In this document: positions 1 through 64,000 of the stretch, one piece after another
Layout: every line of letters starts with the position of its first letter
How positions within the stretch are numbered: position 1 is the stretch's first letter
Origin: Actinomycetales bacterium
GTDB taxonomy: Bacteria > Actinomycetota > Actinomycetes > Actinomycetales > Microbacteriaceae
DNA length: 64,000 nt
Direction of reading: 5' to 3'
NCBI GenBank assembly: GCA_038251725.1
Contig: JBBSBA010000006.1
Coordinates: 4,308-68,307, forward strand
Made by a program: the position numbers and the translations under genes
The notes under the pieces: model-generated
What the model saw: only the letters and a program-made list of their open reading frames with translations
Told to the model about the DNA's origin: nothing
Databases searched by the model: none

Positions 1-46
1 GCGCGAGGCACTTCAGGTAATCGACGACGCGCTCGCGACACTGTGA
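1..46 (+). CDS. 3' end of an upstream gene cut by the window edge, possibly 4-aminobutyrate aminotransferase
   Basis: Frame from nt 2 reads REALQVIDDALATL-stop (TGA 44-46), overlapping the next GTG (GTGA coupling). It resembles a class III aminotransferase C-terminal helix and the amine-catabolism context fits; only 14 codons are visible. Confidence 0.35.
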   Translation, partial: REALQVIDDALATL

Positions 47-1029
47 GCCGCGCGCTCGACCCCTCCGGCGTCGTCGAACTGGCGATCCTGCAACGCTCCG
101 GACTCGATGAGTCACGCCACCTCGGTGCGGCCGTCGTTGTCGCCCCGGATGGCACGGTGCTTCGCCAGCTCGGCGACGGCGACGCGCTCGTCTATGGTCG
201 CTCGTCGCTCAAGTTCTTCCAGGCGATCACCGTGCTGCGTTCCGGCGTTCCGCTCGAGGGCGCGCAGCTCGTGCTCGCCACGGCGAGCCACGCCGGCACC
301 CCGGCACATGTCGCGGTGGTGCGGGCACTGCTCGACCGGGCGGCGCTGACCGAGGACGCTCTTCAGTGCCCGCCCGACTGGCCGCTCGACGGCGCGTCGA
401 GGTCGGCGGCATCCTCCCCAGCGCGCATCACGATGAACTGTTCTGGCAAACACGCCGCCTTCCTGATGGCCTGCGTTCACAACGGCTGGGACCATTCGAC
501 CTACCTCGACCCCGCGCATCCGCTGCAGCAACGCATCCGCGAGACCGTCGAGGAGTTCGCCGGCGAACCGGTCGGGCACGTCGGCGTGGACGGCTGCGGT
601 GCGCCCGTCTTCGCGATCTCGCTTCGGGGCCTCGCGACCGCCGTCGGCCGCGTCTCGTCGGGAGCGGATCCCGACGCCGCCCGGCTCGGGGCCGCGATCC
701 TCGCCGAGCCGTGGGCGATCGAAGGCCCGGGTCGTGCGAACACCGTCGTGATCGAGCGACTCGGTCTCATCACGAAGGGTGGCGCGGAGGGCGTGATCGT
801 CATGGGCGCCCCGGATGGCACGGCCGTCGCCCTCAAGATGCTCGATGGGAGCGCGCGGGCAACGAGCCTCGTGGCACTCGCACTGCTGGCATCCGTCGGC
901 GCCATCTCGGTCGCCGATGCCGACCTCGTCGGGGCCCTCACGACCGAGAAGGTGCTCGGCGCGGGCGTTCCGGTGGGAGTCGTCCGAGTGTCGGACGAGG
1001 TGCGTGGCGTGGTGCCTGCCCGAACGTGA
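43..1029 (+). CDS. L-asparaginase II family protein (Rhizobium etli AnsA type)
   Basis: Motifs RSSLKFFQ, MNCSGKH, VDGCGAP, KGGAEG. Confidence 0.88.
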   Translation: MSRALDPSGVVELAILQRSGLDESRHLGAAVVVAPDGTVLRQLGDGDALVYGRSSLKFFQAITVLRSGVPLEGAQLVLATASHAGTPAHVAVVRALLDRAALTEDALQCPPDWPLDGASRSAASSPARITMNCSGKHAAFLMACVHNGWDHSTYLDPAHPLQQRIRETVEEFAGEPVGHVGVDGCGAPVFAISLRGLATAVGRVSSGADPDAARLGAAILAEPWAIEGPGRANTVVIERLGLITKGGAEGVIVMGAPDGTAVALKMLDGSARATSLVALALLASVGAISVADADLVGALTTEKVLGAGVPVGVVRVSDEVRGVVPART

Positions 1030-1078
1030 CCCGGTCAGCCAGCACCCTCCCCCGGGTGATCAGCGGCGGGGTGCGCGA

Positions 1079-2431
1079 TCAGCCGAAGAGGCTGACGACC
1101 GCCTCTCGGAAGGCGAGCGTATGCCGCTCCACGTCGGCAGCGGTGGTCGTCGGGGCCATGAGCGCCATGTTGTGAAATGGCGTGATCAGGATGCCGCGGT
1201 TGAGCGCGTGCAGGTGGAGGTACTGCTGCAGCTCGAAGTCGTCGGCGGCGGCGGCGTCCGCACCGTCGTGCGGCGGCGTCGCGCGGAAGCTGTACTCGGA
1301 CCGCGCGCCGAGCTGGGTGACCTGCCACGGAACCTGAAATTCGTCGAGCGCGGCCTGCACCCCCACGGTCCACTCCGTGGCGCGATCGATCATGCCGACG
1401 AAGGCCTCGGCCGTGAGAACCTCCGACAGCGTCGCGCGGATCCCGGCAAGCGAGAGCGCGTTGCCAGCCAGCGTGCCCCCCACTCCCCCGACGTCGATGT
1501 CCTCGAGGTCGAGGGAGGCGTGCACGAGAGCCGAGAACGAGTTCGTCATGCCGTATGCCCCCGCGGGAATACCACCGCCGATGCTCTTGCCGACCACCAC
1601 GGCATCCGGATCGAGTCCATCGCGGGCGATCATGCCGCCCGGCCCCGCGCACAGGGTATGCGTCTCGTCGATGATGAGAATGACGCCGTAGCGCGAGCAG
1701 AGCTCGCGCACCGCCGCGTGGTAGCCGGGGTCCGGCAGCACGATCCCGATGTTGGTGAGCGCCGGCTCCATCAACATCGCGGCGATCTCACCGGTGGCGA
1801 AGGCCGCCTCGAGTGCCGGAACGTCGTTGAACGGCACGACCGCGGTCGTGAGCGAGGGATCGACCGGGGCGCCGATCGTGCCGCGACGTTCCACCACGGC
1901 GCCGGCGCCGTCGAGGGTCGCGTAGGCCTCATCCACGGTGCCGTGATAGCAGTAGTCGTGCACGACGATCTTCTGGCGACCGGTCACCTGGCGTGCGTAC
2001 CGGATGAGGCTGCGGTTGGCGTCGGTCGCGGAGAGGCTGAACTGCCAGATCGGCACTCCGAAGCGCTCAGCGAGCAGGGTTGCCGCCGCCGCGGCATCCG
2101 CGGTGGGGAGCATGAAGGTCGAGCCGCGATTCAGCTGCGCCGTGATCGCCGCCACGGCGGCCGGCGGGGCGTGTCCGCACATCGCCCCGGTGTCGCCGAG
2201 GCAGAGGTCGACATGATCGATGCCGTCGACGTCGACGAAGTGGGAGCCCTCCGCGCGGTCGACGTAGACCGGCCAGGGACCGGGCCACTTGGCCATCCAG
2301 AGCATCGGGACGCCGTCCGGCATGTGCCTGGCTGCCTCGTCGAACATTGCCCTCGAGCGTGGCCGGGCCGCTCGGAAGAGCTCGGTCTCCGACCGCCAGA
2401 GTCCGGCGAGTCGGGCACGATCTTCATACAT
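1079..2431 (-). CDS. Class III PLP-dependent aminotransferase (GSA-aminomutase-like transaminase)
   Basis: LIIDETHT, PLP lysine in VVGKSIGGG, GGTLAGNAL; last gene of the pot-type operon. Confidence 0.85.
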   Translation of the reverse strand: MYEDRARLAGLWRSETELFRAARPRSRAMFDEAARHMPDGVPMLWMAKWPGPWPVYVDRAEGSHFVDVDGIDHVDLCLGDTGAMCGHAPPAAVAAITAQLNRGSTFMLPTADAAAAATLLAERFGVPIWQFSLSATDANRSLIRYARQVTGRQKIVVHDYCYHGTVDEAYATLDGAGAVVERRGTIGAPVDPSLTTAVVPFNDVPALEAAFATGEIAAMLMEPALTNIGIVLPDPGYHAAVRELCSRYGVILIIDETHTLCAGPGGMIARDGLDPDAVVVGKSIGGGIPAGAYGMTNSFSALVHASLDLEDIDVGGVGGTLAGNALSLAGIRATLSEVLTAEAFVGMIDRATEWTVGVQAALDEFQVPWQVTQLGARSEYSFRATPPHDGADAAAADDFELQQYLHLHALNRGILITPFHNMALMAPTTTAADVERHTLAFREAVVSLFG

Positions 2432-2437
2432 CGGCGG

Positions 2438-3307
2438 CTAGCCAATCCGCGCGAGGCGCTTGCGGCGCGCAGCCGCGCTCACCTGCTGGGTCACCACAAG
2501 GATGATCGCCAGCAGGAACACGGCCGATGCGATGACATTCGCCGCGGCGGGGATGCCGCGGGCCGCCGCGATGTAGACGAACTTGGGGAACGTGGTCGTC
2601 GATCCGGAGTTGAAGTTCGTGATGATGAAGTCATCGAAACTCAGTGCGAAGGAGAGAAGCGCCGCGGCCACGATTCCGGGCAGCAGCAACGGGAAGGTGA
2701 TGCGCCAGAAGACCTGCGCTGGCGCCCCGTAGAGATCGCGTCCCGCCTCTTCGAGCGCCGGGTCGAGACTCGAAACCCGGGCCTTGACCGTGACGACGAC
2801 GAAGCTGATGCAGAACATCGTGTGGGCGATCATGATCGTCACGAGGCCCTTCTGAACGCCGGCCCCGAGGAACTCCGCGGCGAGACCCGCCCCGAGCACG
2901 ACCTCCGGGGTGGCCATCGGCAGGAAGAGCAACAGGCTGATCGCCGAGCGGAACCGGAACCGGTAGCGCACGAGGGCAATCGCGATCATCGTGCCGAGTG
3001 TCGTCGCCACCACCGTGGCGACAACGCCGATGAGGAGGCTGTTGCCGAAGGCCGCGCAGACGTCCTGCGCGTTGCACACGTTTGTCCAGTTGTCGAAGGT
3101 GAACCCGCGCCAGGAGATGTTGGACTTGATCGACTTGTTGAACGAGAAGATGAAGGTGTAGGCGATCGGGATCAGCAGGAAGATGAGCGCGAGAGCCGAG
3201 TAGACCGGCAGCAGCCAGCTTCCGAGGCTGAAGCGCAGCCCCCGGCCACGTGGAGTCTTGGGGGTATCGACCGCAGTCGCTATCGCGAGCCCCTCTTGAA
3301 AACTCAC
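2438..3307 (-). CDS. potC: Polyamine ABC transporter permease (PotC-like)
   Basis: Multiple TM segments, EAA loop LEEAGRDLYG, operon position. Confidence 0.85.
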   Translation of the reverse strand: MSFQEGLAIATAVDTPKTPRGRGLRFSLGSWLLPVYSALALIFLLIPIAYTFIFSFNKSIKSNISWRGFTFDNWTNVCNAQDVCAAFGNSLLIGVVATVVATTLGTMIAIALVRYRFRFRSAISLLLFLPMATPEVVLGAGLAAEFLGAGVQKGLVTIMIAHTMFCISFVVVTVKARVSSLDPALEEAGRDLYGAPAQVFWRITFPLLLPGIVAAALLSFALSFDDFIITNFNSGSTTTFPKFVYIAAARGIPAAANVIASAVFLLAIILVVTQQVSAAARRKRLARIG

Positions 3308-4215
3308 AGCAGGTCCTCCGTTCCACTCTTACGCACGTAGACGGTGACGATCACCAGGATGACCGCCATCAGGATTATCGAAAGCGATGCCGCCGCCGGG
3401 TAGTTCAGCAGCACAAGGAAGTTGCTCTCGATCACGTTTCCGATCATGGAGGTTCCGGTTCCACCAAGGAACTGTCTGCTGGCATTCACGTAGTCGCCGG
3501 CAGCGGGGATGAAGGTCAGGAGCACCCCGGAGACGATGCCGGGCATCGACAGCGGGACGGTCACGGTGCGGAACACGGTGAACGGATGAGCGTAGAGGTC
3601 ACTACCCGCCTCGAGAAACCGGGTGTCCAGCCGTTCGAGAGCCGCGTACAGAGGCAGCGTCATGAACGGGATGAAGTTGTAGGTGAGCCCGAATACCACC
3701 GCCACCGGCGTGCCCGTGATGTGGGCATCCGGAGCCATGAGCGACAGCGCCTTGAGGCCGGTGACAACGAGCGATTCGTCGGAGAGCAGCGACTTCCAGG
3801 CCAGCGTGCGCAACAGGAAGCTGATGAAGAACGGCGCGATGACCAGCACGAGCATGAGGTTCTGCATCAGCGGCCAGCGCCGCGCCTTCACCCCGATGAA
3901 ATAGGCGAGCGGGTAGCTGAACAGCAGCGCGAACACCGTCGCGAGCACCGCGTAGAAGAACGACCGCACGATCTGGTCGCCGTATTGCGTGATCGAGGTG
4001 ACGTAGTTCTGCCACTCGAAGCCCGTCTGATACTGGCCGATGTCACCGTTCGGTATCGGCGTCTGCAACGACGTGATGAGGAGCGAGACCAGCGGAACGA
4101 GAAAGAACAGCACCAGGTAGAGGATGCCCGGCAGCAGCAGGAGCAGTGCGATGCGGCTCTTGCGCCGCGGCGCCTGCTCCTGGGTGGTCCCGGTGGCGAA
4201 TGCGGAGAAGGCCAT
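3304..4215 (-). CDS. potB: Polyamine ABC transporter permease (PotB-like)
   Basis: TM segments, LTYNFIPFMTLPLY, EAA loop LEAGSDLYA; stop overlaps the potC start. Confidence 0.85.
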   Translation of the reverse strand: MAFSAFATGTTQEQAPRRKSRIALLLLLPGILYLVLFFLVPLVSLLITSLQTPIPNGDIGQYQTGFEWQNYVTSITQYGDQIVRSFFYAVLATVFALLFSYPLAYFIGVKARRWPLMQNLMLVLVIAPFFISFLLRTLAWKSLLSDESLVVTGLKALSLMAPDAHITGTPVAVVFGLTYNFIPFMTLPLYAALERLDTRFLEAGSDLYAHPFTVFRTVTVPLSMPGIVSGVLLTFIPAAGDYVNASRQFLGGTGTSMIGNVIESNFLVLLNYPAAASLSIILMAVILVIVTVYVRKSGTEDLL

Positions 4216-4217
4216 GT

Positions 4218-5417
4218 CTAGGCTTCCCCAAGCTCCGACATGAGCGCCCGCTTCTTCTGAACCGCGATTGACGCGGTGTCGACATCGGCCGCGAAACGCG
4301 GCGTCGGCGATGCCTCGTCCTCGAGCCCGAAACCGTGTTCGACGTTCCAGGACATCCAGGTCTCGGCCCCCTCGACCAGGAGCGGGCCGGCACCGGTGTT
4401 CTGTGCGAAGACGACGAGCGAGCCGAGGCCCGGAACCGCCACGATGTACTGCGTGCTGACCCCGCTGAACGAGACATCGATCACTCGACCGGGGCCGACG
4501 ATGTTGGTTCCGGCGGTCTCGGTGGGCGCGGTGTTATGCAGGGTGACCTTCTCCGGCCGCACACCCACGGTGACCTCACCGGAGTGGCGCTGGGCACGCG
4601 CCTTGGGAACGACGATCTTCGTGCCTTCGACGTTGACCGTGATGCTGTCGGCCGTTGTGCCGGCGACCGGCCCGGTGAACAGGTTCGACTGGCCGAGGAA
4701 GTTGGCGACGAACGCGGTGCGTGGAAGCTCGTAGAGCACCGCCGGCGACCCGAGCTGCTCGACGCGTCCCTTGTTCATCACCGCGACGGTGTCGGCCATG
4801 GTCATGGCCTCCTCCTGGTCGTGGGTCACGTGCAGGAAGGTGAGTCCGACCTCCTCCTGGATGGACTTGAGCTCGAGCTGCATCTGGCGGCGCAGCTTGA
4901 GGTCGAGGGCACCGAGCGGCTCGTCGAGCAGAAGGAGGGCCGGGCGGTTGACGATCGCGCGGGCGAGTGCGACGCGCTGCTGCTGGCCACCGGAGAGTTG
5001 CGCCGGGCGGCGGGCGGCGAGGTGGTCGAGCTCGACCAGCCGAAGCGCCTCGTGGGCCTTGCCAAGGGCATCCGAGATCTTGCGACGGCGAAGTCCGAAC
5101 GCGACGTTGTCGATGATCGACATGTGCGGGAAGAGCGCATAGCTCTGGAATACGGTGTTGACCGGGCGCTGGAACGGCTTCGTGTCGGTGACGTCCTTTC
5201 CCCCGATCAGGATGCGGCCCTCCGTGGCCTCCTCGAGGCCGGCGACCAGCCGGAGGGTCGTCGTCTTTCCACAGCCCGAGGGACCGAGGAGGGCGAAGAA
5301 CGACCCGGCCGGGATCACCAGATCCATTTCCTCGATCGCGGTGAACCCGGGAAAGCGCTTATGGATACCGACCAGTTCGAGGTCGGCTCCCGCCTCGGCG
5401 AATGCTCCGGTTGCCAT
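4218..5417 (-). CDS. potA: Polyamine ABC transporter ATP-binding protein (PotA-like)
   Basis: Walker A GPSGCGKT, signature LSGGQQQ, Walker [23 protein letters not shown]-terminal TOBE region. Confidence 0.92.
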
Positions 5418-6631
5418 TACGATCCCAGCAGTACGGCCTGGAACGCGGCGCCGAACTTGCTTTCTTCCGCGGTCGTCAGGGTGCGGAAGATCTTGGTGTT
5501 GGACAGAGTGGCCGCGTTGGGGAAGATCAACTGGTTCTCGGCGAGCGACGGGTCGATGGCCTGCATCGCCTCCTTCGCGCCGACAACGGGGGTGATGTAG
5601 TTCACCCAGGCTGCGACCTCAGCCGCCACCTCCGGCTGGTAGTAGTAGTTGATGAGTTCCTCGGCGTCGGTCTTCTTCTTCGAGCCCATCGGGATGACGA
5701 AGTTGTCGCTCCACAGCGTTCCGCCGGCGTCCGGGATGGCGAACTCCCACTTGTTACCGGCCTCCGCATTGATCACCGTGATGTCACCCGACCAGGCGAT
5801 CGCGGCGAGGGTGTCTTCGCTCTTGAGGTCTTCGAGGTAGGCGTTGCCCTTGATGTTGCGGATCTGTCCATCATTGACCTGCTTGCGGAACACCTCGATC
5901 GCGTTTTCGAACTTGGAGTCGGCCCACTTGCCCGAGATGTCGACTCCGGCCTGAAGCATGATGAGACCGATCGTGTCGCGCATCTCCGAGAGCACACCGA
6001 TCCGACCCTTCAGCGCAGGGTTCCAGAGGTCGTCCACCGACTTGAGTCCGCCGGGCACCTTCTCCTTGTTCCAGCAGATGCCGGCGAAGCCGCTCTGCCA
6101 CGGAAGGGACTTCTTGCGTCCCGGGTCGAAGTCCGGATTCTGCAGGGACGGGGTCAGATTCTTGGCGTTCGGGATCTTCGACAGGTCGAAGCTCTGCACA
6201 TAGCCGAACTTGATGAGGCGGCTGACCATCCAGTCGGTGAGGCACACGGTGTCGGCACCGATGTCCTGGCCGAGGGCGAGCTGGTCCTTGACCTTGCCGT
6301 AGTAGGTGTTGTTGTCGTCCACCGCAACGTCGTACTTCACGGCGATGCCGGTCTGCTTCTCGAAGGCATCCAGCGTCGGGTGGGTCTTGCCGGCGGAATC
6401 CTCGTCGAGATAGGCGGCCCAGTTGGCCCAGGTCATCGTCTTATCGGTGCTGGACATATCCGGCGCTGCGGTCGGGCCCGCCTTGGTGGTACCCGTCGAA
6501 CAGGCGGCGAGGGTAAGTGCGGCGGCTCCGACACCAGCGCCGGCGAGCACATTGCGCCGCGAAAGCGATGCACCTCGAGCTTGCTGGATCAAGCGCTGGA
6601 CCATCGGATCCGTGGGAATTGACCTGGTCAT
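5417..6631 (-). CDS. potD: Spermidine/putrescine-binding protein (PotD/PotF-like), predicted Tat lipoprotein
   Basis: Start re-picked at ATG 6631. SRRNVL twin-arginine motif, lipobox LAAC, NWAAY, PWQSGFAGI, WSDNFVIP; TAATG overlap with potA. Confidence 0.88.
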   Translation of the reverse strand: MTRSIPTDPMVQRLIQQARGASLSRRNVLAGAGVGAAALTLAACSTGTTKAGPTAAPDMSSTDKTMTWANWAAYLDEDSAGKTHPTLDAFEKQTGIAVKYDVAVDDNNTYYGKVKDQLALGQDIGADTVCLTDWMVSRLIKFGYVQSFDLSKIPNAKNLTPSLQNPDFDPGRKKSLPWQSGFAGICWNKEKVPGGLKSVDDLWNPALKGRIGVLSEMRDTIGLIMLQAGVDISGKWADSKFENAIEVFRKQVNDGQIRNIKGNAYLEDLKSEDTLAAIAWSGDITVINAEAGNKWEFAIPDAGGTLWSDNFVIPMGSKKKTDAEELINYYYQPEVAAEVAAWVNYITPVVGAKEAMQAIDPSLAENQLIFPNAATLSNTKIFRTLTTAEESKFGAAFQAVLLGS

Positions 6632-6759
6632 TGAAAGCGTCTCCTTCGCGAGATGAAGCTGTCCGGGACTGCGGTGACCCGTGTGCGTCGATACTGGCAC
6701 AGCGAGGGGGTCGATTGCACCTGCGAAGGGGCAAATCAACCATTTCGAAACATAAAATT

Positions 6760-6802
6760 TACGAAATCAGTACCTATACGCATGAATTAGATACGGATTC
6801 AC
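6760..6802. promoter_or_regulatory. Two candidate operator boxes in the AT-rich potD/ald divergent promoter region
   Basis: TACGAAATCAGTA (6760-6772) and TACGGATTCAC (6792-6802); near-identical boxes at 27447 and 27478. TAnnnT -10 candidates: TAGGCT (+, 6817-6822) and TATGTT (-, 6749-6754). Confidence 0.5.
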
Positions 6803-6907
6803 GCGCGCCTCGCGACTAGGCTTGGCGTGCGCGATTGGGACGGCGTGCCCCGAAACCGCTCGTCCGCCGCATCACCAAGGCACCGTTTCGACAACCACAG
6901 GAGCGTC

Positions 6908-8023
6908 ATGAGAGTCGCCGTCCCGTCAGAAATCAAGAACAACGAGTTCCGTGTTGCCATCACCCCGGCCGGGGTGCATGACCTGGTGGCACACGGTCAC
7001 GAGGTCATCGTGCAGAGCGGCGCCGGACTCGGTTCGTCCATCACCGACGCCGACTACATCGGTGCCGGCGCGACGATCAGCCCCAATGCGGCCTCCACCT
7101 GGGCCGCGGCCGATCTCCTGCTCAAGGTCAAGGAGCCGGTCAAGAGCGAATACGGCTACTTCCGCGACGACCTCCTCATCTTCACCTATCTGCATCTGGC
7201 CGCCGAGCGCCCGCTCATCGACCAGCTTCTCGCGCATCGCGTCACCGCCATCGCCTACGAGACCGTGCAGCTGCCGACTCGGGCGCTGCCGCTGCTGGCT
7301 CCGATGAGCGAAGTGGCTGGGCGCCTCGCGCCGATCGTCGGCGCGAATGCCATGCTCAAGCCGAATGGCGGCTCCGGCCTGCTCGTTCCCGGCGTTCCCG
7401 GCACGTACCCGGCGAAGATCGTGATCCTCGGAGGCGGTGTCGCCGGAACCAACGCGCTCTCCGTTGCGGTGGGCCTCGGCGCGGAGGTGACGGTGCTCGA
7501 CACCAACCTGCAGCGTCTGCGCGAACTCGACGCCCTCTACGCTGGCCGGGTGAAGACGATCGCCTCCAGCGCCTTCGAGATCGACCGTGCCTGCGTCTCC
7601 GCCGACATGGTGATCGGCTCGGTGCTCGTGCCAGGAGCCAAGGCCCCGAAGCTCGTCAGCAACGAACTCGTCTCGCGGATGAAGCCAGGCAGCGTGCTCG
7701 TGGACATCGCGGTCGACCAGGGCGGATGCTTCGCCGACTCGCACGCGACCACTCACGCCGACCCGACCTTCACCGTGCACGGCTCGCTGTTCTACTGCGT
7801 CGCCAACATGCCCGGCGCCGTGCCGAACACGTCGACGTACGCCCTGACGAACGCGACACTTCCCTACGTGCGGGCCATCGCGAACCACGGCTGGCTCGAA
7901 GCGCTGCGCGCGGACCCGTCGCTCGCGCTCGGGTTGAACACCTACGCCGGCGAACTGGTGAGCGAGCCGGTCGCCGTGGCCCACGGTCTCGGATTCGTCC
8001 CGCTCGTGAGCGTCCTGGCCTAG
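6908..8023 (+). CDS. ald: Alanine dehydrogenase
   Basis: MRVAVPSEIKNNEFRVAITP start, FTYLHLA, GGGVAG, DIAVDQGGC, YCVANMPGAVP. Confidence 0.96.
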   Translation: MRVAVPSEIKNNEFRVAITPAGVHDLVAHGHEVIVQSGAGLGSSITDADYIGAGATISPNAASTWAAADLLLKVKEPVKSEYGYFRDDLLIFTYLHLAAERPLIDQLLAHRVTAIAYETVQLPTRALPLLAPMSEVAGRLAPIVGANAMLKPNGGSGLLVPGVPGTYPAKIVILGGGVAGTNALSVAVGLGAEVTVLDTNLQRLRELDALYAGRVKTIASSAFEIDRACVSADMVIGSVLVPGAKAPKLVSNELVSRMKPGSVLVDIAVDQGGCFADSHATTHADPTFTVHGSLFYCVANMPGAVPNTSTYALTNATLPYVRAIANHGWLEALRADPSLALGLNTYAGELVSEPVAVAHGLGFVPLVSVLA

Positions 8024-8030
8024 CCTGCCG

Positions 8031-8055
8031 GCCGGCGCCCGCGGCGGGCGCCGGC
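8031..8055. terminator. GC-rich hairpin between convergent ald and FtsK-like genes
   Basis: Perfect 11-bp stem GCCGGCGCCCG/CGGGCGCCGGC with a 3-nt loop; no U-tract. Confidence 0.6.
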
Positions 8056-8057
8056 GT

Positions 8058-10961
8058 TCATTGCCCCGGTGCTATCACCCGGCGAACGGTTCCGTCTGTC
8101 TCAAGCACCCAGCACTGCTCGACACCGGGACGGATCGGCGGCGGCAGGATCCGGCGCGCGCTGATCGCGCGGAATTCGGCGATGCTGCACCGGTCGAAGA
8201 CCACGGGCCCGCGGGATCGCGCGCTGCCGAGAACGGCCCAGTTCGCCTGCCAGGCATCGGGATCGCCGACGACCACGCTCCGCGCGCCGGCGTCCCCGAA
8301 TTCGATCGCGCCTGGCGCAGCCGACGCCGGCCGGCCGGCCGTCAGTTCAACCACCTCGCCGATCGGCGGTTCGAGGGCGCGAAGGCGTCGGGCGAACTCG
8401 CCGGGGCGCGTCGACACCACCGCGAGCATCCGTCCGACACCGGGATCAAACGGTGCGGCCGGAGCGGTCCGGTCATCGCGGCGGGTCACGCCATCGCCGA
8501 CGGCGACCTGGACTCTCGCCCCCTGCCACTCACCGGCTCCGGGACCGGCATTCGGCGAGAATCCCGCCACGGTTCCGCCGGCCAGAAGGTGGTCCTGTCT
8601 GGTCGCGAGCCGCAGGACGAGGCGGCAGTCGCACAGCGACGCGAGCGTCTGCAACGCCGGCGGCACCCGTCTCACGGCGAGCACGAGCTGGAGCCCGACC
8701 GATGAGCCCTCGCGCGCCAGTTCCACGAGACGGTCAACGAACGCCGGCTGGTACTCCTCAGCGAACCGTCCGGCGAGGGCATCGAGGTCGTCAAGCAGCA
8801 GGATCCGCGGCCCGGCGCGCCCGGCCCGAAGCCGTCCGACCGCCTCGTTCACGACATCCCACGCCGCATCGACGGCCGCTGCGCACCGCTCGACACCGGG
8901 GGCTGCGCCGAGGGTGCGCAGAAACTCGCTCTTTCCCGACCCCTGCGCCCCGATCACGAGGAGGTTGCCGTCCCGGGGCGGGTCGTAGCGCGCGATCCGC
9001 TGCCGCTGTTGCTCTGGCAGGTCGAGAAGGCCGAATGGGATGCCCCCGTCGCCATCCCGGTCGGCCAAGCCCACGCCCGTGGCCCAGAGGCCGGCGAGCG
9101 TGACGAGGGTGGGGAGCTCATCACACCAGGGGCGTCGGACGGAGCCGGCGGCGGACGCGTGTTGCCTGGCCACCCGCGCGATATCCTCCTCGGTCGCCCG
9201 CGCCGACTGCACGAGCCTCGGCGAGTGCCCACCCGCGGACAGCCAGGCGCGACCCGGGGCGTCACCGGGCAGCGCGAGCGCATCCGCGGTGCCGATCACC
9301 GCGACGCTGTCGGCGCGGTTGTTCACCCTCAGCGACAGGCGCAGCGTGGCGTTGGCGAGCACAGCATCCCGGATCGCGCCGGCGGGGCGCTGGGTGCAGA
9401 GCACGAGATGCAGCCCGAGCGAGCGTCCGCGCGCGGCGAGATCGGCGAACAGCTCATGCAACTCAGGAAAGTCGGTGGCCATGGCGGCGAACTCGTCGAC
9501 CACGATGACGAGTCGCGGCAGACGCACCGCCGGGGCGTCGATGCTGCGGGCGCCGGCCGATGCGATGGCCCGCTCCCGGAACCTCAGTTCGGCCCGCAGG
9601 CTCAGCATCGCGCGGTGCGCGGCCCGCTCGTCGAGGTCGGTGACGACTCCGACCACGTGTGGAAGCGGGCGAAGCGGCGCGAAGGACGATCCGCCCTTGA
9701 AGTCGACCAACAGGAATGTGACGACCGAGGGAGGGTGCGAGCTCGCCATCGCGAGCACCCAGCTCACCAGGAGTTCGCTCTTGCCGGCGCCCGTGGTGCC
9801 CCCGATGACCGCGTGTGGCCCGTCGGCGACGAGGTCGATCGCGAGCGGGCCGGCGCCCGACCGGGCGAACACGCACGCGAGGCCTCCGGACGCTCCCCCG
9901 CCCGGCTCGGCACGCGGGAGGGACTCGAAGTCACCCGTCCAGACGTCGGCTGTCAGCGCTGGGGAGATGCCGCGGGCGAGCGCCGCCGCCGCCAGCAGCC
10001 GGGCGAGTTCCCCGGCCTGCGCCGTCGAGACGAATTCCGCGACCACCGCCACCGGGACCTGGCCCTGGGGCCGACGGATGACGGTGGCCGACCCGCCGGC
10101 CCCGACGTGCACCACGACACGGCACTCCCCCGGCAGGTCCTCGGCCCGGTCGGCCAGCACAATGGCCGCCGTCTCGCCGCCGGACCTCCAGCGCACTCCG
10201 CCGCCACCGAGGGACTCGGCCTCGGCTGAGGCCTGCGGAAGCTCCCGAACCCACTCAAATCCACGGCCGATCGAGGGCGCGATCGTCGCGTCCTCCGGCG
10301 AAAGCAACTGGGCGAGCTGGAGGACGATGCCCCGGGCCACCGCACCGGCAAGGGCCGGCGGGCCGCAGATGCCGAGGCCAAGACGGGCATCCACCACTAT
10401 CGGCACGCCGCTGATCGTCGCGCAGTGCTCGCGCAGCCGCTCGAGTTCGACCGTGACGTGGTCCTCGGTCGCCGGACGTGACGAGGGCAGCCCCTCGATC
10501 CGCACCGAACTCGGCGCCACGCCGAGGCCGAGCCGCACCGGCACGCCGTCGGCGGCGCACCGGCGCCACCGTTCCGGGTCACGGGCGGAGAGCGCCCACA
10601 GGTCGGCGGCCCCCGGGGAGGCACGGGCGAGCCGAACCCGCTCCTTGGCATGAAGAGCGTCGACCGCGGTGCGGGTCGCGTCGATCTCCCGGGTGAATCG
10701 CGCGTGTTCCCGCCGTCGCAGCAGTCGCCCGTGCAGGCGGCCGTCGACAATGCTCCCCAGCGCGACAACCGGACCGAGCATGGCGAAGACGAGGGCGAAC
10801 GACGACTTCGTGAGCAGCCAGATGAGGAGCGCACCGAGCACCGGCGCCATGCTCGCCACCACGGGAAAGCTGTATGGGCGTGAGGCCTCTGGAGGCCGGG
10901 GGGCGGCGATCGGCGGGGGCGGACCGGCGTCGGGAGCGGGATTCGTCACACCACACGGCAC
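8058..10961 (-). CDS. FtsK/SpoIIIE-family membrane ATPase with EccC/EssC-like architecture
   Basis: Two N-terminal TM helices; ATPase 1 GGTTGAGKS / LVIVVDEF / HLVLCTQRP; ATPase 2 GAQGSGKS / LLLDDLD; degenerate third domain. Start is GTG 10961 or 10949. Confidence 0.85.
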   Translation of the reverse strand: MPCGVTNPAPDAGPPPPIAAPRPPEASRPYSFPVVASMAPVLGALLIWLLTKSSFALVFAMLGPVVALGSIVDGRLHGRLLRRREHARFTREIDATRTAVDALHAKERVRLARASPGAADLWALSARDPERWRRCAADGVPVRLGLGVAPSSVRIEGLPSSRPATEDHVTVELERLREHCATISGVPIVVDARLGLGICGPPALAGAVARGIVLQLAQLLSPEDATIAPSIGRGFEWVRELPQASAEAESLGGGGVRWRSGGETAAIVLADRAEDLPGECRVVVHVGAGGSATVIRRPQGQVPVAVVAEFVSTAQAGELARLLAAAALARGISPALTADVWTGDFESLPRAEPGGGASGGLACVFARSGAGPLAIDLVADGPHAVIGGTTGAGKSELLVSWVLAMASSHPPSVVTFLLVDFKGGSSFAPLRPLPHVVGVVTDLDERAAHRAMLSLRAELRFRERAIASAGARSIDAPAVRLPRLVIVVDEFAAMATDFPELHELFADLAARGRSLGLHLVLCTQRPAGAIRDAVLANATLRLSLRVNNRADSVAVIGTADALALPGDAPGRAWLSAGGHSPRLVQSARATEEDIARVARQHASAAGSVRRPWCDELPTLVTLAGLWATGVGLADRDGDGGIPFGLLDLPEQQRQRIARYDPPRDGNLLVIGAQGSGKSEFLRTLGAAPGVERCAAAVDAAWDVVNEAVGRLRAGRAGPRILLLDDLDALAGRFAEEYQPAFVDRLVELAREGSSVGLQLVLAVRRVPPALQTLASLCDCRLVLRLATRQDHLLAGGTVAGFSPNAGPGAGEWQGARVQVAVGDGVTRRDDRTAPAAPFDPGVGRMLAVVSTRPGEFARRLRALEPPIGEVVELTAGRPASAAPGAIEFGDAGARSVVVGDPDAWQANWAVLGSARSRGPVVFDRCSIAEFRAISARRILPPPIRPGVEQCWVLETDGTVRRVIAPGQ

Positions 10962-10964
10962 GCA

Positions 10965-10991
10965 GCCGCGGCCTCCTCGGGAGGCCGCGGC
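10965..10991. other. Perfect 12-bp hairpin immediately upstream of the FtsK-like gene
   Basis: GCCGCGGCCTCC-TCG-GGAGGCCGCGGC. Confidence 0.7.
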
Positions 10992-11082
10992 AGCCGCATC
11001 TCGGGAGGAAGGCGAGAGGCAGGCGACGGTCGAGGAGAGGTGCCAAGGCCCGGGGATGTCGGGCGGAACCCGAGCGAAGCGG

Positions 11083-12012
11083 TCAGCTGACGATGAAGAA
11101 CTGCTCGCCGATCTCCACGCGTGTTCCGCGGCTCAGCCGGTACCGCCTGTTGGGCTGGCAGCGCACCGCGGCCGAATCGGGCTCGCGGATGATCGTGCCG
11201 TTTCCCGAGAACCGGTCCATGATCCAGAAAATGCCGCCATCCTGCCCGAACTCGAGGTGTACCTTCGAGACCGATCGGCTGGGGTCGAGCACGCGAACGA
11301 GTTGATCGAAATATTCGTTGGGCTCGGACCGCGGGTTGCGCCCGATGAGGCCCGTGCCATAGACGGTGAAGCTCTCCCCCGTGCTGAACTGCAGAACGAA
11401 GCGTTCTCCCGTGCGGCCAGCCCGAGAGATTCGTGTGGCCTCGAGGTCCGCGGATTCGTCGAACGGTGCGGCCCGTGACGCGCCGGACTCGACGAACACC
11501 GGACTCGCGGGCGCCGGACTCGCGGGCGCGGGACTGGTGGGCGCGGTCGGCGGCGGAGCCGCGAGCGGGATGACCGATTCGGGCATTGCGTTGGCGCTCC
11601 CGGACCGCGTGGCCGCCTCGAAGTCGGGCACGCGGTCGACCAGTCGCGGAATGGGAGCTTTCGGGATGGCGGGCGCCCGCGGCACCGGCACCGGCACCGG
11701 CACCGGCACCGGCACGATGATGGCGGTGTCCCGGGAACTCCCGAAGTCCTCGCTTGCCGCCCGCGAGACGAATCCGCACTCACCACAGAAGATATCGTCC
11801 TGTGCCATGGGGGCGCCGCACTGCGCGCAGGTCGGGATGCCGATGCCGTTGGCACCCGGCTCGACCAGACTGGGAACGGCGATCCCGGCGCCGTCCGGGT
11901 CAACGCCGGGACGAGAGTCCCCTCGATGCGAGTAGTCGGCGACCGCACGGCCGCACTCACCGCAGAAGAGCGCGCCGGCGGGCAGCTCGGTGCCGCAATA
12001 GGTGCACGTCAC
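11083..12012 (-). CDS. Double zinc-ribbon + Pro-rich linker + FHA domain protein
   Basis: CTYC..FCGECG and CAQC..FCGECG; FHA motifs IGRNP, SVSKVH, SGNGT. Confidence 0.88.
   Translation of the reverse strand: MTCTYCGTELPAGALFCGECGRAVADYSHRGDSRPGVDPDGAGIAVPSLVEPGANGIGIPTCAQCGAPMAQDDIFCGECGFVSRAASEDFGSSRDTAIIVPVPVPVPVPVPRAPAIPKAPIPRLVDRVPDFEAATRSGSANAMPESVIPLAAPPPTAPTSPAPASPAPASPVFVESGASRAAPFDESADLEATRISRAGRTGERFVLQFSTGESFTVYGTGLIGRNPRSEPNEYFDQLVRVLDPSRSVSKVHLEFGQDGGIFWIMDRFSGNGTIIREPDSAAVRCQPNRRYRLSRGTRVEIGEQFFIVS
11681..11716. repeat. Hexamer tandem repeat (GGCACC)5 + GGCACG encoding a Val-Pro run
   Basis: Six in-frame units read directly in the linker of the zinc-ribbon FHA gene. Confidence 0.9.
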
Positions 12013-12042
12013 CTGTCAACTCCCCCCACGGTGTCGATGCGA

Positions 12043-14445
12043 CTATCTCTTGAACAGTCTCTTGACACTATATCCACCGAGTGAACGCAGCGAGATCGCC
12101 GCCTTGATGCGCTCCCACCGGCTGCGTGAGTCGCTCATCGAGTGCCGCAGGTCGGTGACCGCACGCCACACCTGGTCTGCCTCGTCCTGGCCTGGTTCGT
12201 CGGGCGAGAACACCGCGCGATCGGCCACCGCGGCCAGCACCAGCGACGGCAGCCCGCCGGCGGTCGCGGCCACCTCGGTTCGGGTGGGTGAGACCGGCGG
12301 CTCGAAACCGTGGTCGACGACGGCGTCGGCGAATTCCTGCCAGCCGCCGCTGATCCGCTGGATGGCGGTCGGCGCCCGTCGGCGCAGGATTCGTCTCCGG
12401 AGCTTCGCCGCGACGATCGCGAGAAAGGGCGCAAGCACGATGGCGACGGCCAGCGCGATCCAGGCCGAGACCTGGAGCACAACGAGAAGAACGGCAAGCA
12501 GTGGGTTGCCCTTCGCCGTCTGGTCCTGCGTGCTGTCTGGCGGGGGCTGCGCGTTGTGGCTGGCCGGCGGCTCCACCGGGGGCTGCACCGGCGACTGTGG
12601 GCGGGCGATCGACGTCGGCAACTGCGCCTGGTCGGGTGGGATGACGCGCACCGGCGGGGTCGGATCGATCGTGACCCAGCCGAAGCGAGCCGTATCCACC
12701 TCGATCCAGGCCGAGATGTCCTTGCCGAGCACCTCGGTCGGACCCTGCGTGTTCACCGCGGGCACGAATCCGAAGACGACCCGGGCGGGGAAGCCGAGCT
12801 GACGCGCCATGAGGGCGGCGGTAACCGAGTACTGCTCCTGGTCTCCGATCATGACCTGGTCGGTGAGCAGTTGGGTGATGCGGTCGGCCGCATGGCCGGA
12901 CCGGCTCGCCGGCTGCTGCGGGTCGACACCATGGCTGATGTAGCCGGTGCGCTTGAGGGCGGCGATCATGGCGGTCAGGCGGGCGCCCGGGCTCGTCTCC
13001 GAGCGGGTCCACGCATCGAGCGTCGACGTGAGCTGGTCGGGCAGGGCCGCCGTCCGCGGCACGCTTGACGTGCCCGGTCGGAGGGTCGCGAGCTGGTTCT
13101 CGGTGGGCTGGCGCGGCACCAGGGCGTCGAGCGTGTAATTGTCACCGGAGTGCAGTTGCTGCACGACGGCGGCAGTGCCGCTCGTGTCGTTGTAGTAGAA
13201 CGAATCGCGAAGTGCCGACGCATCCGATCCCGAGAACGTCACGCTCTCGAACTTGCCGATGGTGGGCAGCCAGACGCCGGTGTAGTCGCCGACGGTCACA
13301 TGCAGCGACACGGTCGAGCCGACCGTGCCGGATTGGTTGAAGGTCGACGGCACCCGGGTGAACGAACCCGATTCGCTTGAGACCGCCGCGCTGCCGACCG
13401 AGTAGACGATGCCGTCGTAGGTGTCGAGGGTCGCGATGCGGATGCGGTCCCCGTTCGACAGTCCGCTCACCGTGAGCATGGTGGCATTCGCCTGAGCCGG
13501 CTCCTCGTAGAAACGGAACCCGCTGAGCGGGCTCGCGTACACCCGCGGGTTGAAAGGCTGCACGATGGCGTCACGGAGCACTTGCCGGTGCGCCGTTGGG
13601 GGCAGGGCGATCGTCGCTCCGACCGCGCCTCCGGCGGCGAGCAGCACAATGAGCCCGGCTCCGAGAATCGTGCGGAATCCGGCGAAGCTCGTGTCCGCTG
13701 CGGTTTCGAGTGGTCGCCCGTCGGCGTCGAGGGCCCGGGCGGCGAGAATCCGGATTGACGCGCGCCGACGGTACCAGCGCCGCCACACCAGCCAGCCGAG
13801 CGAGGTCGCGAGCAGCCCGAGCGAGAGTTCGAGCGGCCAGGTCGCCGTGTCGGGCCCGAAGATGAGCGCGGTGATGAACAGGGCGATCGGGGCGAGGACG
13901 CCGAGCTCGCCCCAGCGCGCGCGAAGCCCGACCGACAGTCCGACGACGGTCGTGACGAGCACGAGGATGAAGGCGGGCACGAGAAGCGACTGGTAGGAAC
14001 CGACCGGGAGGGTGATCGTCAGCAGTTGCTTCCAGCTGAGCGCGGTCGCCCGCAGCAGGTCGAGTTCGCCCTGCACCGTCGGAAGCACGCCGTAGATCGC
14101 CTCGTCCGGCACCGCGAGCGGCACGCCGAACAGGAGGTAGACCACGGCGGTCGCCAGTGTGAGGGTGAGGGTCGACCATCGCTTGATGGCCCCGAAGAGG
14201 GCGACGGCCGAGCCGAGCAGGATGCTTGCCGCGATCAGCATCACGAGCCGGGAACCCTGGTAAATGGGCCAGAGCGCGGCGGACGCGACCGCGATGGTGA
14301 GCCACGCCAACGCCGTGGTGGCGGCGGCGAACCCGGGCGAGAGTGGCGCAACACCGCGGGCGCGTCTCCGCGCGCGGCGGCGCACCTCTACGCGGGAGCG
14401 GCGCTTGCTGTCGATGCGTCGAACGCTGTCGGATCCGCTACTCAT
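12043..14445 (-). CDS. Multi-TM transglutaminase-like domain protein (TgpA-like), predicted catalytically degenerate
   Basis: About 7 N-terminal TM helices; core GDQEQY..MARQLGFPARVVFGF..SAWIEV..GWVTIDPTP; Pro-rich linker and a further TM helix. Confidence 0.85.
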   Translation of the reverse strand: MSSGSDSVRRIDSKRRSRVEVRRRARRRARGVAPLSPGFAAATTALAWLTIAVASAALWPIYQGSRLVMLIAASILLGSAVALFGAIKRWSTLTLTLATAVVYLLFGVPLAVPDEAIYGVLPTVQGELDLLRATALSWKQLLTITLPVGSYQSLLVPAFILVLVTTVVGLSVGLRARWGELGVLAPIALFITALIFGPDTATWPLELSLGLLATSLGWLVWRRWYRRRASIRILAARALDADGRPLETAADTSFAGFRTILGAGLIVLLAAGGAVGATIALPPTAHRQVLRDAIVQPFNPRVYASPLSGFRFYEEPAQANATMLTVSGLSNGDRIRIATLDTYDGIVYSVGSAAVSSESGSFTRVPSTFNQSGTVGSTVSLHVTVGDYTGVWLPTIGKFESVTFSGSDASALRDSFYYNDTSGTAAVVQQLHSGDNYTLDALVPRQPTENQLATLRPGTSSVPRTAALPDQLTSTLDAWTRSETSPGARLTAMIAALKRTGYISHGVDPQQPASRSGHAADRITQLLTDQVMIGDQEQYSVTAALMARQLGFPARVVFGFVPAVNTQGPTEVLGKDISAWIEVDTARFGWVTIDPTPPVRVIPPDQAQLPTSIARPQSPVQPPVEPPASHNAQPPPDSTQDQTAKGNPLLAVLLVVLQVSAWIALAVAIVLAPFLAIVAAKLRRRILRRRAPTAIQRISGGWQEFADAVVDHGFEPPVSPTRTEVAATAGGLPSLVLAAVADRAVFSPDEPGQDEADQVWRAVTDLRHSMSDSRSRWERIKAAISLRSLGGYSVKRLFKR

Positions 14446-15866
14446 ACTGCCGCCGACCGGGCAAGAGACTTCTGCAGTTCTTCGAGATACCCGATGGTCA
14501 ACACGCTCAGTCCGGCCACGCGGCGCAGCCCAGGCACGATATCCGGATCGCAGACGACGGCCACGACCTCGACTCCGGGCGGGAACTTGGTCGATGCCGC
14601 CCGCAGTTCCGTAACGGTCGTGAGCGATCCGCAGATGAGAAAGGCCACGGAGATGCCGGTGACCTCGTCGGCGGCCACGCGCGCGACATCCGTCATCCCG
14701 AGCGCCGACTCCTCGTGCTCGACGACGGCGAGGTCATCGAGCAGGCGCGTCCGGGTGAGTGTGTTGAGATGGCGCACGGCAAGCACCTTGCGTTTGGCGA
14801 ACTCCGCCGTCTTCTCGCCCACCACGACGGCCACGTTGCGGGCATCCTGGATGGCACGGGCCCCGAGCGAACCGGCAACGCTCACCGCCATTTCGAACTC
14901 GTCTTCCGTGGCATAGTCCGAAGAGGCGAGGCTCAGCGCGATCATGAGGTGGCTCCGCCGGGTCTCTTCGAATTGGCGCACCATATACCGGCCGGTCTTC
15001 GCGGTGCTCTTCCAGTGGATGAACCGACGCTCGTCCCCGGGAATGTATTCGCGCAGCGCATGGAAGGACACATCGCTGTTCGACAGGTCCCGGGTGGGGT
15101 TGCCCTCGAGGTCGCGCACGAAGCCGGTGCTGGTCGAGGGGATTCCGATGGTGCGGGGGTGGATGAACAGTTCCGTGGACTCGGTCCAGACCAGCTCACG
15201 GCGGACCAGGCCGACCGGGTCGGCACGCACCGTGCGAACCGGGCCGATCGAGAGAATCCCCCGGCGGGCCGTGGGAACCGGGAATTCGTGGCTGAAGGTC
15301 GCGCCCCGCGAGAGCCCTGGCATGGCGATCTCGGTCAGCCCGCGCCCGATCGGCACCTCAACCTTCACTCCGATGAGGCGATGACGGGTGGGATTCTGCA
15401 CGGTGATCAGCCCGGTGGCCCGCTCGCCGACGACCACGCGGCTGTGCGGAACGCTGAGCTGGATGAGGAAGGCATTCCGGCCGATGAGGTAGATCGCGGC
15501 GACAACGACCAGCACGGTTCCGGCCCAGGCCACGGCCACGAGCTCGACCCAGCCGAGGATGTAGCCGCACAGGAACGCCAACGGCACGATCACGAGCATC
15601 GCCCAGCCGAGCGGGGTGACCACGGTAGAAACGCGACCGAGCCACTGGCCGGTCAATCCGCCGATCGCCCGGGCGAAGCGGACGAGAATGATGATGGCGT
15701 CGGCGAGGAACCCGGTGCGGGCGCCGACGATGCGGGTGCGCGCGTTGGTGAGCCCCGTGGTGGCCGTTCTGTGCGGGGAGGTCGCCGAGGCACGCGACGG
15801 GTGTGCGGACTGGCCTCGCGCCGCGCCGGACGCCGCCGGGGGCACCGACCCGCTCCGATTGCTCAC
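14442..15866 (-). CDS. DUF58 domain protein with N-terminal TM helices
   Basis: FHALREYIPGDERRFIHWKSTAK, MVRQFE; directly follows MoxR; start and stop overlap both neighbours. Confidence 0.9.
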   Translation of the reverse strand: MSNRSGSVPPAASGAARGQSAHPSRASATSPHRTATTGLTNARTRIVGARTGFLADAIIILVRFARAIGGLTGQWLGRVSTVVTPLGWAMLVIVPLAFLCGYILGWVELVAVAWAGTVLVVVAAIYLIGRNAFLIQLSVPHSRVVVGERATGLITVQNPTRHRLIGVKVEVPIGRGLTEIAMPGLSRGATFSHEFPVPTARRGILSIGPVRTVRADPVGLVRRELVWTESTELFIHPRTIGIPSTSTGFVRDLEGNPTRDLSNSDVSFHALREYIPGDERRFIHWKSTAKTGRYMVRQFEETRRSHLMIALSLASSDYATEDEFEMAVSVAGSLGARAIQDARNVAVVVGEKTAEFAKRKVLAVRHLNTLTRTRLLDDLAVVEHEESALGMTDVARVAADEVTGISVAFLICGSLTTVTELRAASTKFPPGVEVVAVVCDPDIVPGLRRVAGLSVLTIGYLEELQKSLARSAAV

Positions 15867-16834
15867 ACCGCTTGCCTGTCACTCGGCGGCGGCGTCTCGA
15901 TGAGAAGCTGGCTGATGATGCTCGACGCGGTCACGCCGTCGAATTCAGCCTCGGGGTCCAGCACGAGGCGATGGGCGAGCACCGGTTCGGCCAGTGCCTT
16001 CACGTCATCCGGAATCACGTAGTGTCGGCCGTTCGCCGCCGCGAGCGTCTTCGCCGTGCGGATGAGCGCGAGCGCGCCGCGCACGCTCACGCCGAGGCGC
16101 ACCTCGGTGGCGGACCTGGTGGCCTCGACGAGACGCGAGACATAGTCGTTGATCGAGGGGTCGACGTGCACGGTGCGCGCGAGCGCGCCCATCTCGACGA
16201 TGACCTCGTCGGTGACGATGGGCGGAAGGATCGTGTCGTGCGCCTTGACGCCCGCCCCCTCGAGAATTCGCACGGTCGAGGCGTGGTCGGGGTAGCCGAT
16301 CGACGCCTTCATGATGAAGCGGTCGAGCTGTGCCTCCGGAAGTCGGTAGGTGCCGGCCTGTTCGATCGGATTCTGGGTGGCGATCACCATGAACGGGGCA
16401 CCGACGTCGTGTGAGATGCCGTCCACCGTGACGCGGCTCTCCTCCATCACCTCGAGCAGGGCCGACTGGGTCTTCGGGCTGGCCCGGTTGATCTCGTCGG
16501 CAAGCACGATGTGGGCGAATACCGGCCCACGGTGAAACTCGAATTCGCCGACGCCCTGGTCGTAGATGCTGACGCCGGTGATGTCGCCGGGGAGCAGGTC
16601 GGGGGTGAACTGGATGCGGCTCGTCGTTCCCTTGACGCTCTGCGCCATGGCTCGCGCGAGCGACGTCTTGCCCGTTCCGGGGAAGTCTTCGAGCAGCAGG
16701 TGGCCCTCGCTCAGCAGGGCGGTGAACGACAGCTTGATGACGAAGGTCTTGCCGAGCAGCACCTGGTCGACGTTCGCCACGAGGCGATTGAAGATGTCGG
16801 AAAACCAGGCCGCCTGCTCAGGTGTCATCGTCAT
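15863..16834 (-). CDS. MoxR-family AAA+ ATPase
   Basis: EDFPGTGKT, RIQFTPDLLPGDITG, LADEINRASPKTQSALLE, ATQNPIE, LPEAQLDRF. Confidence 0.95.
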   Translation of the reverse strand: MTMTPEQAAWFSDIFNRLVANVDQVLLGKTFVIKLSFTALLSEGHLLLEDFPGTGKTSLARAMAQSVKGTTSRIQFTPDLLPGDITGVSIYDQGVGEFEFHRGPVFAHIVLADEINRASPKTQSALLEVMEESRVTVDGISHDVGAPFMVIATQNPIEQAGTYRLPEAQLDRFIMKASIGYPDHASTVRILEGAGVKAHDTILPPIVTDEVIVEMGALARTVHVDPSINDYVSRLVEATRSATEVRLGVSVRGALALIRTAKTLAAANGRHYVIPDDVKALAEPVLAHRLVLDPEAEFDGVTASSIISQLLIETPPPSDRQAV

Positions 16835-16870
16835 GCGGTTACCTCTCGTGATTGCTGCGGAATCCGCGGG

Positions 16871-19800
16871 TTACTGGACATTACCGGCATTGTCGTACCG
16901 GATCCTGTAGGTCTGGCCGCCATTGGCTGTCACGATGATCGTGAGCAACGGCGTGGTGTTCGGCGGGACGATCGCGAGGCACTGCCCGCCCTGCGTGGTG
17001 TCGGCCTTGATCGGCGTCTCATTAGAGCCGGAGCCGCAGGAATACTGGACGTTCTCATACGAACCGCTCGGCCAGCGGGACCAGGTGAAGGTGCCGCTCT
17101 CGTCCTGGGGGTTGGTCGGATTGGTGACCGGGGTGAAGGCTGGCGTGTCGATGCGGGGATCGACGGGCATTCCCACGTGGAAGGACGCCGACCAGTTGGA
17201 CTGGCAGACGATGGCGCCGTCCGGGAAGGTACGGCAGGCGCGCACCTCGACCGAGATGTCGTGTCCGTACTGGAGACCGTCCCCGGTGAGCAGCGCTCCG
17301 AACGCGATCGGTCCGTGTTCGGTGGCCGGAACCTGGTTGCCCTGGAGCCGGTAGTAGAACGTGTAGGAGCCGGAGAGCCGGGCGCCGATCGAGGCGGCGG
17401 TGAGCGCATAGTCGAACGTCGAACCCGACTTCGTCGGGCCGCTCGTCGAGATCGCGGTCACGACGCCGGGGCTCGTGTGGGCCACTACCGCGGGGCTGGA
17501 CGTGCAGCCGATGCTGTTCGTCGCGAGCACGAGGAGTGAGTAGCTGGAATCGTTCGAGAGGCCCGAGAAGGTCGTCGCGGTGGCGGTTCCCATGTCCTGG
17601 CTCGTCGAGCCGCCCGGATTCGGGTTGGCGCAGGTCGGCATCGCGCCCGTGTAGGCGATGGCGGTGTAGCCCGAGATCGCGCGCCCGTTGTCGCTGAAGG
17701 CCCCAGCCCAGCTGAGCGCGATCGCCGCATTGGCGGAATTCGCCGTTGGCTGACCAGCCGAGATCGGCCGACCGGCCGGTATGCCGTTCGCCACCGCGGC
17801 GTTCCAGGCGGCGAGGCTCGGCAGCGCCGAGTTGCGCGGGCTCACCGAGATGGACACCGGCTGTCCGTTGGTGAGGCCGAAGACATCGGTTGTGCACGTG
17901 ACGGCGCTGCACACGGACGGGGCGATGTTGCTCGCGGATCCCCCCGTGATCAGCACGTAGTTGTTCACGGCGCTGCCGGCTGCCGGAGTCGTCACCGCGT
18001 TCCAGGAGATTCGCAGGCCCCCGTCGAGCGGCGCCGCGCCCAGCCCCGACGGGGCCGGGGGGATGACATCCGACCAGACTGTGCTCGGGAACTCCACGGC
18101 ATCCGAGCTGCCGATGGCGTTCTTCGCGACGATCTGCAGCCGAACGCCGTTCGACGGCCCGTTGCCGGGCGTCACAACGGCGCACACGGCACCGGCACAG
18201 GCGGTGGTCGACACCAGGACTCCCGCCCCGGAGTGCATGAGCACGTCATAGCCGGTGATGGGCGAGTTGTTTGCCGCTCCCGGGGTCCACCGCACCGTCA
18301 GGGTGTGGTCGCCGAACGAGGTGACGTCCACGGCCGTCACCGGATCGGGCCTGTCCTGGACCGAGACGGTGACCGAGCCCCAGACGTAGCGGGCGGGATC
18401 GCCCGTGGCATCCGCCACCTCGTACTGGAGGGTGGTGTCGACGGGCTTGGCGGATGCCGACGCGGTCACGGTGAGTCGGCTGTTGTCGGCACTCGGGGTG
18501 ATCGTCAGGCCTGCCGGAATCGCGCCGCCGTCGAGACCACGGATCGCCATCACCCTGAGCGGCTTGCCGGGGAAGGGATTGGTGGCCTCGTCGTTCGCAA
18601 GCACATTCACCGTGGCGCTCTGTCCGCGCGGGATGATCACGGAGTCCGGCGCCGGTTCGGCGAGTGGGCGGCTCGAGGCGACGACGTTGAGCACGATCTT
18701 GCCCGACTGCCCGGTCGTGATCTTGTCCTTCACTCCGAGCACGATCGCCGTGCTGGAGTTCCTGACCGCGCTGTCATTCGCCCTCAGCGTGAGCTTCTGG
18801 CCGGTCAGCGTGTAGCTGAAACCCGTCGGGAGGGGGGTGAGCACGGTGTACGCGAGCTCGGCGATGTCCTTGGGATAGGGATAGTTCGTGAGCTTGAGCA
18901 GGTCGAGTTCCCGCGATGTTCCTGGCTCGAAATCGATGATTCCGCCGACGAACTCGGGGGGTTGGTTTTGTCGTGGTGTCACCTTGATCGGGAGAACCAG
19001 GGTGGCCTTCCGGCCGTTCGGATCGGTCGCTGAGGCGCCGTCGGTCACCGAGAACGAGATCGAGGCCGGTCCGAAGTACTTGTTGGCCGAGGTGAACTGG
19101 AGGGTGTGGTCGTTCACCATCAGGTTCGAGCCGTCCGAGTGGGTGGCCTGCACGCTCGCGGTGTCGGTGAGCCGCACGTGTTTGCCCTCGACCGCGATCA
19201 CGTAGTCGTTGAGATCGATGGTGAGCGTCGACTCGCTTGCGACGGTGAGCGGCACAGCCTTGCGGTTGAGTTGCGGCAGTGCGTCGTTGAGGCCGGGCAC
19301 CCACACGAAGGCGTAGGAGACCACGCTCGCGTCGTCGGGATTCGCGACCGCGAAGGGGATGATCTGGCTCGTCTTCTTGACCGTCACATGGATTCGTTTG
19401 TTGGCCGTCACGCCCGCGTCCGTCGAGTACCCGGGAAGCACCGAGACCGCGAGGGTGGAGACGTTCCCGTCGGCGAAGAAGACGTTGTTCAGCACGTTGA
19501 CATCGAGGGAGTCGCGGCCGAGCACGTCGGTGAGAGTCAGCACGGTGTCGCGAACCACCGGGAAGGCGCGCGGGGCATCCGCGCTCACGACGACGGTGAG
19601 GAACGCCGAGCTCGTTCCACCGAACGTGTTCTCGATCGTGTAGATGAGCCCGTAGCTTCCCGGCTTGGTCGGCGGGGTCACCCGGATGACGTCGCCCTCG
19701 ATCTTCGCGATGATGTCCTTGGCGTTCGGCTCGACCTTCGTGATGGTGAGGGTGCCGCCATCCGGATCGGAATCGTTCGCGAGCACCTGAACAGAGACCG

Positions 19801-22765
19801 TGCCGCCGGGGCGTATCCGCACCAGGTCAGGCACGGCCACGGGATTGCGGGCGACGTCGAGCTTCGGGCTGATGCCGACCCGCACGATGCCGGTGGCACG
19901 GGCCCCGAGGCTGTCGATCACCGTGTAGGTGAAGGAGTCGGTGCCGGCGGAGTAGCTTCCGGCGAGATAGTCGATGTAGTCCGCCCCCACCGTCGTGACA
20001 GAGCCCTTGTCCGGGTTCGTCGCCTGCCCGAGCAACTGCACCGAGTCGCCATCGGGATCGATACCGGTGAGCGGAATCACGATGCGCACCGTCTCGCCGG
20101 CGATCACACGCGCGGTCACCGTCGTCGGCACCGGCGGGTTGTTGGTGGCCACGACGGGCTCACGGACGGCGATCTTCACCTGGGCCTGGGCGACTTGGCC
20201 GTGGGTGTCCGAGACCGAGTACACGGCGGTGAAGTCGCCGGTCTTGTCCGGCGCGAGGTAGCGGAGCACGTTTCCGGAGGCGAACAGCAGTCCGGAGCCG
20301 GCCGGCAGCGGGGTCGACAGCTTCGGGTTGAGCGTGAGCTGCTCGCCATTCGGCTGCACGTCGTTATCGAGAACCGGGATGTCGATCGCGTCGCCTACGC
20401 GCACGGTCACGCTGTCGTCGTTCGCGATCGGGGGTTGGAACTGGGTCGGCGTCGGGATCTCCACCACGGTGACGACACCCTCGGCGTCGGCGAGGCCGTT
20501 GCTGATCCGATAGTTGAAGGTGACCGGCCCGGACTTCAACGGTGCGGCGAGGGTGACCCGGATCGCCCGTTGCTCGATCACCTGGGCGGTCACGCCGGAG
20601 TTCGGGGCAAGATTGTAGACGCCGGTGACGAGAAGCACCCCGCCGGCCGGATCGATGTCAGTCGATGCGACATCCACCGTCTGGGTGCTGAGCGACTGCA
20701 CGAAGATCGTCTTCGGAATGGTGATCGGCTTGGTGTTCGGGTCCGGTTGCGCCGCGACGTCGATGCGCACGATCCCGTTCGCGGTCTGGTCCCCATCGTG
20801 CACCACGAAGTCGATGTAGTGCGTGCCCACCTGGTCGCTCGTGAACCGGAAGGTGCCAGCCTCGAGGCTGGGGATGATCGTCACGCCGCTCTTGGCCGGC
20901 ACGCTCGCGAGACGCAGGTTTCCGGTGCCGCCGCGCACGTGGTCGAGCGGCCGCACCGTGACGTCCTGTCCGGAGTAGGCCTGCACCACGAACGGATCGG
21001 GGATGAGAGGCACCTGACCGGCCAGCGTTACCCTGACCGTGAGGGCACCGGTGCCCTCGGCCGTGCCGTCGGAGACGACGAGCGCCACCGTTCTCAGTCC
21101 CGTCGTCGTTGCACCGTCCGTGTAGACGACCGTGCCCTCCGGCTTGTAGCTTGCCGTGTTGGGCGCGGCGGTCGACGCGGAGGTCAGGTAAAAGGGGTCG
21201 CCATCCGGGTCGACCCAGTCGCCAAGCACAGAGGTGGTCACCCGGCCGCCGGCCGCGACGACGGCCCTGGTCTGTCGCACCTGGTACGGAGGCGAGTTCT
21301 GCTGGGGGGTTCGCACCGTCACGGTGACCTTGGCGCTCGCCGTGCCGCCGCGGCCATCGCTGATCGAGTAGCCGAACGTGACGGTGCCGCTCACCGTCGG
21401 CTTCAGCGTGATCTGCAGCTGCTGGCTGTTGTTGATCAGGTCGATCCGACCCACCGACGGGTCGATGGGGGTGAAGTCGGTGATGACGATAACGTCGCCG
21501 TTCGGGTCGTAGTCGTTGAGCAACACCGGAAGAACGCTCGTGCGGCCCGGGCGCGCGCCGAAGGCGTCATCGACCGCCACGGGGGGCTGCTGGATCTTCT
21601 CGTATTCCGGAGGCGTGTCCTCGTTGTTCTGCGCGACCAGGCGATGGTCTTTTCGCACGGTGATCAGATCCGACCAGTTATCTATCAACTGACCCGACTG
21701 TTGCACGGCCCAGATGCCACCATCATGCGGGTCGCTCAGCACGACCCGGTCGCCGTTCGAGGCGAAGGTGAGGTCGGATGCCGTGGCTGGCATCGAGGCA
21801 AGAGCGAGTTGGGCTCCGGCGGCCGTACCGCATTGGCGCCAGGCCGTCCCGATCGACCAGGCCGCGAACGTGCACCCTCCCATCGCGCTCGGCGCGGCGG
21901 CGATCCCGCCCTGTCCGCTGACGATGCGCACGGGGCTGCCACCGCCGAGCGGCACCCGGAGAAGCCCCGTCGCGTCGGCGATCAGAACGCCGTCACCGCT
22001 CGTCGATGGCTGTTGCAGAACCGGGTTGCTCCCGACCGGGATGAATGAGGCGAGCTTCACCGTCCCCGCGTCGGTGAGCATGGTGCGACCCACCGAGTCG
22101 AAGAGTACCCAGTGTCCGCCGACGGAGGTGATCGTCACGTCGCGGCGCGCTCCGCCGATCCGCGCGGAGGTGGTGTCGGCCAGGGCATTGGAATGGGCCG
22201 CATCGACCCGGTAGACCTGGCGGGTATCCGCCGAATACCCGAAGAGCATGCCGTCGGGCGTCACGCTCGTGATGGCGTTCGCGCCGAGGTTGAGGGTCGG
22301 CTGCGCCTGCGCATTGAAGATGGGCAACTGACTGAGCGGCACGATCCAGACCTCGCCGGTGCCGCCGGCGGCGATCACGACATTGTCGCCGGCAAGCGAG
22401 AGCTGTGGATCCTGCGGAGGCAGGGGAACGCTGTCGAGCACCTTCGAAGTAGCCGGATCGACGATGTCGACCTTGCTGTCGGTGCGATCGAAGAGCAGCA
22501 CCGTCGCGCCGCGCTGGATCACACGAATGTCGGCGCCGCTCGAGGCGACGACCGTGTTGAGCGCGAGCACCTGGGTGTTGGCGCGACCGATCACCTGCGA
22601 TGAGCCGTTCGCCACCCAGACCGAACCATCGTTGAGATCGAGTCGCTGCGCGGTATAGCCGGTCGAGACGATGGCGACGGTGGCGATGAGGGCGGCAATG
22701 ACCGAACCGCTCGTCGCCGTGGCGATGAGCGACCGGTGGCGGGAAATCCACTGTGTGATCGTCAT
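16871..22765 (-). CDS. Giant (~1964 aa) N-terminally anchored surface protein with tandem Ig/cadherin-like domains and C-terminal fibronectin type III domains
   Basis: Start re-picked at ATG 22765. Hydrophobic N-terminal helix; repeated PPxAxDD and DPxGD motifs (NDYDPNGD, DWVDPDGD, GIDPDGD, NDSDPDGG); Fn3-like segments (LTVRWTP..ITGY, LRISWNA, IALSWAG..ISGY); no LPXTG seen. Confidence 0.88.
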   Translation of the reverse strand: MTITQWISRHRSLIATATSGSVIAALIATVAIVSTGYTAQRLDLNDGSVWVANGSSQVIGRANTQVLALNTVVASSGADIRVIQRGATVLLFDRTDSKVDIVDPATSKVLDSVPLPPQDPQLSLAGDNVVIAAGGTGEVWIVPLSQLPIFNAQAQPTLNLGANAITSVTPDGMLFGYSADTRQVYRVDAAHSNALADTTSARIGGARRDVTITSVGGHWVLFDSVGRTMLTDAGTVKLASFIPVGSNPVLQQPSTSGDGVLIADATGLLRVPLGGGSPVRIVSGQGGIAAAPSAMGGCTFAAWSIGTAWRQCGTAAGAQLALASMPATASDLTFASNGDRVVLSDPHDGGIWAVQQSGQLIDNWSDLITVRKDHRLVAQNNEDTPPEYEKIQQPPVAVDDAFGARPGRTSVLPVLLNDYDPNGDVIVITDFTPIDPSVGRIDLINNSQQLQITLKPTVSGTVTFGYSISDGRGGTASAKVTVTVRTPQQNSPPYQVRQTRAVVAAGGRVTTSVLGDWVDPDGDPFYLTSASTAAPNTASYKPEGTVVYTDGATTTGLRTVALVVSDGTAEGTGALTVRVTLAGQVPLIPDPFVVQAYSGQDVTVRPLDHVRGGTGNLRLASVPAKSGVTIIPSLEAGTFRFTSDQVGTHYIDFVVHDGDQTANGIVRIDVAAQPDPNTKPITIPKTIFVQSLSTQTVDVASTDIDPAGGVLLVTGVYNLAPNSGVTAQVIEQRAIRVTLAAPLKSGPVTFNYRISNGLADAEGVVTVVEIPTPTQFQPPIANDDSVTVRVGDAIDIPVLDNDVQPNGEQLTLNPKLSTPLPAGSGLLFASGNVLRYLAPDKTGDFTAVYSVSDTHGQVAQAQVKIAVREPVVATNNPPVPTTVTARVIAGETVRIVIPLTGIDPDGDSVQLLGQATNPDKGSVTTVGADYIDYLAGSYSAGTDSFTYTVIDSLGARATGIVRVGISPKLDVARNPVAVPDLVRIRPGGTVSVQVLANDSDPDGGTLTITKVEPNAKDIIAKIEGDVIRVTPPTKPGSYGLIYTIENTFGGTSSAFLTVVVSADAPRAFPVVRDTVLTLTDVLGRDSLDVNVLNNVFFADGNVSTLAVSVLPGYSTDAGVTANKRIHVTVKKTSQIIPFAVANPDDASVVSYAFVWVPGLNDALPQLNRKAVPLTVASESTLTIDLNDYVIAVEGKHVRLTDTASVQATHSDGSNLMVNDHTLQFTSANKYFGPASISFSVTDGASATDPNGRKATLVLPIKVTPRQNQPPEFVGGIIDFEPGTSRELDLLKLTNYPYPKDIAELAYTVLTPLPTGFSYTLTGQKLTLRANDSAVRNSSTAIVLGVKDKITTGQSGKIVLNVVASSRPLAEPAPDSVIIPRGQSATVNVLANDEATNPFPGKPLRVMAIRGLDGGAIPAGLTITPSADNSRLTVTASASAKPVDTTLQYEVADATGDPARYVWGSVTVSVQDRPDPVTAVDVTSFGDHTLTVRWTPGAANNSPITGYDVLMHSGAGVLVSTTACAGAVCAVVTPGNGPSNGVRLQIVAKNAIGSSDAVEFPSTVWSDVIPPAPSGLGAAPLDGGLRISWNAVTTPAAGSAVNNYVLITGGSASNIAPSVCSAVTCTTDVFGLTNGQPVSISVSPRNSALPSLAAWNAAVANGIPAGRPISAGQPTANSANAAIALSWAGAFSDNGRAISGYTAIAYTGAMPTCANPNPGGSTSQDMGTATATTFSGLSNDSSYSLLVLATNSIGCTSSPAVVAHTSPGVVTAISTSGPTKSGSTFDYALTAASIGARLSGSYTFYYRLQGNQVPATEHGPIAFGALLTGDGLQYGHDISVEVRACRTFPDGAIVCQSNWSASFHVGMPVDPRIDTPAFTPVTNPTNPQDESGTFTWSRWPSGSYENVQYSCGSGSNETPIKADTTQGGQCLAIVPPNTTPLLTIIVTANGGQTYRIRYDNAGNVQ

Positions 22766-22775
22766 TTTTCGCTCA

Positions 22776-24230
22776 TCACCCCCCGAAGGCGACACACTTC
22801 TCTGCGCTCGGTGGACCGGTTCTGCCCTGACGGTTGACCGCCACGGTGATGCAGACCCGATCACCGGCCTTGGCGTCCTCGGCGAAGTAGCTGGAGGAGA
22901 CCTGCAGCGCCGTGCGGCCATCGCTCGTGGTGACCTGGTAGGTGTCCTGGGCCTTCAGGCCGGGATTACTCCAGCTGAACTTGATCGAACCGCTGGTGAC
23001 GGTCGCGGCGACGTTCGTCACCTGGGGGATGCCGTCGGAATTGGCCCGGATGAGCACGACGGTCACCGTCGCTCCCAGCCCGATCACGAGCAAGGCGCTC
23101 GCGACGAGGCCCCAGGCGAGCAGCCGCATGCCCCGGCCGTGCGTGCCCGGTCGCGTTCCGCTGCTCTGCAGAGCGCCCTTGACGGCCATCCCCTTCTGCG
23201 CCGGCTGGCCGGCGGTGTCTCGCATCAGCGTGCCGATCGGCGTGTACGTGGACGGGACGGCGCGGCGGCGCCGGCGCCCGCGTGCGGTCGGCACGACTCC
23301 GCCGACACCACGGATGCGCGTGCGGTCCTCGAGGTCGGCGACGGTGGCCAGGGCCCAGTCGTCCATCGCCACCTCGATCGGCGTCTGTGGCACGGCGAGT
23401 TCGGTCTCGATGGACTGCAGCTCGCGCACGAGTTCGAGCACGCTCGCCGGGCGGTTCTCCGGTTTGCGCGACATGGCCTGGGCCAACATCCGCTCGAGAC
23501 TCGGCGGGACGTCGGAACGCCCGATCGGCTGGGGCCGTGCCCGGTTGATGCGGGAGATGAGGTCCACCGAGTTGTTCGGCTGGCCCGGAATCTCGAAGGG
23601 CGAGCGGCCGGCGAGCAGTGAATAGACCGTGGCGGCGAACGACCACACCTCCGACGCGATGCTGCCCGGCGTCTCATCCATCAGCACCTCCGGTGCCGAC
23701 CATGGGATGGAGAGCCCGACCGATTCGTCGGTTTCGGCCCCGCTCAGGGTCGACGCGATACCGAAGTCGGAGAGCACCGGATGCCCGTATGCCGTGAGCA
23801 GGATATTTGACGGCTTGATGTCGCGGTGCAGCACTCCGGCGCGGTGCGCGGTCTCGATAGCGCTGCCGATCTTCACGGCGATGCGCAGCACCTCCGGCAC
23901 CGGTATGCGTTCGCGGCGGTAGCGTTCGCTGAGCGATGACGAACAGAGTTCCATCACGAGGTAGGGGCGGCCGTCGGACGACACGCTGGCCTGGTAGACG
24001 GTGAGAATCGACGGATGCGAACTCAGCTGCGCCATGAGGTTGGCCTCGGACTGGAACATCTGGCGAACCTGGTCATTGACCACCTCGCTCAGCAAGACCT
24101 TGACGGCGACCTGCCGGCGCGGCATGTTCTGTTCGTAGAGGAAGACGTCGGCGAACCCACCGGAGCCGAGCACATGGATGGTCGAGAATCCGGGCAGCAC
24201 GGGAGGAGTCGACGGCAATCGACGCGCCAT
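22776..24230 (-). CDS. Hanks-type transmembrane Ser/Thr protein kinase with a small extracellular Fn3-like domain
   Basis: LGSGGFADV, VAVKVL, HRDIKPSNIL, DFG, WSAPE; TM helix LLAWGLVASALLVIGLG; strong SD AGGAGGAG before ATG 24230. Confidence 0.94.
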   Translation of the reverse strand: MARRLPSTPPVLPGFSTIHVLGSGGFADVFLYEQNMPRRQVAVKVLLSEVVNDQVRQMFQSEANLMAQLSSHPSILTVYQASVSSDGRPYLVMELCSSSLSERYRRERIPVPEVLRIAVKIGSAIETAHRAGVLHRDIKPSNILLTAYGHPVLSDFGIASTLSGAETDESVGLSIPWSAPEVLMDETPGSIASEVWSFAATVYSLLAGRSPFEIPGQPNNSVDLISRINRARPQPIGRSDVPPSLERMLAQAMSRKPENRPASVLELVRELQSIETELAVPQTPIEVAMDDWALATVADLEDRTRIRGVGGVVPTARGRRRRRAVPSTYTPIGTLMRDTAGQPAQKGMAVKGALQSSGTRPGTHGRGMRLLAWGLVASALLVIGLGATVTVVLIRANSDGIPQVTNVAATVTSGSIKFSWSNPGLKAQDTYQVTTSDGRTALQVSSSYFAEDAKAGDRVCITVAVNRQGRTGPPSAEKCVAFGG

Positions 24231-24300
24231 GGCTCCTCCTTCGTCGACGCCGGTGGGGGCCGATCGGTTCCCGTGCCGCGTCGGATTGCCCCAGTGTTCT

Positions 24301-24306
24301 ATTCTA
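24301..24306 (-). promoter_or_regulatory. Candidate -10 box (TAGAAT) of an internal promoter upstream of the kinase
   Basis: TAGAAT on the minus strand in the AT-rich 162-bp gap between PP2C and kinase; no clear -35. Confidence 0.35.
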
Positions 24307-24392
24307 GACACGCCTTGAATTCGGCCGGTGGAACAAATCTGCTGGTCAGGACCGTTTTTTACCCCCCTTCGGGGGGCAGTAATATTGCGCCA

Positions 24393-25232
24393 CTATTGCG
24401 CAAGGGTGGGGCCGGGGCGTGGAATGGTGTTCTCGAACTCCCCGGGGCCGGAACTCTCGAGCACGTCGATGACGACGGTCGTGATGTTGTCCCGTCCGCC
24501 GCCCTCGAGCGCCGCGTTCACGAGGGCGCGGGCGGTGTCTTGCGCCGAGAGGCCCCAGGCGAGCACACGGCGGATGCCCCCGGCATCCACCTCCTTCGTC
24601 AGTCCGTCGGAACAGAGCAGCAGTCGCATGCCCGCGCGCACCGGCACCACCCAGTAGTCCGGATCCGCCGCGACGTTGAAGCCGACCGCGCGGGTGATCA
24701 CGTTGCTGTCCGGATGGTTTTCGGCGTCTTCTGCCCGGATCACGCCGGCGTCGACGAGCTCCTGAACGACCGAGTGGTCAACCGTGACCTGCGCGAGAGT
24801 CTCGCGGTCGAACAGGTAGACCCGGGAATCGCCCACGTTGAAGACGGTCCAGAACGGTTCGTCGTATTGCAGGGAGAGGGCGACGCCGGTGACGGTCGTG
24901 CCGACCCCGAGTTGCTTCTCGTCCGCCGCGAGTCCGATGTCGATGGTTGCGGAGCGCAGGCCGTTCTCGATGGTGTCGGCATCGGCGAAATCGCCGGTCA
25001 CCGCCTCGTCGAGACGAGAGACGACCGCAGCGCTGGCGACGTCACCGGCCGAGTGGCCACCCATTCCATCGGCCACGGCGAAAATAGGCGGTCGCGCGAG
25101 AAAACTGTCTTCGTTGTGGGCACGCCGACGGCCGATGTCGGTCGCCGCCCCCCAGGACAGCACCAGCCGGGCATCCGGGTCGCCGGGTACGGCCACGGGG
25201 TATTCCGCGACGCCTTGGCCGATCTCGGTCAC
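24393..25232 (-). CDS. PP2C/PPM-family Ser/Thr phosphatase (soluble)
   Basis: TDIGRRRAHNED, VADGMGGH, NVGDSRVY, LCSDGL, GGRDNIT; start probably GTG 25232. Confidence 0.93.
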   Translation of the reverse strand: MTEIGQGVAEYPVAVPGDPDARLVLSWGAATDIGRRRAHNEDSFLARPPIFAVADGMGGHSAGDVASAAVVSRLDEAVTGDFADADTIENGLRSATIDIGLAADEKQLGVGTTVTGVALSLQYDEPFWTVFNVGDSRVYLFDRETLAQVTVDHSVVQELVDAGVIRAEDAENHPDSNVITRAVGFNVAADPDYWVVPVRAGMRLLLCSDGLTKEVDAGGIRRVLAWGLSAQDTARALVNAALEGGGRDNITTVVIDVLESSGPGEFENTIPRPGPTLAQ

Positions 25233-25271
25233 GAAAGCCTCTCGCCTAGCGGGTGGGTGCACTGCATTGGT

Positions 25272-25946
25272 CTACACCACCCGCTCGATGGGGAGGATCT
25301 CGACGGTGTTGCCGTCACCAATATCCACTATCGTTCCGGCGGAAACCACGAGTGACTCACCCTGGCGCAGTTTTTGCACCGAGGATCCAGGGATCTTGAC
25401 GACAGTGCCGTTGGTCGAGCGCAGGTCCGTGACGATCACCGTGGATCCCTGCTGGCGCAATTCGACGTGCGTGCTCGACACCTCGCGGCCAGGCGACGGA
25501 ACCCACACCAGTCGAGGAAACGGTGCGATGGTTATTCGTGGAAGCACCGGCTTGCGTCCGATCAGCGCCGGGGCATCGAGCGGAATGGGCTCCTGCCGGT
25601 TGACCCGGATGCGGTGCCACGGCACCGTGAACGGCACTGGATCGTTCGCGACCCCCGCTCGCGCGGCCACCGGGCGCTCTTCGAATCGCGGGGGTCCCCG
25701 CGGAGGTTCGACGAGGACGTGCGGCACCTCCGCCGCGGACCTCTCACGGAGCTCGCCCGGTTCGGGAAGCGGGAGCGGTTCGGGACGGGCCGGCGCCTCG
25801 TCGAGGTCAGCCGGGCGGGCCCGGATGATCGTGTCGGCCTCGAGATCATGCGGCTCTGCGGCTCCCCCCGTGTCCTGGCCGGGGTGCGCCCGGATGACGG
25901 TGTCGTCGCCATCGTGCGGTTGCATGTCCCCATTGTCTCGCGACAC
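25272..25946 (-). CDS. FHA domain protein with an acidic/Pro-rich N-terminus
   Basis: IGRKP, EVSSTH, DLRSTNGT; N-terminus carries repeated DxTIIR-like motifs. Confidence 0.87.
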   Translation of the reverse strand: MSRDNGDMQPHDGDDTVIRAHPGQDTGGAAEPHDLEADTIIRARPADLDEAPARPEPLPLPEPGELRERSAAEVPHVLVEPPRGPPRFEERPVAARAGVANDPVPFTVPWHRIRVNRQEPIPLDAPALIGRKPVLPRITIAPFPRLVWVPSPGREVSSTHVELRQQGSTVIVTDLRSTNGTVVKIPGSSVQKLRQGESLVVSAGTIVDIGDGNTVEILPIERVV

Positions 25947-25962
25947 CCGGGTCGACGTGCCT

Positions 25963-27399
25963 TCAGCGGCCGATGAAACTCATGACGTGTTTGACTCTCG
26001 TGTAGTCCTCGAAGCCGTAGGACGAGAGGTCCTTACCGTAGCCGGAGTGCTTGAATCCGCCGTGCGGCATCTCCGCCACGATCGGGATGTGCGTGTTAAT
26101 CCACACGCAGCCGAAGTCGAGGTGTTTGGCGAATCGCATGGCCCGCCCGTGATTCTGGGTCCAGACGCTCGACGCGAGGCCGAATTGCACGCCGTTCGCC
26201 CACTCGAGTGCCTGCGCCTCGTCGGTGAACTTCTGCACCGTGATCACCGGTCCGAAGATCTCGTTCTGCACCGCCTCGTCGGACTGCAGCAGCCCGGAGA
26301 CGATCGTCGCCTCGTGGAAATATCCCGTGGATCCCTGGCGGTGGCCGCCGACCTCGATCGTCGCGTTGTCGGGAAGCCGCTGGATGAATCCCTGCACCTG
26401 GGCGAGCTGGTTGACGTTGTTGACCGGCCCGAACAGGATGTTGCCGTCGTTCGGGGCTCCGGTCACTGCGTTCGCCCTGACATAGGCGGCGAGCGCGGCC
26501 ACGAACTCGTCGTGGATGCCGGCCTGCACGATGAGTCGGGTCGCCGCCGTGCAGTCCTGACCGGCATTGAAGTACCCGGCGACCGCGATGCCGGCGACGG
26601 TGGATTCGATGTCCGCGTCGTCGAAGACGATGACCGGCGCCTTGCCGCCGAGTTCGAGGTGCACGCGCTTGAGGTCGGATGCCGCGGACTTCGCGACCTC
26701 CATTCCCGCACGGACAGAGCCGGTGATGGACACCATCTGCGGGGTCGTGTGCTCGATCATCGCGGCACCGGTCGTGCGATCGCCGGTGATCACGTTGAGC
26801 ACCCCCGGCGGCAGGAATTCGGCCGCGATCTCGGCCAGAAAGAGGGTGGCCGACGGCGTCGTGTCCGAGGGCTTCAGCACGGTGGTGTTGCCAGCGGCGA
26901 TCGCCGGGGCGAACTTCCAGACCGCCATGTTGAGCGGGTAGTTCCAGGGTGTGACCTGCGCGATCACGCCGATCGGCTCGCGGCGGATCTGCGAGGTGTG
27001 GTCTTTCAGATACTCCCCGGAGGCCATGCCGCTCAGGTGACGGGCCTCGCCGGCGAAGAAGCGGATCTGGTCGACCGACAGCATGATCTCATCGGCCACG
27101 AGGCTCGCCCGTGGCTTGCCCGTGTCCTTGGACTCCAGGTCGGCGAACTTCTCCGCGTTGGCCTCGATCGCATCGGCGATGCGGAACAGCGCGAGTTGCC
27201 TCTCCCCCGGGGTGGTCTCACCCCATTCCTCAAAGGCCGTCGCCGCGGAGCGGAACGCGGAATCGACATCCGCAGCACTCGAGACGGGCGACGAGCCGTA
27301 GACCTCCTCGGTGGCCGGATCGATGAGGTCGAAGGACGACTCGGCGGTCGCCTCGACGTACTCGCCGTTGATGAAATTGCCCAGTTGCGCGCTGCTCAT
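25963..27399 (-). CDS. Gamma-aminobutyraldehyde dehydrogenase (ALDH family)
   Basis: TPWNYPL, LKPS, TGS, LELGGKAP, catalytic Cys in FNAGQDC, EIFGP, GGFKHSGYG; polyamine context. Confidence 0.88.
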   Translation of the reverse strand: MSSAQLGNFINGEYVEATAESSFDLIDPATEEVYGSSPVSSAADVDSAFRSAATAFEEWGETTPGERQLALFRIADAIEANAEKFADLESKDTGKPRASLVADEIMLSVDQIRFFAGEARHLSGMASGEYLKDHTSQIRREPIGVIAQVTPWNYPLNMAVWKFAPAIAAGNTTVLKPSDTTPSATLFLAEIAAEFLPPGVLNVITGDRTTGAAMIEHTTPQMVSITGSVRAGMEVAKSAASDLKRVHLELGGKAPVIVFDDADIESTVAGIAVAGYFNAGQDCTAATRLIVQAGIHDEFVAALAAYVRANAVTGAPNDGNILFGPVNNVNQLAQVQGFIQRLPDNATIEVGGHRQGSTGYFHEATIVSGLLQSDEAVQNEIFGPVITVQKFTDEAQALEWANGVQFGLASSVWTQNHGRAMRFAKHLDFGCVWINTHIPIVAEMPHGGFKHSGYGKDLSSYGFEDYTRVKHVMSFIGR

Positions 27400-27446
27400 G
27401 CTGCCCACCCTAGCGAGCGCATGCCCCTTTCACCACTCGAATCTTC

Positions 27447-27488
27447 TACCGATTCCGTAGCAAAATGCCCATTCACATGCGGATTCAC
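27447..27488. promoter_or_regulatory. Two candidate operator boxes in the ALDH/lrp divergent promoter
   Basis: TACCGATTCCGTA (27447-27459; its reverse complement matches 6760-6772 at 11/13) and TGCGGATTCAC (27478-27488; 10/11 to 6792-6802). Confidence 0.5.
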
Positions 27489-27523
27489 TTGTAGCAGGTC
27501 CGTTTGACTGACAGAATCAGGGC

Positions 27524-27991
27524 ATGACTCCGTTTCCGAAGCCGATGCACCTCGACGATGTGTCCAAGGCGATCATCGAACAACTGCAGGCCGATGGCCG
27601 TCGCAGCTATGCCGAGATCGGCAAGGCCGTCGGGCTCAGCGAAGCCGCGGTGCGACAGCGCGTGCAGAAGCTCACCGACGCGGGCGTCATGCAGGTGGTG
27701 GCCGTGACCGACCCGATGCAGCTCGGCTTCTATCGCCAGGCGATGATCGGAATCAGAGTCACCGGTGACACCACGTTGGTTGCCGAGAGGCTCGGGCGCA
27801 TCACCGCGGTGGACTACGTGGTGCTGACCGCCGGGAGCTTCGACATCCTCGCCGAGGTCGTGTGCGAGAACGACGAAGATCTCATCGACCTTCTCAACAA
27901 GGAGATCCGGGGCATTCCCGGAGTCCAGTCCACCGAAACATTCGTCTATCTCAAACTGCAGAAGCAGTTCTACAACTGGGGAACTAGATAA
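27524..27991 (+). CDS. Lrp/AsnC family transcriptional regulator
   Basis: LDDVSKAIIEQLQADGRRSYAEIGKAVGLSEAAVRQRV HTH; C-terminal RAM domain. Confidence 0.95.
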   Translation: MTPFPKPMHLDDVSKAIIEQLQADGRRSYAEIGKAVGLSEAAVRQRVQKLTDAGVMQVVAVTDPMQLGFYRQAMIGIRVTGDTTLVAERLGRITAVDYVVLTAGSFDILAEVVCENDEDLIDLLNKEIRGIPGVQSTETFVYLKLQKQFYNWGTR

Positions 27992-27993
27992 CC

Positions 27994-29415
27994 ATGACAA
28001 TGCCAACTCCCGTCGAGCCGTCCACCATTGCGCTCAGCCACGACGAAGCAGACCTCCAGCGAAAGGCCAAGGACCATCTCTGGATGCACTTCTCGCGCCA
28101 GTCCGTCATGGAGGACGGCCACGGCGTGCCCATCATCGTCAAGGGCAAGGGCCACCACATCTGGGACAGCAAGGGCAAGAAGTACATCGACGGCCTGAGC
28201 GGACTGTTCACCGTCAACGCCGGACACGGCCGCAGGCATCTCGCCCAGGTCGCGGCGAAGCAGGCCGAGGAACTGGCCTTCTTCCCGATCTGGTCGTACG
28301 CGCACCCGAACGCCATCGAGCTCGCCGACCGGCTCGCGTCCTACGCGCCGGGCGACCTCAACCGGGTGTTCTATTCCACCGGCGGCGGTGAGGCGGTCGA
28401 GACCGCCTTCAAGCTCGCCAAGTACTACTGGAAGCTGCAGGGACGCCCGACCAAGCACAAGGTCATCTCGCGCAATGTCGCGTACCACGGCACCCCACAG
28501 GGTGCTCTCGCCATCACCGGCATCCCGGCAATGAAGGAGATGTTCGAGCCCGTCACCCCCGGTGGTTTCCGTGTTCCGAACACGAACTTCTACCGCGCCG
28601 CCGAGATGAACGCCCCGACCGAGAGCGTGGAGATCTTCGGGATGTGGGCCGCCAACCGCATCGAAGAGATGATCCAGTTCGAGGGCCCCGAGACCGTCGC
28701 CGCCGTTTTCCTCGAGCCAGTGCAGAACTCGGGTGGCTGCTTCCCGCCGCCGCCCGGCTATTTCAAGCGCGTGCGCGAGATCTGCGACCAGTACGACGTG
28801 CTTCTCGTCGCCGACGAGGTCATCACCGCGTTCGGCCGGATCGGCAACATGTTCGCCTCGACCACCTATGGGATCGAGCCCGACATGATCACCTGCGCGA
28901 AGGGAATGACCAGCGGTTATTCCCCCATCGGCGCCACGATCGTGAGCGACAAGGTCTACGAGCCCTTCAAGCACGGCAACACGTCGTTCTACCACGGCTA
29001 CACGTTCGGCGGCCATCCCGTCTCTGCCGCCGTCGCGCTGGCCAACCTCGACCTGTTCGAGGAGGAGAAGCTCAACGAGAGGGTTCGCGAGAACTCGCCG
29101 GCCTTCCGCACCACCCTGGAGAGGCTGAAGGACCTTCCGATCGTGGGCGACGTGCGAGGCGATGGGTACTTCTTCGGAATCGAGCTCGTGAAGGACAAAG
29201 TCACGAAGGAGACCTTCGACGACGACGAGTCGGAGCGCCTGCTGCGCGGTTTCATGTCGAAGGCGCTCTTCGAGGCCGGGCTCTACTGCCGCGCCGACGA
29301 TCGGGGCGACCCCGTCATCCAGCTGGCGCCGCCGCTGACCATCGGCCAGAAAGAGTTCGACGAGATCGAGGACATCCTCCGCGGCGTGCTCACCGAGGCG
29401 TGGACCCGACTGTAG
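27994..29415 (+). CDS. Class III aminotransferase (omega-amine:pyruvate type)
   Basis: DGLSGLF, GGEAVE, YHG, LVADEVITAFGR, PLP Lys in AKGMTSGY, HGYTFGGHP. Confidence 0.9.
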   Translation: MTMPTPVEPSTIALSHDEADLQRKAKDHLWMHFSRQSVMEDGHGVPIIVKGKGHHIWDSKGKKYIDGLSGLFTVNAGHGRRHLAQVAAKQAEELAFFPIWSYAHPNAIELADRLASYAPGDLNRVFYSTGGGEAVETAFKLAKYYWKLQGRPTKHKVISRNVAYHGTPQGALAITGIPAMKEMFEPVTPGGFRVPNTNFYRAAEMNAPTESVEIFGMWAANRIEEMIQFEGPETVAAVFLEPVQNSGGCFPPPPGYFKRVREICDQYDVLLVADEVITAFGRIGNMFASTTYGIEPDMITCAKGMTSGYSPIGATIVSDKVYEPFKHGNTSFYHGYTFGGHPVSAAVALANLDLFEEEKLNERVRENSPAFRTTLERLKDLPIVGDVRGDGYFFGIELVKDKVTKETFDDDESERLLRGFMSKALFEAGLYCRADDRGDPVIQLAPPLTIGQKEFDEIEDILRGVLTEAWTRL

Positions 29416-29498
29416 AAGCCGAAACGCCACCTCCCGAACGCCTCCTCCCGTTCGGCACCGCCCATCCCCATCCCCCATCCCGGTTCGAAATGCAGGAT

Positions 29499-29543
29499 CG
29501 GATGGGGCGGGAGTCCACCGACAGCGGACTCCCGCCCCATCCG
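29499..29543. repeat. 18-bp perfect inverted repeat within a repeat-rich intergenic region
   Basis: CGGATGGGGCGGGAGTCC / GGACTCCCGCCCCATCCG with a 9-nt loop. Confidence 0.8.
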
Positions 29544-29629
29544 TCACGTTTGCTCCTTCATTTCGACGGTGGGCGGCATTGGACGGTGGGCGGAGCGCCC
29601 GGACTCGCAGAATCGAGAGAACGAAGAAG

Positions 29630-31006
29630 ATGACCACCTACCGTGAGCTGAGCTTCTGGTTCGATTCGCTCGCCGAGGCGGGGGCGGATGACCTGCTCCC
29701 GCGCCCGGCACTGCCCGGGTCGCTTGAGGTCGATGTCGCCATCGTCGGTGGCGGACTCACCGGGCTCTGGACCGCGTACTACCTGGCCAAGGCCGACCCG
29801 GGCCTCCGCATCGCTATCCTCGAGAAGGAGATCGCCGGCTTCGGCGCCTCCGGGCGCAACGGCGGATGGTGCTCGGCACTGTTCCCCGCCTCGACCGCCG
29901 CCCTCGCCCGGCGCCACGGGCGAGATGCCGCGCTCGCGATGCGCCGCGCCATGATCGACACCGTCGGCGAGGTCGGCCGTGTCTGCGAGGCCGAGGGCAT
30001 CGACTGCGACTTCGTGCGCGGTGGAACCGTCAGCCTCGCCCGCGGAACCGCCCAGCTCGCGGCGGCGCGGGCGGAAGTGACCGAAGCCGAACGCTGGGGC
30101 GTCGACGAGATCCAGTGGCGGGATGCCGCCCACACGCCCGACGGCGCGGTCGACGCGCTCGGTTCCACCTTCGATCCCGCGTGCGCGCGGGTGCAGCCGG
30201 CGAAGCTGGTGCGCGGCCTCGCCCGCGTGGTCGAACGCCTCGGCGTGTCGATCTACGAACAGACCGAGGTGCTCTCCTGGCTTCCGCATCGCGTTCTCAC
30301 CGCCAACGGAACGGTGTCGGCCGACACCATCGTCGTGGCGCTCGAGGGCTACGGCGCGGCCCTGCCGGCCACCCACCGCCGGGTCCTCCCCCTCTACTCG
30401 CTCATGATCGCCACCGAACCGCTCAGCGATGAGACGTGGCGGGAGATCGGGCTCGAGCACGGGCAGACCTTCGCCGACTTCCGACACCTGCTGGTCTACG
30501 GCCAGCGAACGGCGGACAACCGATTCGCCTTCGGAGGCCGGGGCGCCCGATATCACTTCGGAAGCAGCATCCGCTCCGAGTACGATCGCAATCCCGCCGT
30601 GTTCGACCATCTCACCCGCACGCTCGGCGAGCTGATCCCCGCGGCGAAGGCCGCGGACATCAGCCACCGCTGGGGCGGTCCGCTCGGGGTGCCGCGGGAC
30701 TGGCATGCGAGCGCAACCTTCGATCCGCCGACCGGCATCGCCTACGCCGGCGGCTACGTCGGCGACGGGCTCAGCACCACGAACCTCGCGGGACGCACCC
30801 TCACCGACCTGATCCTGGGCCGCGATACGGCCCTGGCGGCGCTGCCCTGGGCCAACCACCGGTCCCCGCAATGGGAACCCGAGCCGCTCCGATACATCGG
30901 CGCCAACCTCGGCACCACCGCGATGGGCATCGCCGACACCGAGGAACGGGTCACCGGCCGGCCCTCGATCGCCGCCCGCATCATGGCACCGCTGACGGGA
31001 CACTGA
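29630..31006 (+). CDS. FAD-dependent oxidoreductase (PuuB/OrdL-like, DAO family)
   Basis: IVGGGLTGLWTA, GASGRNGG, WGGPLG, GYVGDG; start re-picked at ATG 29630. Confidence 0.85.
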   Translation: MTTYRELSFWFDSLAEAGADDLLPRPALPGSLEVDVAIVGGGLTGLWTAYYLAKADPGLRIAILEKEIAGFGASGRNGGWCSALFPASTAALARRHGRDAALAMRRAMIDTVGEVGRVCEAEGIDCDFVRGGTVSLARGTAQLAAARAEVTEAERWGVDEIQWRDAAHTPDGAVDALGSTFDPACARVQPAKLVRGLARVVERLGVSIYEQTEVLSWLPHRVLTANGTVSADTIVVALEGYGAALPATHRRVLPLYSLMIATEPLSDETWREIGLEHGQTFADFRHLLVYGQRTADNRFAFGGRGARYHFGSSIRSEYDRNPAVFDHLTRTLGELIPAAKAADISHRWGGPLGVPRDWHASATFDPPTGIAYAGGYVGDGLSTTNLAGRTLTDLILGRDTALAALPWANHRSPQWEPEPLRYIGANLGTTAMGIADTEERVTGRPSIAARIMAPLTGH

Positions 31007-31023
31007 CTGCTCCGCGACCCCGC

Positions 31024-31032
31024 TGCTACGAT
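31024..31032 (+). promoter_or_regulatory. Extended -10 promoter element (TGcTACGAT)
   Basis: Matches TGnTAnnnT ~58 nt upstream of ATG 31090. Confidence 0.5.
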
Positions 31033-31089
31033 GCTGGAATCGGTGGGGGCCAGAACCGAGACACAGATTTTCAGGCGGATGACCAGGGG

Positions 31090-32157
31090 ATGATGACGCT
31101 CTTCGACTACGAGACGGCGCCGACCGCCGTCGGTGCACGTCGACGGCGTAACCCGCTCACCCGGGCGCTGCCCACCGTGCTCGCGCTCGCGCTCGTGGCC
31201 GCGGGAATCTTCGGCTTTCTCGGCTTCCAGCGCCTGGTCGACCAGTACACCGCATGGACCTTCAAGCCGTCGGCGGCGGTAACCACGATCCTCGACTCCG
31301 CCGACCTGACCGGTCAGGGGCGCCTGCTCTTCCTGGCGAGCAAGCCGGTGATCGAATCCGCTTCGACCTTCGCTTCGAATTGTGCGAGCAACCGGGAGGG
31401 CAGTGGAATCCTCGGCTGCTACGTGCCGCGCACTCGGTCCATTTACCTGTTCAATGTCACCGACAAGCGGCTCAGCGGACTCACCGAGGTGGTGGCGGCA
31501 CACGAGATGCTCCATGCGGCCTGGGACCGGATGAACACGGTCGAACGCCAGCAGGTGACGGCCCTGCTCGAGGCCGAGGCCGCAAAGCTCTCCGGGAACG
31601 CCGCCTTCCAGACCCGGATGGCCTACTACGCAAAGAACGAGCCGGGCCAGCGTGACAACGAACTCCACTCCATCATCGGCACGGAGGTCGCGTCGATCAG
31701 TCCTGCGCTCGAGGCTCACTACGCCACCTGGCTCGGTAATCGCCAGGCCATCGTCGCCCTTCAGGCGAAGACGAATGCCGTGTTCAGCGATCTGGCGAAG
31801 CGTTCGAACGACCTGACCACGGCGATGGACGCCCTTCAAACCACGATCAATACGGAGTATTCCGCCTACACCAGCGGATATGCGCAACTGAACGCGGACA
31901 TCCGGCGGTTCAACGCCCGCACCGATTTCACCTCCGTCCGAGAGGAAGATCAGGCCCGGCACGAGCTCGAGGTGCGGCGCGCGGCGCTCGACGCCCGCTA
32001 CGCCGACATCCTGGCGAAGACCGCCGACTACAACGCGGATCTCACCGAACTCACGGCGATCAGGGACCAGACCGCCGGGCTCAACGAGGCACTCAACCAC
32101 GCCCCGACCAAGGGCGGCATCCCGACGCCCACGCCGGCGAGCGGCTCCGGCGGTTAG
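31090..32157 (+). CDS. Membrane-anchored exported protein with a HEXXH zinc-metallopeptidase motif and C-terminal coiled coil
   Basis: Start at ATG 31090; TM helix LPTVLALALVAAGIFGFLG; ILGCY, VVAAHEMLHAAW, NELHS; heptad-rich C-terminus. Confidence 0.75.
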   Translation: MMTLFDYETAPTAVGARRRRNPLTRALPTVLALALVAAGIFGFLGFQRLVDQYTAWTFKPSAAVTTILDSADLTGQGRLLFLASKPVIESASTFASNCASNREGSGILGCYVPRTRSIYLFNVTDKRLSGLTEVVAAHEMLHAAWDRMNTVERQQVTALLEAEAAKLSGNAAFQTRMAYYAKNEPGQRDNELHSIIGTEVASISPALEAHYATWLGNRQAIVALQAKTNAVFSDLAKRSNDLTTAMDALQTTINTEYSAYTSGYAQLNADIRRFNARTDFTSVREEDQARHELEVRRAALDARYADILAKTADYNADLTELTAIRDQTAGLNEALNHAPTKGGIPTPTPASGSGG

Positions 32158-34121
32158 ACCCCCTCCGCCACCGGCGCCGCGAACTGCGCGTTGTACAGGC
32201 GGTAGTAGGCGCCCTCGGTCGCGAGAAGCTCGGCGTGCGTGCCCTGCTCAACGATGCTGCCGGCCTCCATCACGAGGATGAGATCCGCGTCGCGGATGGT
32301 CGACAGCCGGTGCGCGATGACGAAGCTCGTGCGGTCGGTGCGCAGCGCCCTCATGGCCTGCTGCACGAGCAGCTCCGTTCGCGTGTCGACCGAACTCGTG
32401 GCCTCGTCGAGTATGAGCACGCTCGGCCGGGCGAGGAACGCCCGCGCGATGGTGATGAGCTGCTTCTCCCCTGCGCTGACATTGGAGGCCTCGTCGTCGA
32501 GCACGGTGTCGTAGCCGTCGGGGAGCGCGTGCACGAACCGGTCGACGTAGCAGGCCGTCGCCGCCTCGAGGATCTCGGCCTCCGTCGCCCCGGTGCGTCC
32601 GTAGGCGATGTTGTCACGGATGGTGCCACCGAACAGCCAGGTGTCCTGCAGCACCATCCCGAGCCTCGATCGAAGGCTGTCTCGCGTGATTCTCGTGATG
32701 TCGACGCCGTCAAGGGTGATCCGCCCGGAGTCGAGGTCGTAGAACCGCATCATCAGGTTGACCAGGGTGGTCTTGCCCGCGCCGGTCGGCCCGACGATGG
32801 CGATGGTCTGGCCGGGATTCGCCGTGAGTGACAGGTCGTCGATGAGGGGCGTTTCCGGGTCATACCGGAAACTCACGTGTTCGAACGCGAGCCGACCGGG
32901 ACCGGGCGTCGGCGCGACGGCGTCGCCGGCATCCGGCGACTGCTCCTCGGCGTCGAGCAGCTCGAAGACGCGTTCCGCGCTCGCCACGCCGGACTGCAGC
33001 AGGTTGGCCATCGAGCCAAGCTGGCTGAGCGGCTGGGTGAAGTTGCGCGAGTACTGGATGAACGCCTGCACGTCGCCGATGCCGAGGGTACCCGATGCGA
33101 TCTTGAGCCCGCCGACGACGGCGATCCCCACGTAGACCAGGTTGCCGACGAACATCATCGACGGCATGATGATGCCGCTGATGAACTGGGCGCTGAAACT
33201 CGCCTGGAATAGCTCGTCGTTCTTGTCGGCGAATCTCGCCGTGACCTCGCGCTGGCGTCCGAACACCTTCACGAGCGCGTGCCCGGTGAAAGCCTCCTCG
33301 ATCTGGGCGTTGAGCGCCCCGGTGTGCGCCCACTGCGCGACGAACTTCTTCTGCGACCGCTTGGCGATCGTCGTCGTGATGAAAAGCGTGAGCGGGATGG
33401 TGACGAGGGCGATGAGCGCGAGCTCCCAGGAGATCGTGAACATGAGGATCAGCACACCGAGGACCGTGAGCACCGACGTGACGAGCTGGCTCAGGGTCTG
33501 CTGCAGGGTGGTCGAGATGTTGTCGATGTCGTTGGTCACCCGGCTGAGCAGTTCGCCGCGAGGGGTCCGATCGAAGTAGCCGAGCGGCAGCCGGTTGATC
33601 TTCGACTCGACGTCGCGCCGCATGCGGTAGACCGTGCGCTGGGTCACCCCGTTGAGCACGAACGCCTGAAGCCACTGGAACACCGAGGCGAACAGGTAGA
33701 GCGCGAGAACGACCGACAGCAGGCTGCCGAGGGCGCCGAAGTCGATGCCGTGGCCCGGATTCAGATTCATGCCGCTCAGAAGTGTCGCCTGCGCATCCTG
33801 CCCGTTCGCCCTGAGGCCGGCGATGATCTGCGCCTGCGTCGCTCCCGCCGGCAACTTCGACGAGAAGAATCCGTCAACGATGAGGTTCGTCGCGTTGCCG
33901 AGCAGCTTCGGCCCGGCGACGGTGAGCGCGACGCTCACGATGCCGAGCAGCACGACGCCGATCACCTTCGCGCGGTCCGGCCGCAGCCGCCCGAGGAGTC
34001 GCCGCGCGGACGGGCCGAAGTTCATCGATTTCTCCACGGGCATGCTCATGCCCGCCCATGGCCCTCCGGAGCCAGGTCCTCGTCGAACCGGGGGGCGATC
34101 CTGGGCCGATGCGTGGCTCAT
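32154..34121 (-). CDS. ABC exporter TMD-NBD subunit (consensus-site partner)
   Basis: GPTGAGKT, VSAGEKQ, LILDEATS, IAHRLST. Confidence 0.93.
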   Translation of the reverse strand: MSHASAQDRPPVRRGPGSGGPWAGMSMPVEKSMNFGPSARRLLGRLRPDRAKVIGVVLLGIVSVALTVAGPKLLGNATNLIVDGFFSSKLPAGATQAQIIAGLRANGQDAQATLLSGMNLNPGHGIDFGALGSLLSVVLALYLFASVFQWLQAFVLNGVTQRTVYRMRRDVESKINRLPLGYFDRTPRGELLSRVTNDIDNISTTLQQTLSQLVTSVLTVLGVLILMFTISWELALIALVTIPLTLFITTTIAKRSQKKFVAQWAHTGALNAQIEEAFTGHALVKVFGRQREVTARFADKNDELFQASFSAQFISGIIMPSMMFVGNLVYVGIAVVGGLKIASGTLGIGDVQAFIQYSRNFTQPLSQLGSMANLLQSGVASAERVFELLDAEEQSPDAGDAVAPTPGPGRLAFEHVSFRYDPETPLIDDLSLTANPGQTIAIVGPTGAGKTTLVNLMMRFYDLDSGRITLDGVDITRITRDSLRSRLGMVLQDTWLFGGTIRDNIAYGRTGATEAEILEAATACYVDRFVHALPDGYDTVLDDEASNVSAGEKQLITIARAFLARPSVLILDEATSSVDTRTELLVQQAMRALRTDRTSFVIAHRLSTIRDADLILVMEAGSIVEQGTHAELLATEGAYYRLYNAQFAAPVAEGV

Positions 34122-35851
34122 GCCACTTCCTCCGCCCGCAGCTGGCTTCCGACGATTTCTGCGTAGGTCGGGCTCGATGCGAGGAGCTCGTCGTGTGTTC
34201 CCCTCCCGACGATTTCGCCGTGTTCGAGCACTAGGATCTCATCGGCGCCGATGATGGTCGACACCCGTTGCGCGACGACGATCACCGTCGCACCGGCGAC
34301 CCGTTGCCCGAGCGCGCGGCGAAGCCGGGCATCCGTCGCCGTGTCGAGGGCGGAGAAGGAGTCATCGAAGAGGTAGATCTCCGGGGTCTTCACGAGGGCA
34401 CGGGCAATGGCCAGACGCTGGCGCTGCCCGCCTGAGACGTTGGTGCCGCCCTGGGCGATCCGGCCGTCGAGCATGTCGGGCATCGCGGTCACGAAGTCTC
34501 TCGCCTGGGCGATGTCGAGCGCCTCCCAGAGTTCGTCGTCGCTCGCGTCGGGATTGCCGTAGCGCAGATTGGATGCGACGGTGCCGGAGAACAGGTACGG
34601 CTTCTGCGGGATGAGGCCGATGCGGCTCCAGAGCAGGTCGGGTTCGAGTTCACGAACGTCGACGCCGTCGACGAGAACCGAACCTCCCGTCGTGTCGAAG
34701 AGCCGCGGGATGAGGCTCACGAGCGTGGTCTTGCCGGAACCGGTGCTGCCGATGATCGCGGTCGTCCGCCCGGGCACGGCGTCGAAGTCGAGATGGTGAA
34801 GCACGGGGGATTCCGCCCCCGGATAGGAGAAGCTCACGTCGCGGAATTGCACGGTACCGGTCGCTCGCAGCGAGGTGACGGGGGCATGGTGCGGGAGCAC
34901 GCTGGATTCGGTGTCGAGCACCTCGGAGATTCGGTCGGCCGACACCGCGGCCCGCGGGATCATGATCGACATGAACGTGGCCATCATCACCGCCATGAGA
35001 ATCTGGATGAGGTAGCTCAGAAACGCGATGAGGGAGCCGATCTGCATCGATCCGCTGTCGATGCGGAACGAGCCGAACCACAGAACGGCGACGCTCGTGA
35101 CGTTGACCACGAGCATCACCACGGGGAAGACCAGCGCGAAGAGGCGACCGGCGCGAAGTCCGGTGAGGGTGACGCCGAGGTTCGCCTGTTCGAACCGTTC
35201 GGTCTCGACGGCCTCTCGAACGAAGGCGCGCACGACGCGGATGCCGGTGAGCTGCTCCCGGAGCACCCGGTTGACCGCGTCGATCTTCACCTGCATGAGG
35301 CGGAACTGTGGCACCATCCGGACGACGATGAGGGAGATCGACAGCAGGAGCACGGGAACGGCGACGACCAGCAGCCAGGACAGCCCGACGTCCTGCTGCA
35401 GGGCGGCGATGACGCCCCCGATCGCGAGGATCGGGGCGGAGACGAGGAGGGTGCAGGTCATGAGCACGAGCATCTGCACCTGCTGCACGTCATTCGTGGT
35501 TCGGGTGATGAGCGAGGGAGCGCCGAACCTCGACACCTCGCGTTCGGAGAATGACCCCACCTGGTGGAACACCGCACCACGCAGGTCACGGCCGAGGGCC
35601 ATGGCGGCCTTCGCCCCGAAGTAGACGGCGATGATCGCGCACGCGACCTGGCCGAGCGTGATCAGGAGCATGATCAGGCCGAGGCGGATGATGTAGCCGG
35701 TGTCGCCCTTTGCGACCCCGTTGTCGATGATGTCGGCGTTGAGCCCCGGCAGGTAGAGCGAGGCGATCGACTGGCCGAACTGGAACACCACCACGCCGAT
35801 GAGCAGCCGGGTGTGCGGCCGCAGGTAGCGCAACAGGAGACGAAGGAGCAT
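34118..35851 (-). CDS. ABC exporter TMD-NBD subunit (degenerate-site partner)
   Basis: GSTGSGKT, VSGGQRQ, degenerate Walker B YLFDDSFS, switch VAQR. Confidence 0.93.
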   Translation of the reverse strand: MLLRLLLRYLRPHTRLLIGVVVFQFGQSIASLYLPGLNADIIDNGVAKGDTGYIIRLGLIMLLITLGQVACAIIAVYFGAKAAMALGRDLRGAVFHQVGSFSEREVSRFGAPSLITRTTNDVQQVQMLVLMTCTLLVSAPILAIGGVIAALQQDVGLSWLLVVAVPVLLLSISLIVVRMVPQFRLMQVKIDAVNRVLREQLTGIRVVRAFVREAVETERFEQANLGVTLTGLRAGRLFALVFPVVMLVVNVTSVAVLWFGSFRIDSGSMQIGSLIAFLSYLIQILMAVMMATFMSIMIPRAAVSADRISEVLDTESSVLPHHAPVTSLRATGTVQFRDVSFSYPGAESPVLHHLDFDAVPGRTTAIIGSTGSGKTTLVSLIPRLFDTTGGSVLVDGVDVRELEPDLLWSRIGLIPQKPYLFSGTVASNLRYGNPDASDDELWEALDIAQARDFVTAMPDMLDGRIAQGGTNVSGGQRQRLAIARALVKTPEIYLFDDSFSALDTATDARLRRALGQRVAGATVIVVAQRVSTIIGADEILVLEHGEIVGRGTHDELLASSPTYAEIVGSQLRAEEVA

Positions 35852-35853
35852 GA

Positions 35854-36438
35854 TCAGCGGTCCTTTTCGATGCAGGGTCGACTGATGCCGTTGAGGATCA
35901 GGTCGGTGAGTTCGTCCACCGTGAATGGATGCGGCTCGTTAAACGGCGCAATGGACGATGCGAAGGCGATCAGGCGAAGGAAGTAGGCGATCGTCACCGA
36001 GTCGACGCGCAGCCGCTCCCCCTCGCTCTCGAGCACTCCGGCGATCAGCTCCGCGAACTGGCTGCCGTGTGCGCTGACCGGCGGTCGCCCTCCCCCGACG
36101 GCGGACATCATCTGGACGATTCCGCTGGTGCGGGCCTGGAGGTGGAAGAGGATCTCGTGCACCCGGTCGCGAAGCGGCAGCTGCGGGTCGATCGACTCGA
36201 GCATGAGGCGCAGCGGTTCCGGATCGAGAAACCGGTCGACCGCGGCCTGGATGATGGACTCCTTGTCACCGAAGGCGCGGAACAGGGTGCCCTCGGCGAT
36301 GCCCGCGCTCTCGGCGATCTGCCGGGTCGTCACGTCGCCCCCGAACTCGAGAAGCAACGGGATCACCGCGTCGACGATCATTGACCGGCGATCGTCCCCG
36401 GAGAGCGGGCGCGCCCTCGCGGGCCTGAGCAGAGTCAC
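35854..36438 (-). CDS. TetR/AcrR family regulator
   Basis: HTH VTTRQIAESAGIAEGTLFRAFGDKE; start re-picked at GTG 36438. Confidence 0.92.
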   Translation of the reverse strand: MTLLRPARARPLSGDDRRSMIVDAVIPLLLEFGGDVTTRQIAESAGIAEGTLFRAFGDKESIIQAAVDRFLDPEPLRLMLESIDPQLPLRDRVHEILFHLQARTSGIVQMMSAVGGGRPPVSAHGSQFAELIAGVLESEGERLRVDSVTIAYFLRLIAFASSIAPFNEPHPFTVDELTDLILNGISRPCIEKDR

Positions 36439-36452
36439 GCACACACCCTAAC

Positions 36453-36470
36453 TGAGTGAGCACTCACTCA
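36453..36470. promoter_or_regulatory. Palindromic candidate TetR operator TGAGTGAG-CA-CTCACTCA
   Basis: Perfect 8-bp arms in the 59-bp gap between divergent tetR and oxidoreductase; flanked by -10 boxes TAGGGT (-, 36445-36450) and TACACT (+, 36486-36491). Confidence 0.75.
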
Positions 36471-36497
36471 CAAGAGGTCCGGCCGTACACTTGTGCC

Positions 36498-37412
36498 ATG
36501 TCTCGACAGGTGCAATACAGCCGCCACGGCGGACCGGGAGTGCTCGAACTCGTCGAGGTGGACGAGCCGCACGCCGGCGACGGGCAGGTGCGAGTGGCGG
36601 TGCGTGCCGCCGGCCTCAACGCCTTCGACTTCAAGGCGCGACAGAACCCCGCGATGCTGCCGAATCGCCCGCTTCCGCGGGGACAGGGCAGCGAGTTCGC
36701 CGGAGTCGTCGACGAGATCGGCGCGGGAGTCACCGAGGTCGCGGTCGGCGACGAGGTGCTCGGCTGGACGAGTTTCGCCGCGCAGGCCGACTTGGTGACG
36801 GTGCCGGCAGCGCAGGTCGCGCCGAAACCCGCCGGCCTCGACTGGGCGACGGCCGGCGGCATCGGCCTCGTCGGCAACACCGCGCGCCGGTCGACGGATG
36901 CGGTGGCCCCGCGACCGGGCGAGACCGTGCTGGTGAGCGCCGCGGCCGGCGGTGTGGGCCTGCTCGCCGCCCAGTTCGCCGTCGCCGACGGAGCGAGGGT
37001 GATCGGAACCGCGAGCGAGCAGAACCATGAGTTTCTGCGCGAACTCGGCGTGATCCCGGTGGCCTACGGTCCAGGACTGGTCGACCGCCTGCGCGCCGCC
37101 GCCCCCGACGGCATCGATGCCGTCATCGACAATTCGGGACAGGAGACGGTCGAGGCCGCGATCGAGCTCGGGGTCGATCCGAAGCGGATCAACACCATCG
37201 TCTATTTCGCCGGTGTCGAAAAATACGGCATCACGTCCGTCGGCGGCGGAGCCAAGACCGCCGACGACCTCGCGGCCCTCGCGCGACTCGTCGCGGACGG
37301 GGAGGTCGTCATGCCGATCGCCGCGACCTACCCGCTCGCCGAGGTTCGACGGGCCTACGAGAGGCTCGAATCCAGGCACGTTCGCGGCAAGATCGTGCTG
37401 ACACTCCCCTGA
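36498..37412 (+). CDS. NADP-dependent oxidoreductase (MDR / quinone reductase-like)
   Basis: AAGLNAFD, VLVSAAAGGVG, HVRGKIVL. Confidence 0.88.
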   Translation: MSRQVQYSRHGGPGVLELVEVDEPHAGDGQVRVAVRAAGLNAFDFKARQNPAMLPNRPLPRGQGSEFAGVVDEIGAGVTEVAVGDEVLGWTSFAAQADLVTVPAAQVAPKPAGLDWATAGGIGLVGNTARRSTDAVAPRPGETVLVSAAAGGVGLLAAQFAVADGARVIGTASEQNHEFLRELGVIPVAYGPGLVDRLRAAAPDGIDAVIDNSGQETVEAAIELGVDPKRINTIVYFAGVEKYGITSVGGGAKTADDLAALARLVADGEVVMPIAATYPLAEVRRAYERLESRHVRGKIVLTLP

Positions 37413-37430
37413 ATCGGCCCGGCCGGGAGC

Positions 37431-38402
37431 CTACTTCGGGTCGGTGAACAGCGCGGAGATCTCGGCGAGGTCGGCCTCGGTCGGCGTCCACTCGGTGGAG
37501 GATGCCACGTTCTGGATGATCTGCTCCGGCTTGGTCGCGCCGGCGATCACGCTCGTGAGCCCCGGCTGAGCCAGCAGCCATGCCAGCGTCGCGGCGAGCA
37601 TCGTGATCCCGCGCTCCGCGCAGAATGCCTCGTACTGCCCCATGGTTTCCCACGGCGCGGTCTCGAGCAGGTGTGGCCGGATCTTCACGATGCGGCTGTC
37701 GGCTGGCCCACCCGACCGGCTGAATTTTCCGGTGAACAGGCCGTTGTAGAGGGGGAAGAATGGCAGGAAGCCGAGGCCATAGTGGTTCACCGCGGGCAGA
37801 ACTTCCTTCTCGACGCCGCGCTCCAGGAGCGAGTATTCGTTCTGGGCGGAGATGAAACGGGGGTGACCGCCGAGGACGGCGCGGTATTCGGCATCCGCCA
37901 CCTGCCAGCCGGTGAGGTTGGAGTGGCCGATGTAGCGCACCTTGCCCTCGGTGATGAGGTCGTCGAGCGCCGCGAGGGTCTCCTCGATCGGGGTGTTCGG
38001 GTCGGGCGTGTGCAGCTGGTACAGGTCGATCCAGTCGGTCTGGAGGCGGCGAAGGGATGCCTCCACCGCGAGTCGCACGTAGCGCCGCGAACCGCGGGCT
38101 CCCCAGTCGGGGCCGTTCGCGCCCGCCATGTCCATGCCGAATTTGGTCGCGAGCACGATCTCGTTGCGGCGGCCCACGAGCGAATTGCCCAGCAGCAGCT
38201 CGCTCAGGCCCCGTTCCGAACCGTAGATGTCGGCGGTGTCGAACAGGGTGACTCCCGCGTCGATGGCGGCGTGGACGACGGCATCCGTACCCGCCTGCGT
38301 CTGGCTCGCCGTGTTCACCCGGCCGAAGTTGTTGCAGCCGAGGCCGATGTTGGAAACGATGAGCCCGGAGTTGCCGAGTGCGCGGTAGTCGATGTCAGCC
38401 AT
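37431..38402 (-). CDS. Aldo/keto reductase
   Basis: GLGCNNFG, FDTADIYG, LATKFG, IDLYQLH, QNEYSLL. Confidence 0.93.
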   Translation of the reverse strand: MADIDYRALGNSGLIVSNIGLGCNNFGRVNTASQTQAGTDAVVHAAIDAGVTLFDTADIYGSERGLSELLLGNSLVGRRNEIVLATKFGMDMAGANGPDWGARGSRRYVRLAVEASLRRLQTDWIDLYQLHTPDPNTPIEETLAALDDLITEGKVRYIGHSNLTGWQVADAEYRAVLGGHPRFISAQNEYSLLERGVEKEVLPAVNHYGLGFLPFFPLYNGLFTGKFSRSGGPADSRIVKIRPHLLETAPWETMGQYEAFCAERGITMLAATLAWLLAQPGLTSVIAGATKPEQIIQNVASSTEWTPTEADLAEISALFTDPK

Positions 38403-38525
38403 GATTCCAGCCTAAGCGGACGCACGACCCGCTCCTCTCCTCCACCGCATGGGCCCGCACCGAGACCCCCTCCGATGTCCGAAAAGTGCCAGATCGTGGT
38501 GGCCAGTCGCGGCTACAGTCGAAGC

Positions 38526-39038
38526 ATGACCACCAGCTCACCCAGCACAACCGCCCCGCGCTCACTGCGCAGGGTCGAGAGTCCGATCGGGCGCATCGAA
38601 CTCCTCGGCGACGGGTCGGCCGTCACGTCCCTCGCCATCGAGCGCGCTGGCCGACTCCCGCACGACGACAGCGCTGAGCACAGCGACGCCGTGCTCGACC
38701 GCGCCGCCGGCCAGCTCGGCGAATACTTCTCCGGCACCCGCACCACCTTCGACATCCCGCTCAGCCTCGGGGGAACAGAGTTCCAGAAGGCCGTCTGGGC
38801 GCGGCTCGCCGAGTTGCGATTCGGGGAGGTCGTCTCCTATGGGGAGCTCGGGCTCTCCACCGGGCGCGCGACCGCCGGCCGGGCGGTCGGCGGTGCCGTC
38901 GGGGCCAACCCGGTGCCGATCCTCGTTCCCTGCCATCGCGTGCTCGCCGCCAACAGCCGCATCACCGGCTACAGCGGCGGCGACGGAATCCCCACCAAGG
39001 TGTGGCTGCTCGAGCACGAGGGCATCGGGCACAGGTGA
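38526..39038 (+). CDS. ogt: Methylated-DNA--protein-cysteine methyltransferase
   Basis: Active site VPCHRV, GTEFQKAVW, GEVVSYGEL; start ATG 38526. Confidence 0.94.
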   Translation: MTTSSPSTTAPRSLRRVESPIGRIELLGDGSAVTSLAIERAGRLPHDDSAEHSDAVLDRAAGQLGEYFSGTRTTFDIPLSLGGTEFQKAVWARLAELRFGEVVSYGELGLSTGRATAGRAVGGAVGANPVPILVPCHRVLAANSRITGYSGGDGIPTKVWLLEHEGIGHR

Positions 39039-39634
39039 TGACCGAGGATCGTCCGGTGGTCGTGCTCGGCGACGACGGGCTCCCCCGCTGCGCCTGGAGC
39101 GCCGCAGACGAGACGTACCGCCGATATCACGACGAGGAGTGGGGCTTCGAATTACACGGCGACCGGCCGCTGTTCGAAAAGCTGGCCCTCGAGGGCTTCC
39201 AGGCCGGTCTGTCGTGGATCACCATCCTGCGTCGGCGACCGACGTTCCGGGCGGCGTTCGCCGACTTCGACATCGAGGCGGTCGCCGACTTCACGCCGCA
39301 GCGGGTGGAGCAGCTCATGCTCGACGCTGGCATCATCCGCAATCGGGCGAAGATCGAGGCGACCATCTCGAACGCCGCGATCGTGCGGGACCTCGTGCGC
39401 GACGATCCCGGCGCGCTCGACCGGCTGATGTGGGGCTTCGCGCCCGAGCGCGGCTCTCGACGTCGCCCGGTCGGCTTCGGCGACGTTCCGGCGGTGACGA
39501 CGGAGTCGACGGCGCTCAGCGCACGCTTGCGAACGCTCGGCTTCCGTTTCGTGGGGCCGACCACTCTCTACGCGCTCATGCAGTCCTCCGGCATGGTCGA
39601 TGACCACTTCGCCGGATGCTGGCGGGCGGCCTGA
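39038..39634 (+). CDS. tag: DNA-3-methyladenine glycosylase I
   Basis: YHDEEWG, EGFQAGLSWITIL, IIRNRAKI, FVGPTT, DDHFAGC; TGATG overlap with ogt. Confidence 0.94.
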   Translation: MTEDRPVVVLGDDGLPRCAWSAADETYRRYHDEEWGFELHGDRPLFEKLALEGFQAGLSWITILRRRPTFRAAFADFDIEAVADFTPQRVEQLMLDAGIIRNRAKIEATISNAAIVRDLVRDDPGALDRLMWGFAPERGSRRRPVGFGDVPAVTTESTALSARLRTLGFRFVGPTTLYALMQSSGMVDDHFAGCWRAA

Positions 39635-39702
39635 GCGCAGCCTTCCACCGGGTCGGCGGCGGTCAGGCCGTCGGGGTCGGAGTCGCGCGAACCGCGAACG
39701 GC

Positions 39703-40449
39703 TCAGACCGTCAACACGAGCTCACCCGGGGCGCCGTGCTCCAGCCGCAGCCCGGCACCGGGCGCCCACGCAAGCAGGGAATCGACGCCCTGGTGGTCGA
39801 CGCCGGCCTCGGCCAACGAGCGAACGAACCCGCCCTTTCCCTTCTTGTTGAAGTGGTTGAGGGCGCGCCTGTGACCGTCCGGTCCCTCGGACTCAAGGCG
39901 AAGGAAGAACGACTGGTCGCTGCTCGGGGCCGGTCCGAGTTCGACATAGGCCTCCGAGCGGAGGTCGAGGATCAGGCCGTCCACGTCCGAGAGCACCACC
40001 GAATTACGCTCGCGCCACACCTTCTTGAGTGACTGCCCGGGCAGCCGCGAGTCGTGGGACAGCCGGTAGGCGGGTATCGGGTCGCCCGCCCCGATCAGGC
40101 CGAACAGCGCCGAGTGGATCATCACGTGCGCCCGCAGGAAGTCCCGGGCGGCGCAATCGAGCGTGGCGGCCTCGAGGGCGTCGTAGAGCACTCCCGTGTA
40201 CCGCTCGATGGCCGGGAGCGTTGGAGAGGTGCGCAGCTCACGATTGCGCAGCACTTCGAACTGCTGGCTCGGCCCGAGCCGCAGGGCCTCGGAGGCGGTG
40301 CGGAGGTTGCGCGAGAGCGTGCGCGTCGCCGCGAGCATCGAACGCCGCGGCGCGGTGAGTGCCGGATGGCTGAGCCGCGCCAGGTCGAGCGGCGCGTCGG
40401 GGTCTCCCCCGGTCCGCTTGGTCTCGGAGGGAGGAAGAAGAAGGAGCAC
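39703..40449 (-). CDS. yaaA: YaaA family (DUF328) peroxide-stress protein
   Basis: LLLPPSETK, AIERYTGVLY, SALFG, DLRS, NHFNK. Confidence 0.88.
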   Translation of the reverse strand: MLLLLPPSETKRTGGDPDAPLDLARLSHPALTAPRRSMLAATRTLSRNLRTASEALRLGPSQQFEVLRNRELRTSPTLPAIERYTGVLYDALEAATLDCAARDFLRAHVMIHSALFGLIGAGDPIPAYRLSHDSRLPGQSLKKVWRERNSVVLSDVDGLILDLRSEAYVELGPAPSSDQSFFLRLESEGPDGHRRALNHFNKKGKGGFVRSLAEAGVDHQGVDSLLAWAPGAGLRLEHGAPGELVLTV

Positions 40450-40970
40450 TAGCCGGTGACGAAGGCGAGCGCGGCATCCACGTTCTCGCCAAGCGGCTTC
40501 GTGGAATCGAGCGTGATGCGGGCGACCGCGGCGCTGGCACCCGCCCAGGGCGAATACTCGTCGAGGCTCTGCTCCACGGCGTGCCAGTTCGGTTCGTTCA
40601 CGTGCCTCAGCCGGCGCCTGCGGTTTTCGAGCCGCTCACGGTGCACTTCGATGTCCGAGCAGACCACCTCGATGAAGCGCAGCGACTCCCCCCGAGCGTG
40701 CGCGAGGGTGACCCACTGCTCGCGTGCGGGGTCCACGCCGTTCACGGCGTCCACGATCACGTCGTGGCCGGATTCGAGCACGAGCCCGGCCATCGTCTCC
40801 GCGACGAGGTAGGCGGCGAGCCCGGTTGGTTGGTCGCTTTCGATGCCCGCCTCGAGGATCGCGGACTCGATCGGATCAACGGAGACCACCGAGGCGCCGA
40901 GCCGAGCGCCGAGAATCTCGGCGATCGTGCTCTTGCCTGCACCCGGTAGACCCGCCATCGCGATCAGCAT
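40449..40970 (-). CDS. Small P-loop NTPase / kinase (AAA_33-like)
   Basis: N-terminal AGLPGAGKS, VIVDAVN, HRERLENR; start re-picked at ATG 40970. Confidence 0.8.
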   Translation of the reverse strand: MLIAMAGLPGAGKSTIAEILGARLGASVVSVDPIESAILEAGIESDQPTGLAAYLVAETMAGLVLESGHDVIVDAVNGVDPAREQWVTLAHARGESLRFIEVVCSDIEVHRERLENRRRRLRHVNEPNWHAVEQSLDEYSPWAGASAAVARITLDSTKPLGENVDAALAFVTG

Positions 40971-40980
40971 GAGAGCAGCG

Positions 40981-41250
40981 TCAGCCCTGCACGAGCTCGG
41001 CGTTACGCGCCACGATCGTGACCCTGTCGTGTTCGACGGAAAGGAATCCGTCCGCGGCGTTCGCCTTGACGGTGTCCGCGCCACCGGATGTGGTGATGCG
41101 CACCTCTCCGGCACTCAGGATCGCAAGCAACGGCTCGTGCCCGGGCAGGATGCCGATTTCACCCTCTGTGGTCTTTGCGACCACCATCGACGCCGTGCCG
41201 GTCCAGACCTCATGGTCGGCCGACACGACGCTCACCTCGAGCTCGGCCAT
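40981..41250 (-). CDS. atpC: ATP synthase F1 epsilon subunit (short form)
   Basis: GEIGILPGHEPLL, GFLSV; last atp gene. Confidence 0.95.
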   Translation of the reverse strand: MAELEVSVVSADHEVWTGTASMVVAKTTEGEIGILPGHEPLLAILSAGEVRITTSGGADTVKANAADGFLSVEHDRVTIVARNAELVQG

Positions 41251-41252
41251 CG

Positions 41253-42740
<1,488 letters not shown>

Positions 42741-42754
42741 CTACTTCTCAGCGC

Positions 42755-43654
42755 TTATTTCTTGACCGAGAGGGCGTCGGCGCCGCCGACGATCTCGGAA
42801 ATCTGCTGGGTGATCTCGGACTGCCGAGCGTTGTTCGACAGTCGGGTGAAGTTGGTGATGAGCTTGTCGGCATTGTCGCTCGCCGACTTCATCGCACGCT
42901 GACGGGCGGCGTGCTCGGATGCGGCGGACTGCAGCATGGCGTTGAAGATTCGGCTTTCGATGTAGACCGGGAGCAGTGCGTCGAGAACATCCCCAACCTC
43001 CGGCTCGAACTCGTACAGCGGAAGCACGTCATCGGCGGCGGGAGCGTCGACACCCTCCACGACCTCGAGCGGAAGCAGGCGCACAACCTCAGGCACCTGT
43101 GTCACCACGCTGACAAAGCGGTTGTAGACGATGTGGATCTCGTCGACCCCGCCCTCGCTCGCCGGCTTGATGAACTTCTCGACCAGGGTCTGACCGATCT
43201 TCTGCGCGGTCTCGAACTCCGGACGTTCGGTGTTTCCGGTCCAGATCTCCTCCGCCTCACGCTTGCGGAACGCGAAATACGCCGCGGCCTTCCGGCCGAC
43301 GAGGTAATAGACGACATCCTTGCCCTGCTCACGCAGGAGCGTGACGAGCTCGTTCGCCTCGCGCACGACGTTCGTGCTGAACGCGCCGGCGAGACCGCGG
43401 TCGGAGGTGAAGAGCACGACAGCGGCTCGCTCCACCTTCTGCGGCTCGGTCGTGAGGATGTGATCAACGTTCGAGAACGTGGCCACGGCCGACACGGCAC
43501 GCGTCACCGCACGCGAATACGGACCGGATGCCCTAACCCTCGCCTGCGCCTTCTGGATGCGCGACGCGGAGATCAGCTCCATGGCCCGAGTGATCTTCTT
43601 GGTCGTCTGGGCAGACTTGATCTTCTGCCGGTAGACCCGAAGTTGCGCTCCCAT
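42755..43654 (-). CDS. atpG: ATP synthase F1 gamma subunit
   Basis: [31 protein letters not shown]; start ATG 43654. Confidence 0.98.
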
Positions 43655-43727
43655 GTCTGTACTTTCCTTTTGTTTGTGAAATCTGCTGGTCGGGTGGGCG
43701 CTCCGCGCCCTGCCAGTAACCGGTGAA

Positions 43728-45365
43728 CTAGCGCTTCTGTTTGACGATCTTCTCCTGAGCGATGTTCTGAGGCTCGATGGCCTCGAACACCTCGGTGCCC
43801 ACCGAGGCAAGCGGCTTGCCTTCGCCGGTCTGGAACTCGAGCTTGAACTGGTCGACGCCCTCATCGAGCGCCTTCACCGTGGCGTCATCCAGCACGTTCG
43901 TCGCCTTGAGCGTTGCGAGCACCTCGGTGTTGCGACCGAGGTAGTCCAGCAGTTCGCGTTCGAAGCGCAGCACGTCCTCGACGGCGACCTCATCGAGCTT
44001 GCCATTCGTTCCGGCCCAGATCGAGACGACCTGCTCCTCGACGGGGTAGGGCGAGTACTGCGGCTGCCGCAGCAGCTCGGTCAGGCGTGCGCCACGGGCG
44101 AGCTGGCGACGGCTGGTGGGGTCGAGGTCGGAGGCGAACATCGCGAAGGCCTCGAGCGAACGGTACTGGGCGAGCTCGAGCTTGAGCGTGCCGGAGACCT
44201 TCTTGATCGACTTGACCTGAGCGTCGCCGCCCACTCGGGATACCGAGATTCCCACGTCGACCGCGGGCCGCTGGTTCGCGTTGAACAGGTCGGACTGCAG
44301 GAAGATCTGGCCATCGGTGATCGAGATCACGTTGGTCGGGATGTACGCGGCGACGTCGTTCGCCTTGGTCTCGATGATCGGGAGTCCGGTCATCGACCCG
44401 GCACCGAGATCGTCGGACAGCTTGGCGCAACGCTCGAGCAGACGGGAGTGCAGGTAAAACACGTCACCCGGGTACGCCTCGCGCCCCGGGGGGCGACGCA
44501 GCAGCAGTGACACGGCACGGTAGGCCTCGGCCTGCTTGGACAGGTCGTCGAAGATGATGAGCACGTGCTTGCCGCCGTACATCCAGTGCTGGCCGATGGC
44601 CGAGCCGGTGTAGGGGGCGAGGTACTTGAAGCCGGCGGGGTCGGAGGCCGGGGAGGCGACGATGGTCGTGTACTCCATGGCTCCGGCGTCCTCGAGCGCG
44701 CCCTTCACCGCGGCGATGGTCGAGCCCTTCTGGCCGATGGCGACGTAGATGCAGCGAACCTGCTTCGTGGTGTCGCCGGACTCCCAGTTCGCCTTCTGGT
44801 TGATGACCGTGTCGATCGCGATCGCCGTCTTGCCGGTCTGGCGGTCACCGATGATGAGCTGGCGCTGGCCGCGGCCGATCGGGATCATGGCGTCGATGGC
44901 CTTGATTCCCGTCTGCATCGGCTCGTGCACGCTCTTGCGCTGCATCACGCCGGGCGCCTGCAGCTCGAGGGCGCGACGCCCCTCGCTCGCGATCTCGCCG
45001 AGGCCGTCGATCGGGGCGCCAAGCGGGTCGACGACGCGACCGAGGTAGGCATCACCGACCGGAACGGAGAGCACCTCGCCGGTGCGAGTGACCTCGAGGC
45101 CCTCGACGATTCCGGCGAACTCGCCGAGCACGATGACACCGATCTCGTTCTCGTCGAGGTTCTGGGCCAGGCCCAGGGTGCCATCGGCAAAACGGATGAG
45201 CTCGTTCGCCATCACGCCGGGGAGTCCCTGCACGTGGGCGATGCCATCGGCCGCGTCGATGACGTAGCCGACCTCGGTCGTCGAGGCGGATGCGGGGTTG
45301 TAGGACTTGACGAAGTCCTTGAGCGCATCGCGGATCTCGTCCGGGCTGATCGTTAGGTCTGCCAT
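43728..45365 (-). CDS. atpA: ATP synthase F1 alpha subunit
   Basis: [21 protein letters not shown]. Confidence 0.99.
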
Positions 45366-45434
45366 TCTCGTGTTTCCTTGTCTTCGCGGAACCGTGCGGC
45401 TCCGGGGGGTCTGCGTGGGTGGGCGACGACTCGC

Positions 45435-46229
45435 CTAGCCGGCGAGTTGGAGCCTGAGTTCCTTGAGCTTCGAGGCGACACTGTCATCGATGACGTCATC
45501 GCCGACCTGCACTCGCAGGCCGCCGATGAGGGCAGGATCGACATGCAGGTTGAACTTGAGGTCGCGACCGAACTGTGCCGCGAGGCCCTTCTGCAGGCGC
45601 TCGAGCTGCGCGGCCGGGATCGGCGTCGCGCTCGTGATGAGCGCCACGGAGAATCCGGCCTGGTCGGCAACGATGGACGCCGCGGTGCGAAGCAGTTCGC
45701 CGATGCGCCGGCCACGCGGCTGCTGCATCAGGTGCCGCACGATGGTGAGGGTCTGCGGCGAGACCTTCTTCGCGAGCAGTTCGTCAACGAGCGCCACCTT
45801 GGCTTCGGTGCTTCCCAGCTTGCTGCTCACCGCGAGTTCGAGTGCCGCGTCCGAGGAGACCGCGTTGCCGAACGCGAAGATCTCGCCATCGATGTTCACG
45901 TCCGCCGGAGCCGACGAGGCCGCGGCGCGCAGCCCGAGCTCCTCGATGCCCGCGAGCAGGTCGTCAGTGCTTGACCAGCGATTGGCCACAACGACACCGA
46001 GCAGCGTCACGGTCGAGGCACTGAGCCCGGCCCCGAACACCGCGGTGATGATCGCGCGCTTCTGCGACACGTCAGCAGACGTGTCGGTGAGCATAGCCTC
46101 GAGCTGAGCCGAGCTGCCGATGATCCGGCCGGCCGAGAACAGTTCTTCGGCAGTGGCCAGGTCGATCGTGCCCATGGACGAAAGTTCCGCCCGTGAGGCG
46201 GCGAGTGCTTCCCTGGTCGCTGACCCCAT
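45435..46229 (-). CDS. atpH: ATP synthase F1 delta subunit (long actinobacterial form)
   Basis: MGSATREAL start, VDPALIGGLRVQVGDDVID; operon position. Confidence 0.95.
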   Translation of the reverse strand: MGSATREALAASRAELSSMGTIDLATAEELFSAGRIIGSSAQLEAMLTDTSADVSQKRAIITAVFGAGLSASTVTLLGVVVANRWSSTDDLLAGIEELGLRAAASSAPADVNIDGEIFAFGNAVSSDAALELAVSSKLGSTEAKVALVDELLAKKVSPQTLTIVRHLMQQPRGRRIGELLRTAASIVADQAGFSVALITSATPIPAAQLERLQKGLAAQFGRDLKFNLHVDPALIGGLRVQVGDDVIDDSVASKLKELRLQLAG

Positions 46230-46231
46230 AG

Positions 46232-46783
46232 TTAGTTGACCGACTTCTTCGACTCGGACTTCTCGAGATCGGCCAGGAACTGGTCGACCAGGTGTGAGGC
46301 CTTGGCGTCGTCGGTGAGGCTCTGCCCGATGACTCCCGAAGCGAGGTCGATCGCGAGCGATCCGACCTCCGAGCGAAGCGACACGAGCGCCGACTGGCGC
46401 TCGGCCTCGATCGTCGCCTGAGCGTTCGCGGTGATGCGTGCCGCATCCGAGGTCGCCTGCTCCTTCAGCTCGTTCAGGATCTTGGTGCCCTCCTGACGCG
46501 CGTGGTCACGAATCTGTGCCGCCTCCGCACGGGCCTCGGCGAGCTGCTCGTTGTACTTCTCGAGAGCAGCCGCGGCGGCCGCCTGGGCGTTCTCGGCCTT
46601 CGTGATTCCACCCTCGATGAGCTCGGCACGGGTGTCGAGCGTCTTCTGCACGGACGGAAGGACCTTCTTCCAGAAGAAGGTGAAGAGGACCACAAAGATC
46701 ACCGCCGACCACACCAGGTCTGGAATCCCGGGAATCAGGGGATTGGGCGTCCCGGCTGCTGCCGAGAGAACTGTGGGAAGCAT
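46232..46783 (-). CDS. atpF: ATP synthase F0 b subunit
   Basis: NPLIP + TM helix + coiled coil. Confidence 0.95.
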   Translation of the reverse strand: MLPTVLSAAAGTPNPLIPGIPDLVWSAVIFVVLFTFFWKKVLPSVQKTLDTRAELIEGGITKAENAQAAAAAALEKYNEQLAEARAEAAQIRDHARQEGTKILNELKEQATSDAARITANAQATIEAERQSALVSLRSEVGSLAIDLASGVIGQSLTDDAKASHLVDQFLADLEKSESKKSVN

Positions 46784-46785
46784 TT

Positions 46786-47076
<291 letters not shown>

Positions 47077-47081
47077 TTAGT

Positions 47082-47903
47082 TCAGTGCTCGTCTGCCAGC
47101 GCGAGCTGGAGGTAGACAGCGGTCAAGATGGTGAAGACGTACGCCTGCAGTACCGCGACGAGAAGCTCGAAGAGCGTGAAGATGAATCCGAACGCCAGGG
47201 TCCCGATTCCGAATAGCTTGAACAGGCCGGGCGCCTCGAAGAAGAAGAACGACGTCGCGAGGAAGAACAGGACGAGGAGCAGGTGGCCGACGATCATGTT
47301 CATGAGCAGTCGGAGGGTGTGGGTGACCGGGCGCACGACGAAGGTGGAGAGCACCTCGATCGGCGTCACGATGATGTACAGCACCGCGGGCACCCCGGGC
47401 GGGAAGAGCGCATTGCGCAGGAACTTGCCGGGGTGCTTGCGCAGGCCGGCGTAGATCCACGTGAAGTACGCGATTCCCGCGAGCAGCAGAGGAACTCCGA
47501 TCACCGACGTTCCGGCCATGTTCAGCCCGGGAACGGCTCCGGTGAGGTTCATCGCAACGATCATGAAGAAGAACGTCGTGAGGATCGGCAGGAAGCGCTT
47601 GCCATCCTTCTTGCCGAGCAGGTCTTCCGCGATGCCGACCCGGACGAAGTCAAGGCCCATCTCGATGAGCGACTGGGTGCGACCGGGAACAACCTTCATG
47701 CGCCGGGTTCCGGCCCAGAAGACGACCATGATGACGATGGCGACGAGGATCCGGATGAGCATGACGCGGTTCAGCTCGAACGGCGTACCGGCGAAGAGCA
47801 CCACCGGGGGGAAGAATTCGCCGATATTGGGACCGACAAAGCCCCCGCCGGTGTCGCCTTCACTGGCGAGTGGGAGGATCAGATTGAGAGCGTTGAATAG
47901 CAG
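47082..47903 (-). CDS. atpB: ATP synthase F0 a subunit
   Basis: RPVTHTLRLLMNM, ELLVAVLQAYVF. Start uncertain: SD-preceded CTG at 47903 or TTG at 47930. Confidence 0.95.
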   Translation of the reverse strand: MLFNALNLILPLASEGDTGGGFVGPNIGEFFPPVVLFAGTPFELNRVMLIRILVAIVIMVVFWAGTRRMKVVPGRTQSLIEMGLDFVRVGIAEDLLGKKDGKRFLPILTTFFFMIVAMNLTGAVPGLNMAGTSVIGVPLLLAGIAYFTWIYAGLRKHPGKFLRNALFPPGVPAVLYIIVTPIEVLSTFVVRPVTHTLRLLMNMIVGHLLLVLFFLATSFFFFEAPGLFKLFGIGTLAFGFIFTLFELLVAVLQAYVFTILTAVYLQLALADEH

Positions 47904-47998
47904 CGCTGACTCCAGAATCGGGGCGTGCAATCACGCGTCGAGAAGAAGGGGGGGCGTTCGGAATACAGCCTATCAAGAGAATGACAGGTTTCGAACCT

Positions 47999-48514
47999 CT
48001 ACTCCGGAGCGATGGTGCTTTCGGACGGCTCGGAGGCGACCTCCGGGACGCCGGCACGATGTGCCTCCGCGGTGCTGGAGTCGGTCTCTCCGGGCAGGCT
48101 GATGTCGCTCACGTAGGGCATCCGCGAGCGAGCGATGACCACGACATCGACGATCAGCGTGCCGACAACCGCGACGACGACGGTGAGGAAGAGAATCTGG
48201 GTCTGAATCCACGGCTGGTCCTTCAGCAACACGATCAGCACGATGAAGATCACCAGCTTGAGCAACCACGCGCCCATGACGATGCCGAAGAACGCGACGC
48301 TGAGGAGGTCGCCCTTCGCCACCTTCGTCGCCAGCACGATGCTCGCCGCGGTGATGCCGAGGAAGACCACCGCCATCGCCGTGCCGATCAACGCGCTCGT
48401 GAGCCCCACTCCCCCGGCGAAGACCAGTCCGATCACCGAGCCGACCACCGCGATCACGACCGCGAGGATTCCCCCGTAGGCGAGGATGCGCTTGAGGATG
48501 GGGATGGCGCTCAT
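47999..48514 (-). CDS. Four-TM membrane protein upstream of atpB (AtpI-like position)
   Basis: Four hydrophobic helices; start overlaps the wecA-like stop. Confidence 0.75.
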   Translation of the reverse strand: MSAIPILKRILAYGGILAVVIAVVGSVIGLVFAGGVGLTSALIGTAMAVVFLGITAASIVLATKVAKGDLLSVAFFGIVMGAWLLKLVIFIVLIVLLKDQPWIQTQILFLTVVVAVVGTLIVDVVVIARSRMPYVSDISLPGETDSSTAEAHRAGVPEVASEPSESTIAPE

Positions 48515-49824
48515 GGGGTTTCCTTCGTGCTTGTGGCCTGGCCAGCCGGAGGTTCGCCTTGTGCCGAGTCCCGGGTCAGGGAGGAGAGTGCGACCTCCGA
48601 TGCGGCCTCGAGTTTCGCCTGCTCATCGGAGTACGCGTTGTAGGCCGCGTCGAGCGGATCGAAGCGGCTCACGTTCGCTCCGCGGGCCTCATCCGGCCTC
48701 GCCAGCTGAACGGCGGCCTCGACCAACTTGCGCCGGGTGAGCGGCGCGAGTGTGTAGGCCGTGCAGATCACGAGGCCCACGATCACGAACAGCACGCCCC
48801 AGACGGCGTCGAAGAACAGGAAGAGCAGGCATCCGATGGAGACCACGGCCGTCCAGGCATAGAAGATCACCACGGCCTGGATGTCGGAGTGCCCCATGTC
48901 GAGCAGACGGTGGTGCAGGTGCTTACGGTCGGCGCTGAATGGCGACTTGCCGGCCCGGAGCCGTCGGATGACCGCGAGTGAGAAGTCAAGCAGCGGGATC
49001 AGCAGGATCGCGAACGGCAGCAGGATCGGGATGAAGGCGGGGATGAGCTGCTTGGCGAATTGGAGGTTTGCGATATCCACCTGCCCGGTGACCGAGATCG
49101 CGGATGTCGCCATCATGAGTCCCACCAGGAGGGCGCCGGCGTCGCCCATGAACAGCTTGGCCGGATGCCAGTTGAGCGGCAGGAAGCCCACGCAGGCGCC
49201 GATGAGCACCGCGGAGATGAGAAGGGCGAGGTTGAAATATTCCGTTGCGGCTATACGCGTGACGAGGATGTAGCTGTAGATGAAGAAGGCGCCGTTGGCG
49301 ATGATCGCGACGCCGGCGACGAGGCCATCCAGCCCATCGATGAAGTTGATCGCGTTCATCACGAGGACGATCGCAAACACCGTGACGAGGAGGCCAGTGT
49401 AGGAGGAGAGCACCACGATGCCGCCGACAATTGGCAGGGTCGTCAGTTGCACTCCCTGCCAGGCCAGCAGCCCCGCGGCGATGAACTGCCCGGCCAGTTT
49501 GGTGACCCAGTCGAGGTCCCAGATGTCGTCGGCCACGCCGATGAGAACGATGATGAGCGCGGAGCCGAGGATCGCGAAGATCGGACCGGGCTTGGCGAAG
49601 ATGAGATAGAACTGCGGCAGTTGCGACGCGACCCCGAACGCGGTGACGATGCCGATGAACATGGCCACACCGCCCAGGCGGGGCGTCGGGTGTGTGTGCA
49701 CATCGCGCTCGCGGATCGCCGGGTACAGCCGGTACTTCATGCCGAGGCGCGCAATCACCATCGAGAGCAGGAACGTGACGACCGCGGAGAGTCCGCCGGC
49801 AGCAACGTAGATGATGAGTCTCAC
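48511..49824 (-). CDS. MraY/WecA-family glycosyl-1-phosphate transferase
   Basis: PRLGG, GVADD, NAINFIDGLDGL, FMGDAG, DRKHLHHRL. Confidence 0.93.
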   Translation of the reverse strand: MRLIIYVAAGGLSAVVTFLLSMVIARLGMKYRLYPAIRERDVHTHPTPRLGGVAMFIGIVTAFGVASQLPQFYLIFAKPGPIFAILGSALIIVLIGVADDIWDLDWVTKLAGQFIAAGLLAWQGVQLTTLPIVGGIVVLSSYTGLLVTVFAIVLVMNAINFIDGLDGLVAGVAIIANGAFFIYSYILVTRIAATEYFNLALLISAVLIGACVGFLPLNWHPAKLFMGDAGALLVGLMMATSAISVTGQVDIANLQFAKQLIPAFIPILLPFAILLIPLLDFSLAVIRRLRAGKSPFSADRKHLHHRLLDMGHSDIQAVVIFYAWTAVVSIGCLLFLFFDAVWGVLFVIVGLVICTAYTLAPLTRRKLVEAAVQLARPDEARGANVSRFDPLDAAYNAYSDEQAKLEAASEVALSSLTRDSAQGEPPAGQATSTKETP

Positions 49825-50531
49825 GAGGCGGTCTCGTCGCGCTCACCCTCGGGAACGGTTGCGGAAACCGTCGCGAGAACCGCCTCGATGGCCTCGTCCG
49901 GGATGACCCCGTGGCGCACGATGCGAAGGCTCCCGCCCTCCCGGAGCAGCCCGGTCGCATCCACGATCGTCGAGCCGAGGCTGGCGTCATCCTTGTAGTC
50001 GATGCCGACCTCGCCGCCGTCGAGGTAGATTCCGACGCTGTCCCCCAGCATCCGCACGGCGTCGCCAACGGTGCGGGCGGCCGGTTCCCCGGTGAGGTTG
50101 GCCGAGGAGACGGCGAGAGGGCCGGTCTCCGAGAGGAGTTCGAGGGCGATGCGATTGTTCGGCATGCGGAGGGCGACGGTGCCGCCGGTTTCGCCGAGGT
50201 CCCAGTTGAGCGACTCGCGTGCCGGCAGGATCACGGTGAGTCCCCCGGGCCAGAACGCGGCGACCAGGGCGCGCACCTCGGGCGGAACGCTCTCGGCGAG
50301 GGCGTCAAGGGTCGGGATGCCCGGGATGAGCACCGGCGGAGGCGACTGGCGGGTTCGACCCTTGGCGTCGAGAAGGCGTTGCACCCCGTCCGGGTTGAAG
50401 GCGTCAACGGCGAGGCCGTACACCGTGTCGGTGGGCAGCACGACGAGCTCTCCGCGGCCGATGGCGCCCCGTGCGAGTCGCATACCGGTGAGAAGCTCGT
50501 TCTGCTCCGAGCAGTCGTAAGTCTTCGCCAT
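49821..50531 (-). CDS. tsaC: L-threonylcarbamoyladenylate synthase (Sua5/TsaC)
   Basis: PTDTVYGL, KGR, FWPGGLT, SSANLTG; start ATG 50531. Confidence 0.94.
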   Translation of the reverse strand: MAKTYDCSEQNELLTGMRLARGAIGRGELVVLPTDTVYGLAVDAFNPDGVQRLLDAKGRTRQSPPPVLIPGIPTLDALAESVPPEVRALVAAFWPGGLTVILPARESLNWDLGETGGTVALRMPNNRIALELLSETGPLAVSSANLTGEPAARTVGDAVRMLGDSVGIYLDGGEVGIDYKDDASLGSTIVDATGLLREGGSLRIVRHGVIPDEAIEAVLATVSATVPEGERDETAS

Positions 50532-50625
50532 GTCGGTAGACATCCTACTTCGACCACTCTGGAAGCCGGCGGCGGGCGGGGGCAACGAACCGGCCTGAGA
50601 TAATCGGGTGACCGGTTGGAGCAAG

Positions 50626-51255
50626 GTGGACCTGTATTTCTTCGATTTCGACAAGACGCTCTACGCGTTCGACTTCCGAGCGCGACTCCCGGCACTCAGC
50701 CTGCTCTCCGGCGTGAGTCAATACCGCATCGCGAAGAACTGGTGGGAGGGCGGCCTCGAGACACGGGCCGAGGCCGGGGAATGGCCGACGTCCAGCGAAT
50801 ACCTTGCGCAGTTCGAGAACGTGACAGGTGCGCACCTCACGCTCGAGAACTGGCGGGAGGCTCGGGCGCTCGCGAGCACGGCGATTCCGGCCAGCGTCTC
50901 GGCCCTGAGGCGGGCATCCACCCTCGGCACCGTGTCGGTGCTGTCGAACAACCCGTCACCCTTCGCGGAGGCGTTCCCCATGCTCGCGCCCGATGTCACC
51001 GCCATCGTCGGCGAGAACCGGCTGGTGAGCTGCCAGCTCGGTGTCCGCAAGCCCGCGCCTCGCCTGTTCGAACTCGCCCTCGAACACTACGGCGCGCGCG
51101 CGGAGGACACCTTCTTCGTGGATGACTCAGCCGACAACGTCGCGGGGGCACGGTTCGTCGGGATCCACGCCCACCAGCTCGTCTACGTCGACGGAGTCCC
51201 CCAGACGGACGACCTCGACACTGCCATCACCCGATTCGCGAACAGGAACGCCTGA
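50626..51255 (+). CDS. HAD-superfamily hydrolase (paralog 1)
   Basis: FFDFDKTL, LSNN, RKP, FFVDD..NV. Confidence 0.88.
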   Translation: MDLYFFDFDKTLYAFDFRARLPALSLLSGVSQYRIAKNWWEGGLETRAEAGEWPTSSEYLAQFENVTGAHLTLENWREARALASTAIPASVSALRRASTLGTVSVLSNNPSPFAEAFPMLAPDVTAIVGENRLVSCQLGVRKPAPRLFELALEHYGARAEDTFFVDDSADNVAGARFVGIHAHQLVYVDGVPQTDDLDTAITRFANRNA

Positions 51256-51899
51256 TGCTGCTCTTCATCTTCGACATGGACGATGTGCTCTACGGCTACG
51301 ACTGGAGAGTCCGAATGGCCGGGATGACCGAACTCACGGGCCTCTCGCTCGAGCAGTTGCAGGCCAAGTGGTGGCACGAGCACGGGGAGCTCGCCGCCGA
51401 GGCCGGAGGATTCGCGACGGCCGGCGAGTACCTCGCCGCCTTCAACGACGCTATCGGCGTCGAAGTGCTCGAGGCGGACTGGGTACGAATCCGGGGATCG
51501 GCGATGCAGCCCTGGCGCAAATCGATCGCGGCCGTTCGCCGAGCGGCCGAATTCGGCCGGGTCACCCTGCTCACCAACAACGGACCACTGACCGGCAAGT
51601 ACCTGGCACAGCTGGCTCCCGAACTCGTGCCGGTCTTCGGCGGCGACCACCTCTTCACGTCGAGCGACTACGGCGCGCGAAAGCCCGAACCGGAGGTCTT
51701 CCTCGGGGTGCTCGAGCGCTACGGGGTTGCTGCGAACGACACCTTCTTCGCCGATGACATGCCGGAGAACATCGCCGGCGCGCGCAGTGTCGGGATCATC
51801 GCCCACCACTTCACCACTGCGACGGCGCTGCTCGAGGCGATCGAGGAATTCGGCGCCGAACGAACGGCATCGGTCGAACCGACGAAAGAATGGAACTGA
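51255..51899 (+). CDS. HAD-superfamily hydrolase (paralog 2)
   Basis: FDMDDVL, LTNN, RKP, FFADD..NI; TGATG coupling to paralog 1. Confidence 0.88.
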   Translation: MLLFIFDMDDVLYGYDWRVRMAGMTELTGLSLEQLQAKWWHEHGELAAEAGGFATAGEYLAAFNDAIGVEVLEADWVRIRGSAMQPWRKSIAAVRRAAEFGRVTLLTNNGPLTGKYLAQLAPELVPVFGGDHLFTSSDYGARKPEPEVFLGVLERYGVAANDTFFADDMPENIAGARSVGIIAHHFTTATALLEAIEEFGAERTASVEPTKEWN

Positions 51900-51901
51900 G
51901 C

Positions 51902-52546
51902 ATGCTCGACCAGGCGACCCTCGACGAACTCTGGCTGTTCGACGACCCGGCCACGTCCGAGGCCCGGTTCCGGCTGGAGCTCGAGCGGGGCGGACCGTGG
52001 AATGACTCGGAGCGGGCGGAACTCACCACCCAACTCGCGCGATCCATCGGGCTGCAGGGGCGGTTCGACGAGGCCGCGGCACTGCTGATCGAACTCGATG
52101 ACCCCTCCGCGATCGTGGGGGTGCGGGTGCTGCTCGAGTCTGGCCGGTTCATGAACAGCTCCGGGCATCCGGATACCGCGGCGGGTCTCTTCCGCCGGGC
52201 CGCCGAGATCGCGGCGCGGGCCGGCCACACCTTTCTCGAGATCGACGCCCTGCACATGCTCGCGATCGTGGATGCCCCCGGCGCGGAAGACTGGACCGCC
52301 AGGGCCGTCGACCTGGCCGAGGCGTCCTCCGACGACCGCACGAAGCGCTGGCTGGTGTCGTTGCACAGCGATCTCGGCTGGCAGCGGCTCGAGGGTGGGG
52401 ATGCCGAGGCCGCCCTTGCAGAGTTCACCGAGGCCGGGCGGTGGGCCGCCGCTGTCGGCACGGATGAGCAGCGCCAGTGGACGCTCGAGGCGATCGCGGA
52501 GTGCACGGCGGCCATCGAGGCCGCCGAGGCCCAGCCTCACGATTGA
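51902..52546 (+). CDS. All-helical TPR-like hypothetical protein
   Basis: LWLFDDPATSEARF, TQLARSIGLQGRFDEA, LHSDLGW; TPR-like periodicity. Confidence 0.7.
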   Translation: MLDQATLDELWLFDDPATSEARFRLELERGGPWNDSERAELTTQLARSIGLQGRFDEAAALLIELDDPSAIVGVRVLLESGRFMNSSGHPDTAAGLFRRAAEIAARAGHTFLEIDALHMLAIVDAPGAEDWTARAVDLAEASSDDRTKRWLVSLHSDLGWQRLEGGDAEAALAEFTEAGRWAAAVGTDEQRQWTLEAIAECTAAIEAAEAQPHD

Positions 52547-52622
52547 TCGCTTTCGGGACGGTTGCTGCCGCGCGCCGCGCCACAGTCGCGCCGAAGGGAA
52601 ACAATCGTGTCGCGGACGCGAA

Positions 52623-53501
52623 TCAGCGCAGGGCTGTCGTCGCGCGATCGCGACCGAGGAGATCCGGATGCGTCGCGATGGCACGCCAGCCGTCGGCGCG
52701 CAGCAGGGCGGCGATGTCGGCGGCCTGAAGCTCGCCGTGCTCGAGCACGAACGTGCCGCCCGGATGCAGCAGCCGCCGTGCCGTGCGGGAGACCAGACGC
52801 ACGACATCCAGTCCGTCGTCGCCGCCGTAGAGCGCGTGCTCCGGGTCGAACAGGCGCACCTCGGGGTCGCGCGGGATCGCCCCGGCCGGAATGTAGGGCG
52901 GGTTCGAGATGACGACCGCGACGGTGCCGTCGAGTTCGGGCAGCGCCTCAGCGAGGTCGATGAAGACGGCGCGAGCGTTCTCGGCGCCGCTTTCGCGGAA
53001 GTTCCGACGGGTCCAGGGAAAGGCATCCGGAGAGTTCTCCACGCCGATGACGCGCGCGTGCGGCACCTCGGTGGCCATCGCGAGGGCGATCGCGCCGCTT
53101 CCGGTGCCGAGGTCGACACCGATCGGCTCTGGGGTGGCCGCCGAGCGGAGGGCGTCAATGGCGAACTGGGCAACCTGCTCGGTTTCGGGGCGCGGCACGA
53201 ACACCCCGGGGCCGACGGCGAGTTCGAGCGAGCGGAATGGTGCACGGCCGGTGATGTGCTGGAGCGGTTCGCGCGCCGCGCGCCGGTCGACGAGGGCCGA
53301 GATGGTGGCGGCGTCGTCCGTCGACACCGTCGTGTCGGTGATCGCCTTCGCCTGCACCTGACCCCGGCTCAGGTCGAGCACGAAGCCGATGAGCAGTTCG
53401 GCGTCCGCGTCGGGCGACGCGACGCCCGCACGGGCGAGAAGTTCGGTGGCACCCGACAGCAGGTCGCGGATCGAGCGCAGGGAGGGATCCACTGGCAGCA
53501 C
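52623..53501 (-). CDS. prmC: Release factor glutamine methyltransferase
   Basis: REPLQHI, VFVPRPETE, DLGTGSG, SNPPY. Confidence 0.96.
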   Translation of the reverse strand: MLPVDPSLRSIRDLLSGATELLARAGVASPDADAELLIGFVLDLSRGQVQAKAITDTTVSTDDAATISALVDRRAAREPLQHITGRAPFRSLELAVGPGVFVPRPETEQVAQFAIDALRSAATPEPIGVDLGTGSGAIALAMATEVPHARVIGVENSPDAFPWTRRNFRESGAENARAVFIDLAEALPELDGTVAVVISNPPYIPAGAIPRDPEVRLFDPEHALYGGDDGLDVVRLVSRTARRLLHPGGTFVLEHGELQAADIAALLRADGWRAIATHPDLLGRDRATTALR

Positions 53502-53503
53502 GG

Positions 53504-54589
53504 TCAGGAGGCGTCGGTTTCGCCGAGCATGGCGAGTCTTGCCTCTTCATCCGCCTCGATATCGCTCTGGATCACGGCATCGAGCGCGCCGTTCATCACG
53601 GCCTCGAGGTTGTAGGCCTTGTAGCCGGTGCGGTGGTCGGCGATGCGATTCTCGGGGAAGTTGTACGTGCGGATGCGCTCTGACCGGTCCATCGTGCGGA
53701 TCTGGCTCTTGCGCACGACGGAAGCCGCGGCGTCGATCTCCTCCTGCTGACGCGCGAGCACGCGGGCGCGCAACACGCGCATGCCGGCCTCACGGTTCTG
53801 CAGCTGGCTCTTCTCGTTCTGCATCGCCACCACGATCCCGGTGGGGAGGTGGGTGATGCGAACGGCGGAGTCGGTGGTGTTCACCGACTGGCCGCCGGGG
53901 CCGCTCGAGCGATAGACGTCGATCTTGAGATCGTTCTGGCTGATCTCCACCTCTTCAGGCTCATCCACCTCGGGAAAGACGAGCACGCCGGCCGCCGAGG
54001 TGTGGATTCGACCCTGCGACTCGGTGGCCGGCACACGCTGCACGCGGTGCACACCGCCCTCGTACTTGAGGTGCGCCCAGACGCCCTCCGCGGGGTCGCT
54101 GGAGTTGCCCTTGATGGCGAGCTGGACATCCTTGATGCCGCCGAGGTCGCTCGAGGTCTGCTCGATGATCTCGGTCTTCCACTTCTTGGACTCCGCGTAG
54201 TGCAGGTACATGCGCAGGAGGTCGCCGGCGAAGAGCGCGGACTCGGCCCCGCCCTCCCCCATCTTGATCTCCATGATCACATCGCGACCGTCGTTCTCGT
54301 CGCGCGGGATGAGCAGCCGGCGCAGGCGCTCCTCCATCACCTCGAGTGCGGCCTTGATCTTCGGCAGTTCCTCGGCGAACGACTCGTCTTCCGCCGCCAT
54401 CTCGCGTGCGGCTTCGAAGTCATCGGTGAGTTTCAGCCAACGGTTGTAGGCGTCCACGATTCGACTGAGCTCGGCGTAACGCCGATTGACCTTCTTTGAC
54501 TTGGCCGGGTTGGAGTGGAGTTCCGGATCGGCGAGCTGCTCCTGAAGATCCGCATGCTCGGCCAGCAAAGTCTTCACTGACTCGAACAT
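53504..54589 (-). CDS. prfA: Peptide chain release factor 1
   Basis: GGQ in [27 protein letters not shown]. Confidence 0.97.
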
Positions 54590-54592
54590 GGG

Positions 54593-56812
54593 TTAGCCCT
54601 CTTTGGTACTCGATGCGCCCGGAAGCGACTTCTGGATCTTCATGAGGAACTCGACGTTGCTCGACGTGTCCTTGAGCTGCGTGAGAACGAGCTCGAGGGC
54701 CTGCTGGGTCTCGAGACTGGCGAGAGCGCGGCGGAGCTTCCAGTTGACCTTGGTCTCGTCGACGCCCATGAGCATCTCTTCGCGACGGGTTCCGGACGCG
54801 TTCACGTCGACCGCGGGGAAGATGCGCTTGTCGGCCAGCTGGCGTGACAGGCGGAGCTCCATGTTGCCGGTGCCCTTGAACTCCTCGAAGATGACCTCGT
54901 CCATCTTGGACCCGGTCTCGACGAGCGCCGTGGCGAGGATCGTGAGCGATCCACCGTCCTCGATGTTGCGAGCCGCTCCGAAGAAGCGCTTCGGCGGGTA
55001 GAGGGCCGACGAGTCGACGCCTCCGGAGAGGATGCGACCCGATGCCGGCGCGGTGAGGTTGTAGGCGCGACCGAGGCGCGTGATCGAGTCGAGCAGCACG
55101 ACGACGTCGTGACCCAGCTCGACGAGGCGCTTCGCGCGCTCGATGGCGAGTTCGGCGACCGTGGTGTGGTCTTCGGCCGGACGGTCGAAGGTGGAGGCGA
55201 TGACCTCACCCTTCACCGTGCGCTGCATGTCGGTGACCTCTTCTGGTCGCTCGTCGACGAGAACGACCATGAGGTGGACCTCGGGGTTGTTCTTGGCGAT
55301 CGCGTTCGCAATGGCCTGGAGCACGAGCGTCTTGCCTGCCTTGGGCGGTGAGACGATCAGGCCACGCTGGCCCTTGCCGATCGGCGACACGAGGTCGATG
55401 ATGCGGGTCGTGAGCTTGCCCGACTCGGTCTCGAGGCGCAGGCGCTCCGAGGGGTAGAGCGGGGTGAGCTTGCCGAACTCGACGCGGTCCGCGGCCTGAT
55501 CGACGGGAAGACCGTTGATCGAGTCGATCTTGACGATGGCGTTGTACTTCTGGCGACCGGAGTTGTCGTTCTCCCGCGGCTGGCGGATCGCTCCGACGAC
55601 GGCGTCGCCCTTGCGCAGGTTGTACTTCTTGACCTGGCCGAGCGAGACGTAGACGTCGTTGTTGCCCGGCAGATAGCCGCTGGTGCGAACGAAGGCATAG
55701 TTGTCGAGCACGTCGAGGATGCCGGCCACCGGGATGAGCACGTCATCCTCGGTGATCTCGGGCTCGAAATCATCGTTGCCACCGGCGCCGCGACGCTTGC
55801 GGTCGCGGTAGCGGTTGCGGCCGCTGCGGTCGCCGTCGTCCTCGAGCGACTGCTGCTGGCGGTCATTCCCCTGCTGGCGGTCATTACCCTGCTGGCGGGC
55901 GTTGCCGCCCTGCTGGCGCTCCGCCTGATTCTGCTGGTTGCGGTTGTTGGAATTGCGACCATTGGCGCGCTGGCCATCGTTCTGCTCGGCGTTCTGCGCG
56001 TTTTGGTTCTGCGCACCCTGGTTCTGCGCACCCTGGTTCTGACTGCCGTCGTTCTGCTGGCGGTCGCCACGGTTGCGGTTGCGGTTGCGCGAGTTCCTGG
56101 TCGGCTGGACGTCGTCGGCCACAGCCTCGGCCTCGGCCTCCTGACCGGGAATGCGGTCAAGGCCTTCGGTCTTCTTCGAGTCCGCAACGGCGGCGCGCTC
56201 AGCCTCCTGGCCGGGAATCCGGTCGAGCCCCGCACTCAGCGCGGCGTCGGCCAGCGCGATGCGCTCGGCCTCCTGGCCGGGGATGCGGTCGAGACCCGCG
56301 GTCTGGTTCGAGTCCGCAACGGCGGCGCGCTCGGCCTCCTGGCCGGGAATCCGGTCGAGGCCGTGCTGCGCACGGTTCGCGTGGTCGGTCACCGACTTCG
56401 GCTCAGCCTTGGCTGCGGCACGGGTCGTGGCCGGGCGCCGCGGTTCGCGCTGCGTCGACTCGATGAGGGGCGCTTCCACGGCTCCGGCATCCACGATCGC
56501 GGTGCTCGCTCGACGCGATGCGCGCTTCTTCACCACCGGGGCCGCGGCGGCCTCGGCGGATGCGGCATCCGGTGCGACGACGGACGTCTCGGAGGCCGCG
56601 GGAGCCTCGGCGACGGACGCGTCGGTAGCGGGTGTGCCGGGGGTTTCGGCGCTGTTCTGGATCTCGGAAATTGCATCCACGAGCTCTCCTTTACGAAGTT
56701 TGGACGAGCCACTGAGGCCGAGTTCGGCCGCGAGAGCCTGAAGCTCTGGGAGGCGAAGTTTGGCAAGGGCGGTTGAGTCCGGGCGAGTGGCACGGACAGT
56801 GAGGTCAGTCAC
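54593..56812 (-). CDS. rho: Transcription termination factor Rho with a large N-terminal insertion
   Basis: GKGQRGLIVSPPKAGKT, LVDERPEEVTD, LLDSITRL, FKGTGNME; start probably GTG 56812 (SD GAAAGGAA). Confidence 0.98.
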   Translation of the reverse strand: MTDLTVRATRPDSTALAKLRLPELQALAAELGLSGSSKLRKGELVDAISEIQNSAETPGTPATDASVAEAPAASETSVVAPDAASAEAAAAPVVKKRASRRASTAIVDAGAVEAPLIESTQREPRRPATTRAAAKAEPKSVTDHANRAQHGLDRIPGQEAERAAVADSNQTAGLDRIPGQEAERIALADAALSAGLDRIPGQEAERAAVADSKKTEGLDRIPGQEAEAEAVADDVQPTRNSRNRNRNRGDRQQNDGSQNQGAQNQGAQNQNAQNAEQNDGQRANGRNSNNRNQQNQAERQQGGNARQQGNDRQQGNDRQQQSLEDDGDRSGRNRYRDRKRRGAGGNDDFEPEITEDDVLIPVAGILDVLDNYAFVRTSGYLPGNNDVYVSLGQVKKYNLRKGDAVVGAIRQPRENDNSGRQKYNAIVKIDSINGLPVDQAADRVEFGKLTPLYPSERLRLETESGKLTTRIIDLVSPIGKGQRGLIVSPPKAGKTLVLQAIANAIAKNNPEVHLMVVLVDERPEEVTDMQRTVKGEVIASTFDRPAEDHTTVAELAIERAKRLVELGHDVVVLLDSITRLGRAYNLTAPASGRILSGGVDSSALYPPKRFFGAARNIEDGGSLTILATALVETGSKMDEVIFEEFKGTGNMELRLSRQLADKRIFPAVDVNASGTRREEMLMGVDETKVNWKLRRALASLETQQALELVLTQLKDTSSNVEFLMKIQKSLPGASSTKEG
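56114..56362 (-). repeat. Four 66-bp (22-aa) tandem repeats in the Rho insertion
   Basis: GLDRIPGQEAE cores at 56330-56362, 56264-56296, 56198-56230 and 56132-56164. Confidence 0.95.
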
Positions 56813-57004
56813 TAAGAGGGTTCCTTTCCCCTCGCAAGTTCCGCACCTGACAGGCACGACTGAATCTTGCGGGAGAGCTAGACGTTCGGTGCTTTCGCTG
56901 CGGGTAGCCCAGATGCGAATTCACGCAACTGCGCGGTGAAACAAGCGTTGTTCACGAAAACAGGGAAGCGATTGCTGGTGATTATGCGTTTCCGGGGCTT
57001 TCGA

Positions 57005-57973
57005 CTATGCCGAGTTATCTACCGGGTGCATTGTCACTGTAGCACCTTTGAAGTCCACAGCCAGCAGCAGCGACTGCCACGGCGAGCCGTGGCGCGCGGC
57101 CACCAGATCGGCCGCAAGCAGACGCTGGGCCGGGTCGCTGCACAGCACGAGGATCGAGGGACCGGCGCCCGAGACCACCGCCGGCAGCCCGTGGGACCGC
57201 AGTTCGAGGATGAGCGATTCGGTCTCCGGCATCGCCGCCGCACGGTAGCTCTGGTGCAGCTTGTCCTCGGTGGCCGCGAGCAGCAGTTCCGGACTCTGGA
57301 TGAGGGCGGCGATGAGCAGCGCGGAACGCGAGACGTTGAAGATCGCGTCCTCGTGGGGAACGGATACCGGACGAAGGCTTCGCGCGAGCTCGGTCGACAT
57401 GGTCGACTCTGGCACCGCGATGAGCGGTGAGACGCCGCGGTGCACGATCAGCTTCTTGTGCTGCGGTCCGGCATCCGTCGTCCAGGCGATGGTGAGGCCG
57501 CCGAAGAGCGCGGGCGCCACGTTGTCGGGGTGCCCCTCGAGGGCGGTCGCGAGCGCGAGAAGGGTGTTGGAATCGATGTCGACGATGCCGTCAAGCAGTC
57601 CCTTGGCCGCCATGATTCCCGAGACGATTGCCGCGCCGGATGACCCGAGCCCTCGCCCGTGCGGGATGTCGTTGCGGGCCACGAGGTCCAACCCCGGAAG
57701 CGGCTGGCCGAAGTGGGCGAACGTGTACGCGATGGTCGTGACGACGAGATTGGACTCGTCGGTCGGCACCTCCCCCTCGCCGACGCCGATCACCTCGACC
57801 GTCGCGCCCGGGGCATCCCGAACCGTCACCGTGAGCTCGTCGTAGAGCGACAGCGCGAGGCCGAGCGTGTCGAAGCCTGGCCCGAGGTTGGCCGTGGTCG
57901 CCGGAACGCGCACAGTCACCGAGCGGCCCGCAAACTGGGCGAGCGTGCCCGCGGGAGTCTCTACTGCGTTCAC
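57005..57973 (-). CDS. thrB: Homoserine kinase
   Basis: PATTANLGPGFD, PHGRGLGSSGAA, EGHPDN, SGAGP; GTG start overlaps the thrC stop. Confidence 0.96.
   Translation of the reverse strand: MNAVETPAGTLAQFAGRSVTVRVPATTANLGPGFDTLGLALSLYDELTVTVRDAPGATVEVIGVGEGEVPTDESNLVVTTIAYTFAHFGQPLPGLDLVARNDIPHGRGLGSSGAAIVSGIMAAKGLLDGIVDIDSNTLLALATALEGHPDNVAPALFGGLTIAWTTDAGPQHKKLIVHRGVSPLIAVPESTMSTELARSLRPVSVPHEDAIFNVSRSALLIAALIQSPELLLAATEDKLHQSYRAAAMPETESLILELRSHGLPAVVSGAGPSILVLCSDPAQRLLAADLVAARHGSPWQSLLLAVDFKGATVTMHPVDNSA
57036..57044 (-). promoter_or_regulatory. Extended -10 element (TGcTACAGT) for rho, inside the thrB 3' end
   Basis: Matches TGnTAnnnT; implies a ~215-nt leader before GTG 56812. Confidence 0.55.
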
Positions 57974-59052
57974 ACCGATGCTTTGGAGAGGCCGAGGACC
58001 CCGGCCACCTCGTCCGTGTCGTTCGCGACGACGGTGGGGGTGATCTCCGAGCCGTCCGCCGTGCGGAGCGCCCACTGCGGGTCCTTGAGGCCGTGGCCGG
58101 TGACGGTGAGCACCACCGTCGATCCCTTCGGGATCTGTCCGGCCTCCGCGCGCTCGAGCAGTCCGGCGACGCTGATCGCCGAGGCGGGTTCGACGAAGAT
58201 GCCGACCTCGGCCGACAGCATCCGATAGGCCTCGAGGATGTGCGGGTCGGAAATGGCCCCGAAGTAGCCGTCGGTGAGCTCGCGCGCGGTGATGGCGGGT
58301 TCCCACGAGGCGGGGTTTCCGATGCGGATGGCGCTCGCGATGGTGTCGGGGTTCTTGACGACGTGGCCGAGCACGATCGGCGCGCTGCCCGCGGCCTGGA
58401 AGCCGAACATTCGCGGCAGCTTCGTTGTGGTCCCGCGGGCCAGGTCTTCGGCGTAGCCGCGCGAATAGGCCGTGTAGTTGCCGGCATTGCCGACCGGCAC
58501 GATGTGGATGTCGGGCGCGTCTCCCAGCACCTCGACGACCTCGAAGGCCGCCGTCTTCTGCCCCTCGATGCGGTCGTTGTTGACCGAGTTCACCAGGTGC
58601 ACGGGGTAGTTCGCGGCGAGGTCGCGCGCGATGTCGAGACAGTCGTCGAAATTGCCCTGGATCTGCAGCAGCTCCGCGTTGTGGGCGATCGCCTGGGCGA
58701 GCTTGCCGAGCGCGATCTTGCCCTCCGGAACGAGCACGGCGGCCTTGATGCCCGCGTGGGTCGCGTACGCCGCGGCCGATGCCGAGGTATTGCCGGTCGA
58801 GGCGCAGATGACCGCCTTCGCGCCGGCCTCGACGGCCTTCGAGACGGCCATCGTCATGCCGCGGTCCTTGAACGAACCGGTGGGGTTCATTCCCTCGTAC
58901 TTGACCCAGACGTGTGCTCCCGTGCGTGCGGACAGCGCGGGGGCCGGGATGAGCGGCGTGCCGCCCTCCCCGAGGGTCACGATCGGCGTGGCATCCGAAA
59001 TGTCAAGACGGTCTGCGTACTCGCGGAGGACTCCGCGCCACTGGTGGGCCAT
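57970..59052 (-). CDS. thrC: Threonine synthase
   Basis: EGMNPTGSFKDRG, ASTGNT, PVGNAGN, EPASA. Confidence 0.97.
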   Translation of the reverse strand: MAHQWRGVLREYADRLDISDATPIVTLGEGGTPLIPAPALSARTGAHVWVKYEGMNPTGSFKDRGMTMAVSKAVEAGAKAVICASTGNTSASAAAYATHAGIKAAVLVPEGKIALGKLAQAIAHNAELLQIQGNFDDCLDIARDLAANYPVHLVNSVNNDRIEGQKTAAFEVVEVLGDAPDIHIVPVGNAGNYTAYSRGYAEDLARGTTTKLPRMFGFQAAGSAPIVLGHVVKNPDTIASAIRIGNPASWEPAITARELTDGYFGAISDPHILEAYRMLSAEVGIFVEPASAISVAGLLERAEAGQIPKGSTVVLTVTGHGLKDPQWALRTADGSEITPTVVANDTDEVAGVLGLSKASV

Positions 59053-60371
59053 TATGAACCTTCTACTCTCAATACGGACGTGACCTGGCGCACGACCCCG
59101 CTCGATTCGAGCTGATGGACGGTCGCCGCCAGATCGGCTTCGGATGCCTGGTGGGTGCCAATGACAAGGGTAGCCGTGGGCACAGCGACGGTCGTCTCAT
59201 TGGCGACCGATTGCGTAACGGTCTCCACCGAGACGCCGTGCTCGCTGAACAGCGTGGCGACCGCGGCGAGGACTCCCGGCTGGTCGACGACGCTGAGCGT
59301 GATCTGGTACCGGGTGATCACCCGGGAGATCGGCAGGATCGGCAGGTTCGCATGGGTGGATTCCGCCACGCCCGGGCCGCCGATCACGTGACGGCGAGCC
59401 GCCGACACCAGGTCGCCGAGCACGGCGGAGGCGGTCTCGATGCCGCCGGCTCCCGCACCATAGAACATGAGGTCGCCGGCCGCCTCGGCCTCGATGAACA
59501 CCGCGTTCTTGGCACCATGGACAGCTGCGAGGGGATGATCGCGCGGCACGAGCGCGGGGTAGACGCGGGCCGACACGCCGTCGACTCCGTCGACGTCGGT
59601 GAGTCGCTCGCAGATGGCGAGCAGCTTGATCACATAGCCGGCCGTGCGAGCGGCATCCACCTGCGCGGGGGTGATACCGGTGATTCCCTCGCGGTACACC
59701 GCATCGAGCGGGACCCTGGTGTGGAAGGCGAGGCTGGCGAGAATCGCGGTCTTCTGGGCGGCGTCGTAGCCCTCGATGTCGGCCGACGGGTCGGACTTCT
59801 CGGCGTAGCCGAGTTCGGTCGCGGTGGCGAGCGCGTCCTCGAGGGACTCCCCCGCGGTGTCCATGCGGTCGAGGATGAAGTTTGTCGTGCCGTTGACGAT
59901 GCCGAGGATGCGCTTGATCCGGTCCCCGGCGAGGCTGTCGCGCAGCGGACGGATGATCGGGATCGCACCAGCGACGGCCGCCTCGTAGTACAGCTGGGCA
60001 CCCACCTGCTCCGCCGCCTCGAACAGCTCGAGACCGTGGGTCGCGAGCAGCGCCTTGTTGCCGGTGATCACATCCGCACCGGAGTTGAGAGCCTGGAGGA
60101 TGAGCGTGCGGGCCGGCTCGAGGCCGCCCATCAGCTCGATCACGATGTCGGCGCCGAGGATGAGCGCCTCCGCATCGGTGGTGAGCAGTTCCTTCGGGAT
60201 CTCGGTGCTGCGCGGCGCGTCGATGTCGCGCACCGCGACGCCCACGAGCTCGAGGCCGGCTCCCGCGCGGTTCGCGAGCTCCGGTCCGTGCTCGATCAGC
60301 AACGACGCCACCTGGGCGCCGACAGATCCGGCGCCCAGCAGTGCAACTCTGAGGTTGCGGTACTCGATCAT
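59052..60371 (-). CDS. hom: Homoserine dehydrogenase with C-terminal ACT domain
   Basis: LGAGSVG, EAAVAGAIP, NGTTNFIL, DIEGYDAAQK. Confidence 0.97.
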   Translation of the reverse strand: MIEYRNLRVALLGAGSVGAQVASLLIEHGPELANRAGAGLELVGVAVRDIDAPRSTEIPKELLTTDAEALILGADIVIELMGGLEPARTLILQALNSGADVITGNKALLATHGLELFEAAEQVGAQLYYEAAVAGAIPIIRPLRDSLAGDRIKRILGIVNGTTNFILDRMDTAGESLEDALATATELGYAEKSDPSADIEGYDAAQKTAILASLAFHTRVPLDAVYREGITGITPAQVDAARTAGYVIKLLAICERLTDVDGVDGVSARVYPALVPRDHPLAAVHGAKNAVFIEAEAAGDLMFYGAGAGGIETASAVLGDLVSAARRHVIGGPGVAESTHANLPILPISRVITRYQITLSVVDQPGVLAAVATLFSEHGVSVETVTQSVANETTVAVPTATLVIGTHQASEADLAATVHQLESSGVVRQVTSVLRVEGS

Positions 60372-61783
60372 TGTGCTCCGTTCGGGTTGACGCGGATTCC
60401 GGCGTCGCGGGAAAGCAGGTCGGCTTCGGTCTCGCCGCGCACGATCACCCGGGCGGCGCCGTCGGAGACGGCGACCACTGCGGGCCTGGCGAGGTAGTTA
60501 TAGTTGCTGGCCATCGCCCAGCAGTATGCGCCGGTGGCGGGCACCGCGAGCAGGTCGCCGGGGGCCACGTCGCCTGGCAGGTATTCGGCCAGTACGACGA
60601 TGTCGCCGCTCTCGCAGTGTTTTCCGGCCACGCGCACGAGCGCGGCGTCCGCGTCGGAACGGCGGCTGGCGATCCGTGCGGAATAGTCCGCCGCGTAGAG
60701 GGCGGGACGGATGTTGTCGCTCATGCCGCCGTCGATGCTCACGTACTTGCGCACCGCGGAACCCTCATCGAGCGAGACCTCCACGTCTTTGATGGTGCCG
60801 ACCTCGTAGAGGGTGAAGGTGGACGGCCCCACGATCGACCGGCCCGGCTCCACTGCGACGACCGGGATCGGGATGCCGAGCCTCGCGCACTCGCTCGCCA
60901 CGATGTCGGCGAATTGCGCCGCGATCTCGGGAACCGGCATGGCGTCGTCGGCGGTCGTGTAGGCGATCCCGAACCCGCCACCGAGGTTGAGTTCGGGGAT
61001 CGGTCCGCCCGCGAGCAGGGTCGCGTGCAGGGCGAGCAGCCGGGACGCCGACTCGACGAACCCGTCGGATTCGAAGATCTGCGAACCGATGTGCGAGTGC
61101 AATCCGAGGAAGGCCAGCGAGTCGTGCGAACGGATCGCGGCCACGGCCTCCGGTGCGTCCGCGATCGTGATGCCGAACTTCTGGTCCTCACGGGCCGTCG
61201 CGAGGTATTCGTGGGTGTGCGCGTGAACGCCGCTGTTGAGGCGCAACCGTACCGGCTGCACCCGGGAGTGCCGTGCCGCGGCATCCGCGACCCGTTCGAT
61301 CTCGATCTCGCTGTCGATCACGATGACGCCGACACCGTCCCGCACCGCGCGGTCGATCTCGGCGAGCGACTTGTTGTTGCCGTGGAAGCCGAGCAGCGCC
61401 GGCGAGACACCCGCGGCGAGCGCGACGGCGAACTCTCCCCCGCTGCTGACGTCGATGTAGAGGCCGGCCTCGGTGACCCAGCGGGCGATATCCGTTGAGA
61501 GGAACGCCTTTCCGGCGTAGTAGACCTTGGCGGAGGAACCGACGCGGGCGAACTCGCGGTCGAACGCCTCACGCGCGCCAAGGGCGCGGGAGCGGACATC
61601 CGCCTCATCCACAACGTAGAGCGGCGTTCCGTACTTCTCGGCGAGGGCGGAAGCGGTGACGCCGGCGACCTGCAACTCGCCGGCGACGGTGCGTGAGGCG
61701 TTCCGCGACCAAACCGAGGCGGCAAGCTCGTTCGCATCGTCGGGGTGGGCCAGCCACGATGGCGCGAGCGGATTCACGGTCAC
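60368..61783 (-). CDS. lysA: Diaminopimelate decarboxylase
   Basis: YYAGKAF, HSHIGSQ, LGGGFG, EPGRS, HCESGD, GAYC. Confidence 0.97.
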   Translation of the reverse strand: MTVNPLAPSWLAHPDDANELAASVWSRNASRTVAGELQVAGVTASALAEKYGTPLYVVDEADVRSRALGAREAFDREFARVGSSAKVYYAGKAFLSTDIARWVTEAGLYIDVSSGGEFAVALAAGVSPALLGFHGNNKSLAEIDRAVRDGVGVIVIDSEIEIERVADAAARHSRVQPVRLRLNSGVHAHTHEYLATAREDQKFGITIADAPEAVAAIRSHDSLAFLGLHSHIGSQIFESDGFVESASRLLALHATLLAGGPIPELNLGGGFGIAYTTADDAMPVPEIAAQFADIVASECARLGIPIPVVAVEPGRSIVGPSTFTLYEVGTIKDVEVSLDEGSAVRKYVSIDGGMSDNIRPALYAADYSARIASRRSDADAALVRVAGKHCESGDIVVLAEYLPGDVAPGDLLAVPATGAYCWAMASNYNYLARPAVVAVSDGAARVIVRGETEADLLSRDAGIRVNPNGAQ

Positions 61784-62574
61784 GGGCAGGTTCCCTTCGT
61801 CGTCAGCAGCGTGTCGTTCAGCAGAAGGGACGAACCGGTGACGGAAAGCTGAACATCCGCGCCGGTCACCGCGACGGCGTCGAGGCGCAGGGCCTTTGGC
61901 AGGTACTTCGCGACGCAGATCTTCTGCGGGGCGAGCACGGAGTCCGCGACCAAACCGAACGACGAGCGGATCTCGGCCGATGTGAGGGCCTTGCCGCCGA
62001 CGGTGACATCGGTGGGGGTGAGCACGAGCTGGCCCTTGTCAGCCGAGGGGGCGAGCGACATCGATATCGGAAGGGACACCCCGAGCACGGAGAACGAGGT
62101 TCCCACCTTCACCACGCCCGCGCCGAGAGACAGCGACGAAATGGGCACCGAACCGTAGCCGGCGAGGAGCTTCTGCACCTGGGCCTGGTCGATGGTGAAG
62201 ACGAGGCGGACGCCGTCGATCGGCTTGCTCTGGTCGATCGGGACGCCGGTGGCCGTGAGCGTGGCGTTGCCGGTCAGGTCGCCGACGTGCAGCGCATCGA
62301 CTGTGACATCCACCCGCTCGAGGGATCCGGTGGCCAGTTGCGCCAGGACCGAGAAGCCGCCAACGGTCACGGAGACCGGGGTGGATGCCGGAAGCGCGAG
62401 GGAGGAGCGCACCTTGGTCTGGATGAGGTTCGCCGCGTACCCGCGTGCGACCCCGTCGAGGAGGACGGCCGCCACGACGAGCGCCACGAGGATGCCGATT
62501 GCGATGATGCCGCGCGCGCGGCGGTGCCGACGACGCGGCCGCTCGACGGTGTCGAGCCGTGCAGTCTTTGGCAT
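61780..62574 (-). CDS. DUF2993 / LmeA-like membrane-anchored exported protein
   Basis: Basic N-terminus + TM helix, then VSVTVGGFSVLAQLATGSLERVDV; start ATG 62574. Confidence 0.75.
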   Translation of the reverse strand: MPKTARLDTVERPRRRHRRARGIIAIGILVALVVAAVLLDGVARGYAANLIQTKVRSSLALPASTPVSVTVGGFSVLAQLATGSLERVDVTVDALHVGDLTGNATLTATGVPIDQSKPIDGVRLVFTIDQAQVQKLLAGYGSVPISSLSLGAGVVKVGTSFSVLGVSLPISMSLAPSADKGQLVLTPTDVTVGGKALTSAEIRSSFGLVADSVLAPQKICVAKYLPKALRLDAVAVTGADVQLSVTGSSLLLNDTLLTTKGTCP

Positions 62575-62578
62575 GGCG

Positions 62579-64000
62579 CTACATCCGCTCTGGCGCCGAG
62601 ACGCCGAGCAGTCCGAGGGCGTTGCGCAGCACCGTGCCCGTGGCGTCGTTGAGCCAGAGGCGGGTGCGGTGCACGTCGGTGACCGGCTCGTCCCCGAGCG
62701 GGGTGACTCGGCAGTTGTCGTACCAGCGGTGATAGGCGCCGGCGAGTTCCTCGGCATACCGGGCGACGCGATGCGGCTCGCGCAGCTCCGCGGCCTGGGT
62801 CACGACACGCGGGAATTCCGCGAGGATGCCGAGCAGCTCGCTCTCGCTCTCGTGGGTGAGCAGCGACGCATCGAAGACGCTGCGGTCCACGCCGCTGTCC
62901 GCCGCGTTGCGCGCGACCGAGCAGGTGCGGGCGTGGGCGTACTGCACGTAGAACACCGGGTTGTCGTTGGTGCGCTTGGAGATCAGGTCGAGGTCGATGT
63001 CGAGCTGCGAGTCGCTGGAGGAGCGCACGAGCGAATAGCGGGCGGCATCCACCCCCACCGCGTCGACGAGGTCCTCGAGCACGACGACGGTTCCGGCGCG
63101 CTTGCTCATCCGCTGCGGCGTGCCGTCCTTCAACAGGTTGACCATCTGACCGATGAGGATCTCGAGGTTCACGTACGGTTCGTCGCCGAAGGCGGAGGTC
63201 ATGGCCATCAGGCGCTTGACGTAACCGTGGTGATCGGCGCCGAGCATGATCAGGTTGCGCTCGAAGCCGCGCTCGCGCTTGTTCAGGTAGTAGGCGAGGT
63301 CGCCAGAGATGTAGGCGGCCTCACCGTCGCTCTTGATCACGACACGGTCCTTGTCGTCGCCGAAGTCGGTGGTGCGCAGCCAGGTGGCACCCTCCTCCCG
63401 ATAGACGTGACCCAGCTTGTCCAGCCGCGTGATGGCGCGCTCGACCGCACCGGTGTCGTGCAGCTCGTTCTCATGGAAGTAGACGTCGAAGTCGACGCCG
63501 AAGTCGTGCAGGCTCTTCTTGATGTCGCCGAACATGAGGTCGACGCCGATGGAGCGGAAGACCTCCTGCTGCTCGTCGCGCGGCAGCTCGGCGAGGTCCT
63601 CCGCGTCGCAGGTGGCAACCACGCGATCGGCGATGTCGGAAATGTACTCTCCGCCATAGCCGTCTTCCGGCGTCGTCTCACCGAGATAGCTTGCGAGCAG
63701 GCTGCGGGCGAAACGGTCGATCTGGCTGCCGTGATCGTTGAAGTAATACTCGCGGGTGACGTTGGCGCCCTCGGCCGTGAAGATGCGCGCGAGGCTGTCT
63801 CCGACGGCCGCCCAGCGCACCCCGCCGAGGTGGATGGGGCCGGTCGGGTTGGCGGAGACGAACTCCAGGTTGATCTTCAGGCCCGCATACAGGCTGCCAC
63901 GGCCGTAGTCGGGGCCCTGCTCGACGATCGACCTGGCCAGTGCGCCGGCGGCCGCGGCGTCAAGTGAAATGTTGATGAAGCCGGGTCCGGCGACGTCGAC
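62579..64000 (-). CDS. argS: Arginine--tRNA ligase (5' end outside the window)
   Basis: Frame open to the window edge: [43 protein letters not shown]. Confidence 0.98.

What the first reader, a model, noticed from the sequence alone, without database searches (positions are those of the whole stretch)
8058..25946. Nine-gene phospho-signalling / MoxR / giant-adhesin / EccC-like ATPase cluster: candidate uncharacterised cell-surface assembly or secretion system
Seen: nine co-oriented genes, FHA - PP2C - TM Ser/Thr kinase - 1964-aa Ig/Fn3 protein - MoxR - DUF58 - TGase-like - Zn-ribbon FHA - FtsK ATPase. Kinase through TGase-like gene have gaps of 36 nt or less, and MoxR-DUF58-TGase overlap. Established: kinase-fn3-AAA-duf58-tgm is the core order of the bifidobacterial PFNA operon, whose mechanism is unresolved; MoxR ATPases act as chaperones/remodellers with VWA- or DUF58-type partners. 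Inference: the cluster builds and displays the giant protein under reversible pThr control (kinase, phosphatase, two FHA readers) and is linked to a T7SS-type motor. I know of no functional description of this extended version in Microbacteriaceae.
Basis: partly seen in the sequence, partly recalled or inferred. Interest (0 to 1): 0.88.

Follow-up and report, generated by a model that had tools for sequence, protein, structure and literature searches.

The report
Esr/PFNA surface-sensor operon with short EccC
The nine genes are real and conserved, but they are a Microbacteriaceae copy of an already described actinobacterial surface-sensing phospho-relay (the "Esr" pathway of a September 2026 preprint, known in bifidobacteria as the "PFNA operon"), here joined to a shortened type VII-like ATPase, so this is not an unknown secretion system.

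Summary
Observation confirmed. Nine co-directional minus-strand genes (8058-25946) encode FHA, PP2C, a TM Ser/Thr kinase, a 1964-aa beta-propeller/Ig/Fn3 protein, MoxR, DUF58, a TgpA-type transglutaminase-like protein, a Zn-ribbon-FHA protein and an EccC-like ATPase.

A survey of 58 homologous loci in more than 15 families of the order shows the same gene set, shuffled into at least four orders. An EccC-like gene lies on the same strand within 20 kb in 26 of 58 (45%).

This matches the Esr (epibiont sensing and response) pathway of Schaalia odontolytica (Wang et al., bioRxiv 2026-09-09). There, the giant protein is the sensor, the TGase-like protein retains it, and the kinase phosphorylates an FHA output protein. 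Forty per cent of those loci adjoin esx genes. The bifidobacterial PFNA operon is the reduced form.

So the giant protein is most likely the input of the pThr relay, not its cargo.

Local particulars:
- The EccC-like protein is a short form (967 aa, two P-loops, no Ubl/FHA, no third ATPase). It is the genome's only EccC-like gene.
- The genome has one distant WXG100 gene and no EccB, YukD or YukC.
- The TGase-like protein lacks the catalytic Cys, as do 58 of 59 orthologues.

Verdict: new member of a known kind, modest interest.

The parts
25272..25946 (-). [quoted passage not shown] It is the counterpart of the FHA protein encoded just upstream of the kinase in other families (EsrG-like output or adaptor).
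   Evidence: Pfam FHA 3.4e-07. GR...S-x-x-H...NG pThr-binding motifs are present. tblastn finds counterparts next to the kinase in 38 of 58 loci.
24393..25262 (-). PP2C Ser/Thr phosphatase (EsrF / PrpC equivalent).
   Evidence: PP2C_2 1.9e-09; NF033484 Stp1-type 4e-60. Present in 46 of 58 loci.
24231..24392 (-). 162-nt PP2C-kinase spacer with a CCCCCC-GAA-GGGGGG hairpin, an AT-rich stretch and a strong RBS (GAAGGAGGAG) before the ATG at 24230. It is a possible internal promoter or processing site.
   Evidence: Sequence read. The consensus promoter scan found none. PFNA has an internal start site, but before prpC.
22776..24230 (-). Single-pass membrane Ser/Thr kinase (EsrE / Pkb2 equivalent) with a roughly 90-aa extracellular Ig/Fn3-like tail. 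The ORF is open up to 24311.
   Evidence: Pkinase 4.8e-41; weak Kre9_KNH Ig-like hit at aa 414-467. TM at aa 403-421. VAVK, HRD, DFG and APE motifs are intact. Present in 54 of 58 loci.
16871..22765 (-). EsrA / FN3-protein equivalent, 1964 aa. It has an N-terminal hydrophobic signal or anchor (aa 14-32), a beta-propeller (aa ~45-362 = nt 21680-22633), a stalk of Big_9/cadherin-like Ig repeats, and Fn3 domains with a variable C-terminal region.
   Evidence: Pfam Big_9 1.6e-71 in 8 stretches, Cadherin_5/4, fn3. AlphaFold model has pLDDT above 90 over aa 50-370. Foldseek top hits are beta-propellers: 1l0q YVTN propeller+PKD of an S-layer protein (9e-12), BamB, WD40. Among close relatives the most divergent parts are aa 201-400 and 1500-1964.
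15863..16834 (-). MoxR-family AAA+ ATPase.
   Evidence: AAA_3 4.7e-61, AAA_lid_2 1.7e-26, bpMoxR 2.7e-08. Walker A GTGKT and Walker B ADEIN are intact.
14442..15866 (-). DUF58 (vWA-like) protein with N-terminal TM helices. It is the partner of MoxR and overlaps both neighbours by 4 nt.
   Evidence: DUF58 1.3e-12. TM segments at aa 46-128. The DxSxS MIDAS motif is not conserved across 57 orthologues.
12043..14445 (-). EsrD / Tgm equivalent. It is a TgpA-type polytopic membrane protein: N-terminal TM bundle, extracytoplasmic transglutaminase-like domain, one TM and a cytoplasmic tail. The catalytic Cys is replaced by Gln536 (12838-12840) and the His by Ser578 (12712-12714). Asp594 is kept.
   Evidence: Transglut_core 9.4e-12. 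The alignment to P. aeruginosa TgpA structure 6g49 places Q and S at the Cys and His positions. In 59 orthologues the Cys position is D30, S10, E9, G4, A4, Q1, C1. TM map.
11083..12012 (-). [quoted passage not shown] It is the positional counterpart of the Zn-ribbon-RDD-FHA gene that follows the TGase-like gene in other families.
   Evidence: Zn_Ribbon_1 3.9e-11, DZR 2.1e-10, FHA 1.7e-06. Its position after the TGase-like gene is conserved.
8058..10961 (-). Short EccC/EssC-like ATPase, 967 aa. It has two TM helices, a stalk/DUF region, two P-loop ATPase domains (Walker A at aa 388 and 671, Walker B at 485 and 720) and a 146-aa divergent tail. It lacks the Ubl+FHA head and the third ATPase domain of the 1465-1550-aa form found in other families.
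   Evidence: FtsK_SpoIIIE 7.8e-32; TIGR03928 EssC 6.3e-76; TIGR03924 EccCa 1.7e-71. Alignment to the 1490-aa form covers its residues 236-1235 only. Size classes are shown. A full-length orthologue is present in all 18 same-genus genomes searched.

Best explanation
The cluster is an Esr/PFNA-type cell-surface sensing pathway coupled to an EccC-like ATPase.

Proposed mechanism:
1. The 1964-aa protein (EsrA type) is exported by its own N-terminal signal. It forms an extracellular filament with a beta-propeller, an Ig stalk and variable ends, and acts as the sensor.
2. The TgpA-like membrane protein (EsrD type) holds it at the surface through its extracytoplasmic pseudo-transglutaminase domain.
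3. The membrane-anchored DUF58 protein and the MoxR AAA+ ATPase assemble or remodel this complex.
4. Ligand engagement activates the single-pass Ser/Thr kinase. The kinase phosphorylates threonines in the disordered regions of the two FHA proteins. The PP2C phosphatase resets the signal.
5. Outputs are transcriptional, possibly through the zinc-ribbon FHA protein, and post-translational gating of the adjacent short EccC-like ATPase.

What is shown here: gene content, domains, topology, conservation and linkage.

What is shown only in Schaalia odontolytica (preprint): the sensor role of EsrA, EsrD-dependent retention, EsrA-dependent Thr phosphorylation of the FHA output protein, and the effect on Esx secretion.

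What is inferred: transfer of these roles to this Microbacteriaceae genome, the non-covalent nature of retention, and the job of MoxR-DUF58.
For: - Domains of all nine proteins are confirmed.
- The giant protein has a beta-propeller followed by an Ig-repeat filament, as described for EsrA.
- The same nine-family gene set recurs in 58 loci across the order in at least four gene orders. These include Actinomycetaceae, Bifidobacterium, Demequina, Microbacterium, Cellulomonas and Arthrobacter.
- An EccC-like gene lies on the same strand within 20 kb in 26 of 58 loci (45%). The preprint's survey gives 40% of 3502 loci.
- In other families the EccC-like protein carries an N-terminal FHA domain. This matches the EsrG-EccC fusions reported.
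- The kinase, PP2C, FHA and MoxR motifs are intact.
- Published experiments support the mechanism (PMC13622651).
Against: - There is no experiment or transcript data for this organism.
- The EccC-like protein is truncated. The genome lacks EccB, YukD-type and YukC-type parts, so a working Esx output is uncertain.
- EsrD lacks the Cys nucleophile. The anchoring chemistry proposed in the preprint cannot be taken over as written.
- Whether this environmental bacterium meets epibionts at all is unknown.
Confidence: 0.75

Rival explanations
1. First reader's model. The cluster is an assembly, display or secretion machine for the giant protein. MoxR-DUF58-TGase fold or cross-link it, and the EccC-like motor exports it under pThr control.
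For: - The genes are tightly packed, with overlaps.
- In S. odontolytica, loss of the TGase-like gene releases the giant protein into the supernatant. So part of the cluster does serve its display.
- An EccC-like gene is adjacent and conserved in the genus.
Against: - The giant protein has its own N-terminal hydrophobic export signal.
- 32 of 58 homologous loci, including all Bifidobacterium ones, have no EccC-like gene within 20 kb yet keep the giant gene.
- The TGase-like protein lacks its nucleophile.
- Deletion of esrA abolishes signalling, which places it upstream of the kinase.
Confidence: 0.1
2. The pathway is a general envelope or host-signal sensor, as proposed for PFNA in bifidobacteria (cytokine binding by the Fn3 part). 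It would have no relation to epibionts or to secretion. The EccC-like gene would then be an unrelated but frequently hitch-hiking neighbour.
For: - PFNA papers report TNF-alpha binding by Fn3 fragments.
- The source organism groups with Glaciihabitans-like environmental Microbacteriaceae, for which no epibiont is known.
- More than half of the loci lack EccC.
Against: - Cytokine sensing makes no sense outside animal hosts, yet the system is spread across soil and freshwater Actinomycetales.
- The EccC-like gene is always co-directional with the cluster. In the long form it carries an FHA domain of its own, which argues for functional coupling.
Confidence: 0.1
3. The short EccC-like protein is a decaying remnant of the long form and has no function in this lineage.
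For: - It has lost the Ubl+FHA head and the third ATPase domain.
- The genome has no EccB, YukD or YukC.
- One relative (G048) has only a fragmentary match.
Against: - A full-length open frame with both Walker A and B pairs intact is kept in all 18 same-genus genomes searched at 45-62% identity.
- The same form occurs in several other Microbacteriaceae genera. That indicates purifying selection.
Confidence: 0.05

Closest known systems
Esr (epibiont sensing and response) pathway of Schaalia odontolytica F0309, Esr1 and the Esx-linked Esr2 (Wang, Colautti ... Mougous, bioRxiv 2026-09-09, PMC13622651)
   Same: It has the same parts. These are a giant secreted protein with an N-terminal beta-propeller and Ig repeats, MoxR, a vWA/DUF58 protein, a transglutaminase-like membrane protein, a Ser/Thr kinase, a PP2C phosphatase and FHA output proteins, including a zinc-finger variant. 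An adjacent EccC is also present.
   Different: - The gene order differs (FHA-PP2C-kinase placed first).
- FHA1 lacks the pseudophosphatase-like head of EsrG1.
- The EccC-like protein is a short two-ATPase form without an FHA domain, and no other esx genes lie beside it.
- The host is an environmental Microbacteriaceae.
- Nothing has been tested experimentally here.
PFNA operon of Bifidobacterium (pkb2-fn3-aaa-atp-duf58-tgm-prpC-hyp-fha; Nezametdinova, Dyachkova, Danilenko and co-workers; PMC6803598, PMC8430577)
   Same: The core order kinase-giant Fn3 protein-MoxR-DUF58-TGase is identical. A phosphatase and an FHA gene also belong to it. Homology to a named Bifidobacterium locus was confirmed.
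   Different: - PFNA has no EccC-like gene.
- Its phosphatase and FHA genes lie downstream, not upstream.
- It is interpreted as a host-cytokine sensor.
- It is described as species-specific to bifidobacteria, whereas the system is order-wide.
Firmicutes T7SSb EssC / actinobacterial ESX EccC
   Same: It has two N-terminal TM helices followed by FtsK-type P-loop domains. The best family matches are EssC and EccCa/b. FHA domains are associated with the ATPase.
   Different: - It has only two P-loop domains and no third, substrate-binding ATPase domain.
- The FHA domain is on a separate protein.
- There is no EccB, EccD/YukD or EssB/YukC in the genome.
- Only one WXG100 gene exists, on another contig.
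TgpA (PA2873) of Pseudomonas aeruginosa, an inner-membrane transglutaminase (PDB 6g49)
   Same: The architecture is the same: a TgpA_N/DUF3488 TM bundle, an extracytoplasmic transglutaminase core, one TM and a cytoplasmic tail. The sequence alignment spans the core.
   Different: The catalytic Cys and His are replaced (Gln536, Ser578). The Cys is absent from 58 of 59 Esr-type orthologues.
MoxR-vWA-beta-propeller ternary conflict systems (Kaur, Burroughs, Iyer, Aravind, eLife 2020, PMC7159879)
   Same: It shares a MoxR ATPase, a vWA-like partner and a beta-propeller-bearing sensor, with kinase and FHA signalling. There is a weak bpMoxR match (2.7e-08).
   Different: - The propeller sits on a giant extracellular filament.
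- No toxin or effector domains are present.
- The preprint states that these clusters were not detected in that study.

Membership tests
Esr pathway (PMC13622651) | EsrA: an exported protein with an N-terminal beta-propeller followed by a long series of Ig-like repeats | tested here: met
   N-terminal hydrophobic segment at aa 14-32. The model of aa 45-362 has pLDDT above 90 and all top Foldseek hits are propellers. Big_9 and cadherin-like repeats are present.
Esr pathway (PMC13622651) | MoxR AAA+ ATPase plus a vWA-type partner encoded beside EsrA | tested here: met
   AAA_3 4.7e-61 and DUF58 1.3e-12, with overlapping genes. The MIDAS motif is not conserved.
Esr pathway (PMC13622651) | EsrD: a transglutaminase-like membrane protein | tested here: met
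   Transglut_core 9.4e-12 and TgpA-type topology. The nucleophile Cys is absent here and also in Actinomyces oris and Schaalia suimastitidis orthologues.
Esr pathway (PMC13622651) | Ser/Thr kinase, PP2C phosphatase and an FHA-domain output protein with a disordered phospho-acceptor region | tested here: met
   Pkinase, PP2C and two FHA proteins with low-complexity Thr-containing regions. Phosphorylation itself is not testable here.
Esr pathway (PMC13622651) | Homology to the Actinomycetaceae loci | tested here: met
   tblastn of all nine proteins hits the co-linear genes of Actinomycetaceae genomes G156 and G207 (family identified). Metagenomic locus L201 has the same set. S. odontolytica F0309 itself was not available.
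Esr pathway (PMC13622651) | Activation by Patescibacteria epibionts and control of Esx and surface genes | not testable with these tools
   This needs co-culture, phosphoproteomics and transcriptomics.
PFNA operon of Bifidobacterium | Core gene order kinase-fn3 protein-AAA ATPase-DUF58-tgm | tested here: met
   The window order at 24311 down to 12043 matches the order given in PMC8430577. The homologous core is present in a named Bifidobacterium locus, L178.
PFNA operon of Bifidobacterium | Confined to the genus Bifidobacterium ('species-specific' cluster) | tested here: not met
   The window groups with Glaciihabitans, family Microbacteriaceae. The cluster occurs in more than 15 families of the order.
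Canonical type VII secretion system (ESX / T7SSa) | EccC with three ATPase domains, together with EccB, EccD, mycosin and adjacent WXG100 pairs | tested here: not met
   Two P-loops only. No EccB and no YukD-type domain. One WXG100 gene lies on another contig beside groEL. Mycosin was not searched.
T7SSb (Firmicutes type) | EssC with N-terminal FHA domains, plus EssB/YukC, EsaB/YukD and others | tested here: not met
   No FHA domain in the 967-aa protein. No YukC or YukD in the genome. The long form in other families does carry Ubl+FHA.
Active TgpA-type transglutaminase or cysteine protease | Cys-His-Asp catalytic triad | tested here: not met
   Aligned to 6g49, Cys is replaced by Gln536 and His by Ser578, and Asp594 is kept. 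In the family, 58 of 59 orthologues lack Cys.
MoxR-vWA-beta-propeller ternary conflict systems (Aravind) | bpMoxR-type ATPase, vWA protein and beta-propeller protein with linked effector domains | tested here: inconclusive
   The bpMoxR hit is weak (2.7e-08) beside a far stronger AAA_3 hit. A propeller is present, but on a giant filament. No effector domain was found, and there are no PADLOC system hits.

The most novel reading that the evidence does not exclude
In Glaciihabitans-type Microbacteriaceae the Esr relay ends in a stripped-down, two-ATPase EccC-like protein. It is the genome's only type VII-like part and is gated in trans by a zinc-ribbon FHA protein. This would be either a minimal pThr-gated exporter for the lone WXG100 protein, or an ATPase repurposed for signalling and not for secretion. 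In addition, the 'transglutaminase' EsrD is a pseudo-enzyme across the whole family. The sensor filament would then be held non-covalently, and the MoxR-DUF58 ATPase step, not cross-linking, would be the mechanically important event.
Probability: 0.25. Interest if true: 0.55.

Novelty: new member of a known kind. Interest (0 to 1): 0.3.

Why it matters
The finding itself is explained. It adds a Microbacteriaceae example to a pathway published two months before this scan.

Three points may be useful to people working on that pathway:
1. The Esr pathway and the bifidobacterial PFNA operon are the same system. The preprint does not mention PFNA or Bifidobacterium. PFNA is presented in its literature as species-specific to bifidobacteria.
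2. The transglutaminase-like component lacks its nucleophile in nearly all orthologues, including Actinomycetaceae ones. This argues against the proposed Cys-dependent covalent anchoring of the sensor.
3. A clade of Microbacteriaceae couples the pathway to a short EccC-like ATPase in a genome without other recognisable type VII parts. That offers a simple case for asking what the FHA-EccC link does.

Tried and rejected
- The search for related loci with a 24-sequence EsrD alignment failed because no stretch was conserved enough. A six-sequence alignment worked.
- I guessed that families f15 and f7 were Actinomycetaceae. Protein searches showed Demequina and 'Bifidobacteriaceae bacterium' MAGs. 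f3 proved to be Actinomycetaceae. S. odontolytica F0309 itself could not be retrieved, and the preprint's supplements are not held.
- PADLOC gave only domain-level kinase and FtsK/HerA hits, and no defence system.
- The sigma-70 promoter scan found nothing. The three terminator-like hits are fewer than in shuffles (mean 6.2), so none can be told from chance.
- A six-frame search of the genome for the AesB motif GYVNP found nothing.
- Literature searches for an additional paper on FHA-EccC, kinase and MoxR clusters gave only the preprint and T7SSb structural papers.
- I considered and rejected chance adjacency of the EccC-like gene, because it is conserved and always co-directional.
- I considered and rejected a prophage or mobile island, because composition is uniform and the cluster is conserved across the genus.

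Full report
**1. The observation**

ORF listing and Pfam/NCBIfam scans confirm nine co-directional minus-strand genes between 8058 and 25946. They are:
- FHA1 (25272-25946)
- PP2C (24393-25262)
- a single-pass membrane Ser/Thr kinase (22776-24311, probably starting at 24230)
- a 1964-aa Big_9/cadherin-like/fn3 protein (16871-22765)
- MoxR (15863-16834)
- DUF58 (14442-15866)
- a transglutaminase-like polytopic membrane protein (12043-14445)
- a double-zinc-ribbon FHA protein (11083-12012)
- an FtsK/EccC-like ATPase (8058-10961)

MoxR/DUF58 and DUF58/TGase overlap by 4 nt.

The cluster is bounded downstream by a convergent alanine dehydrogenase gene. Upstream lies a co-directional aldehyde dehydrogenase only 16 nt away. 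That gene is not a conserved neighbour.

The PP2C-kinase spacer is 162 nt if the kinase starts at the ATG behind GAAGGAGGAG. It holds a GC hairpin and an AT-rich stretch. The consensus promoter scan was empty.

**2. Conservation and anatomy across relatives**

The 967-aa EccC-like protein has a full-length orthologue in all 18 same-genus genomes searched, at 45-62% identity.

The TGase-like protein has homologues in 131 of 201 genomes sampled from the order. I fetched 40 kb around 60 of these hits and searched them with the nine window proteins. Fifty-eight are the same system. Two are plain MoxR-DUF58-TGase triads.

Counts among the 58 loci:

| Component | Loci |
|---|---|
| Giant gene | 56 |
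| MoxR | 56 |
| DUF58 | 58 |
| TGase-like gene | 58 |
| Kinase | 54 |
| PP2C | 46 |
| At least one FHA gene | 40 |
| EccC-like gene, same strand, within 20 kb | 26 (45%) |

The gene order varies:
- (A) FHA-PP2C-kinase-giant-MoxR-DUF58-TGase-ZnFHA-EccC, as in the window.
- (B) giant-MoxR-DUF58-TGase-(Zn-RDD-FHA)-PP2C-FHA-kinase-x-EccC.
- (C) PP2C-FHA-kinase-giant-MoxR-DUF58-TGase(-EccC).
- (D) kinase-giant-MoxR-DUF58-TGase-PP2C, with no EccC.

Shuffling with retention of the set is strong evidence for one functional unit.

Named loci place the window next to Glaciihabitans (Microbacteriaceae). They show order A in Glaciihabitans, Rhodoglobus, Leifsonella, Agreia, Salinibacterium, Cryobacterium and Galbitalea. 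They show order B in Microbacterium, Herbiconiux, Subtercola and others.

Other families were identified as follows:
- Demequina
- 'Bifidobacteriaceae bacterium' MAGs
- Actinomycetaceae
- Bifidobacterium (order D)
- Cellulomonas

**3. What it is**

A full-text search led to a bioRxiv preprint of 9 September 2026: Wang, Colautti ... [quoted passage not shown] It describes exactly this gene set as the Esr (epibiont sensing and response) pathway of Schaalia odontolytica. Its components and findings are:
- EsrA is a secreted filament of Ig-like domains with an N-terminal beta-propeller.
- MoxR and vWA proteins accompany it.
- Loss of the transglutaminase-like EsrD releases EsrA into the supernatant.
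- EsrE is the kinase and EsrF the phosphatase.
- EsrG, the FHA output protein, is phosphorylated on a threonine in its disordered region only when EsrA is present and the epibiont is sensed.
- The survey found 3502 pathways, mostly in Actinomycetales and Propionibacteriales. Of these, 40% lie next to esx genes.
- EsrG has 13 domain configurations, including zinc fingers and fusions to EccC.

My independent count of 45% EccC linkage agrees with this. So do the Ubl-FHA-EccC proteins of about 1490 aa that I read in other families.

I tested the one EsrA feature that Pfam does not show. An AlphaFold model of residues 1-460, built on 41 orthologues, has pLDDT above 90 for residues 50-370. Its Foldseek hits are all beta-propellers (1l0q, BamB, WD40).

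The bifidobacterial PFNA operon (pkb2-fn3-aaa-atp-duf58-tgm-prpC-hyp-fha) is order D of the same system. The preprint does not mention PFNA or Bifidobacterium.

Earlier agents of this scan reached the same identification for sister loci in other genomes. I saw those notes after finding the preprint.

**4. How it most likely works here**

By homology, the giant protein is the extracellular sensor and the input of the relay. It is not the relay's cargo.

It carries its own N-terminal hydrophobic export signal. More than half of the homologous loci lack any EccC-like gene.

The kinase keeps VAVK, HRD, DFG and APE. The PP2C keeps its metal-binding aspartates. Both FHA domains keep GR, SxxH and NG. 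MoxR keeps its Walker motifs.

FHA1 corresponds to the FHA protein encoded beside the kinase in other families, but it lacks any N-terminal globular domain. ZnFHA corresponds to the gene that always follows the TGase-like gene.

The likely flow is sensor, then kinase, then pThr on the FHA proteins. Outputs would be transcriptional (possibly through the zinc ribbons) and on the EccC-like ATPase. PP2C would reset the signal. All of this is inference by homology. Nothing was measured in this organism.

**5. What is particular to this window**

(a) The EccC-like protein is a short form. Aligned to the 1490-aa form, it covers only residues 236-1235. It therefore lacks the Ubl+FHA head and the third ATPase domain. 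Both remaining Walker A/B pairs are intact. Short forms of 930-1085 aa occur only in order-A lineages and always sit just after ZnFHA.

(b) It is the only EccC-like gene in this 100%-complete, 146-contig assembly. Several congeners also have a 1507-aa EccC next to WXG100 pairs. This genome has one WXG100 gene, beside groEL on contig 13. It has no EccB, YukD or YukC match.

(c) The TGase-like protein is a TgpA-family protein. Its catalytic Cys and His are replaced by Gln536 and Ser578 in the alignment to PDB 6g49. Across 59 orthologues the Cys position is Asp, Ser, Glu, Gly, Ala or Gln, and Cys only once. Actinomyces oris and Schaalia suimastitidis orthologues have Asp there. Cys-dependent transglutamination, which the preprint hypothesised for anchoring EsrA, is therefore unlikely for the family. 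Retention may be non-covalent.

(d) The DUF58 protein lacks a conserved MIDAS motif.

(e) Among close relatives, the giant protein diverges most in the second half of the propeller and in the C-terminal 460 residues.

**6. Rivals**

- A host-cytokine sensor (the PFNA reading) cannot apply to environmental Microbacteriaceae.
- A decaying EccC remnant is unlikely, given conservation of an intact frame and motifs across the genus and several genera.
- PADLOC shows no known defence system.

**7. Verdict**

This is a new member of a known kind. Interest is modest. The residual value lies in the PFNA = Esr equivalence, the pseudo-transglutaminase, and the orphan short EccC-like ATPase.

Limits:
- No S. 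odontolytica F0309 sequences were available.
- No experiments were done.

Noticed in passing
own genome, contig C13:41483-41773 (outside the window): A single 96-aa WXG100 gene lies just downstream of groEL and next to a two-component system. It is the only WXG100 match in the genome, and a gene of this kind is present in all 12 same-genus genomes searched with this family.
   Followed up: partly
window 24231-24392: The PP2C-kinase spacer holds a perfect CCCCCC-GAA-GGGGGG hairpin followed by an A-run and an AT-rich stretch. It may be an internal promoter, an attenuator or a processing site.
   Followed up: partly
G125:C4, G069:C1, G048:C1 (loci L017-L022): Same-family genomes of genus g15 carry a second Esr-type cluster without EccC. 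About 15 kb downstream lies a further plain MoxR-DUF58(-TGase) triad.
   Followed up: no
L138 and L141 (Labedella endophytica, L. phragmitis): Two Esr sensor modules lie in tandem. A second kinase-giant gene pair starts about 2-3 kb after the first TGase-like gene.
   Followed up: no
G205:C1 (L039/L040), joined coordinates 21335-39499: Downstream of the TGase-like gene there is about 18 kb of sequence matching the giant Ig-repeat protein. This suggests one or more extra giant repeat proteins at this locus.
   Followed up: no
window 14442-15866 and 57 orthologues: The DUF58/vWA-like partner of MoxR has no conserved DxSxS MIDAS motif. The first position is Asp or Ser and the others vary. Metal-dependent ligand binding is therefore doubtful.
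   Followed up: partly
G026:C12 (L052), joined coordinates 26798-27502; L201 18123-18893: In order-B loci a conserved gene of 234-256 aa without a Pfam hit sits between the kinase and the FHA-EccC gene. It is absent from the window's arrangement.
   Followed up: no
window 27485-32100: Several long minus-strand ORFs upstream of the aldehyde dehydrogenase gene (27970-29637, 29558-31138, 30754-32100) gave no Pfam hit. In this high-GC DNA, some may be shadow frames of genes on the other strand.
   Followed up: no

Follow-up and report, generated by a model that had tools for sequence, protein, structure and literature searches.

A shortened EccC/EssC-type ATPase at the end of an Esr-type gene cluster in a Microbacteriaceae genome

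The window, which is the whole stretch of 64,000 nucleotides that was analysed, contains a tightly packed cluster of nine genes on the minus strand, the last of which encodes an EccC/EssC-like ATPase. The cluster is headed by the gene of an FHA protein (25272..25946, an ORF with 33% identity to the FHA domain of the zinc-ribbon protein described below), which is followed by an EsrF-like PP2C phosphatase (24393..25262; Pfam PP2C_2 and PP2C), an EsrE-like Ser/Thr protein kinase (22776..24392; Pfam Pkinase, 5e-41) and a giant EsrA-like surface protein (16871..22765), recognized by Big_9 in eight stretches, Cadherin_4/5 and fn3 as well as by its syntenic orthologues. Next in order are a MoxR AAA+ ATPase (15863..16834; AAA_3, 5e-61, and AAA_lid_2), a DUF58 (vWA-like) protein (14442..15866; DUF58, 1e-12), an EsrD-like multi-pass membrane protein of the transglutaminase type (12043..14445; Transglut_core, 9e-12; Wang et al.) and a double zinc-ribbon and FHA protein of 309 aa (11083..12012; Zn_Ribbon_1, DZR and FHA), which resembles the output protein EsrG. 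No promoter- or terminator-like site was found in the interval between the latter gene and the ATPase gene (8058..10961). The nine-gene cluster is syntenic in relatives, where it is located between the genes for ALDH and AlaDH.

The co-directional set of a giant Ig-repeat protein, MoxR, a vWA/DUF58 protein, a transglutaminase-like protein, a kinase, a PP2C phosphatase and FHA proteins is, by Pfam and synteny, that of the epibiont sensing and response (Esr) systems, for which a linkage to Esx has been reported (Wang et al., bioRxiv 10.64898/2026.09.08.750141). According to this study, esx genes adjoin 40% of 3,502 Esr loci, EsrG-EccC fusions exist, and Esx secretion is under Esr sensing control in oral Actinomycetes, with the secretion of AesA/AesB being gated post-translationally by Esr2 and the FHA protein EsrG2 being proposed to modulate EccC after Thr phosphorylation. 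The cluster described here has the same gene set beside an EccC-type ATPase as the Esr2-Esx system of Schaalia odontolytica F0309 and the Esr-linked EccC of Actinomycetes, and the same proposed logic of an FHA protein acting on EccC upon Thr phosphorylation, a comparison made at the level of gene set and proposed logic. However, the present ATPase measures 967 aa with a degenerate third ATPase domain (D3), and neither EsxA/EsxB nor AesA/AesB-like genes adjoin it. A core of kinase, fn3 protein, MoxR, DUF58 and transglutaminase is also shared with the bifidobacterial PFNA operon (pkb2-fn3-aaa-atp-duf58-tgm; PMC8430577); the term FtsK is absent from the searched text of that paper, whose description of the PFNA cluster thus appears to include no such ATPase. 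The ATPase had originally been described as an orphan, a label that does not hold: a conserved cluster of nine genes ends with it, and this operon is of the recently described actinobacterial surface threat-sensing (Esr) kind. The locus is therefore a variant form of an arrangement already known, rather than a machine of a novel type.

The ATPase gene (protein P0001) extends from a GTG start at position 10961 to position 8058, stop codon included, exactly as originally predicted, and its codon-position GC (GC3 of 0.84) is typical of a genuine gene. It was classified as an S-type (short) EccC/EssC-like ATPase using its ORF, Pfam, NCBIfam, an AF2 model, Foldseek and a tree. Pfam identifies FtsK_SpoIIIE (7.8e-32), and the AF2 model has a mean pLDDT of 85.7. 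A 12-bp GC hairpin around the GGAGG 5' of the start (~10962-11000) was considered as a ribosome-binding-site hairpin and rejected, with a z-score of -1.8 and no counterpart in seven orthologous intergenic regions.

The protein starts with two transmembrane (TM) helices (aa 34-51 and 54-76; 10734..10862), which are its two strongest Kyte-Doolittle peaks and are helical in the AF2 model, where a stalk helix continues past the pair to residue 114. These are followed by a DUF-like alpha/beta domain (aa 120-330; 9972..10604), seen in the AF2 secondary structure and in the alignment of positions 5-260 of the EccCa model to the N-terminal part of the protein. The N-terminus is thereby of the EccC/EssC type, a TM pair followed by a DUF domain, and no FHA domain was found in P0001. 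The first ATPase domain, D1 (aa 360-600; 9162..9884), is canonical, with Walker A GGTTGAGKS (387-395), Walker B VIVVDEFA (485-492) including its DE, and TQRP (523-526), all of which are invariant in 52 homologues. The second domain, D2 (aa 620-825; 8487..9104), is reduced, being about 60 residues shorter than D2 of long EccC/EssC. It has retained a Walker A (GAQGSGKS, 671-678) and a Walker B-like LLLDD within ILLLDDLD (720-727), where G676 and D724 show no variation and at least 90% of the 52 homologues retain K677.

The full series of three tandem FtsK/SpoIIIE-type domains (D1-D3) is not present in the ATPase, P-loops being found in D1 and D2 alone. The C-terminus is formed, in the AF2 model, by an alpha/beta domain of 128 aa (aa 840-967; 8061..8444) without a P-loop, which is about half a D3 in size and carries STRPGEFARRL at the site of GPxxSGR[ST] in the long forms. 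This domain aligns by position to D3 of long EccC/EssC, and D3 is also its best match of the three domains in hhalign, a weak one (E 0.0028, probability 11%); judged from these alignments, it is probably a D3 relic. W904, C925, R937, P940, W951 and R961 are invariant in the homologue alignment. D3 of EccC is responsible for binding the substrate signal, as known from the structures of the Thermomonospora curvata protein, and its reduction here to a relic without a P-loop speaks against a role in export. Overall, the domain layout of the original prediction (two TM helices, a linker, an intact D1, a second domain with Walker motifs and a degenerate third domain) is borne out.

By sequence, fold and tree, the ATPase belongs with EccC/EssC and not with FtsK or coupling ATPases. 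The NCBIfam models for EssC (TIGR03928), EccCa (TIGR03924) and EccCb (TIGR03925) score 256, 241.9 and 163.3 bits, respectively, compared to 54 for FtsK, although all three remain below their curated cut-offs (778.4, 509.15 and 346.55 bits) at about a third to half of each. A phmmer search of the PDB gives EccC 4NH0 as the best match (1e-51), followed by YukB (7e-36), EccC5 (6e-29) and FtsK (8e-17), and 4NH0 is likewise the top Foldseek match of the model (E 1.5e-27, 883 columns). In the tree, the S-type proteins form a clade (100/100) whose sister is the Ubl-FHA-EssC clade (91/80); the S-type branches are long (0.7-2.5 versus 0.2-0.6), and FtsK is a very distant outgroup. More than 2,700 relatives are found in the database, and most of the 120 listed have lengths of 900-1040 aa. 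The ATPase has in common with its best sequence and fold matches, EccC of T. curvata (4NH0, 4N1A), EccC5 of ESX-5 (7NP7, 7B9S) and YukB/EssC of Bacillus subtilis (9QKS), the order of two TM helices, DUF and tandem FtsK-like P-loop domains. Those proteins, however, have three full ATPase domains instead of two P-loops and a relic, and are encoded next to their WXG100 substrates and to the partners EccB/D/E or EssA/B, whereas the studied genome is without those partners. The ATPase is thus a genuine, shortened relative of the type VII secretion motor protein.

Public annotations such as 'FtsK/SpoIIIE domain-containing' or 'DNA segregation ATPase' would make it a DNA translocase or conjugative coupling protein of the FtsK/SpoIIIE, TraB or TcpA type. 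The P-loop fold of the FtsK-HerA superfamily is indeed common to all of these, but the ATPase scores far lower there (FtsK model NF007615, 54 bits versus a cut-off of 1566; TraB, 17 bits; TcpA, 29 bits) and is without a gamma domain. In addition, a separate true FtsK is encoded elsewhere in the genome (contig C31), and no gene context of relaxase, Tra or integrase type is seen in the window. As regards family placement, sequence comparison already refutes this reading, and the probability left to it is negligible. The EccC/EssC likeness that had been noted at the outset is upheld by HMM, PDB, fold and tree alike, none of which groups the protein with FtsK or coupling proteins.

The adjacent FHA protein had been thought to supply in trans the function of the N-terminal FHA region of EssC. 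Phospho-control of the ATPase through an FHA protein is plausible from the gene context and fits the published model, but a dedicated stand-in for the EssC N-terminus does not, since the FHA domain in question is nearer to that of the cluster's other FHA protein and the gene is kept at the locus of relatives that have no ATPase. A split-off EssC N-terminus was likewise rejected as the origin of the zinc-ribbon-FHA protein, whose FHA domain matches that of the head FHA protein at 1e-11 and the best L-type N-terminus at 4e-4 (L-type denotes the long Ubl-FHA-EssC and S-type the short form). In three genomes (G122, G028, G040), the S-type genes are surrounded by frames of 1,227-1,301 aa without stops, which suggested FHA-ATPase fusions. 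This reading was dropped: in loci L008 and L010, FHA and ATPase match in separate frames and the FHA ORF ends at a stop of its own, the long frames arising because the DNA is stop-poor and GC-rich. Most loci have an EsrG-like zinc-ribbon-FHA orthologue upstream of the S-type gene, with conserved candidate Thr motifs in these orthologues and motif repeats in those of the head FHA protein. The candidate Thr sites have the form DT(A/V/I)I. However, the zinc-ribbon-FHA gene occurs at the same locus without an ATPase in G027 and G064 (transglutaminase, zinc-ribbon-FHA, a 69-bp gap, AlaDH), and the S-type ATPase without that gene in loci L015, L043 and L044. The pair is therefore not obligate, as each member persists without the other, an observation that also counts against an export reading.

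S-type genes are found within about 5 kb of the transglutaminase-like gene (EsrD orthologue) for 61 of the 88 family orthologues in a cross-match, while 18 of the 88 lie away from the best-matching EsrD orthologue. In most of the loci examined, the S-type gene has the PP2C gene as its neighbor, and this holds also for the reduced loci L010, L015, L043 and L044, where PP2C is retained with or without FHA. On the basis of sequence, the S-type is a separate, fast-evolving clade that is seen only in Microbacteriaceae among the sampled genomes and is newly described here. Its sister, the L-type of Actinomycetales, for example the gene for 1,496 aa in G089, a genome of the same genus, is about 40% identical in D1, but has N-terminal ubiquitin-like and FHA domains, a full D2, a full D3 with P-loop, and WXG100 and LXG-like neighbors, all of which the S-type is without. 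The L-type is often Esr-linked outside Microbacteriaceae, and in some Microbacteriaceae too: Esr-EssC adjacency was found in 12 loci outside the family, where the ATPase is a Ubl-FHA-EssC of ~1,470-1,550 aa, with EsxA downstream in two of the 12. The truncation relative to long EssC, the fast evolution and the loss in several lineages could be taken as signs of a decaying EssC remnant with no present function. Conservation makes this reading a disfavoured and very improbable one: the frame is open and free of stops in about 88 carrier genomes of the family sample, the catalytic motifs are invariant over 52 sequences at 45-76% identity, and the GC3 and the confident AF2 fold are those of an intact gene.

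Genome-wide, EccB, EccD and YukC give zero matches, YukD and EccE only weak matches below cut-off, and LXG was not found. The earlier statement that no WXG100, EccB, EccD or mycosin gene is nearby is confirmed, with zero matches on the contig of the window (C6), EccE included. One mycosin-like S8 protease is encoded unlinked on contig C45 (225 bits versus a cut-off of 279), and the HMM search found no complete ESX locus elsewhere that could account for the ATPase. The canonical EssC island is absent as well, the 14.7-kb island of G089 being replaced by 57 bp between the flanking genes on contig C114. That the scores are far below the curated EccC/EssC cut-offs and the known T7SS membrane partners were not found in the genome argues against export. 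The genome has a single EccC-type ATPase and a single WXG100 gene, the latter unlinked to the ATPase and adjoining groEL on contig C13.

A strong form of the original prediction would be a self-sufficient minimal T7SS, in which the short ATPase alone, gated by FHA, exports the single WXG100 protein of the genome. This protein has a WSG (WxG) and a C-terminal YAEIE (YxxxE) motif, and no other T7SS ATPase is available to it in a genome whose canonical island site is empty. The triad of groEL, WXG100 and histidine kinase genes is, however, conserved throughout the family regardless of which EccC genes a genome carries, no S-type gene in the loci examined has a WXG100 gene as its neighbor, and the substrate-binding D3 is degenerate. 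The triad is also present in relative G011, in which the WXG100 gene is kept and FtsK is the sole FtsK/SpoIIIE match at the Pfam cut-off, and this retention also tells against export by the S-type. A self-sufficient exporter is therefore quite improbable. Equally doubtful is the wider version, a minimal phospho-threonine/FHA-gated translocon triggered by Esr, with a vestigial D3 and without EccB/D/E or EssA/B, whose cargo would be the groEL-linked WXG100 protein or belong to an unrecognized class; if true, no smaller working exporter of the T7SS type would be known.

Without a working D3 and substrates of its own, the ATPase could instead be a signaling or mechanical part of the Esr apparatus, for example by assembling, resetting or passing force to a membrane complex of EsrA, EsrD, MoxR and DUF58 without exporting soluble cargo. 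In favor of such a role are the relic without a P-loop, the long branches, which suggest an altered function, and the absence of WXG100, LXG or cargo-like genes in or beside the tightly packed cluster. Furthermore, a complete system with the canonical ~1500-aa Ubl-FHA-EssC often coexists in relatives, so that on this argument the S-type would not be redundant with secretion. On the other hand, orthologous Esr clusters at the same locus are cleanly without the ATPase in G027 and G064 and the sensor therefore does not need it, the 18 distant S-type genes fit such a part poorly, and the TM pair, DUF domain and intact D1 are exactly what an EccC translocase needs. A non-secretory role is unlikely, though the most serious of the alternatives.

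From what was directly observed, namely the family placement, the domain composition, the conservation of the motifs and the gene context, the favored reading, with somewhat better than even chances, is that of a shortened, fast-evolving EccC/EssC paralogue that is the last gene of the Esr operon in Microbacteriaceae and acts as an Esr-controlled protein-export ATPase. The protein would form a membrane-anchored FtsK-like ring with D1 as the catalytic engine, D2 in a regulatory role as a nucleotide-binding module, and a surface on the relic of D3 that binds a partner or cargo. The kinase of the cluster may switch its activity by threonine phosphorylation, which the PP2C phosphatase would reset and the adjacent zinc-ribbon-FHA or the head FHA protein would read, in line with the proposal of Wang et al. 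on EsrG2 and EccC. ATP-driven export of a protein cargo would most likely be the output and form one of the arms of the Esr response. This cargo would be encoded away from the ATPase, with the groEL-linked gene as the sole WXG100-family candidate in the genome.

Microbacteriaceae thus carry a second, stripped-down ATPase wired to a sensor of the Esr kind, which is kept even in genomes without a canonical type VII system such as the one studied. If it exports protein, two TM helices, DUF, D1 and D2 would be a lower bound for an EccC-type motor and would point to a cargo recognized without D3; if not, it would be an example of a secretion ATPase re-used in signaling. In either case, 'FtsK/SpoIIIE DNA segregation ATPase' is a misleading label in public databases, and genomes called 'T7SS-positive' from the short ATPase alone would be misclassified.

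No WXG100 or LXG gene was found near any S-type locus examined in relatives, unlike for long EssC/EccC genes, which have WXG100 genes within about 7 kb, and this lack of a cargo gene is a further point against export. As nearest relatives outside the family, EccCs of ~1,250-1,400 aa in five genomes of other families were considered and rejected, these not being Esr-linked. Five apparently S-only genomes with several WXG100 genes (G043, G024, G119, G055, G017) were at first sight a sign of WXG100 export by the S-type. The WXG100 genes of each of these genomes, however, adjoin a third EccC of the long kind, with an open frame of 1,330-1,800 aa, which the protein search had missed at its threshold of 1e-40; long EccCs that are not Esr-linked are termed A-type.

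The EccC/EssC-like ATPase gene on the reverse strand at 8058-10961 was confirmed exactly as originally predicted, encoding 967 aa from a GTG start, with a GC3 of 0.84 and a GC content by codon position that follows the pattern of a real gene. The claim that it is an orphan fails, since eight tightly packed upstream genes on the same strand adjoin it. At the head of this cluster lies an ORF for an FHA protein (25272-25946, reverse strand), followed, according to Pfam and likewise on the reverse strand, by genes for a PP2C (24393-25262), a Ser/Thr kinase (22776-24392), a Big_9/cadherin/fn3 protein of ~1,964 aa (16871-22765), MoxR (15863-16834), DUF58 (14442-15866), a membrane transglutaminase-like protein (12043-14445) and a double zinc-ribbon-FHA protein (11083-12012). 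Nothing resembling a promoter or terminator was seen between the last of these and the ATPase gene, and the packing of the cluster leaves no space for a small cargo gene. The ATPase gene is embedded in an operon for Thr-phospho-signalling and surface sensing.

Judged by its predicted products, this gene set is that of the epibiont sensing and response (Esr) pathway, of which 40% of 3,502 loci adjoin esx genes (Wang et al., bioRxiv September 2026, 10.64898/2026.09.08.750141). In bifidobacteria, its kinase-fn3-AAA-DUF58-tgm core is known under the name PFNA operon (PMC8430577). In some cases the FHA output protein EsrG is fused to EccC; Esr2 acts post-translationally as a gate on the secretion of some of the Esx substrates, and modulation of EccC by the FHA domain of EsrG2 was proposed (Wang et al., 10.64898/2026.09.08.750141). 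The original idea of FHA control in trans has therefore already been published. D/E-T-(A/V/I)-I motifs recur in the disordered regions of both FHA proteins of the cluster, with DDTVIR and ADTIIR in one and RDTAII in the other; one orthologue (locus L014) has six such repeats. In the head FHA protein D/E-T-(V/I)-I motifs are repeated, while in the zinc-ribbon protein (R/N)DT(A/T)(I/R)I, C-terminal to the ribbons, and E(A/S)TR(I/L), N-terminal to the FHA domain, are conserved. The conserved Thr motifs of both proteins are candidate phospho-acceptors, and the recurring D/E-T-(A/V/I)-I ones are candidate kinase targets and FHA-binding sites. Around aa 100-111 the zinc-ribbon protein also contains a (VP)6 repeat.

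AlphaFold2, given 52 homologues, models the ATPase with confidence (mean pLDDT 85.7) and in agreement with the predicted two transmembrane helices, intact first ATPase and second ATPase with Walker motifs. Two hydrophobic helices (aa 34-51 and 54-76), coinciding with the two highest hydropathy peaks, are followed by a stalk helix to aa 114, a DUF-like alpha/beta domain (aa 120-330), the FtsK-like ATPase domains D1 (aa 360-600) and D2 (aa 620-825) and a small C-terminal alpha/beta domain (aa 840-967). Pfam places FtsK_SpoIIIE at aa 372-579 (7.8e-32) and a second P-loop at about aa 657-685. In the homologue alignment the D1 motifs GGTTGAGKS, VIVVDEFA and TQRP are all invariant and the D2 motifs GAQGSGKS and LLLDD are conserved, D2 being ~60 residues shorter than in long EccC/EssC. 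The predicted degeneracy of the third domain held in so far as no P-loop is present: in alignments with long forms the C-terminal domain fills the D3 position with the middle deleted, and STRPGEFARRL replaces the P-loop. Its homology to D3 is only weakly matched, D3 being the best profile-profile hit among D1, D2 and D3 at E 0.0028 and a probability of 11%. Because this match is weak, we infer only that the domain may be a D3 relic; six of its residues are invariant among homologues, and it is therefore under constraint.

The family placement is consistent across methods. NCBIfam scores are 256 bits for EssC, 242 for EccCa and 163 for EccCb, all far under the curated cut-offs, compared to 54 for FtsK and 17 for TraB. 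The top PDB-sequence match is Thermomonospora curvata EccC (4NH0, 1e-51), followed by Bacillus subtilis YukB (7e-36), EccC5 (6e-29), FtsK (8e-17) and TcpA (4e-6), and Foldseek likewise puts 4NH0 at the top (E 1.5e-27 over 883 aligned columns), ahead of EccC/EssC D2-D3 structures and then FtsK. In a maximum-likelihood tree of 31 sequences and 1,114 columns, the short (S-type) proteins form a single clade (100/100) whose sister, at 91/80, is the clade of ~1,500-aa Ubl-FHA-EssC (L-type) proteins (99/100); a third clade (96/88) holds other long EccCs. Branch lengths are 0.7-2.5 in the S-type clade versus 0.2-0.6 in the EssC clade. The FtsK of this genome is a very distant outgroup, and grouping with FtsK or coupling proteins was found by none of these methods. 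In sum, the S-type gene encodes a conserved paralogue of EccC/EssC whose D1 is intact.

The assembly (146 contigs, 100% complete by marker genes) contains only two FtsK/SpoIIIE-family genes, a true FtsK on contig C31 and the S-type gene. A genome-wide profile search for T7SS and WXG100 genes gave no match to EccB, EccD, YukC or LXG, only weak sub-cut-off matches to YukD and EccE, and a single WXG100 gene; with the S-type gene as the sole EccC-type gene, no complete ESX locus elsewhere accounts for it. A mycosin-like S8 protease (C45:14434-15342, forward strand; locus L004, ~8300-9559; TIGR03921, 225 bits versus a cut-off of 279) lies outside the window, adjoins eno, an ftsB-like gene and DUF501, and is unlinked to any T7SS gene; its signal peptide is followed by a linker rich in Pro and Thr and by a transmembrane anchor at the C-terminus. 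A genome of the same genus (G089) has, between two membrane-protein genes on one side and rpsL on the other, an island of 14.7 kb that encodes a Ubl-FHA-EssC of 1,496 aa and an LXG-like protein and also holds two EsxA-like genes and an IS element. Here, the two membrane-protein genes and rpsL-rpsG lie 57 bp apart (C114:2371-4913), so the canonical system is missing because its site is empty, not because the assembly has a gap.

The sole WXG100 gene, outside the window (C13:41513-41764, reverse strand; locus L001, 1471-1761), has groEL on one side and the gene of a sensor histidine kinase on the other and encodes 96 aa with the motifs WSG and C-terminal YAEIE and NARLF. That the S-type ATPase serves this lone protein, as a minimal T7SS in the strong sense, is quite improbable: the groEL-WXG100-kinase triad, conserved across Microbacteriaceae together with the motifs WxG and YxE(I/L)E, also occurs in G011, a genome of 1.5 Mb whose FtsK alone exceeds the Pfam FtsK_SpoIIIE cut-off, which suggests that the groEL-linked protein acts or is exported independently of EccC. 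Among 151 sampled Microbacteriaceae genomes, ~88 have a full-length S-type orthologue, mostly in an open frame of ~850-1,100 aa, and in many of them there is an L-type gene as well, whose match to the query spans D1 only; 146 have WXG100 genes. Among the matches listed, the WXG100 genes lie at most ~7 kb from a long EssC/EccC gene, and none lies near an S-type gene. Five S-only genomes with several WXG100 genes were rejected as exceptions, a third long EccC being found beside those genes. Outside the family, 250 genomes of the order and 350 of the class gave no strong S-type match, bar one partial match.

Coordinates cross-matched by hand from the listed rows place an orthologue of the transglutaminase-like EsrD within ~5 kb of the S-type gene in 61 of 88 cases and not in 18; contig breaks prevent judgement in nine. 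In several genera the complete nine-gene cluster is found between an ALDH and an AlaDH gene. In reduced loci (L009, L010, L015, L043, L044) PP2C, with or without FHA, still adjoins the S-type gene, while in genomes G027 and G064 the cluster ends with the transglutaminase-like gene, the zinc-ribbon-FHA gene, a 69-bp gap and AlaDH, without any sign of the ATPase gene there. The sensor, the zinc-ribbon-FHA protein and the ATPase are thus separable modules. By coordinates, an L-type EssC adjoins the Esr module in >30 genomes of about ten other families, as verified in 12 retrieved loci, two with an EsxA gene downstream. Within Microbacteriaceae, L039 and L043 (both G034) and L044 (G002) show the full Esr module at the long EssC and only PP2C and the S-type gene at the AlaDH locus, so during the evolution of the family the sensor module has switched between the two ATPase types.

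We propose that the ATPase would form a membrane-anchored ring, that the kinase and PP2C would gate its activity via an FHA protein, and that protein export by it would be one of the outputs of the Esr response. A non-secretory role appears unlikely to us. The vestigial D3, the lack of a linked cargo gene and the absence of the known membrane partners all speak against simple export.

An Esr sensor beside an EccC-type ATPase with FHA control is already published. A text search of the literature found no description of the S-type as a distinct Microbacteriaceae clade, its coexistence with canonical EssC, its occurrence without any WXG100 linkage, its D3 loss, or its presence as the sole EccC-type gene of a genome, as here. 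A perfect 12-bp GC-rich hairpin (GCCGCGGCCUCC / GGAGGCCGCGGC) lies at about 10962-11000 on the reverse strand, around a GGAGG 5' of the GTG start; it was discarded as a conserved element, not being kept in seven orthologous loci and having a fold z-score of -1.8. The ATPase and zinc-ribbon-FHA genes (8001-12000) form the GC peak of the window, at 0.72-0.73 versus 0.63-0.70 elsewhere.

Follow-up and report, generated by a model that had tools for sequence, protein, structure and literature searches.

A TgpA-like membrane protein of the EsrD/Tgm type without the transglutaminase nucleophile is a probable non-covalent retainer of a giant surface protein

The window, a 64,000-nucleotide stretch of a Microbacteriaceae genome, encodes a TgpA-like membrane protein of the EsrD/Tgm type whose transglutaminase-like domain has lost both the catalytic Cys and the catalytic His. 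Judged by its sequence, this protein represents a known type in an inactive form. We propose, with a probability of about 0.7, that it is a long-standing pseudo-enzyme paralogue of TgpA that acts as a non-covalent retainer or scaffold of a giant surface protein and is coupled to MoxR and DUF58. The features of the locus are listed in Table 1.

Table 1. Features of the EsrD-type locus, in window coordinates
Feature	Position	Strand	Basis or description
EccC/EssC-like FtsK/SpoIIIE ATPase, two N-terminal TM helices	8058..10961	-	FtsK_SpoIIIE
Double zinc-ribbon and FHA protein (EsrG-like output protein)	11083..12012	-	Zn_Ribbon_1, DZR, FHA
EsrD/Tgm-type TgpA-like membrane protein	12043..14445	-	Predicted 7 TM, β-sandwich and dead transglutaminase core outside, TM8, DUF4129-like tail in cytoplasm
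Transglut_core-like domain, residues 480-600	12646..13008	-	Pfam
Asp594 codon, kept third triad residue, motif I-D-P-T-P	12664..12666	-	TgpA alignment
Ser578 codon TCG, catalytic His column, motif D-I-S-A-W-I-E	12712..12714	-	TgpA and paralogue alignments
Gln536 codon CAG, catalytic Cys column, motif G-D-Q-E-Q-Y	12838..12840	-	TgpA and paralogue alignments
G517-H518-x-x-x-R522 motif upstream of core, family-specific	12880..12897	-	Invariant in alignment A1
DUF58 (vWA-like) membrane protein	14442..15866	-	Pfam DUF58 E 1.3e-12
MoxR AAA+ ATPase	15863..16834	-	AAA_3 E 4.7e-61, AAA_lid_2
EsrA/FN3-like giant surface protein, ~1965 aa from Met52 of ORF	16871..22768	-	Pfam, AF2 and Foldseek
Membrane Ser/Thr protein kinase (EsrE/Pkb2-like)	22776..24311	-	Pkinase E 4.8e-41, one TM-like segment
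PP2C phosphatase (EsrF/PrpC-like)	24393..25262	-	PP2C_2 E 1.9e-9
Small FHA-domain protein, cluster head	25272..25946	-	FHA E 3.4e-7

The reading frame translates into 800 residues with eight TM helices, a layout taken from hydropathy and the AF2 model. The predicted topology, with the core outside the cell and the tail in the cytoplasm, agrees by the positive-inside rule with three Arg-rich stretches, in the N-tail, after TM6 (RRWYRRR), and after TM8 (KLRRRILRRR). Pfam Transglut_core matched residues 480-595 (E 9.4e-12; 45.6 bits, cut-off 23), the DUF4129-like tail is a profile match below the cut-off (E 0.002), and a search of NCBIfam gave no model for the protein. Over 634 aa it is collinear with a TgpA paralogue from the same genome that matches TgpA_N, Transglut_core, and DUF4129, and PF11992 is precomputed for many of its close homologues. 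The architecture is that of TgpA: a polytopic TgpA_N/DUF3488 domain, a transglutaminase core predicted to lie outside, a TM helix, and a DUF4129-like tail. In the AF2 model (pLDDT 84) the nucleophile helix begins exactly at residue 536, and residues 578 and 594 lie on or after the next two strands, which is the papain/transglutaminase layout; the top Foldseek match was the periplasmic domain of TgpA (6g49; E 4e-11, TM 0.65). By both sequence and fold, the domain belongs to the transglutaminase-like superfamily (PF01841, papain-like fold).

TgpA of Pseudomonas aeruginosa (6g49) was also the sole PDB sequence match. A gap-free alignment of the two proteins pairs GFCAHY with GDQEQY, DAHAWVE with DISAWIE, and VDPT with IDPT, and the Cys, His, and Asp columns of TgpA are occupied by Gln536, Ser578, and Asp594. 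At the same columns the same-genome paralogue has GYCIHF, LHAWPE, and FEPT. The original prediction, made from the sequence letters, had placed a Gln in GDQEQY and a Ser in SAWIE at the nucleophile and His positions, leaving only the Asp of DPTP from the triad. The codons CAG and TCG are indeed found where it had put them, Pfam and both alignments confirm the loss of Cys and His, and the remaining Asp is the one aligned to VDPT of TgpA. The whole 800-residue translation contains no cysteine at all, so a thiol nucleophile is not hidden by misalignment. The arrangement of an active transglutaminase, with a Cys at the helix N terminus in a triad with His and Asp/Glu, is thus missing from the protein, and the catalytic Cys needed for TgpA-type activity is absent from the entire clade. 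With the thiol nucleophile gone and, in the window's lineage, the His gone too, we predict that the EsrD-type protein cannot perform canonical thioester transamidation or proteolysis.

Taken by themselves, the substitutions could also stem from a recent inactivating mutation, from a gene that is decaying into a pseudogene, or from a sequencing error in this assembly. We therefore note that the reading frame is intact and its start translationally coupled, and that 114 of the 121 close homologues keep GDQEQY and almost every one keeps SAWIE, which answers the original prediction's question of whether the substitutions are conserved. About 500 homologues from at least 13 actinomycete families share the pattern G-[DN]-x-E-Q-[YF], in which x varies freely; the best 80 matches of the contig scan came from Microbacteriaceae only, and the breadth of families is taken from class-wide and order-wide genome surveys. 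A Cys occurred at x only once, in a protein without the His and the Asp. The nucleophile was absent from all 121 close homologues, from all 149 representatives after clustering at 50% (reaching down to 33% identity), from all strong matches of the two surveys, from 9/9 Bifidobacteriaceae loci and the Bifidobacterium tgm of the PFNA paper's own alignment, and from 120/120 Pauljensenia/Actinomyces sp. HPA0247 proteins. The loss is common to more than 500 genomes, and the domain that carries it is under strong constraint. The conservation data already refute a lesion or artefact, and on the same comparisons the triad loss is a long-standing family trait.

Within the EsrD-type protein, conservation is highest in the Transglut_core-like domain, with a mean entropy of 1.68 bits and 23 of its 121 columns conserved at 90% or more. 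Columns 536 and 578, in contrast to the invariant neighbors on either side, have an entropy of ∼2 bits each: D, Q, A, E, G, S, H, and P occur across the family at the former, and S, H, T, A, D, R, and Q at the latter. Asp is kept at column 594 in 118 of the 149 representatives. Former catalytic columns that vary freely inside a strongly conserved domain are a signature of a pseudo-enzyme, and together with the family-wide absence of the nucleophile they support the pseudo-enzyme reading of the original prediction.

The same genome also has a separate, canonical MoxR-DUF58-TgpA trio in which neither Cys nor His has been lost, and canonical TgpA genes with GYCEQFA, HAWPE, and FEPTP were found in at least 12 families. 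In a tree, Cys-bearing and Cys-less proteins are split by one change, and the EsrD-type clade has an SH-aLRT support of 100. We rejected GDxEQY as a wholly new motif, since E-Q-[FY]-A and A-W-x-E are already present in the canonical actinobacterial TgpA. On the alignments, the derived features of the EsrD-type clade are only the Cys loss, a Tyr-to-Asp change at 535, and the G-H-x-x-x-R motif, while E-Q-Y and A-W-x-E are ancestral. P. aeruginosa TgpA (PA2873; 6G49, 6G4H) resembles the window's protein in being a polytopic membrane protein with a β-sandwich/transglutaminase core outside and a DUF4129 tail, and its gene is preceded in a co-transcribed operon by PA2875 (MoxR) and PA2874 (DUF58) (PMC3507681), just as the EsrD-type gene directly follows MoxR and DUF58. 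TgpA, which is essential and has transglutaminase activity in vitro (PMC3507681), has an intact Cys-His-Asp triad, whereas the window's protein has Gln, Ser, and Asp; furthermore, unlike the TgpA operon, the window's gene belongs to a larger cluster with a kinase, a giant protein, FHA proteins, and an EccC-like ATPase.

This cluster also includes a PP2C phosphatase, and its order of kinase, giant protein, MoxR, DUF58, EsrD-type gene, FHA, and EccC-like ATPase is the same in 80 Microbacteriaceae species. The MoxR stop overlaps the DUF58 start (GTGA), and the DUF58 stop overlaps the EsrD-type start (ATGA). The top NCBIfam matches of the EccC-like ATPase were type VII EssC, EccCa, and EccCb, all below their cut-offs. 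The giant protein has an N-terminal hydrophobic helix, a β-propeller (model pLDDT 84; Foldseek 1l0q, E 1e-10), Big_9/cadherin-like Ig repeats, and then fn3, which is the EsrA-type combination of an N-terminal signal or anchor, a propeller, and an Ig-like repeat filament. We considered whether the Gln of its N-terminal Y-T-A-Q peptide mimics a substrate in the dead cleft, and dropped the idea: the peptide is near-invariant in 55 Microbacteriaceae and is not conserved in other families.

Two described systems share this gene content. In the Esr threat-sensing pathway of Schaalia odontolytica (Wang et al., bioRxiv 10.64898/2026.09.08.750141, Sept 2026), EsrD is predicted to be a transglutaminase and to attach EsrA covalently to the surface; the preprint does not discuss the catalytic residues of EsrD. 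The window has a matching set, namely an EsrA-like propeller and Ig filament, MoxR, a vWA/DUF58 protein, a transglutaminase-like protein, a Ser/Thr kinase, a PP2C phosphatase, an FHA output protein, and an EccC neighbor. We read the Esr comparison from Pauljensenia/Actinomyces sp. HPA0247 relatives, which lie in the GTDB genus-level group of S. odontolytica F0309 and have the same two-cluster layout; by tblastn, the window's protein matched the transglutaminase-like genes of a genome of this group at E about 1e-52 to 1e-54, within the same clade. The relative with the Esr1 layout has GDDQQY and DIRAWVE, and that with the Esr2 layout GDDEQY and DMHAWVE. In contrast to the covalently linking EsrD that the preprint proposes, the whole EsrD-type clade is without the Cys, and because the Schaalia-group relatives also lack it, a canonical transglutaminase step in Esr anchoring seems unlikely. 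In the secretome of an esrD1 deletion, the giant protein was released into the supernatant (bioRxiv 10.64898/2026.09.08.750141). This phenotype agrees with a covalent anchor as well as with a non-covalent one.

The second system is the PFNA operon of Bifidobacterium, pkb2-fn3-aaa-atp-duf58-tgm, in which prpC and fha are optional (PMC6803598, PMC8430577). It has the same gene order of kinase, fn3 protein, MoxR-type ATPase, DUF58, and tgm as the window, and published tgm sequences share the family motif. Bifidobacterium tgm (SxxGHGNYR, MVGDSEQY, DVTAWVE, FYPTP) belongs to the same family, but has Ser, Thr, and Tyr at the triad columns as opposed to Gln, Ser, and Asp in the window's protein, which comes from an environmental Microbacteriaceae genome. 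The PFNA papers describe Tgm as "presumably a cysteine protease" (PMC6803598, PMC8430577).

We also weighed whether these proteins are re-tooled enzymes, in which S514, H518, R522, and D535, with the ancestral E537, E582, and D594, form a new Ser/His or carboxylate/His center that attaches or processes the giant protein covalently. Of the 149 representatives, 146 keep G517-H518 and R522 of the G-H-x-x-x-R motif, the conservation of S514 and D535 exceeds 90%, and the covalent-anchor hypothesis of the preprint is compatible with its release phenotype. About 30% of the representatives have Asp-His-Asp at the triad columns, a possible sign that these members retain some chemical function, and D536 and H578 co-occur perfectly (43/43, with only four usable pairs for a phylogenetically independent test), as would be expected if the two work as a pair in many members. 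The window's protein, however, has neither D536 nor H578, the Bifidobacterium proteins have Ser, Thr, or Tyr at all three columns, and synteny and domain conservation are alike in the D-H-D, Q-S-D, and S-T-Y lineages. No candidate nucleophile is universal, as column 536 varies, and H518 was rejected as a universal substitute for the catalytic His since it is Ser or Val in the Pauljensenia-group proteins. To our knowledge, no transglutaminase-fold enzyme works without a Cys or Ser nucleophile at the helix N terminus, and we consider a re-tooled active site quite improbable.

Another explanation is that the membrane and cytoplasmic portion is essential as a partner of MoxR and DUF58, that the dead ectodomain is a passive relic without a ligand, and that the giant protein is held on the TM bundle by its own N-terminal TM helix. 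That helix is as conserved as the propeller, with invariant small residues A32, S35, and G37, and in all families the propeller starts 10-15 residues after it; in addition, the cytoplasmic tail of the EsrD-type protein is well conserved (18 of 104 columns at 90% or more), and positively selected sites were reported in the TM region of Tgm (PMC6803598). S35-x-G37 would suit a signal-peptidase site equally well, though, and a cleaved Sec signal is predicted for EsrA1 in the Esr preprint (bioRxiv 10.64898/2026.09.08.750141). No other region of the protein is as conserved as the ectodomain core, which argues against a relic, and we regard this explanation as unlikely.

Our preferred reading, retention without a covalent bond, has parallels in eukaryotes. 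Erythrocyte band 4.2/EPB42, Rad4/XPC, CC2D2A, and FBXO21 have likewise kept the papain/transglutaminase fold and lost the catalytic residues, and for such inactive proteins a role as a peptide- or partner-binding scaffold has been proposed or shown (PMC3495828, PMC10318531). They are unrelated and soluble, whereas the window's protein is a membrane protein coupled, as its gene context suggests, to MoxR and a vWA protein. The original prediction had suggested that the protein may serve the MoxR-DUF58 machine or the adhesin as a scaffold or receptor, and the release of the giant protein upon deletion in a homologous cluster is consistent with a retaining role. Within its Esr/PFNA-type cluster, the EsrD-type protein is translated together with MoxR and DUF58, and we envision that its outer dead domain, its TM bundle, or both would bind the EsrA-like giant protein and keep it at the cell surface. 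The cytoplasmic tail would couple this complex to the DUF58/vWA-MoxR module, which may act with the Ser/Thr kinase, the PP2C phosphatase, the FHA output proteins, and the adjoining EccC-like ATPase; the choice of partner and the coupling are suggested by gene context.

A more far-reaching version, which we put forward only tentatively, is that all EsrD/Tgm proteins of Esr and PFNA clusters are substrate-trapping pseudo-enzymes. The cleft or the adjacent TM bundle would hold the EsrA filament non-covalently and reversibly, in a force- or conformation-sensitive manner, and the contact would serve as a trans-membrane relay from an EsrA ligand outside through EsrD and the DUF4129 tail to the vWA/MoxR pair inside and the gating of the kinase. 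If this is true, the current Esr model is mistaken in its covalent anchoring of EsrA, and the decay series from Asp-His-Asp to x-Ser/Thr-Asp would represent the progressive loss of a catalytic center that is now useless.

Two literatures, the PFNA papers and the 2026 Esr preprint, treat EsrD/Tgm as an enzyme, and the family has no thiol nucleophile in its outer domain. Since the catalytic columns also evolve freely, anchoring would therefore need another mechanism, that is, binding and not cross-linking. For EsrD/Tgm-type proteins, the routine annotation "transglutaminase-like putative cysteine protease" is thereby corrected. In many of the genomes with an EsrD-type gene, a catalytic-type MoxR-DUF58-TgpA module is present alongside the dead one, which offers a natural comparison.

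The TGase-like protein of the window carries a Transglut_core domain at residues 480 to 595 (Pfam, E 9.4e-12, 45.6 bits against a cut-off of 23), and the periplasmic domain of P. aeruginosa TgpA was the sole solved structure matched by sequence. In an alignment without gaps, the TgpA triad motifs GFCAHY, DAHAWVE, and VDPT corresponded to GDQEQY, DISAWIE, and IDPT, respectively. As the original prediction had claimed, Gln536 and Ser578 replace the catalytic Cys and His, with their codons exactly where it had placed them, and Asp594 is retained. The entire protein contains no cysteine, so no shift of the alignment could recover a thiol nucleophile, and canonical thioester chemistry is, judged from the sequence, impossible for it. 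In an AlphaFold2 model made from 41 family members (mean pLDDT 84), the nucleophile helix begins at residue 536, and the following two strands contain residues 578 and 594 or end just before them, in a papain-like layout; the top Foldseek matches were 6g49 and 6g4h (E 4e-11, target TM 0.65, ∼300 columns).

Genes of the cluster and codons at the triad positions of the TGase-like protein
Feature	Coordinates	Strand	Remark
Small FHA protein	25272-25946	-	Cluster head, upstream of PP2C
PP2C	24393-25262	-	
Membrane Ser/Thr kinase	22776-24311	-	
Giant protein	16871-22768	-	~1965 aa
MoxR	15863-16834	-	
DUF58	14442-15866	-	
TGase-like gene	12043-14445	-	ORF, 800 residues
Gln536 codon CAG	12840-12838	-	Ex-Cys position
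Ser578 codon TCG	12714-12712	-	Ex-His position
Asp594 codon	12666-12664	-	Retained Asp
Zinc-ribbon/FHA protein	11083-12012	-	
FtsK/SpoIIIE ATPase	8058-10961	-	Two TM

Homologues share the loss of the nucleophile, and the motif that replaces it is conserved. Among 121 close-set sequences (the window's own and its 120 nearest homologues, Microbacteriaceae, 58-97% identity), GDQEQY was present in 114 and SAWIE in nearly all; none had Cys at the motif, and 97 had no Cys anywhere. When 1.84 billion cluster representatives were searched exhaustively with phmmer, 909 matches fell below 1e-30, and all of the best 150 of these (33-58% identity, full length for most) carried G-[DN]-x-E-Q-[YF], where x was D, Q, A, E, G, S, H, or P but never Cys. 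A back-translated pattern detected relatives in the genomes of no fewer than 521 species. When 301 genomes of the class and 301 of the order were surveyed, at least 13 families yielded strong matches. The family motif was present in 69/69 fetched loci counted as strong full-length matches and likewise, among the further loci read, in ∼12 second copies carried by Microbacteriaceae or Nocardioides-like genomes. The one exception, locus L208 (G304:C73:33074-34714), combines a Cys at x (MVGDCEQYA) with Ile at the His column and Phe at the Asp column; a lone Cys is expected, since x varies freely. In the alignment of the PFNA paper, Bifidobacterium tgm reads MVGDSEQY with either DVTAWVE and FYPTP or DIEAWVE and FHPTP, and 9/9 Bifidobacteriaceae loci matched this published pattern. 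Loss of the nucleophile is a family trait and no lesion; the predicted pseudo-enzyme character stands and would extend to the whole EsrD/Tgm family. Our literature search found no publication describing the TGase-like family of the PFNA/Esr clusters as catalytically dead.

Four Microbacteriaceae genomes (G122, G139, G197, and G531) had 3-4 matches each, comprising 2-3 EsrD-type copies and a canonical TgpA, which suggests multiple Esr-type clusters in one genome. Some MAG records with actinobacterial-type genes bore implausible organism labels (L034, P0051, and P0394): Microbacteriaceae-type genes labelled Synechococcus sp. UW140 or Mucilaginibacter sp., and a Pauljensenia-type protein labelled Isoptericola variabilis. 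Wrong binning or labelling of the contigs is the probable cause.

Of the domains in the 41-sequence alignment, the TGase core was the most conserved: its entropy averaged 1.68 bits, and 23 of its 121 columns reached at least 90% conservation. The ex-Cys and ex-His columns (2.02 and 1.97 bits) were among the most variable and are flanked by the invariant G534, E537, Q538, W580, and E582; the fold and the surroundings are constrained, but the catalytic positions are not. Among 149 cluster representatives, His578 occurred only with Asp536 (43/43 versus 0/86), an association that may reflect shared phylogeny, and D-H-D was the commonest state of the triad columns. Because His578 is tied to Asp536, ∼30% of the family has an Asp-His-Asp state; the window's protein, with Q-S-D, lies outside this group.

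Four Transglut_core matches were found in the window's own genome. One, a 780-aa paralogue on contig C15 (TgpA_N, Transglut_core at 78 bits, and DUF4129), reads SGYCIHFA, NLHAWPE, and FEPT, with Cys and His intact and Glu in place of Asp. It lies directly downstream of its own DUF58 and MoxR genes (trio at L085:8171-12853) and shares 22% identity with the window's protein along a collinear stretch of 634 residues. The trio adjoins amino-acid permease and F420 ligase genes. Weak matches across the class were of the canonical type (GYCEQFA, DAHAWPE, RFEPTP), and since E-Q-[FY]-A and A-W-x-E also occur in canonical TgpA of at least 12 families, these elements are ancestral. Derived in the window's family are the Cys loss, a Tyr-to-Asp change at 535, and a G-H-x-x-x-R motif located upstream. 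In an unrooted maximum-likelihood tree of 99 ectodomains, 19 Cys-bearing proteins formed one clade and 60 EsrD-type proteins another (SH-aLRT 100 each), and 20 more Cys-less proteins from large-genome families branched close to the canonical one. A single change between Cys and no Cys suffices for the whole tree, and one ancient Cys loss would be the parsimonious, not a proven, reading of this unrooted tree. Cys-less TgpA-like lineages outside the EsrD clade (L117-L122, L127, L130-L132, L141, L145, and L169-L171, from large-genome actinomycete families) read GTSEQFA/DALAWAE/FFPTP and GYAEQHA/QAHAWPE/FEPT and branch in the vicinity of canonical TgpA.

Within the cluster, MoxR and DUF58 overlap by GTGA, and DUF58 and the TGase-like gene by ATGA. 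Where loci were long enough, the one-strand order kinase, giant protein, MoxR, DUF58, TGase-like, FHA, EccC-like was found in 80 Microbacteriaceae species; a minority of full-length loci had no FHA or EccC-like match by tblastn. With the second, small FHA protein at its head, the cluster has two FHA readers. The best NCBIfam matches of the ATPase were T7SS EssC/EccC, below cut-offs, and its neighbours in the window include no EccB, EccD, or mycosin gene. The sole WXG100 gene of the genome is on a different contig (G000:C13:41513-41764).

The giant protein comprises, from its N-terminus, a conserved hydrophobic helix, a beta-propeller, Big_9/cadherin-like repeats, and fn3. The propeller (AF2 pLDDT 84) matched the YVTN propeller 1l0q in Foldseek at E 1e-10, followed by BamB and others. 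The N-terminal helix (22660-22768) equals the propeller in conservation, with hardly any variation at A26, A32, S35, G37, Y38, A40, and Q41 among 55 species, and the propeller motif LNDGGVWV starts 10-15 residues past it in all families examined. The invariant S-x-G of the helix would suit a signal-peptidase site as well as a motif for helix packing, and the helix may serve as an anchor or be cleaved off as a signal.

Two Esr-type clusters occur in a 2.4-Mb genome from the Pauljensenia sp. UMB3104/Actinomyces sp. HPA0247 group. The first is laid out like Esr1 and includes PP2C and a 436-aa protein with a C-terminal FHA domain; its TGase-like gene reads GDDQQY, DIRAWVE, and FDPTP. The second adjoins five subtilases and an EccC gene, and its TGase-like gene reads GDDEQY, DMHAWVE, and FDPTP; in 120/120 cluster representatives of this second type, Asp occupies the Cys column and the ectodomain lacks Cys. 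GTDB presumably places S. odontolytica in the same genus as this genome.

The window's cluster matches both the PFNA operon of Bifidobacterium (pkb2-fn3-aaa-atp-duf58-tgm) and the Esr pathway of a September 2026 preprint (bioRxiv 10.64898/2026.09.08.750141), whose parts are EsrA (propeller and Ig filament), MoxR, vWA, EsrD, a kinase, a phosphatase, and the FHA protein EsrG. In that preprint, esx genes adjoin 40% of 3502 loci, EsrG-EccC fusions occur in some cases, and EsrD is labelled a "predicted transglutaminase," its catalytic residues going unmentioned. TgpA, encoded on one transcript with MoxR and DUF58, retains a complete triad, is active in vitro, and is essential (PMC3507681), whereas the window's protein has Gln, Ser, and Asp. 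MoxR-vWA-TGL has been proposed as a membrane-proximal degradation system, and inactive TGL domains are peptide binders in eukaryotes (Zhang and Aravind, PMC3495828).

Arg-rich stretches in the TGase-like protein lie in the N-tail, in the RRWYRRR loop past TM6, and in KLRRRILRRR past TM8. These would be cytoplasmic and the DUF4129-like tail probably inside, which would put residues 285-645 on the outer side, the arrangement seen in TgpA. The giant protein may be held non-covalently by the dead domain, the TM bundle, or both, and the cytoplasmic tail may provide coupling to DUF58/MoxR and the phospho-signalling genes. The release of the giant protein into the supernatant upon esrD deletion, reported in the preprint, supports retention and is compatible with covalent or non-covalent attachment; the scaffold or receptor role originally suggested is retained, with the giant protein as the putative partner.

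The window's protein belongs to a known type, of which it is a dead variant, and sits within a recently described pathway. The finding, which we regard as of moderate interest, corrects annotations of the TGase-like family and challenges one step of the current Esr model, at a point that is easily testable.

What the first reader, a model, noticed from the sequence alone, without database searches (positions are those of the whole stretch)
55850..56095. Prion-like Q/N-rich segment in Rho
82 consecutive residues contain 20 Asn and 23 Gln (52%, hand count), with QNQGA and RQQGND micro-repeats. Asn enrichment is striking in a high-GC genome. Established: Clostridium botulinum Rho has a prion-forming domain and Bacteroides thetaiotaomicron Rho forms condensates through a disordered region. 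Actinobacterial Rho insertions are known but typically described as Arg/Asp/Gly-rich. Interspersed Arg and Asp may favour condensates over amyloid.
Basis: partly seen in the sequence, partly recalled or inferred. Interest (0 to 1): 0.66.

Follow-up and report, generated by a model that had tools for sequence, protein, structure and literature searches.

The report
Gln/Asn-rich disordered tract in Rho
The transcription terminator Rho of this high-GC soil or ice actinobacterium carries a real, genus-conserved, disordered stretch that is half glutamine and asparagine. It is a strong example of an already described module of actinobacterial Rho insertions, and it looks better suited to RNA capture and reversible condensation than to forming a heritable prion.

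Summary
Window 55850-56095 (minus strand) encodes 82 residues of Rho with 23 Gln and 20 Asn (52%). It contains in-frame 15-nt and 18-nt micro-repeats and no hydrophobic or aromatic residue. It is the only Q/N-rich domain in the 2.9-Mb genome (42 Q/N per 80 aa; the runner-up has 18).

The tract lies in the roughly 310-aa insertion between Rho_N and the RNA-binding domain. AlphaFold2 and FoldIndex predict that insertion to be disordered.

All 22 same-genus orthologues that could be delimited keep the tract:
- composition is constant (Q, N, G, R, D, A, S, E make up 95%; net charge is about +0.03);
- length (61-123 aa) and sequence turn over quickly (43-67% identity against 97-99.5% in the core).

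The motif order TDL / A-P-rich / RxR / QN-NDQG repeats / RxR / EDDV matches published descriptions of Actinomycetota and mycobacterial Rho. In those proteins the insertion drives RNA selection and RNA-modulated phase separation.

My approximate PAPA score is below threshold everywhere. The longest uncharged run is not conserved across the genus. No ortholog's best 21-residue stretch reaches the score of the C. botulinum Rho amyloid core.

Verdict: a new member of a known kind. A condensate or RNA-binding disordered region is the most likely reading, and a prion is unlikely but not excluded. Interest is modest.

The parts
54593..56812 (-). rho gene. Probable true start is GTG at 56812 (VTDLTVRA...), giving 739 aa. 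The stop codon is at 54593-54595. The longest ORF extends upstream to a GTG at 56857 (754 aa).
   Evidence: ORF list. Pfam Rho_N, Rho_RNA_bind and ATP-synt_ab. Shine-Dalgarno-like GGGGAAAGGAA lies 8 nt upstream of the 56812 GTG. Database homologues start V/MTDLTVRA. Best PDB match is 7OQH, MtbRho, E 4.6e-193.
56657..56767 (-). Rho_N helix bundle (ORF residues 31-67).
   Evidence: Pfam PF07498, E 4.6e-08. AF2 pLDDT 82-96 with helices.
56363..56656 (-). Ala/Pro/Thr/Ser-rich first part of the insertion, corresponding to the published 'APA' region (ORF residues 68-165).
   Evidence: Sequence. AF2 pLDDT about 30-35 and no secondary structure. APA motif at the start of insertion regions is described in PMC11347177.
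56114..56362 (-). Four tandem 22-aa GLDRIPGQEAE(R)xAxAD repeats. They are specific to this genus and its near relatives and lie immediately upstream of the Q/N tract.
   Evidence: TRF period 66, 3.5 copies, 74% matches. Present with variable copy number in same-genus orthologues, and none of the 55 delimited inserts from named actinobacteria matches the motif. Every protein retrieved with insert region 150-345, which holds these repeats and the Q/N tract, is a Rho.
56069..56098 (-). First Arg cluster, RNSRNRNRNR ('RxR' motif). This is the conserved N-terminal anchor of the tract.
   Evidence: Conserved in all 22 delimited genus orthologues. TRF 6-nt x3.3.
55850..56095 (-). The Q/N-rich tract of the finding (ORF residues 255-336): 82 aa, Q23 N20 R12 G10 A7 D5 S3 E2.
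55988..56047 (-). Longest uncharged run in the tract, GSQNQGAQNQGAQNQNAQNA (ORF residues 271-290). This is the only candidate amyloid-core-like stretch.
   Evidence: The equivalent run ranges from 5 to 36 aa across genus orthologues, so it is not conserved. Its PAPA-like value is below that of the published Cb-Rho core peptide.
55790..55828 (-). Second Arg cluster, RSGRNRYRDRKRR ('RxR' motif). This is the conserved C-terminal anchor.
   Evidence: Conserved across the genus, and as RRGRxRxRxRG in the alignment consensus across Actinomycetota. It aligns with RRGRRFRDRRRRG of MtbRho.
55724..55768 (-). FEPEITEDDVLIPVA: the 'EDDV' motif that closes the insertion next to the RNA-binding domain.
   Evidence: D356, D357, V358 and P361 (739-aa numbering) are invariant in alignment A1. 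The motif is described as Actinomycetota-specific in PMC11347177.
55502..55729 (-). Rho RNA-binding (CSD-like) domain.
   Evidence: Pfam PF07497, E 5.7e-25. AF2 pLDDT 74-84 with beta strands.
54794..55408 (-). RecA-type ATPase domain.
   Evidence: Pfam PF00006, E 2.3e-25. 97-99.5% identical from the RNA-binding domain to the C-terminus in near relatives.

Best explanation
[quoted passage not shown] The organism is a Microbacteriaceae, and its nearest named relatives are Glaciihabitans and Lacisediminihabitans.

The tract sits between two conserved arginine clusters, just upstream of the EDDV motif and the RNA-binding domain. On the hexamer, six copies would therefore surround the primary RNA-binding sites.

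Proposed mechanism (inferred):
- It is a soluble, nearly charge-neutral, Arg-studded polar chain without hydrophobic or aromatic residues.
- It stays disordered and adds many weak, multivalent contacts to nascent RNA: Arg to phosphate and bases, Gln and Asn by hydrogen bonding.
- This would widen the choice of Rut sites on structured, GC-rich transcripts.
- With RNA or under stress, it could promote reversible condensation of Rho.

Selection appears to act on composition and charge balance, not on sequence. The tract grows and shrinks by in-frame slippage of 3- to 18-nt units.

Shown here: the anatomy, predicted disorder, uniqueness in the proteome, conservation of composition with fast sequence turnover, and sub-threshold amyloid/prion propensity.
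Inferred by analogy: RNA binding and condensation.
For: 1. Position and motif order. VTDL start, Rho_N, A/P-rich region, RNSRNRNRNR, Q/N with RQQGND repeats, RNRYRDRKRR, EITEDDV, then the RNA-binding domain. This equals the APA-QN-RxR-EDDV pattern of Actinomycetota Rho (PMC11347177). It also equals the TDL / RxR / NDQG-repeat / RxR / EDDV pattern of mycobacterial Rho (bioRxiv 10.1101/2025.08.28.672908). HMMER aligns the tract and the second Arg cluster to the NID of MtbRho (7OQH).

2. Disorder. AF2 gives pLDDT below 50 and no secondary structure for residues 57-332, while the flanking domains are confident. FoldIndex is -0.66 for the tract.

3. Physicochemistry. 0 of 82 residues are hydrophobic or aromatic. 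23% are charged, net charge per residue is +0.06, and charges are well mixed (kappa 0.21 against 0.24 +/- 0.07 for shuffles).

4. Selection on bulk properties. In the 22 genus orthologues that could be delimited:
- length is 61-123 aa, Q+N fraction 0.34-0.57, net charge per residue only +0.02 to +0.05;
- pooled composition is 95% Q/N/G/R/D/A/S/E;
- K, H, Y and I are each about 0.1%, although each is one nucleotide change from CAG or AAC;
- tract identity to near relatives is 43-67% with 12-31 gap columns, against 97-99.5% from the RNA-binding domain to the C-terminus.

5. Experimental precedents in the same protein family:
- the MtbRho NID is disordered by NMR and cryo-EM and is needed for 1759 versus 47 Rut sites (PMC13650167);
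- M. luteus and Mtb inserts raise RNA affinity (PMC8828861);
- mycobacterial Rho disordered regions form RNA-modulated droplets in vitro, and in vivo under acid stress;
- B. thetaiotaomicron Rho phase-separates.

6. Every protein retrieved with the region holding the tract and the adjacent repeats is a Rho (133 of 133 hits), and it is the only Q/N-rich domain in the genome.
Against: - No experiment exists on this protein or on any Microbacteriaceae Rho. RNA binding and condensation are inferred by analogy.
- The mycobacterial insertions shown to phase-separate are biased towards T/R/G/D/L, not Q/N. The B. thetaiotaomicron insertion differs too: an E/K-rich plus a Q/N-rich region.
- Without aromatic 'stickers', homotypic phase separation may be weak.
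- No dedicated phase-separation predictor (FuzDrop, PSPredictor) could be run.
- The AF2 model is shallow (28 sequences, pTM 0.30), and low pLDDT is only a proxy for disorder.
- The two-fold length variation could equally mean the tract is a tolerated spacer.
Confidence: 0.68

Rival explanations
1. The tract is a true prion-forming domain of the C. botulinum Rho type. It would switch Rho into a self-propagating amyloid state that lowers termination genome-wide and is inherited epigenetically.
For: - It is 52% Q/N with 42 Q/N per 80 aa, well above the classical 30 per 80 census criterion, and it is disordered.
- It contains a 20-aa uncharged Q/N/G/A run. Some congeners have 26-36-aa uncharged Q/N runs.
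- It sits in the same place in Rho as the Cb-Rho PrD.
- Some QN-motif Rho insertions are PLAAC-positive (PMC11347177).
- Purely polar N-rich peptides can form amyloid that standard predictors miss (PMC4703818).
Against: - The PAPA-style score is -0.13 or lower in the insertion, against a threshold of 0.05. Every single 41-aa window of the tract scores -0.08 or lower. The propensity scale was recalled from memory, so this is qualitative.
- The tract has 23% charged residues, about one every 4 residues, and no aromatic or aliphatic residue.
- The best 21-mers of all 22 orthologues score -0.16 to +0.05. The published 21-residue Cb-Rho core, which is uncharged, 67% Asn and has 2 Phe, scores 0.165.
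- The longest uncharged run varies from 5 to 36 aa, and 6 of 22 species have 9 or fewer. A core is therefore not conserved, while charge balance is.
- B. fragilis Rho, which has a QN motif, did not aggregate under the conditions tested.
Confidence: 0.1
2. The tract is a largely neutral low-complexity spacer. Replication slippage of CAG/AAC/CGC/GAC/GGC-rich units inflates a permissive linker, and the only constraint is that it stays soluble and in frame. It would add no specific function beyond separating Rho_N from the RNA-binding domain.
For: - Near-perfect 15- and 18-nt tandem units in the DNA.
- Two-fold length range in the genus.
- 3- and 6-aa indels between near-identical metagenomic Rho proteins (P0025 vs P0035, P0078 vs P0094).
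- 43-67% tract identity next to a 97-99.5% identical core.
- Other families of the order have differently biased inserts, Q-rich or R/D/E/G-rich.
Against: - The tract is retained in all 22 delimited congeners and in near relatives, with a narrow net charge (+0.02 to +0.05).
- K, H, Y and I are almost completely excluded, although each is one mutation away from the main codons.
- The flanking Arg clusters and EDDV are strongly conserved.
- No other protein in the genome has drifted into such a tract.
- Deleting NIDs in M. tuberculosis, and altering them in other species, changes Rho function.
Confidence: 0.2

Closest known systems
Actinomycetota 'Type 2' Rho insertion region with the APA-QN-RxR-EDDV motif order (Moreira et al. 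2024, NAR, PMC11347177)
   Same: - The insertion lies between Rho_N and the RNA-binding domain.
- It starts A/P-rich, has a central QN motif, has Arg clusters, and ends in EDDV next to the RNA-binding domain.
- It is predicted to be disordered.
All of these were seen here.
   Different: - The QN module is unusually dense here: 42 Q/N per 80 aa, and up to 49 in congeners. Most of the 55 sampled insertions from named actinobacteria have 10-30.
- Gln and Asn are roughly equal, rather than mostly Gln.
- A 22-aa GLDRIPGQEAE repeat array, not seen outside this genus and its near relatives, is inserted before it.
Mycobacterial Rho insertion (TDL / RxR / NDQG repeats / RxR / EDDV). It is shown to be disordered, to govern Rut selection (PMC13650167), and to phase-separate with RNA and under acid stress (bioRxiv 10.1101/2025.08.28.672908).
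   Same: - Same motif order, and the same position of short polar repeats containing N, D, Q and G between two Arg clusters.
- HMMER aligns the two regions.
- The ATPase core is the closest solved structure (7OQH).
   Different: - The mycobacterial bias is T/R/G/D/L, and the regions are shorter (insertion of 107-268 aa).
- Here Q+N reach 52%.
- This Rho keeps Leu at the MtbRho M495 position (PMC8828861).
- There are no experiments on this lineage.
Clostridium botulinum Rho prion-forming domain (Pallares et al. 2016, PMC4703818; Yuan & Hochschild 2017, as cited)
   Same: A Q/N-rich, disordered segment in the Rho N-terminal insertion, about 80 residues long.
   Different: - The Cb domain passes PAPA. 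It has an uncharged 21-residue core that is 67% Asn and contains Phe.
- This tract fails my PAPA-style score, has a charge about every 4 residues, has no aromatic residue, and has no conserved core.
- The lineages are unrelated and the origin is independent.
Bacteroides thetaiotaomicron Rho disordered region (Krypotou et al. 2023, as summarised in PMC10284900 and PMC11347177)
   Same: A roughly 300-aa disordered insertion that contains a Q/N-rich region. Condensation is a plausible shared behaviour.
   Different: - The B. thetaiotaomicron insertion combines an E/K-rich and a Q/N-rich region around a small conserved element.
- This tract has no Lys and instead mixes Arg and Asp.
- The phylum is different and the origin is independent.

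Membership tests
Rho transcription termination factor | Rho_N, CSD-like Rho RNA-binding domain and RecA-type ATPase, in that order. | tested here: met
   Pfam PF07498 (31-67), PF07497 (377-452) and PF00006 (484-688), all above the gathering cut-offs. PDB 7OQH at E 4.6e-193, and E. coli Rho 1PV4 at E 3.2e-128.
Actinomycetota Type 2 Rho insertion (APA-QN-RxR-EDDV; PMC11347177) | A long insertion between Rho_N and the RNA-binding domain. | tested here: met
   About 310 aa lie between Pfam Rho_N (ends at 67) and Rho_RNA_bind (starts at 377).
Actinomycetota Type 2 Rho insertion (APA-QN-RxR-EDDV; PMC11347177) | Motif order: A/P-rich start, central QN, RxR clusters, and EDDV directly before the RNA-binding domain. 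| tested here: met
   Read directly from the sequence. EDDV residues are invariant in alignment A1. The published MEME models themselves were not run.
Actinomycetota Type 2 Rho insertion (APA-QN-RxR-EDDV; PMC11347177) | Predicted intrinsic disorder of the insertion. | tested here: met
   AF2 pLDDT below 50 and no secondary structure for residues 57-332. FoldIndex is -0.18 for the insertion and -0.66 for the tract.
Q/N-rich prion-like domain (compositional definition) | 30 or more Q/N in 80 consecutive residues, or a strong N/Q bias within a disordered region. | tested here: met
   42 of 80. Binomial P is 7e-22 at a 10% background, far below the 1e-10 fLPS threshold used in PMC6400439. This is my binomial calculation, not fLPS itself.
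Prion-forming domain of the C. botulinum Rho / yeast type | PAPA prion propensity above 0.05 within a FoldIndex-negative region. | tested here: not met
   My re-implementation gives a maximum of -0.13 in the insertion and -0.08 for any 41-aa window of the tract. All 22 orthologues stay below 0.05. The propensity values were recalled from memory (Toombs et al. 2010), so the original program should be run to confirm.
Prion-forming domain of the C. botulinum Rho / yeast type | An embedded ~21-residue amyloid core (pWALTZ), uncharged and N-rich. | tested here: inconclusive
   pWALTZ was not available. As a proxy, the best 21-mers score -0.16 to +0.05 against 0.165 for the published Cb-Rho core. 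The longest uncharged run is 20 aa here but 5-36 aa across the genus, so it is not conserved.
Prion-forming domain of the C. botulinum Rho / yeast type | PLAAC HMM call (positive core score or LLR). | not tested
   PLAAC was not available and I do not hold its parameters. By its design a 52% Q/N plus 12% Gly segment is expected to score positive (inference).
Prion-forming domain of the C. botulinum Rho / yeast type | Self-propagating amyloid state shown experimentally. | not testable with these tools
   Needs SDD-AGE, ThT, C-DAG or Sup35-fusion assays.
Phase-separating Rho (B. thetaiotaomicron, mycobacteria) | Insertion-dependent droplet formation in vitro or in vivo. | not testable with these tools
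   Only the precedents are documented. No phase-separation predictor was available.

The most novel reading that the evidence does not exclude
The genus has evolved a two-part switch in Rho. The aromatic-free Q/N-Arg-Asp tract, whose uncharged QN core reaches 26-36 residues in some congeners, could nucleate a slow, self-templating assembly (a true bacterial prion or gel state) in a high-GC actinobacterium. The adjacent GLDRIPGQEAE repeat array could act as a multivalent docking site that gates this assembly. The result would be heritable or stress-locked changes in genome-wide termination. It would be the first natural-host prion-like Rho outside Firmicutes.
Probability: 0.08. Interest if true: 0.65.

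Novelty: new member of a known kind. Interest (0 to 1): 0.3.

Why it matters
Rho insertions are one of the clearest bacterial cases where a disordered, low-complexity region retunes an essential global regulator.

This lineage offers an extreme natural variant of the actinobacterial QN module:
- half Gln and Asn;
- no aromatic residue and no Lys;
- tightly balanced Arg and Asp;
- large natural variation in length and in uncharged-run length among close relatives whose cores are more than 97% identical.

That natural series could be used to test which sequence features (Q/N density, charge spacing, uncharged run length) move a Rho disordered region between soluble RNA tether, liquid condensate and amyloid. 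It does not reveal a new kind of system.

Tried and rejected
- **Chance or wrong frame:** rejected. The tract is unique in a six-frame scan of the genome, the frame is supported by GC3 and by flanking Pfam domains, and all repeat periods are multiples of three.
- **Foreign or compositionally deviant DNA:** rejected. Tract GC is 65% against 67% for the genome.
- **A domain shared with other proteins:** rejected. All 133 database hits to insert region 150-345, which holds the tract, are Rho.
- **Structured RNA in the rho leader or tract:** Rfam found nothing in 53000-59500 at E up to 0.1.
- **Naming the genus:** only partly achieved. The nearest named proteins are from Glaciihabitans spp. and a Lacisediminihabitans MAG.
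- **Supplements of PMC6400439:** searched for Microbacteriaceae Rho among annotated prion-like proteins. There were no hits; only the Clostridium ortholog file matched.
- **Papers not held in the library:** Yuan & Hochschild 2017 (PMC5460984) and Krypotou 2023 (PMC10148683). I relied on how open papers summarise them.
- **PLAAC, pWALTZ, FuzDrop:** not available. PAPA was re-implemented from remembered propensities and is used only qualitatively.
- **The 5-aa length steps (701 to 721 aa) among near-identical metagenomic Rho proteins:** I first suspected the Q/N tract, but they lie in the A/P-rich (PVADA)n region.
Full report

Yes, to the residue. The longest ORF over the region is on the minus strand, 54593..56857. 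Window 55850-56095 maps to its residues 255-336. That is 82 residues with Q23, N20, R12, G10, A7, D5, S3 and E2, so 52.4% Q+N.

- an 18-nt unit x2.6 at 96% matches (RQQGND);
- a 15-nt unit x2.5 at 100% (QNQGA);
- a 6-nt unit x3.3 (RNRNRN).
All are in-frame periods.

The tract contains no hydrophobic or aromatic residue. The longest stretch of the protein free of F/Y/W/I/L/V/M/C is 87 residues, 251-337.

It is far beyond chance. The binomial tail is 9e-36 against the crude proteome Q+N frequency of 4.5%. In a six-frame scan of all 19,143 open frames of at least 80 aa in the 2.9-Mb genome, Rho reaches 42 Q/N in 80 residues and the runner-up reaches 18. It is the only Q/N-rich domain this organism encodes.

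The DNA is not compositionally foreign: 65% GC against 67% for the genome, and GC3 of 0.84 in the Rho frame.

**2. What gene, and where in it?**

Pfam finds Rho_N (31-67), Rho_RNA_bind (377-452) and the RecA-type ATPase (484-688). The best solved relative is M. tuberculosis Rho, 7OQH, at E 4.6e-193. No second rho gene turned up in the genome; the two other matches are weak, about 25-27% identity over the ATPase part only.

The real start is probably GTG at 56812. A GGGGAAAGGAA Shine-Dalgarno-like sequence lies 8 nt upstream, and database homologues begin V/MTDLTVRA. That gives a 739-aa protein.

The tract lies in a roughly 310-aa insertion between Rho_N and the RNA-binding domain. Read from the N-terminus, the insertion contains:
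- an Ala/Pro/Thr-rich stretch;
- four 22-aa GLDRIPGQEAE repeats (TRF period 66);
- an Arg cluster, RNSRNRNRNR;
- the Q/N tract;
- a second Arg cluster, RNRYRDRKRR;
- FEPEITEDDVLIPVA, abutting the RNA-binding domain.

AlphaFold2, run with a 28-sequence alignment, gives pLDDT below 50 and no secondary structure for residues 57-332 (739-aa numbering). The helix bundle scores 82-96 and the RNA-binding domain 74-84. FoldIndex is -0.66 for the tract.

**3. Relatives**

All 41 genomes searched (this one plus 24 of the same genus and 16 from other families of the order) have Rho. In the 22 same-genus orthologues that I could delimit by the two Arg-cluster anchors, the tract is always present:

| Property | Range across 22 orthologues |
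|---|---|
| Length | 61-123 aa |
| Q+N fraction | 0.34-0.57 |
| Charged fraction | 0.20-0.39 |
| Net charge per residue | +0.02 to +0.05 |
| Longest uncharged run | 5-36 aa |

Pooled, eight residue types (Q, N, G, R, D, A, S, E) make up 95% of 1839 residues. K, H, Y and I are each about 0.1%, although each is one nucleotide change from the dominant CAG or AAC codons.

Against the nearest database relatives, the region from the RNA-binding domain to the C-terminus is 97-99.5% identical. The tract is only 43-67% identical, with 12-31 gap columns. Near-identical metagenomic proteins differ by 3- or 6-residue NQx indels inside the tract (P0025/P0035 and P0078/P0094).

So sequence and length turn over quickly by slippage, while composition and charge balance are held. 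This is the signature of a disordered region selected for bulk properties.

A search of 5.8 billion proteins with insert region 150-345, which holds the tract and the adjacent repeats, returned 133 hits, all of them Rho. The named ones come from Glaciihabitans spp., a Lacisediminihabitans MAG and Microbacteriaceae MAGs.

Elsewhere in Actinomycetota the same position is occupied by differently biased sequence:
- Frigoribacterium has 37 Q and 1 N per 80 residues.
- Curtobacterium has 31 Q and 8 N.
- One Rhodococcus has 16 Q and 18 N.
- Kocuria has 6 Q and 20 N.
- Micromonospora, Arthrobacter and Cellulomonas have R/D/E/G-rich inserts.

This genus is at the dense, Q-and-N-balanced end of a continuum. 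It is not a qualitative outlier.

**4. What is already known**

- Moreira et al. 2024 (PMC11347177) described four motifs in Rho additional regions. They state that Actinomycetota insertions show the pattern APA, QN, RxR, EDDV. [quoted passage not shown]
- Schumbera et al. 2023 list R, N, D and G as the biased residues of Rho disordered regions.
- Harrison 2019 counted N/Q-rich disordered Rho regions in 345 orthologues of 9 phyla.
- For mycobacteria, a 2025 preprint defines the order TDL / RxR / NDQG repeats / RxR / EDDV. It shows droplets that depend on the insertion and are modulated by RNA in vitro, and in vivo under acid stress.
- Do et al. 2026 show by NMR and cryo-EM that the MtbRho NID stays disordered even on RNA. 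They also show it is required for productive Rut selection: 1759 sites versus 47 without it.

The protein here has exactly that architecture, including the TDL start. HMMER aligns its tract and second Arg cluster to the MtbRho NID. The QN module has since been described.

**5. Prion or not?**

By composition the tract is prion-like: 42 of 80 residues are Q/N, and the bias P-value is 7e-22 at a 10% background.

By propensity it is not. My re-implementation of PAPA used the Toombs 2010 scale recalled from memory, so it is qualitative. It gives a maximum of -0.13 in the insertion and no more than -0.08 for any 41-aa window of the tract, against a threshold of +0.05. All 22 orthologues stay below threshold.

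The reasons are visible in the sequence:
- 23% of residues are charged, spaced about every four residues and well mixed (kappa 0.21);
- there are seven Ala;
- none of the hydrophobic or aromatic residues that promote prion formation is present.

As a yardstick I used the 21-residue amyloid core of the C. botulinum Rho domain as printed in PMC4703818. It is uncharged, 67% Asn, and has two Phe. It scores 0.165 on the same scale. The best 21-mers of the 22 orthologues score -0.16 to +0.05.

The only core-like element here is a 20-aa uncharged GSQNQGAQNQGAQNQNAQNA run. It is not conserved across the genus: the equivalent run ranges from 5 to 36 aa, and 6 of 22 species have 9 or fewer. B. fragilis Rho, which also has a QN motif, did not aggregate under the conditions tested.

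Amyloid formation by purely polar Q/N segments cannot be excluded by sequence alone. The congeners with 26-36-residue uncharged runs are the best candidates.

**6. Most likely mechanism**

The tract is a soluble, nearly neutral, Arg-studded polar chain displayed six times around the primary RNA-binding sites of the hexamer. It most plausibly forms a fuzzy, multivalent RNA-capturing corona, with Arg contacting phosphates and bases and Gln and Asn hydrogen-bonding. Such a corona would help Rho engage structured, GC-rich transcripts. It could also support RNA-dependent, stress-responsive condensation, as shown for mycobacterial and Bacteroides Rho.

Because the tract lacks aromatic stickers, I expect heterotypic condensation with RNA rather than homotypic condensation.

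The anatomy, disorder prediction, uniqueness, conservation pattern and sub-threshold prion propensity are shown here. RNA binding and condensation are inferred by analogy. My confidence in this reading is about 0.68. I put a tolerated spacer at about 0.2 and a true prion at about 0.1.

**7. Verdict**

This is a new member of a known kind: the QN module of actinobacterial Rho insertions, in an unusually dense, Q/N-balanced form.

It is of modest interest. A specialist would not be surprised. The natural series of closely related variants would, however, be a convenient system for testing what separates an RNA tether, a condensate and an amyloid in Rho disordered regions.

PLAAC, pWALTZ and FuzDrop were not available. 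Two key papers were not held in the library.

Noticed in passing
window 56114-56362 (minus strand): Four tandem 22-aa GLDRIPGQEAE(R)xAxAD repeats lie just upstream of the Q/N tract. Congeners carry 1 to 4 or more copies, including IDLIPGQEAE variants. The motif is absent from the 55 sampled inserts of other named actinobacteria, and all database hits to the region are Rho. AF2 gives them low confidence. They look like a multivalent short linear motif of unknown partner.
   Followed up: partly
window 56812-56857 (minus strand): The longest ORF starts at GTG 56857. The likely start is GTG 56812, which has GGGGAAAGGAA 8 nt upstream, and homologues begin V/MTDLTVRA. This 'TDL' start is the motif reported at the start of the initial regions of mycobacterial Rho. 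The amino-acid-like conservation upstream of it in some congeners is probably leader or SD nucleotide conservation.
   Followed up: partly
proteins P0035, P0038, P0036, P0030, P0040, equivalent to window ~56500-56650: Near-identical metagenomic Rho proteins of 701, 706, 711, 716 and 721 aa differ by whole (PVADA)-type 5-aa units in the Ala/Pro-rich start of the insertion. This is population-level repeat-number polymorphism in a second part of the disordered region.
   Followed up: partly
window ~54950-54976 (minus strand; motif ATALVETGS): This Rho keeps Leu at the position of MtbRho Met495 (E. coli Leu320). That residue is the determinant of bicyclomycin resistance in M. tuberculosis, so this Rho is predicted to be of the bicyclomycin-sensitive, faster-motor type.
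   Followed up: partly
window ~55570-55600 (minus strand; RQPRENDNSGRQKYN): The RNA-binding domain carries the small polar/basic 'RNP3' insertion ending in Lys. This insertion is reported for Actinomycetota Rho and is associated with RxR-containing insertions.
   Followed up: no
window 53504-59052: The gene order is thrC (57970-59052), thrB (about 57005-57950), rho, prfA (53504-54589), all on the minus strand. About 190 nt of leader lie between thrB and rho. No Rfam family matched this leader.
   Followed up: partly
G013:C68:44908-46515 and G013:C96:10460-11806: One same-genus genome (a 210-contig assembly with 3% estimated contamination) shows two Rho loci, each about 90% identical to the query. 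This could be a real duplication or two strains mixed in one bin.
   Followed up: no
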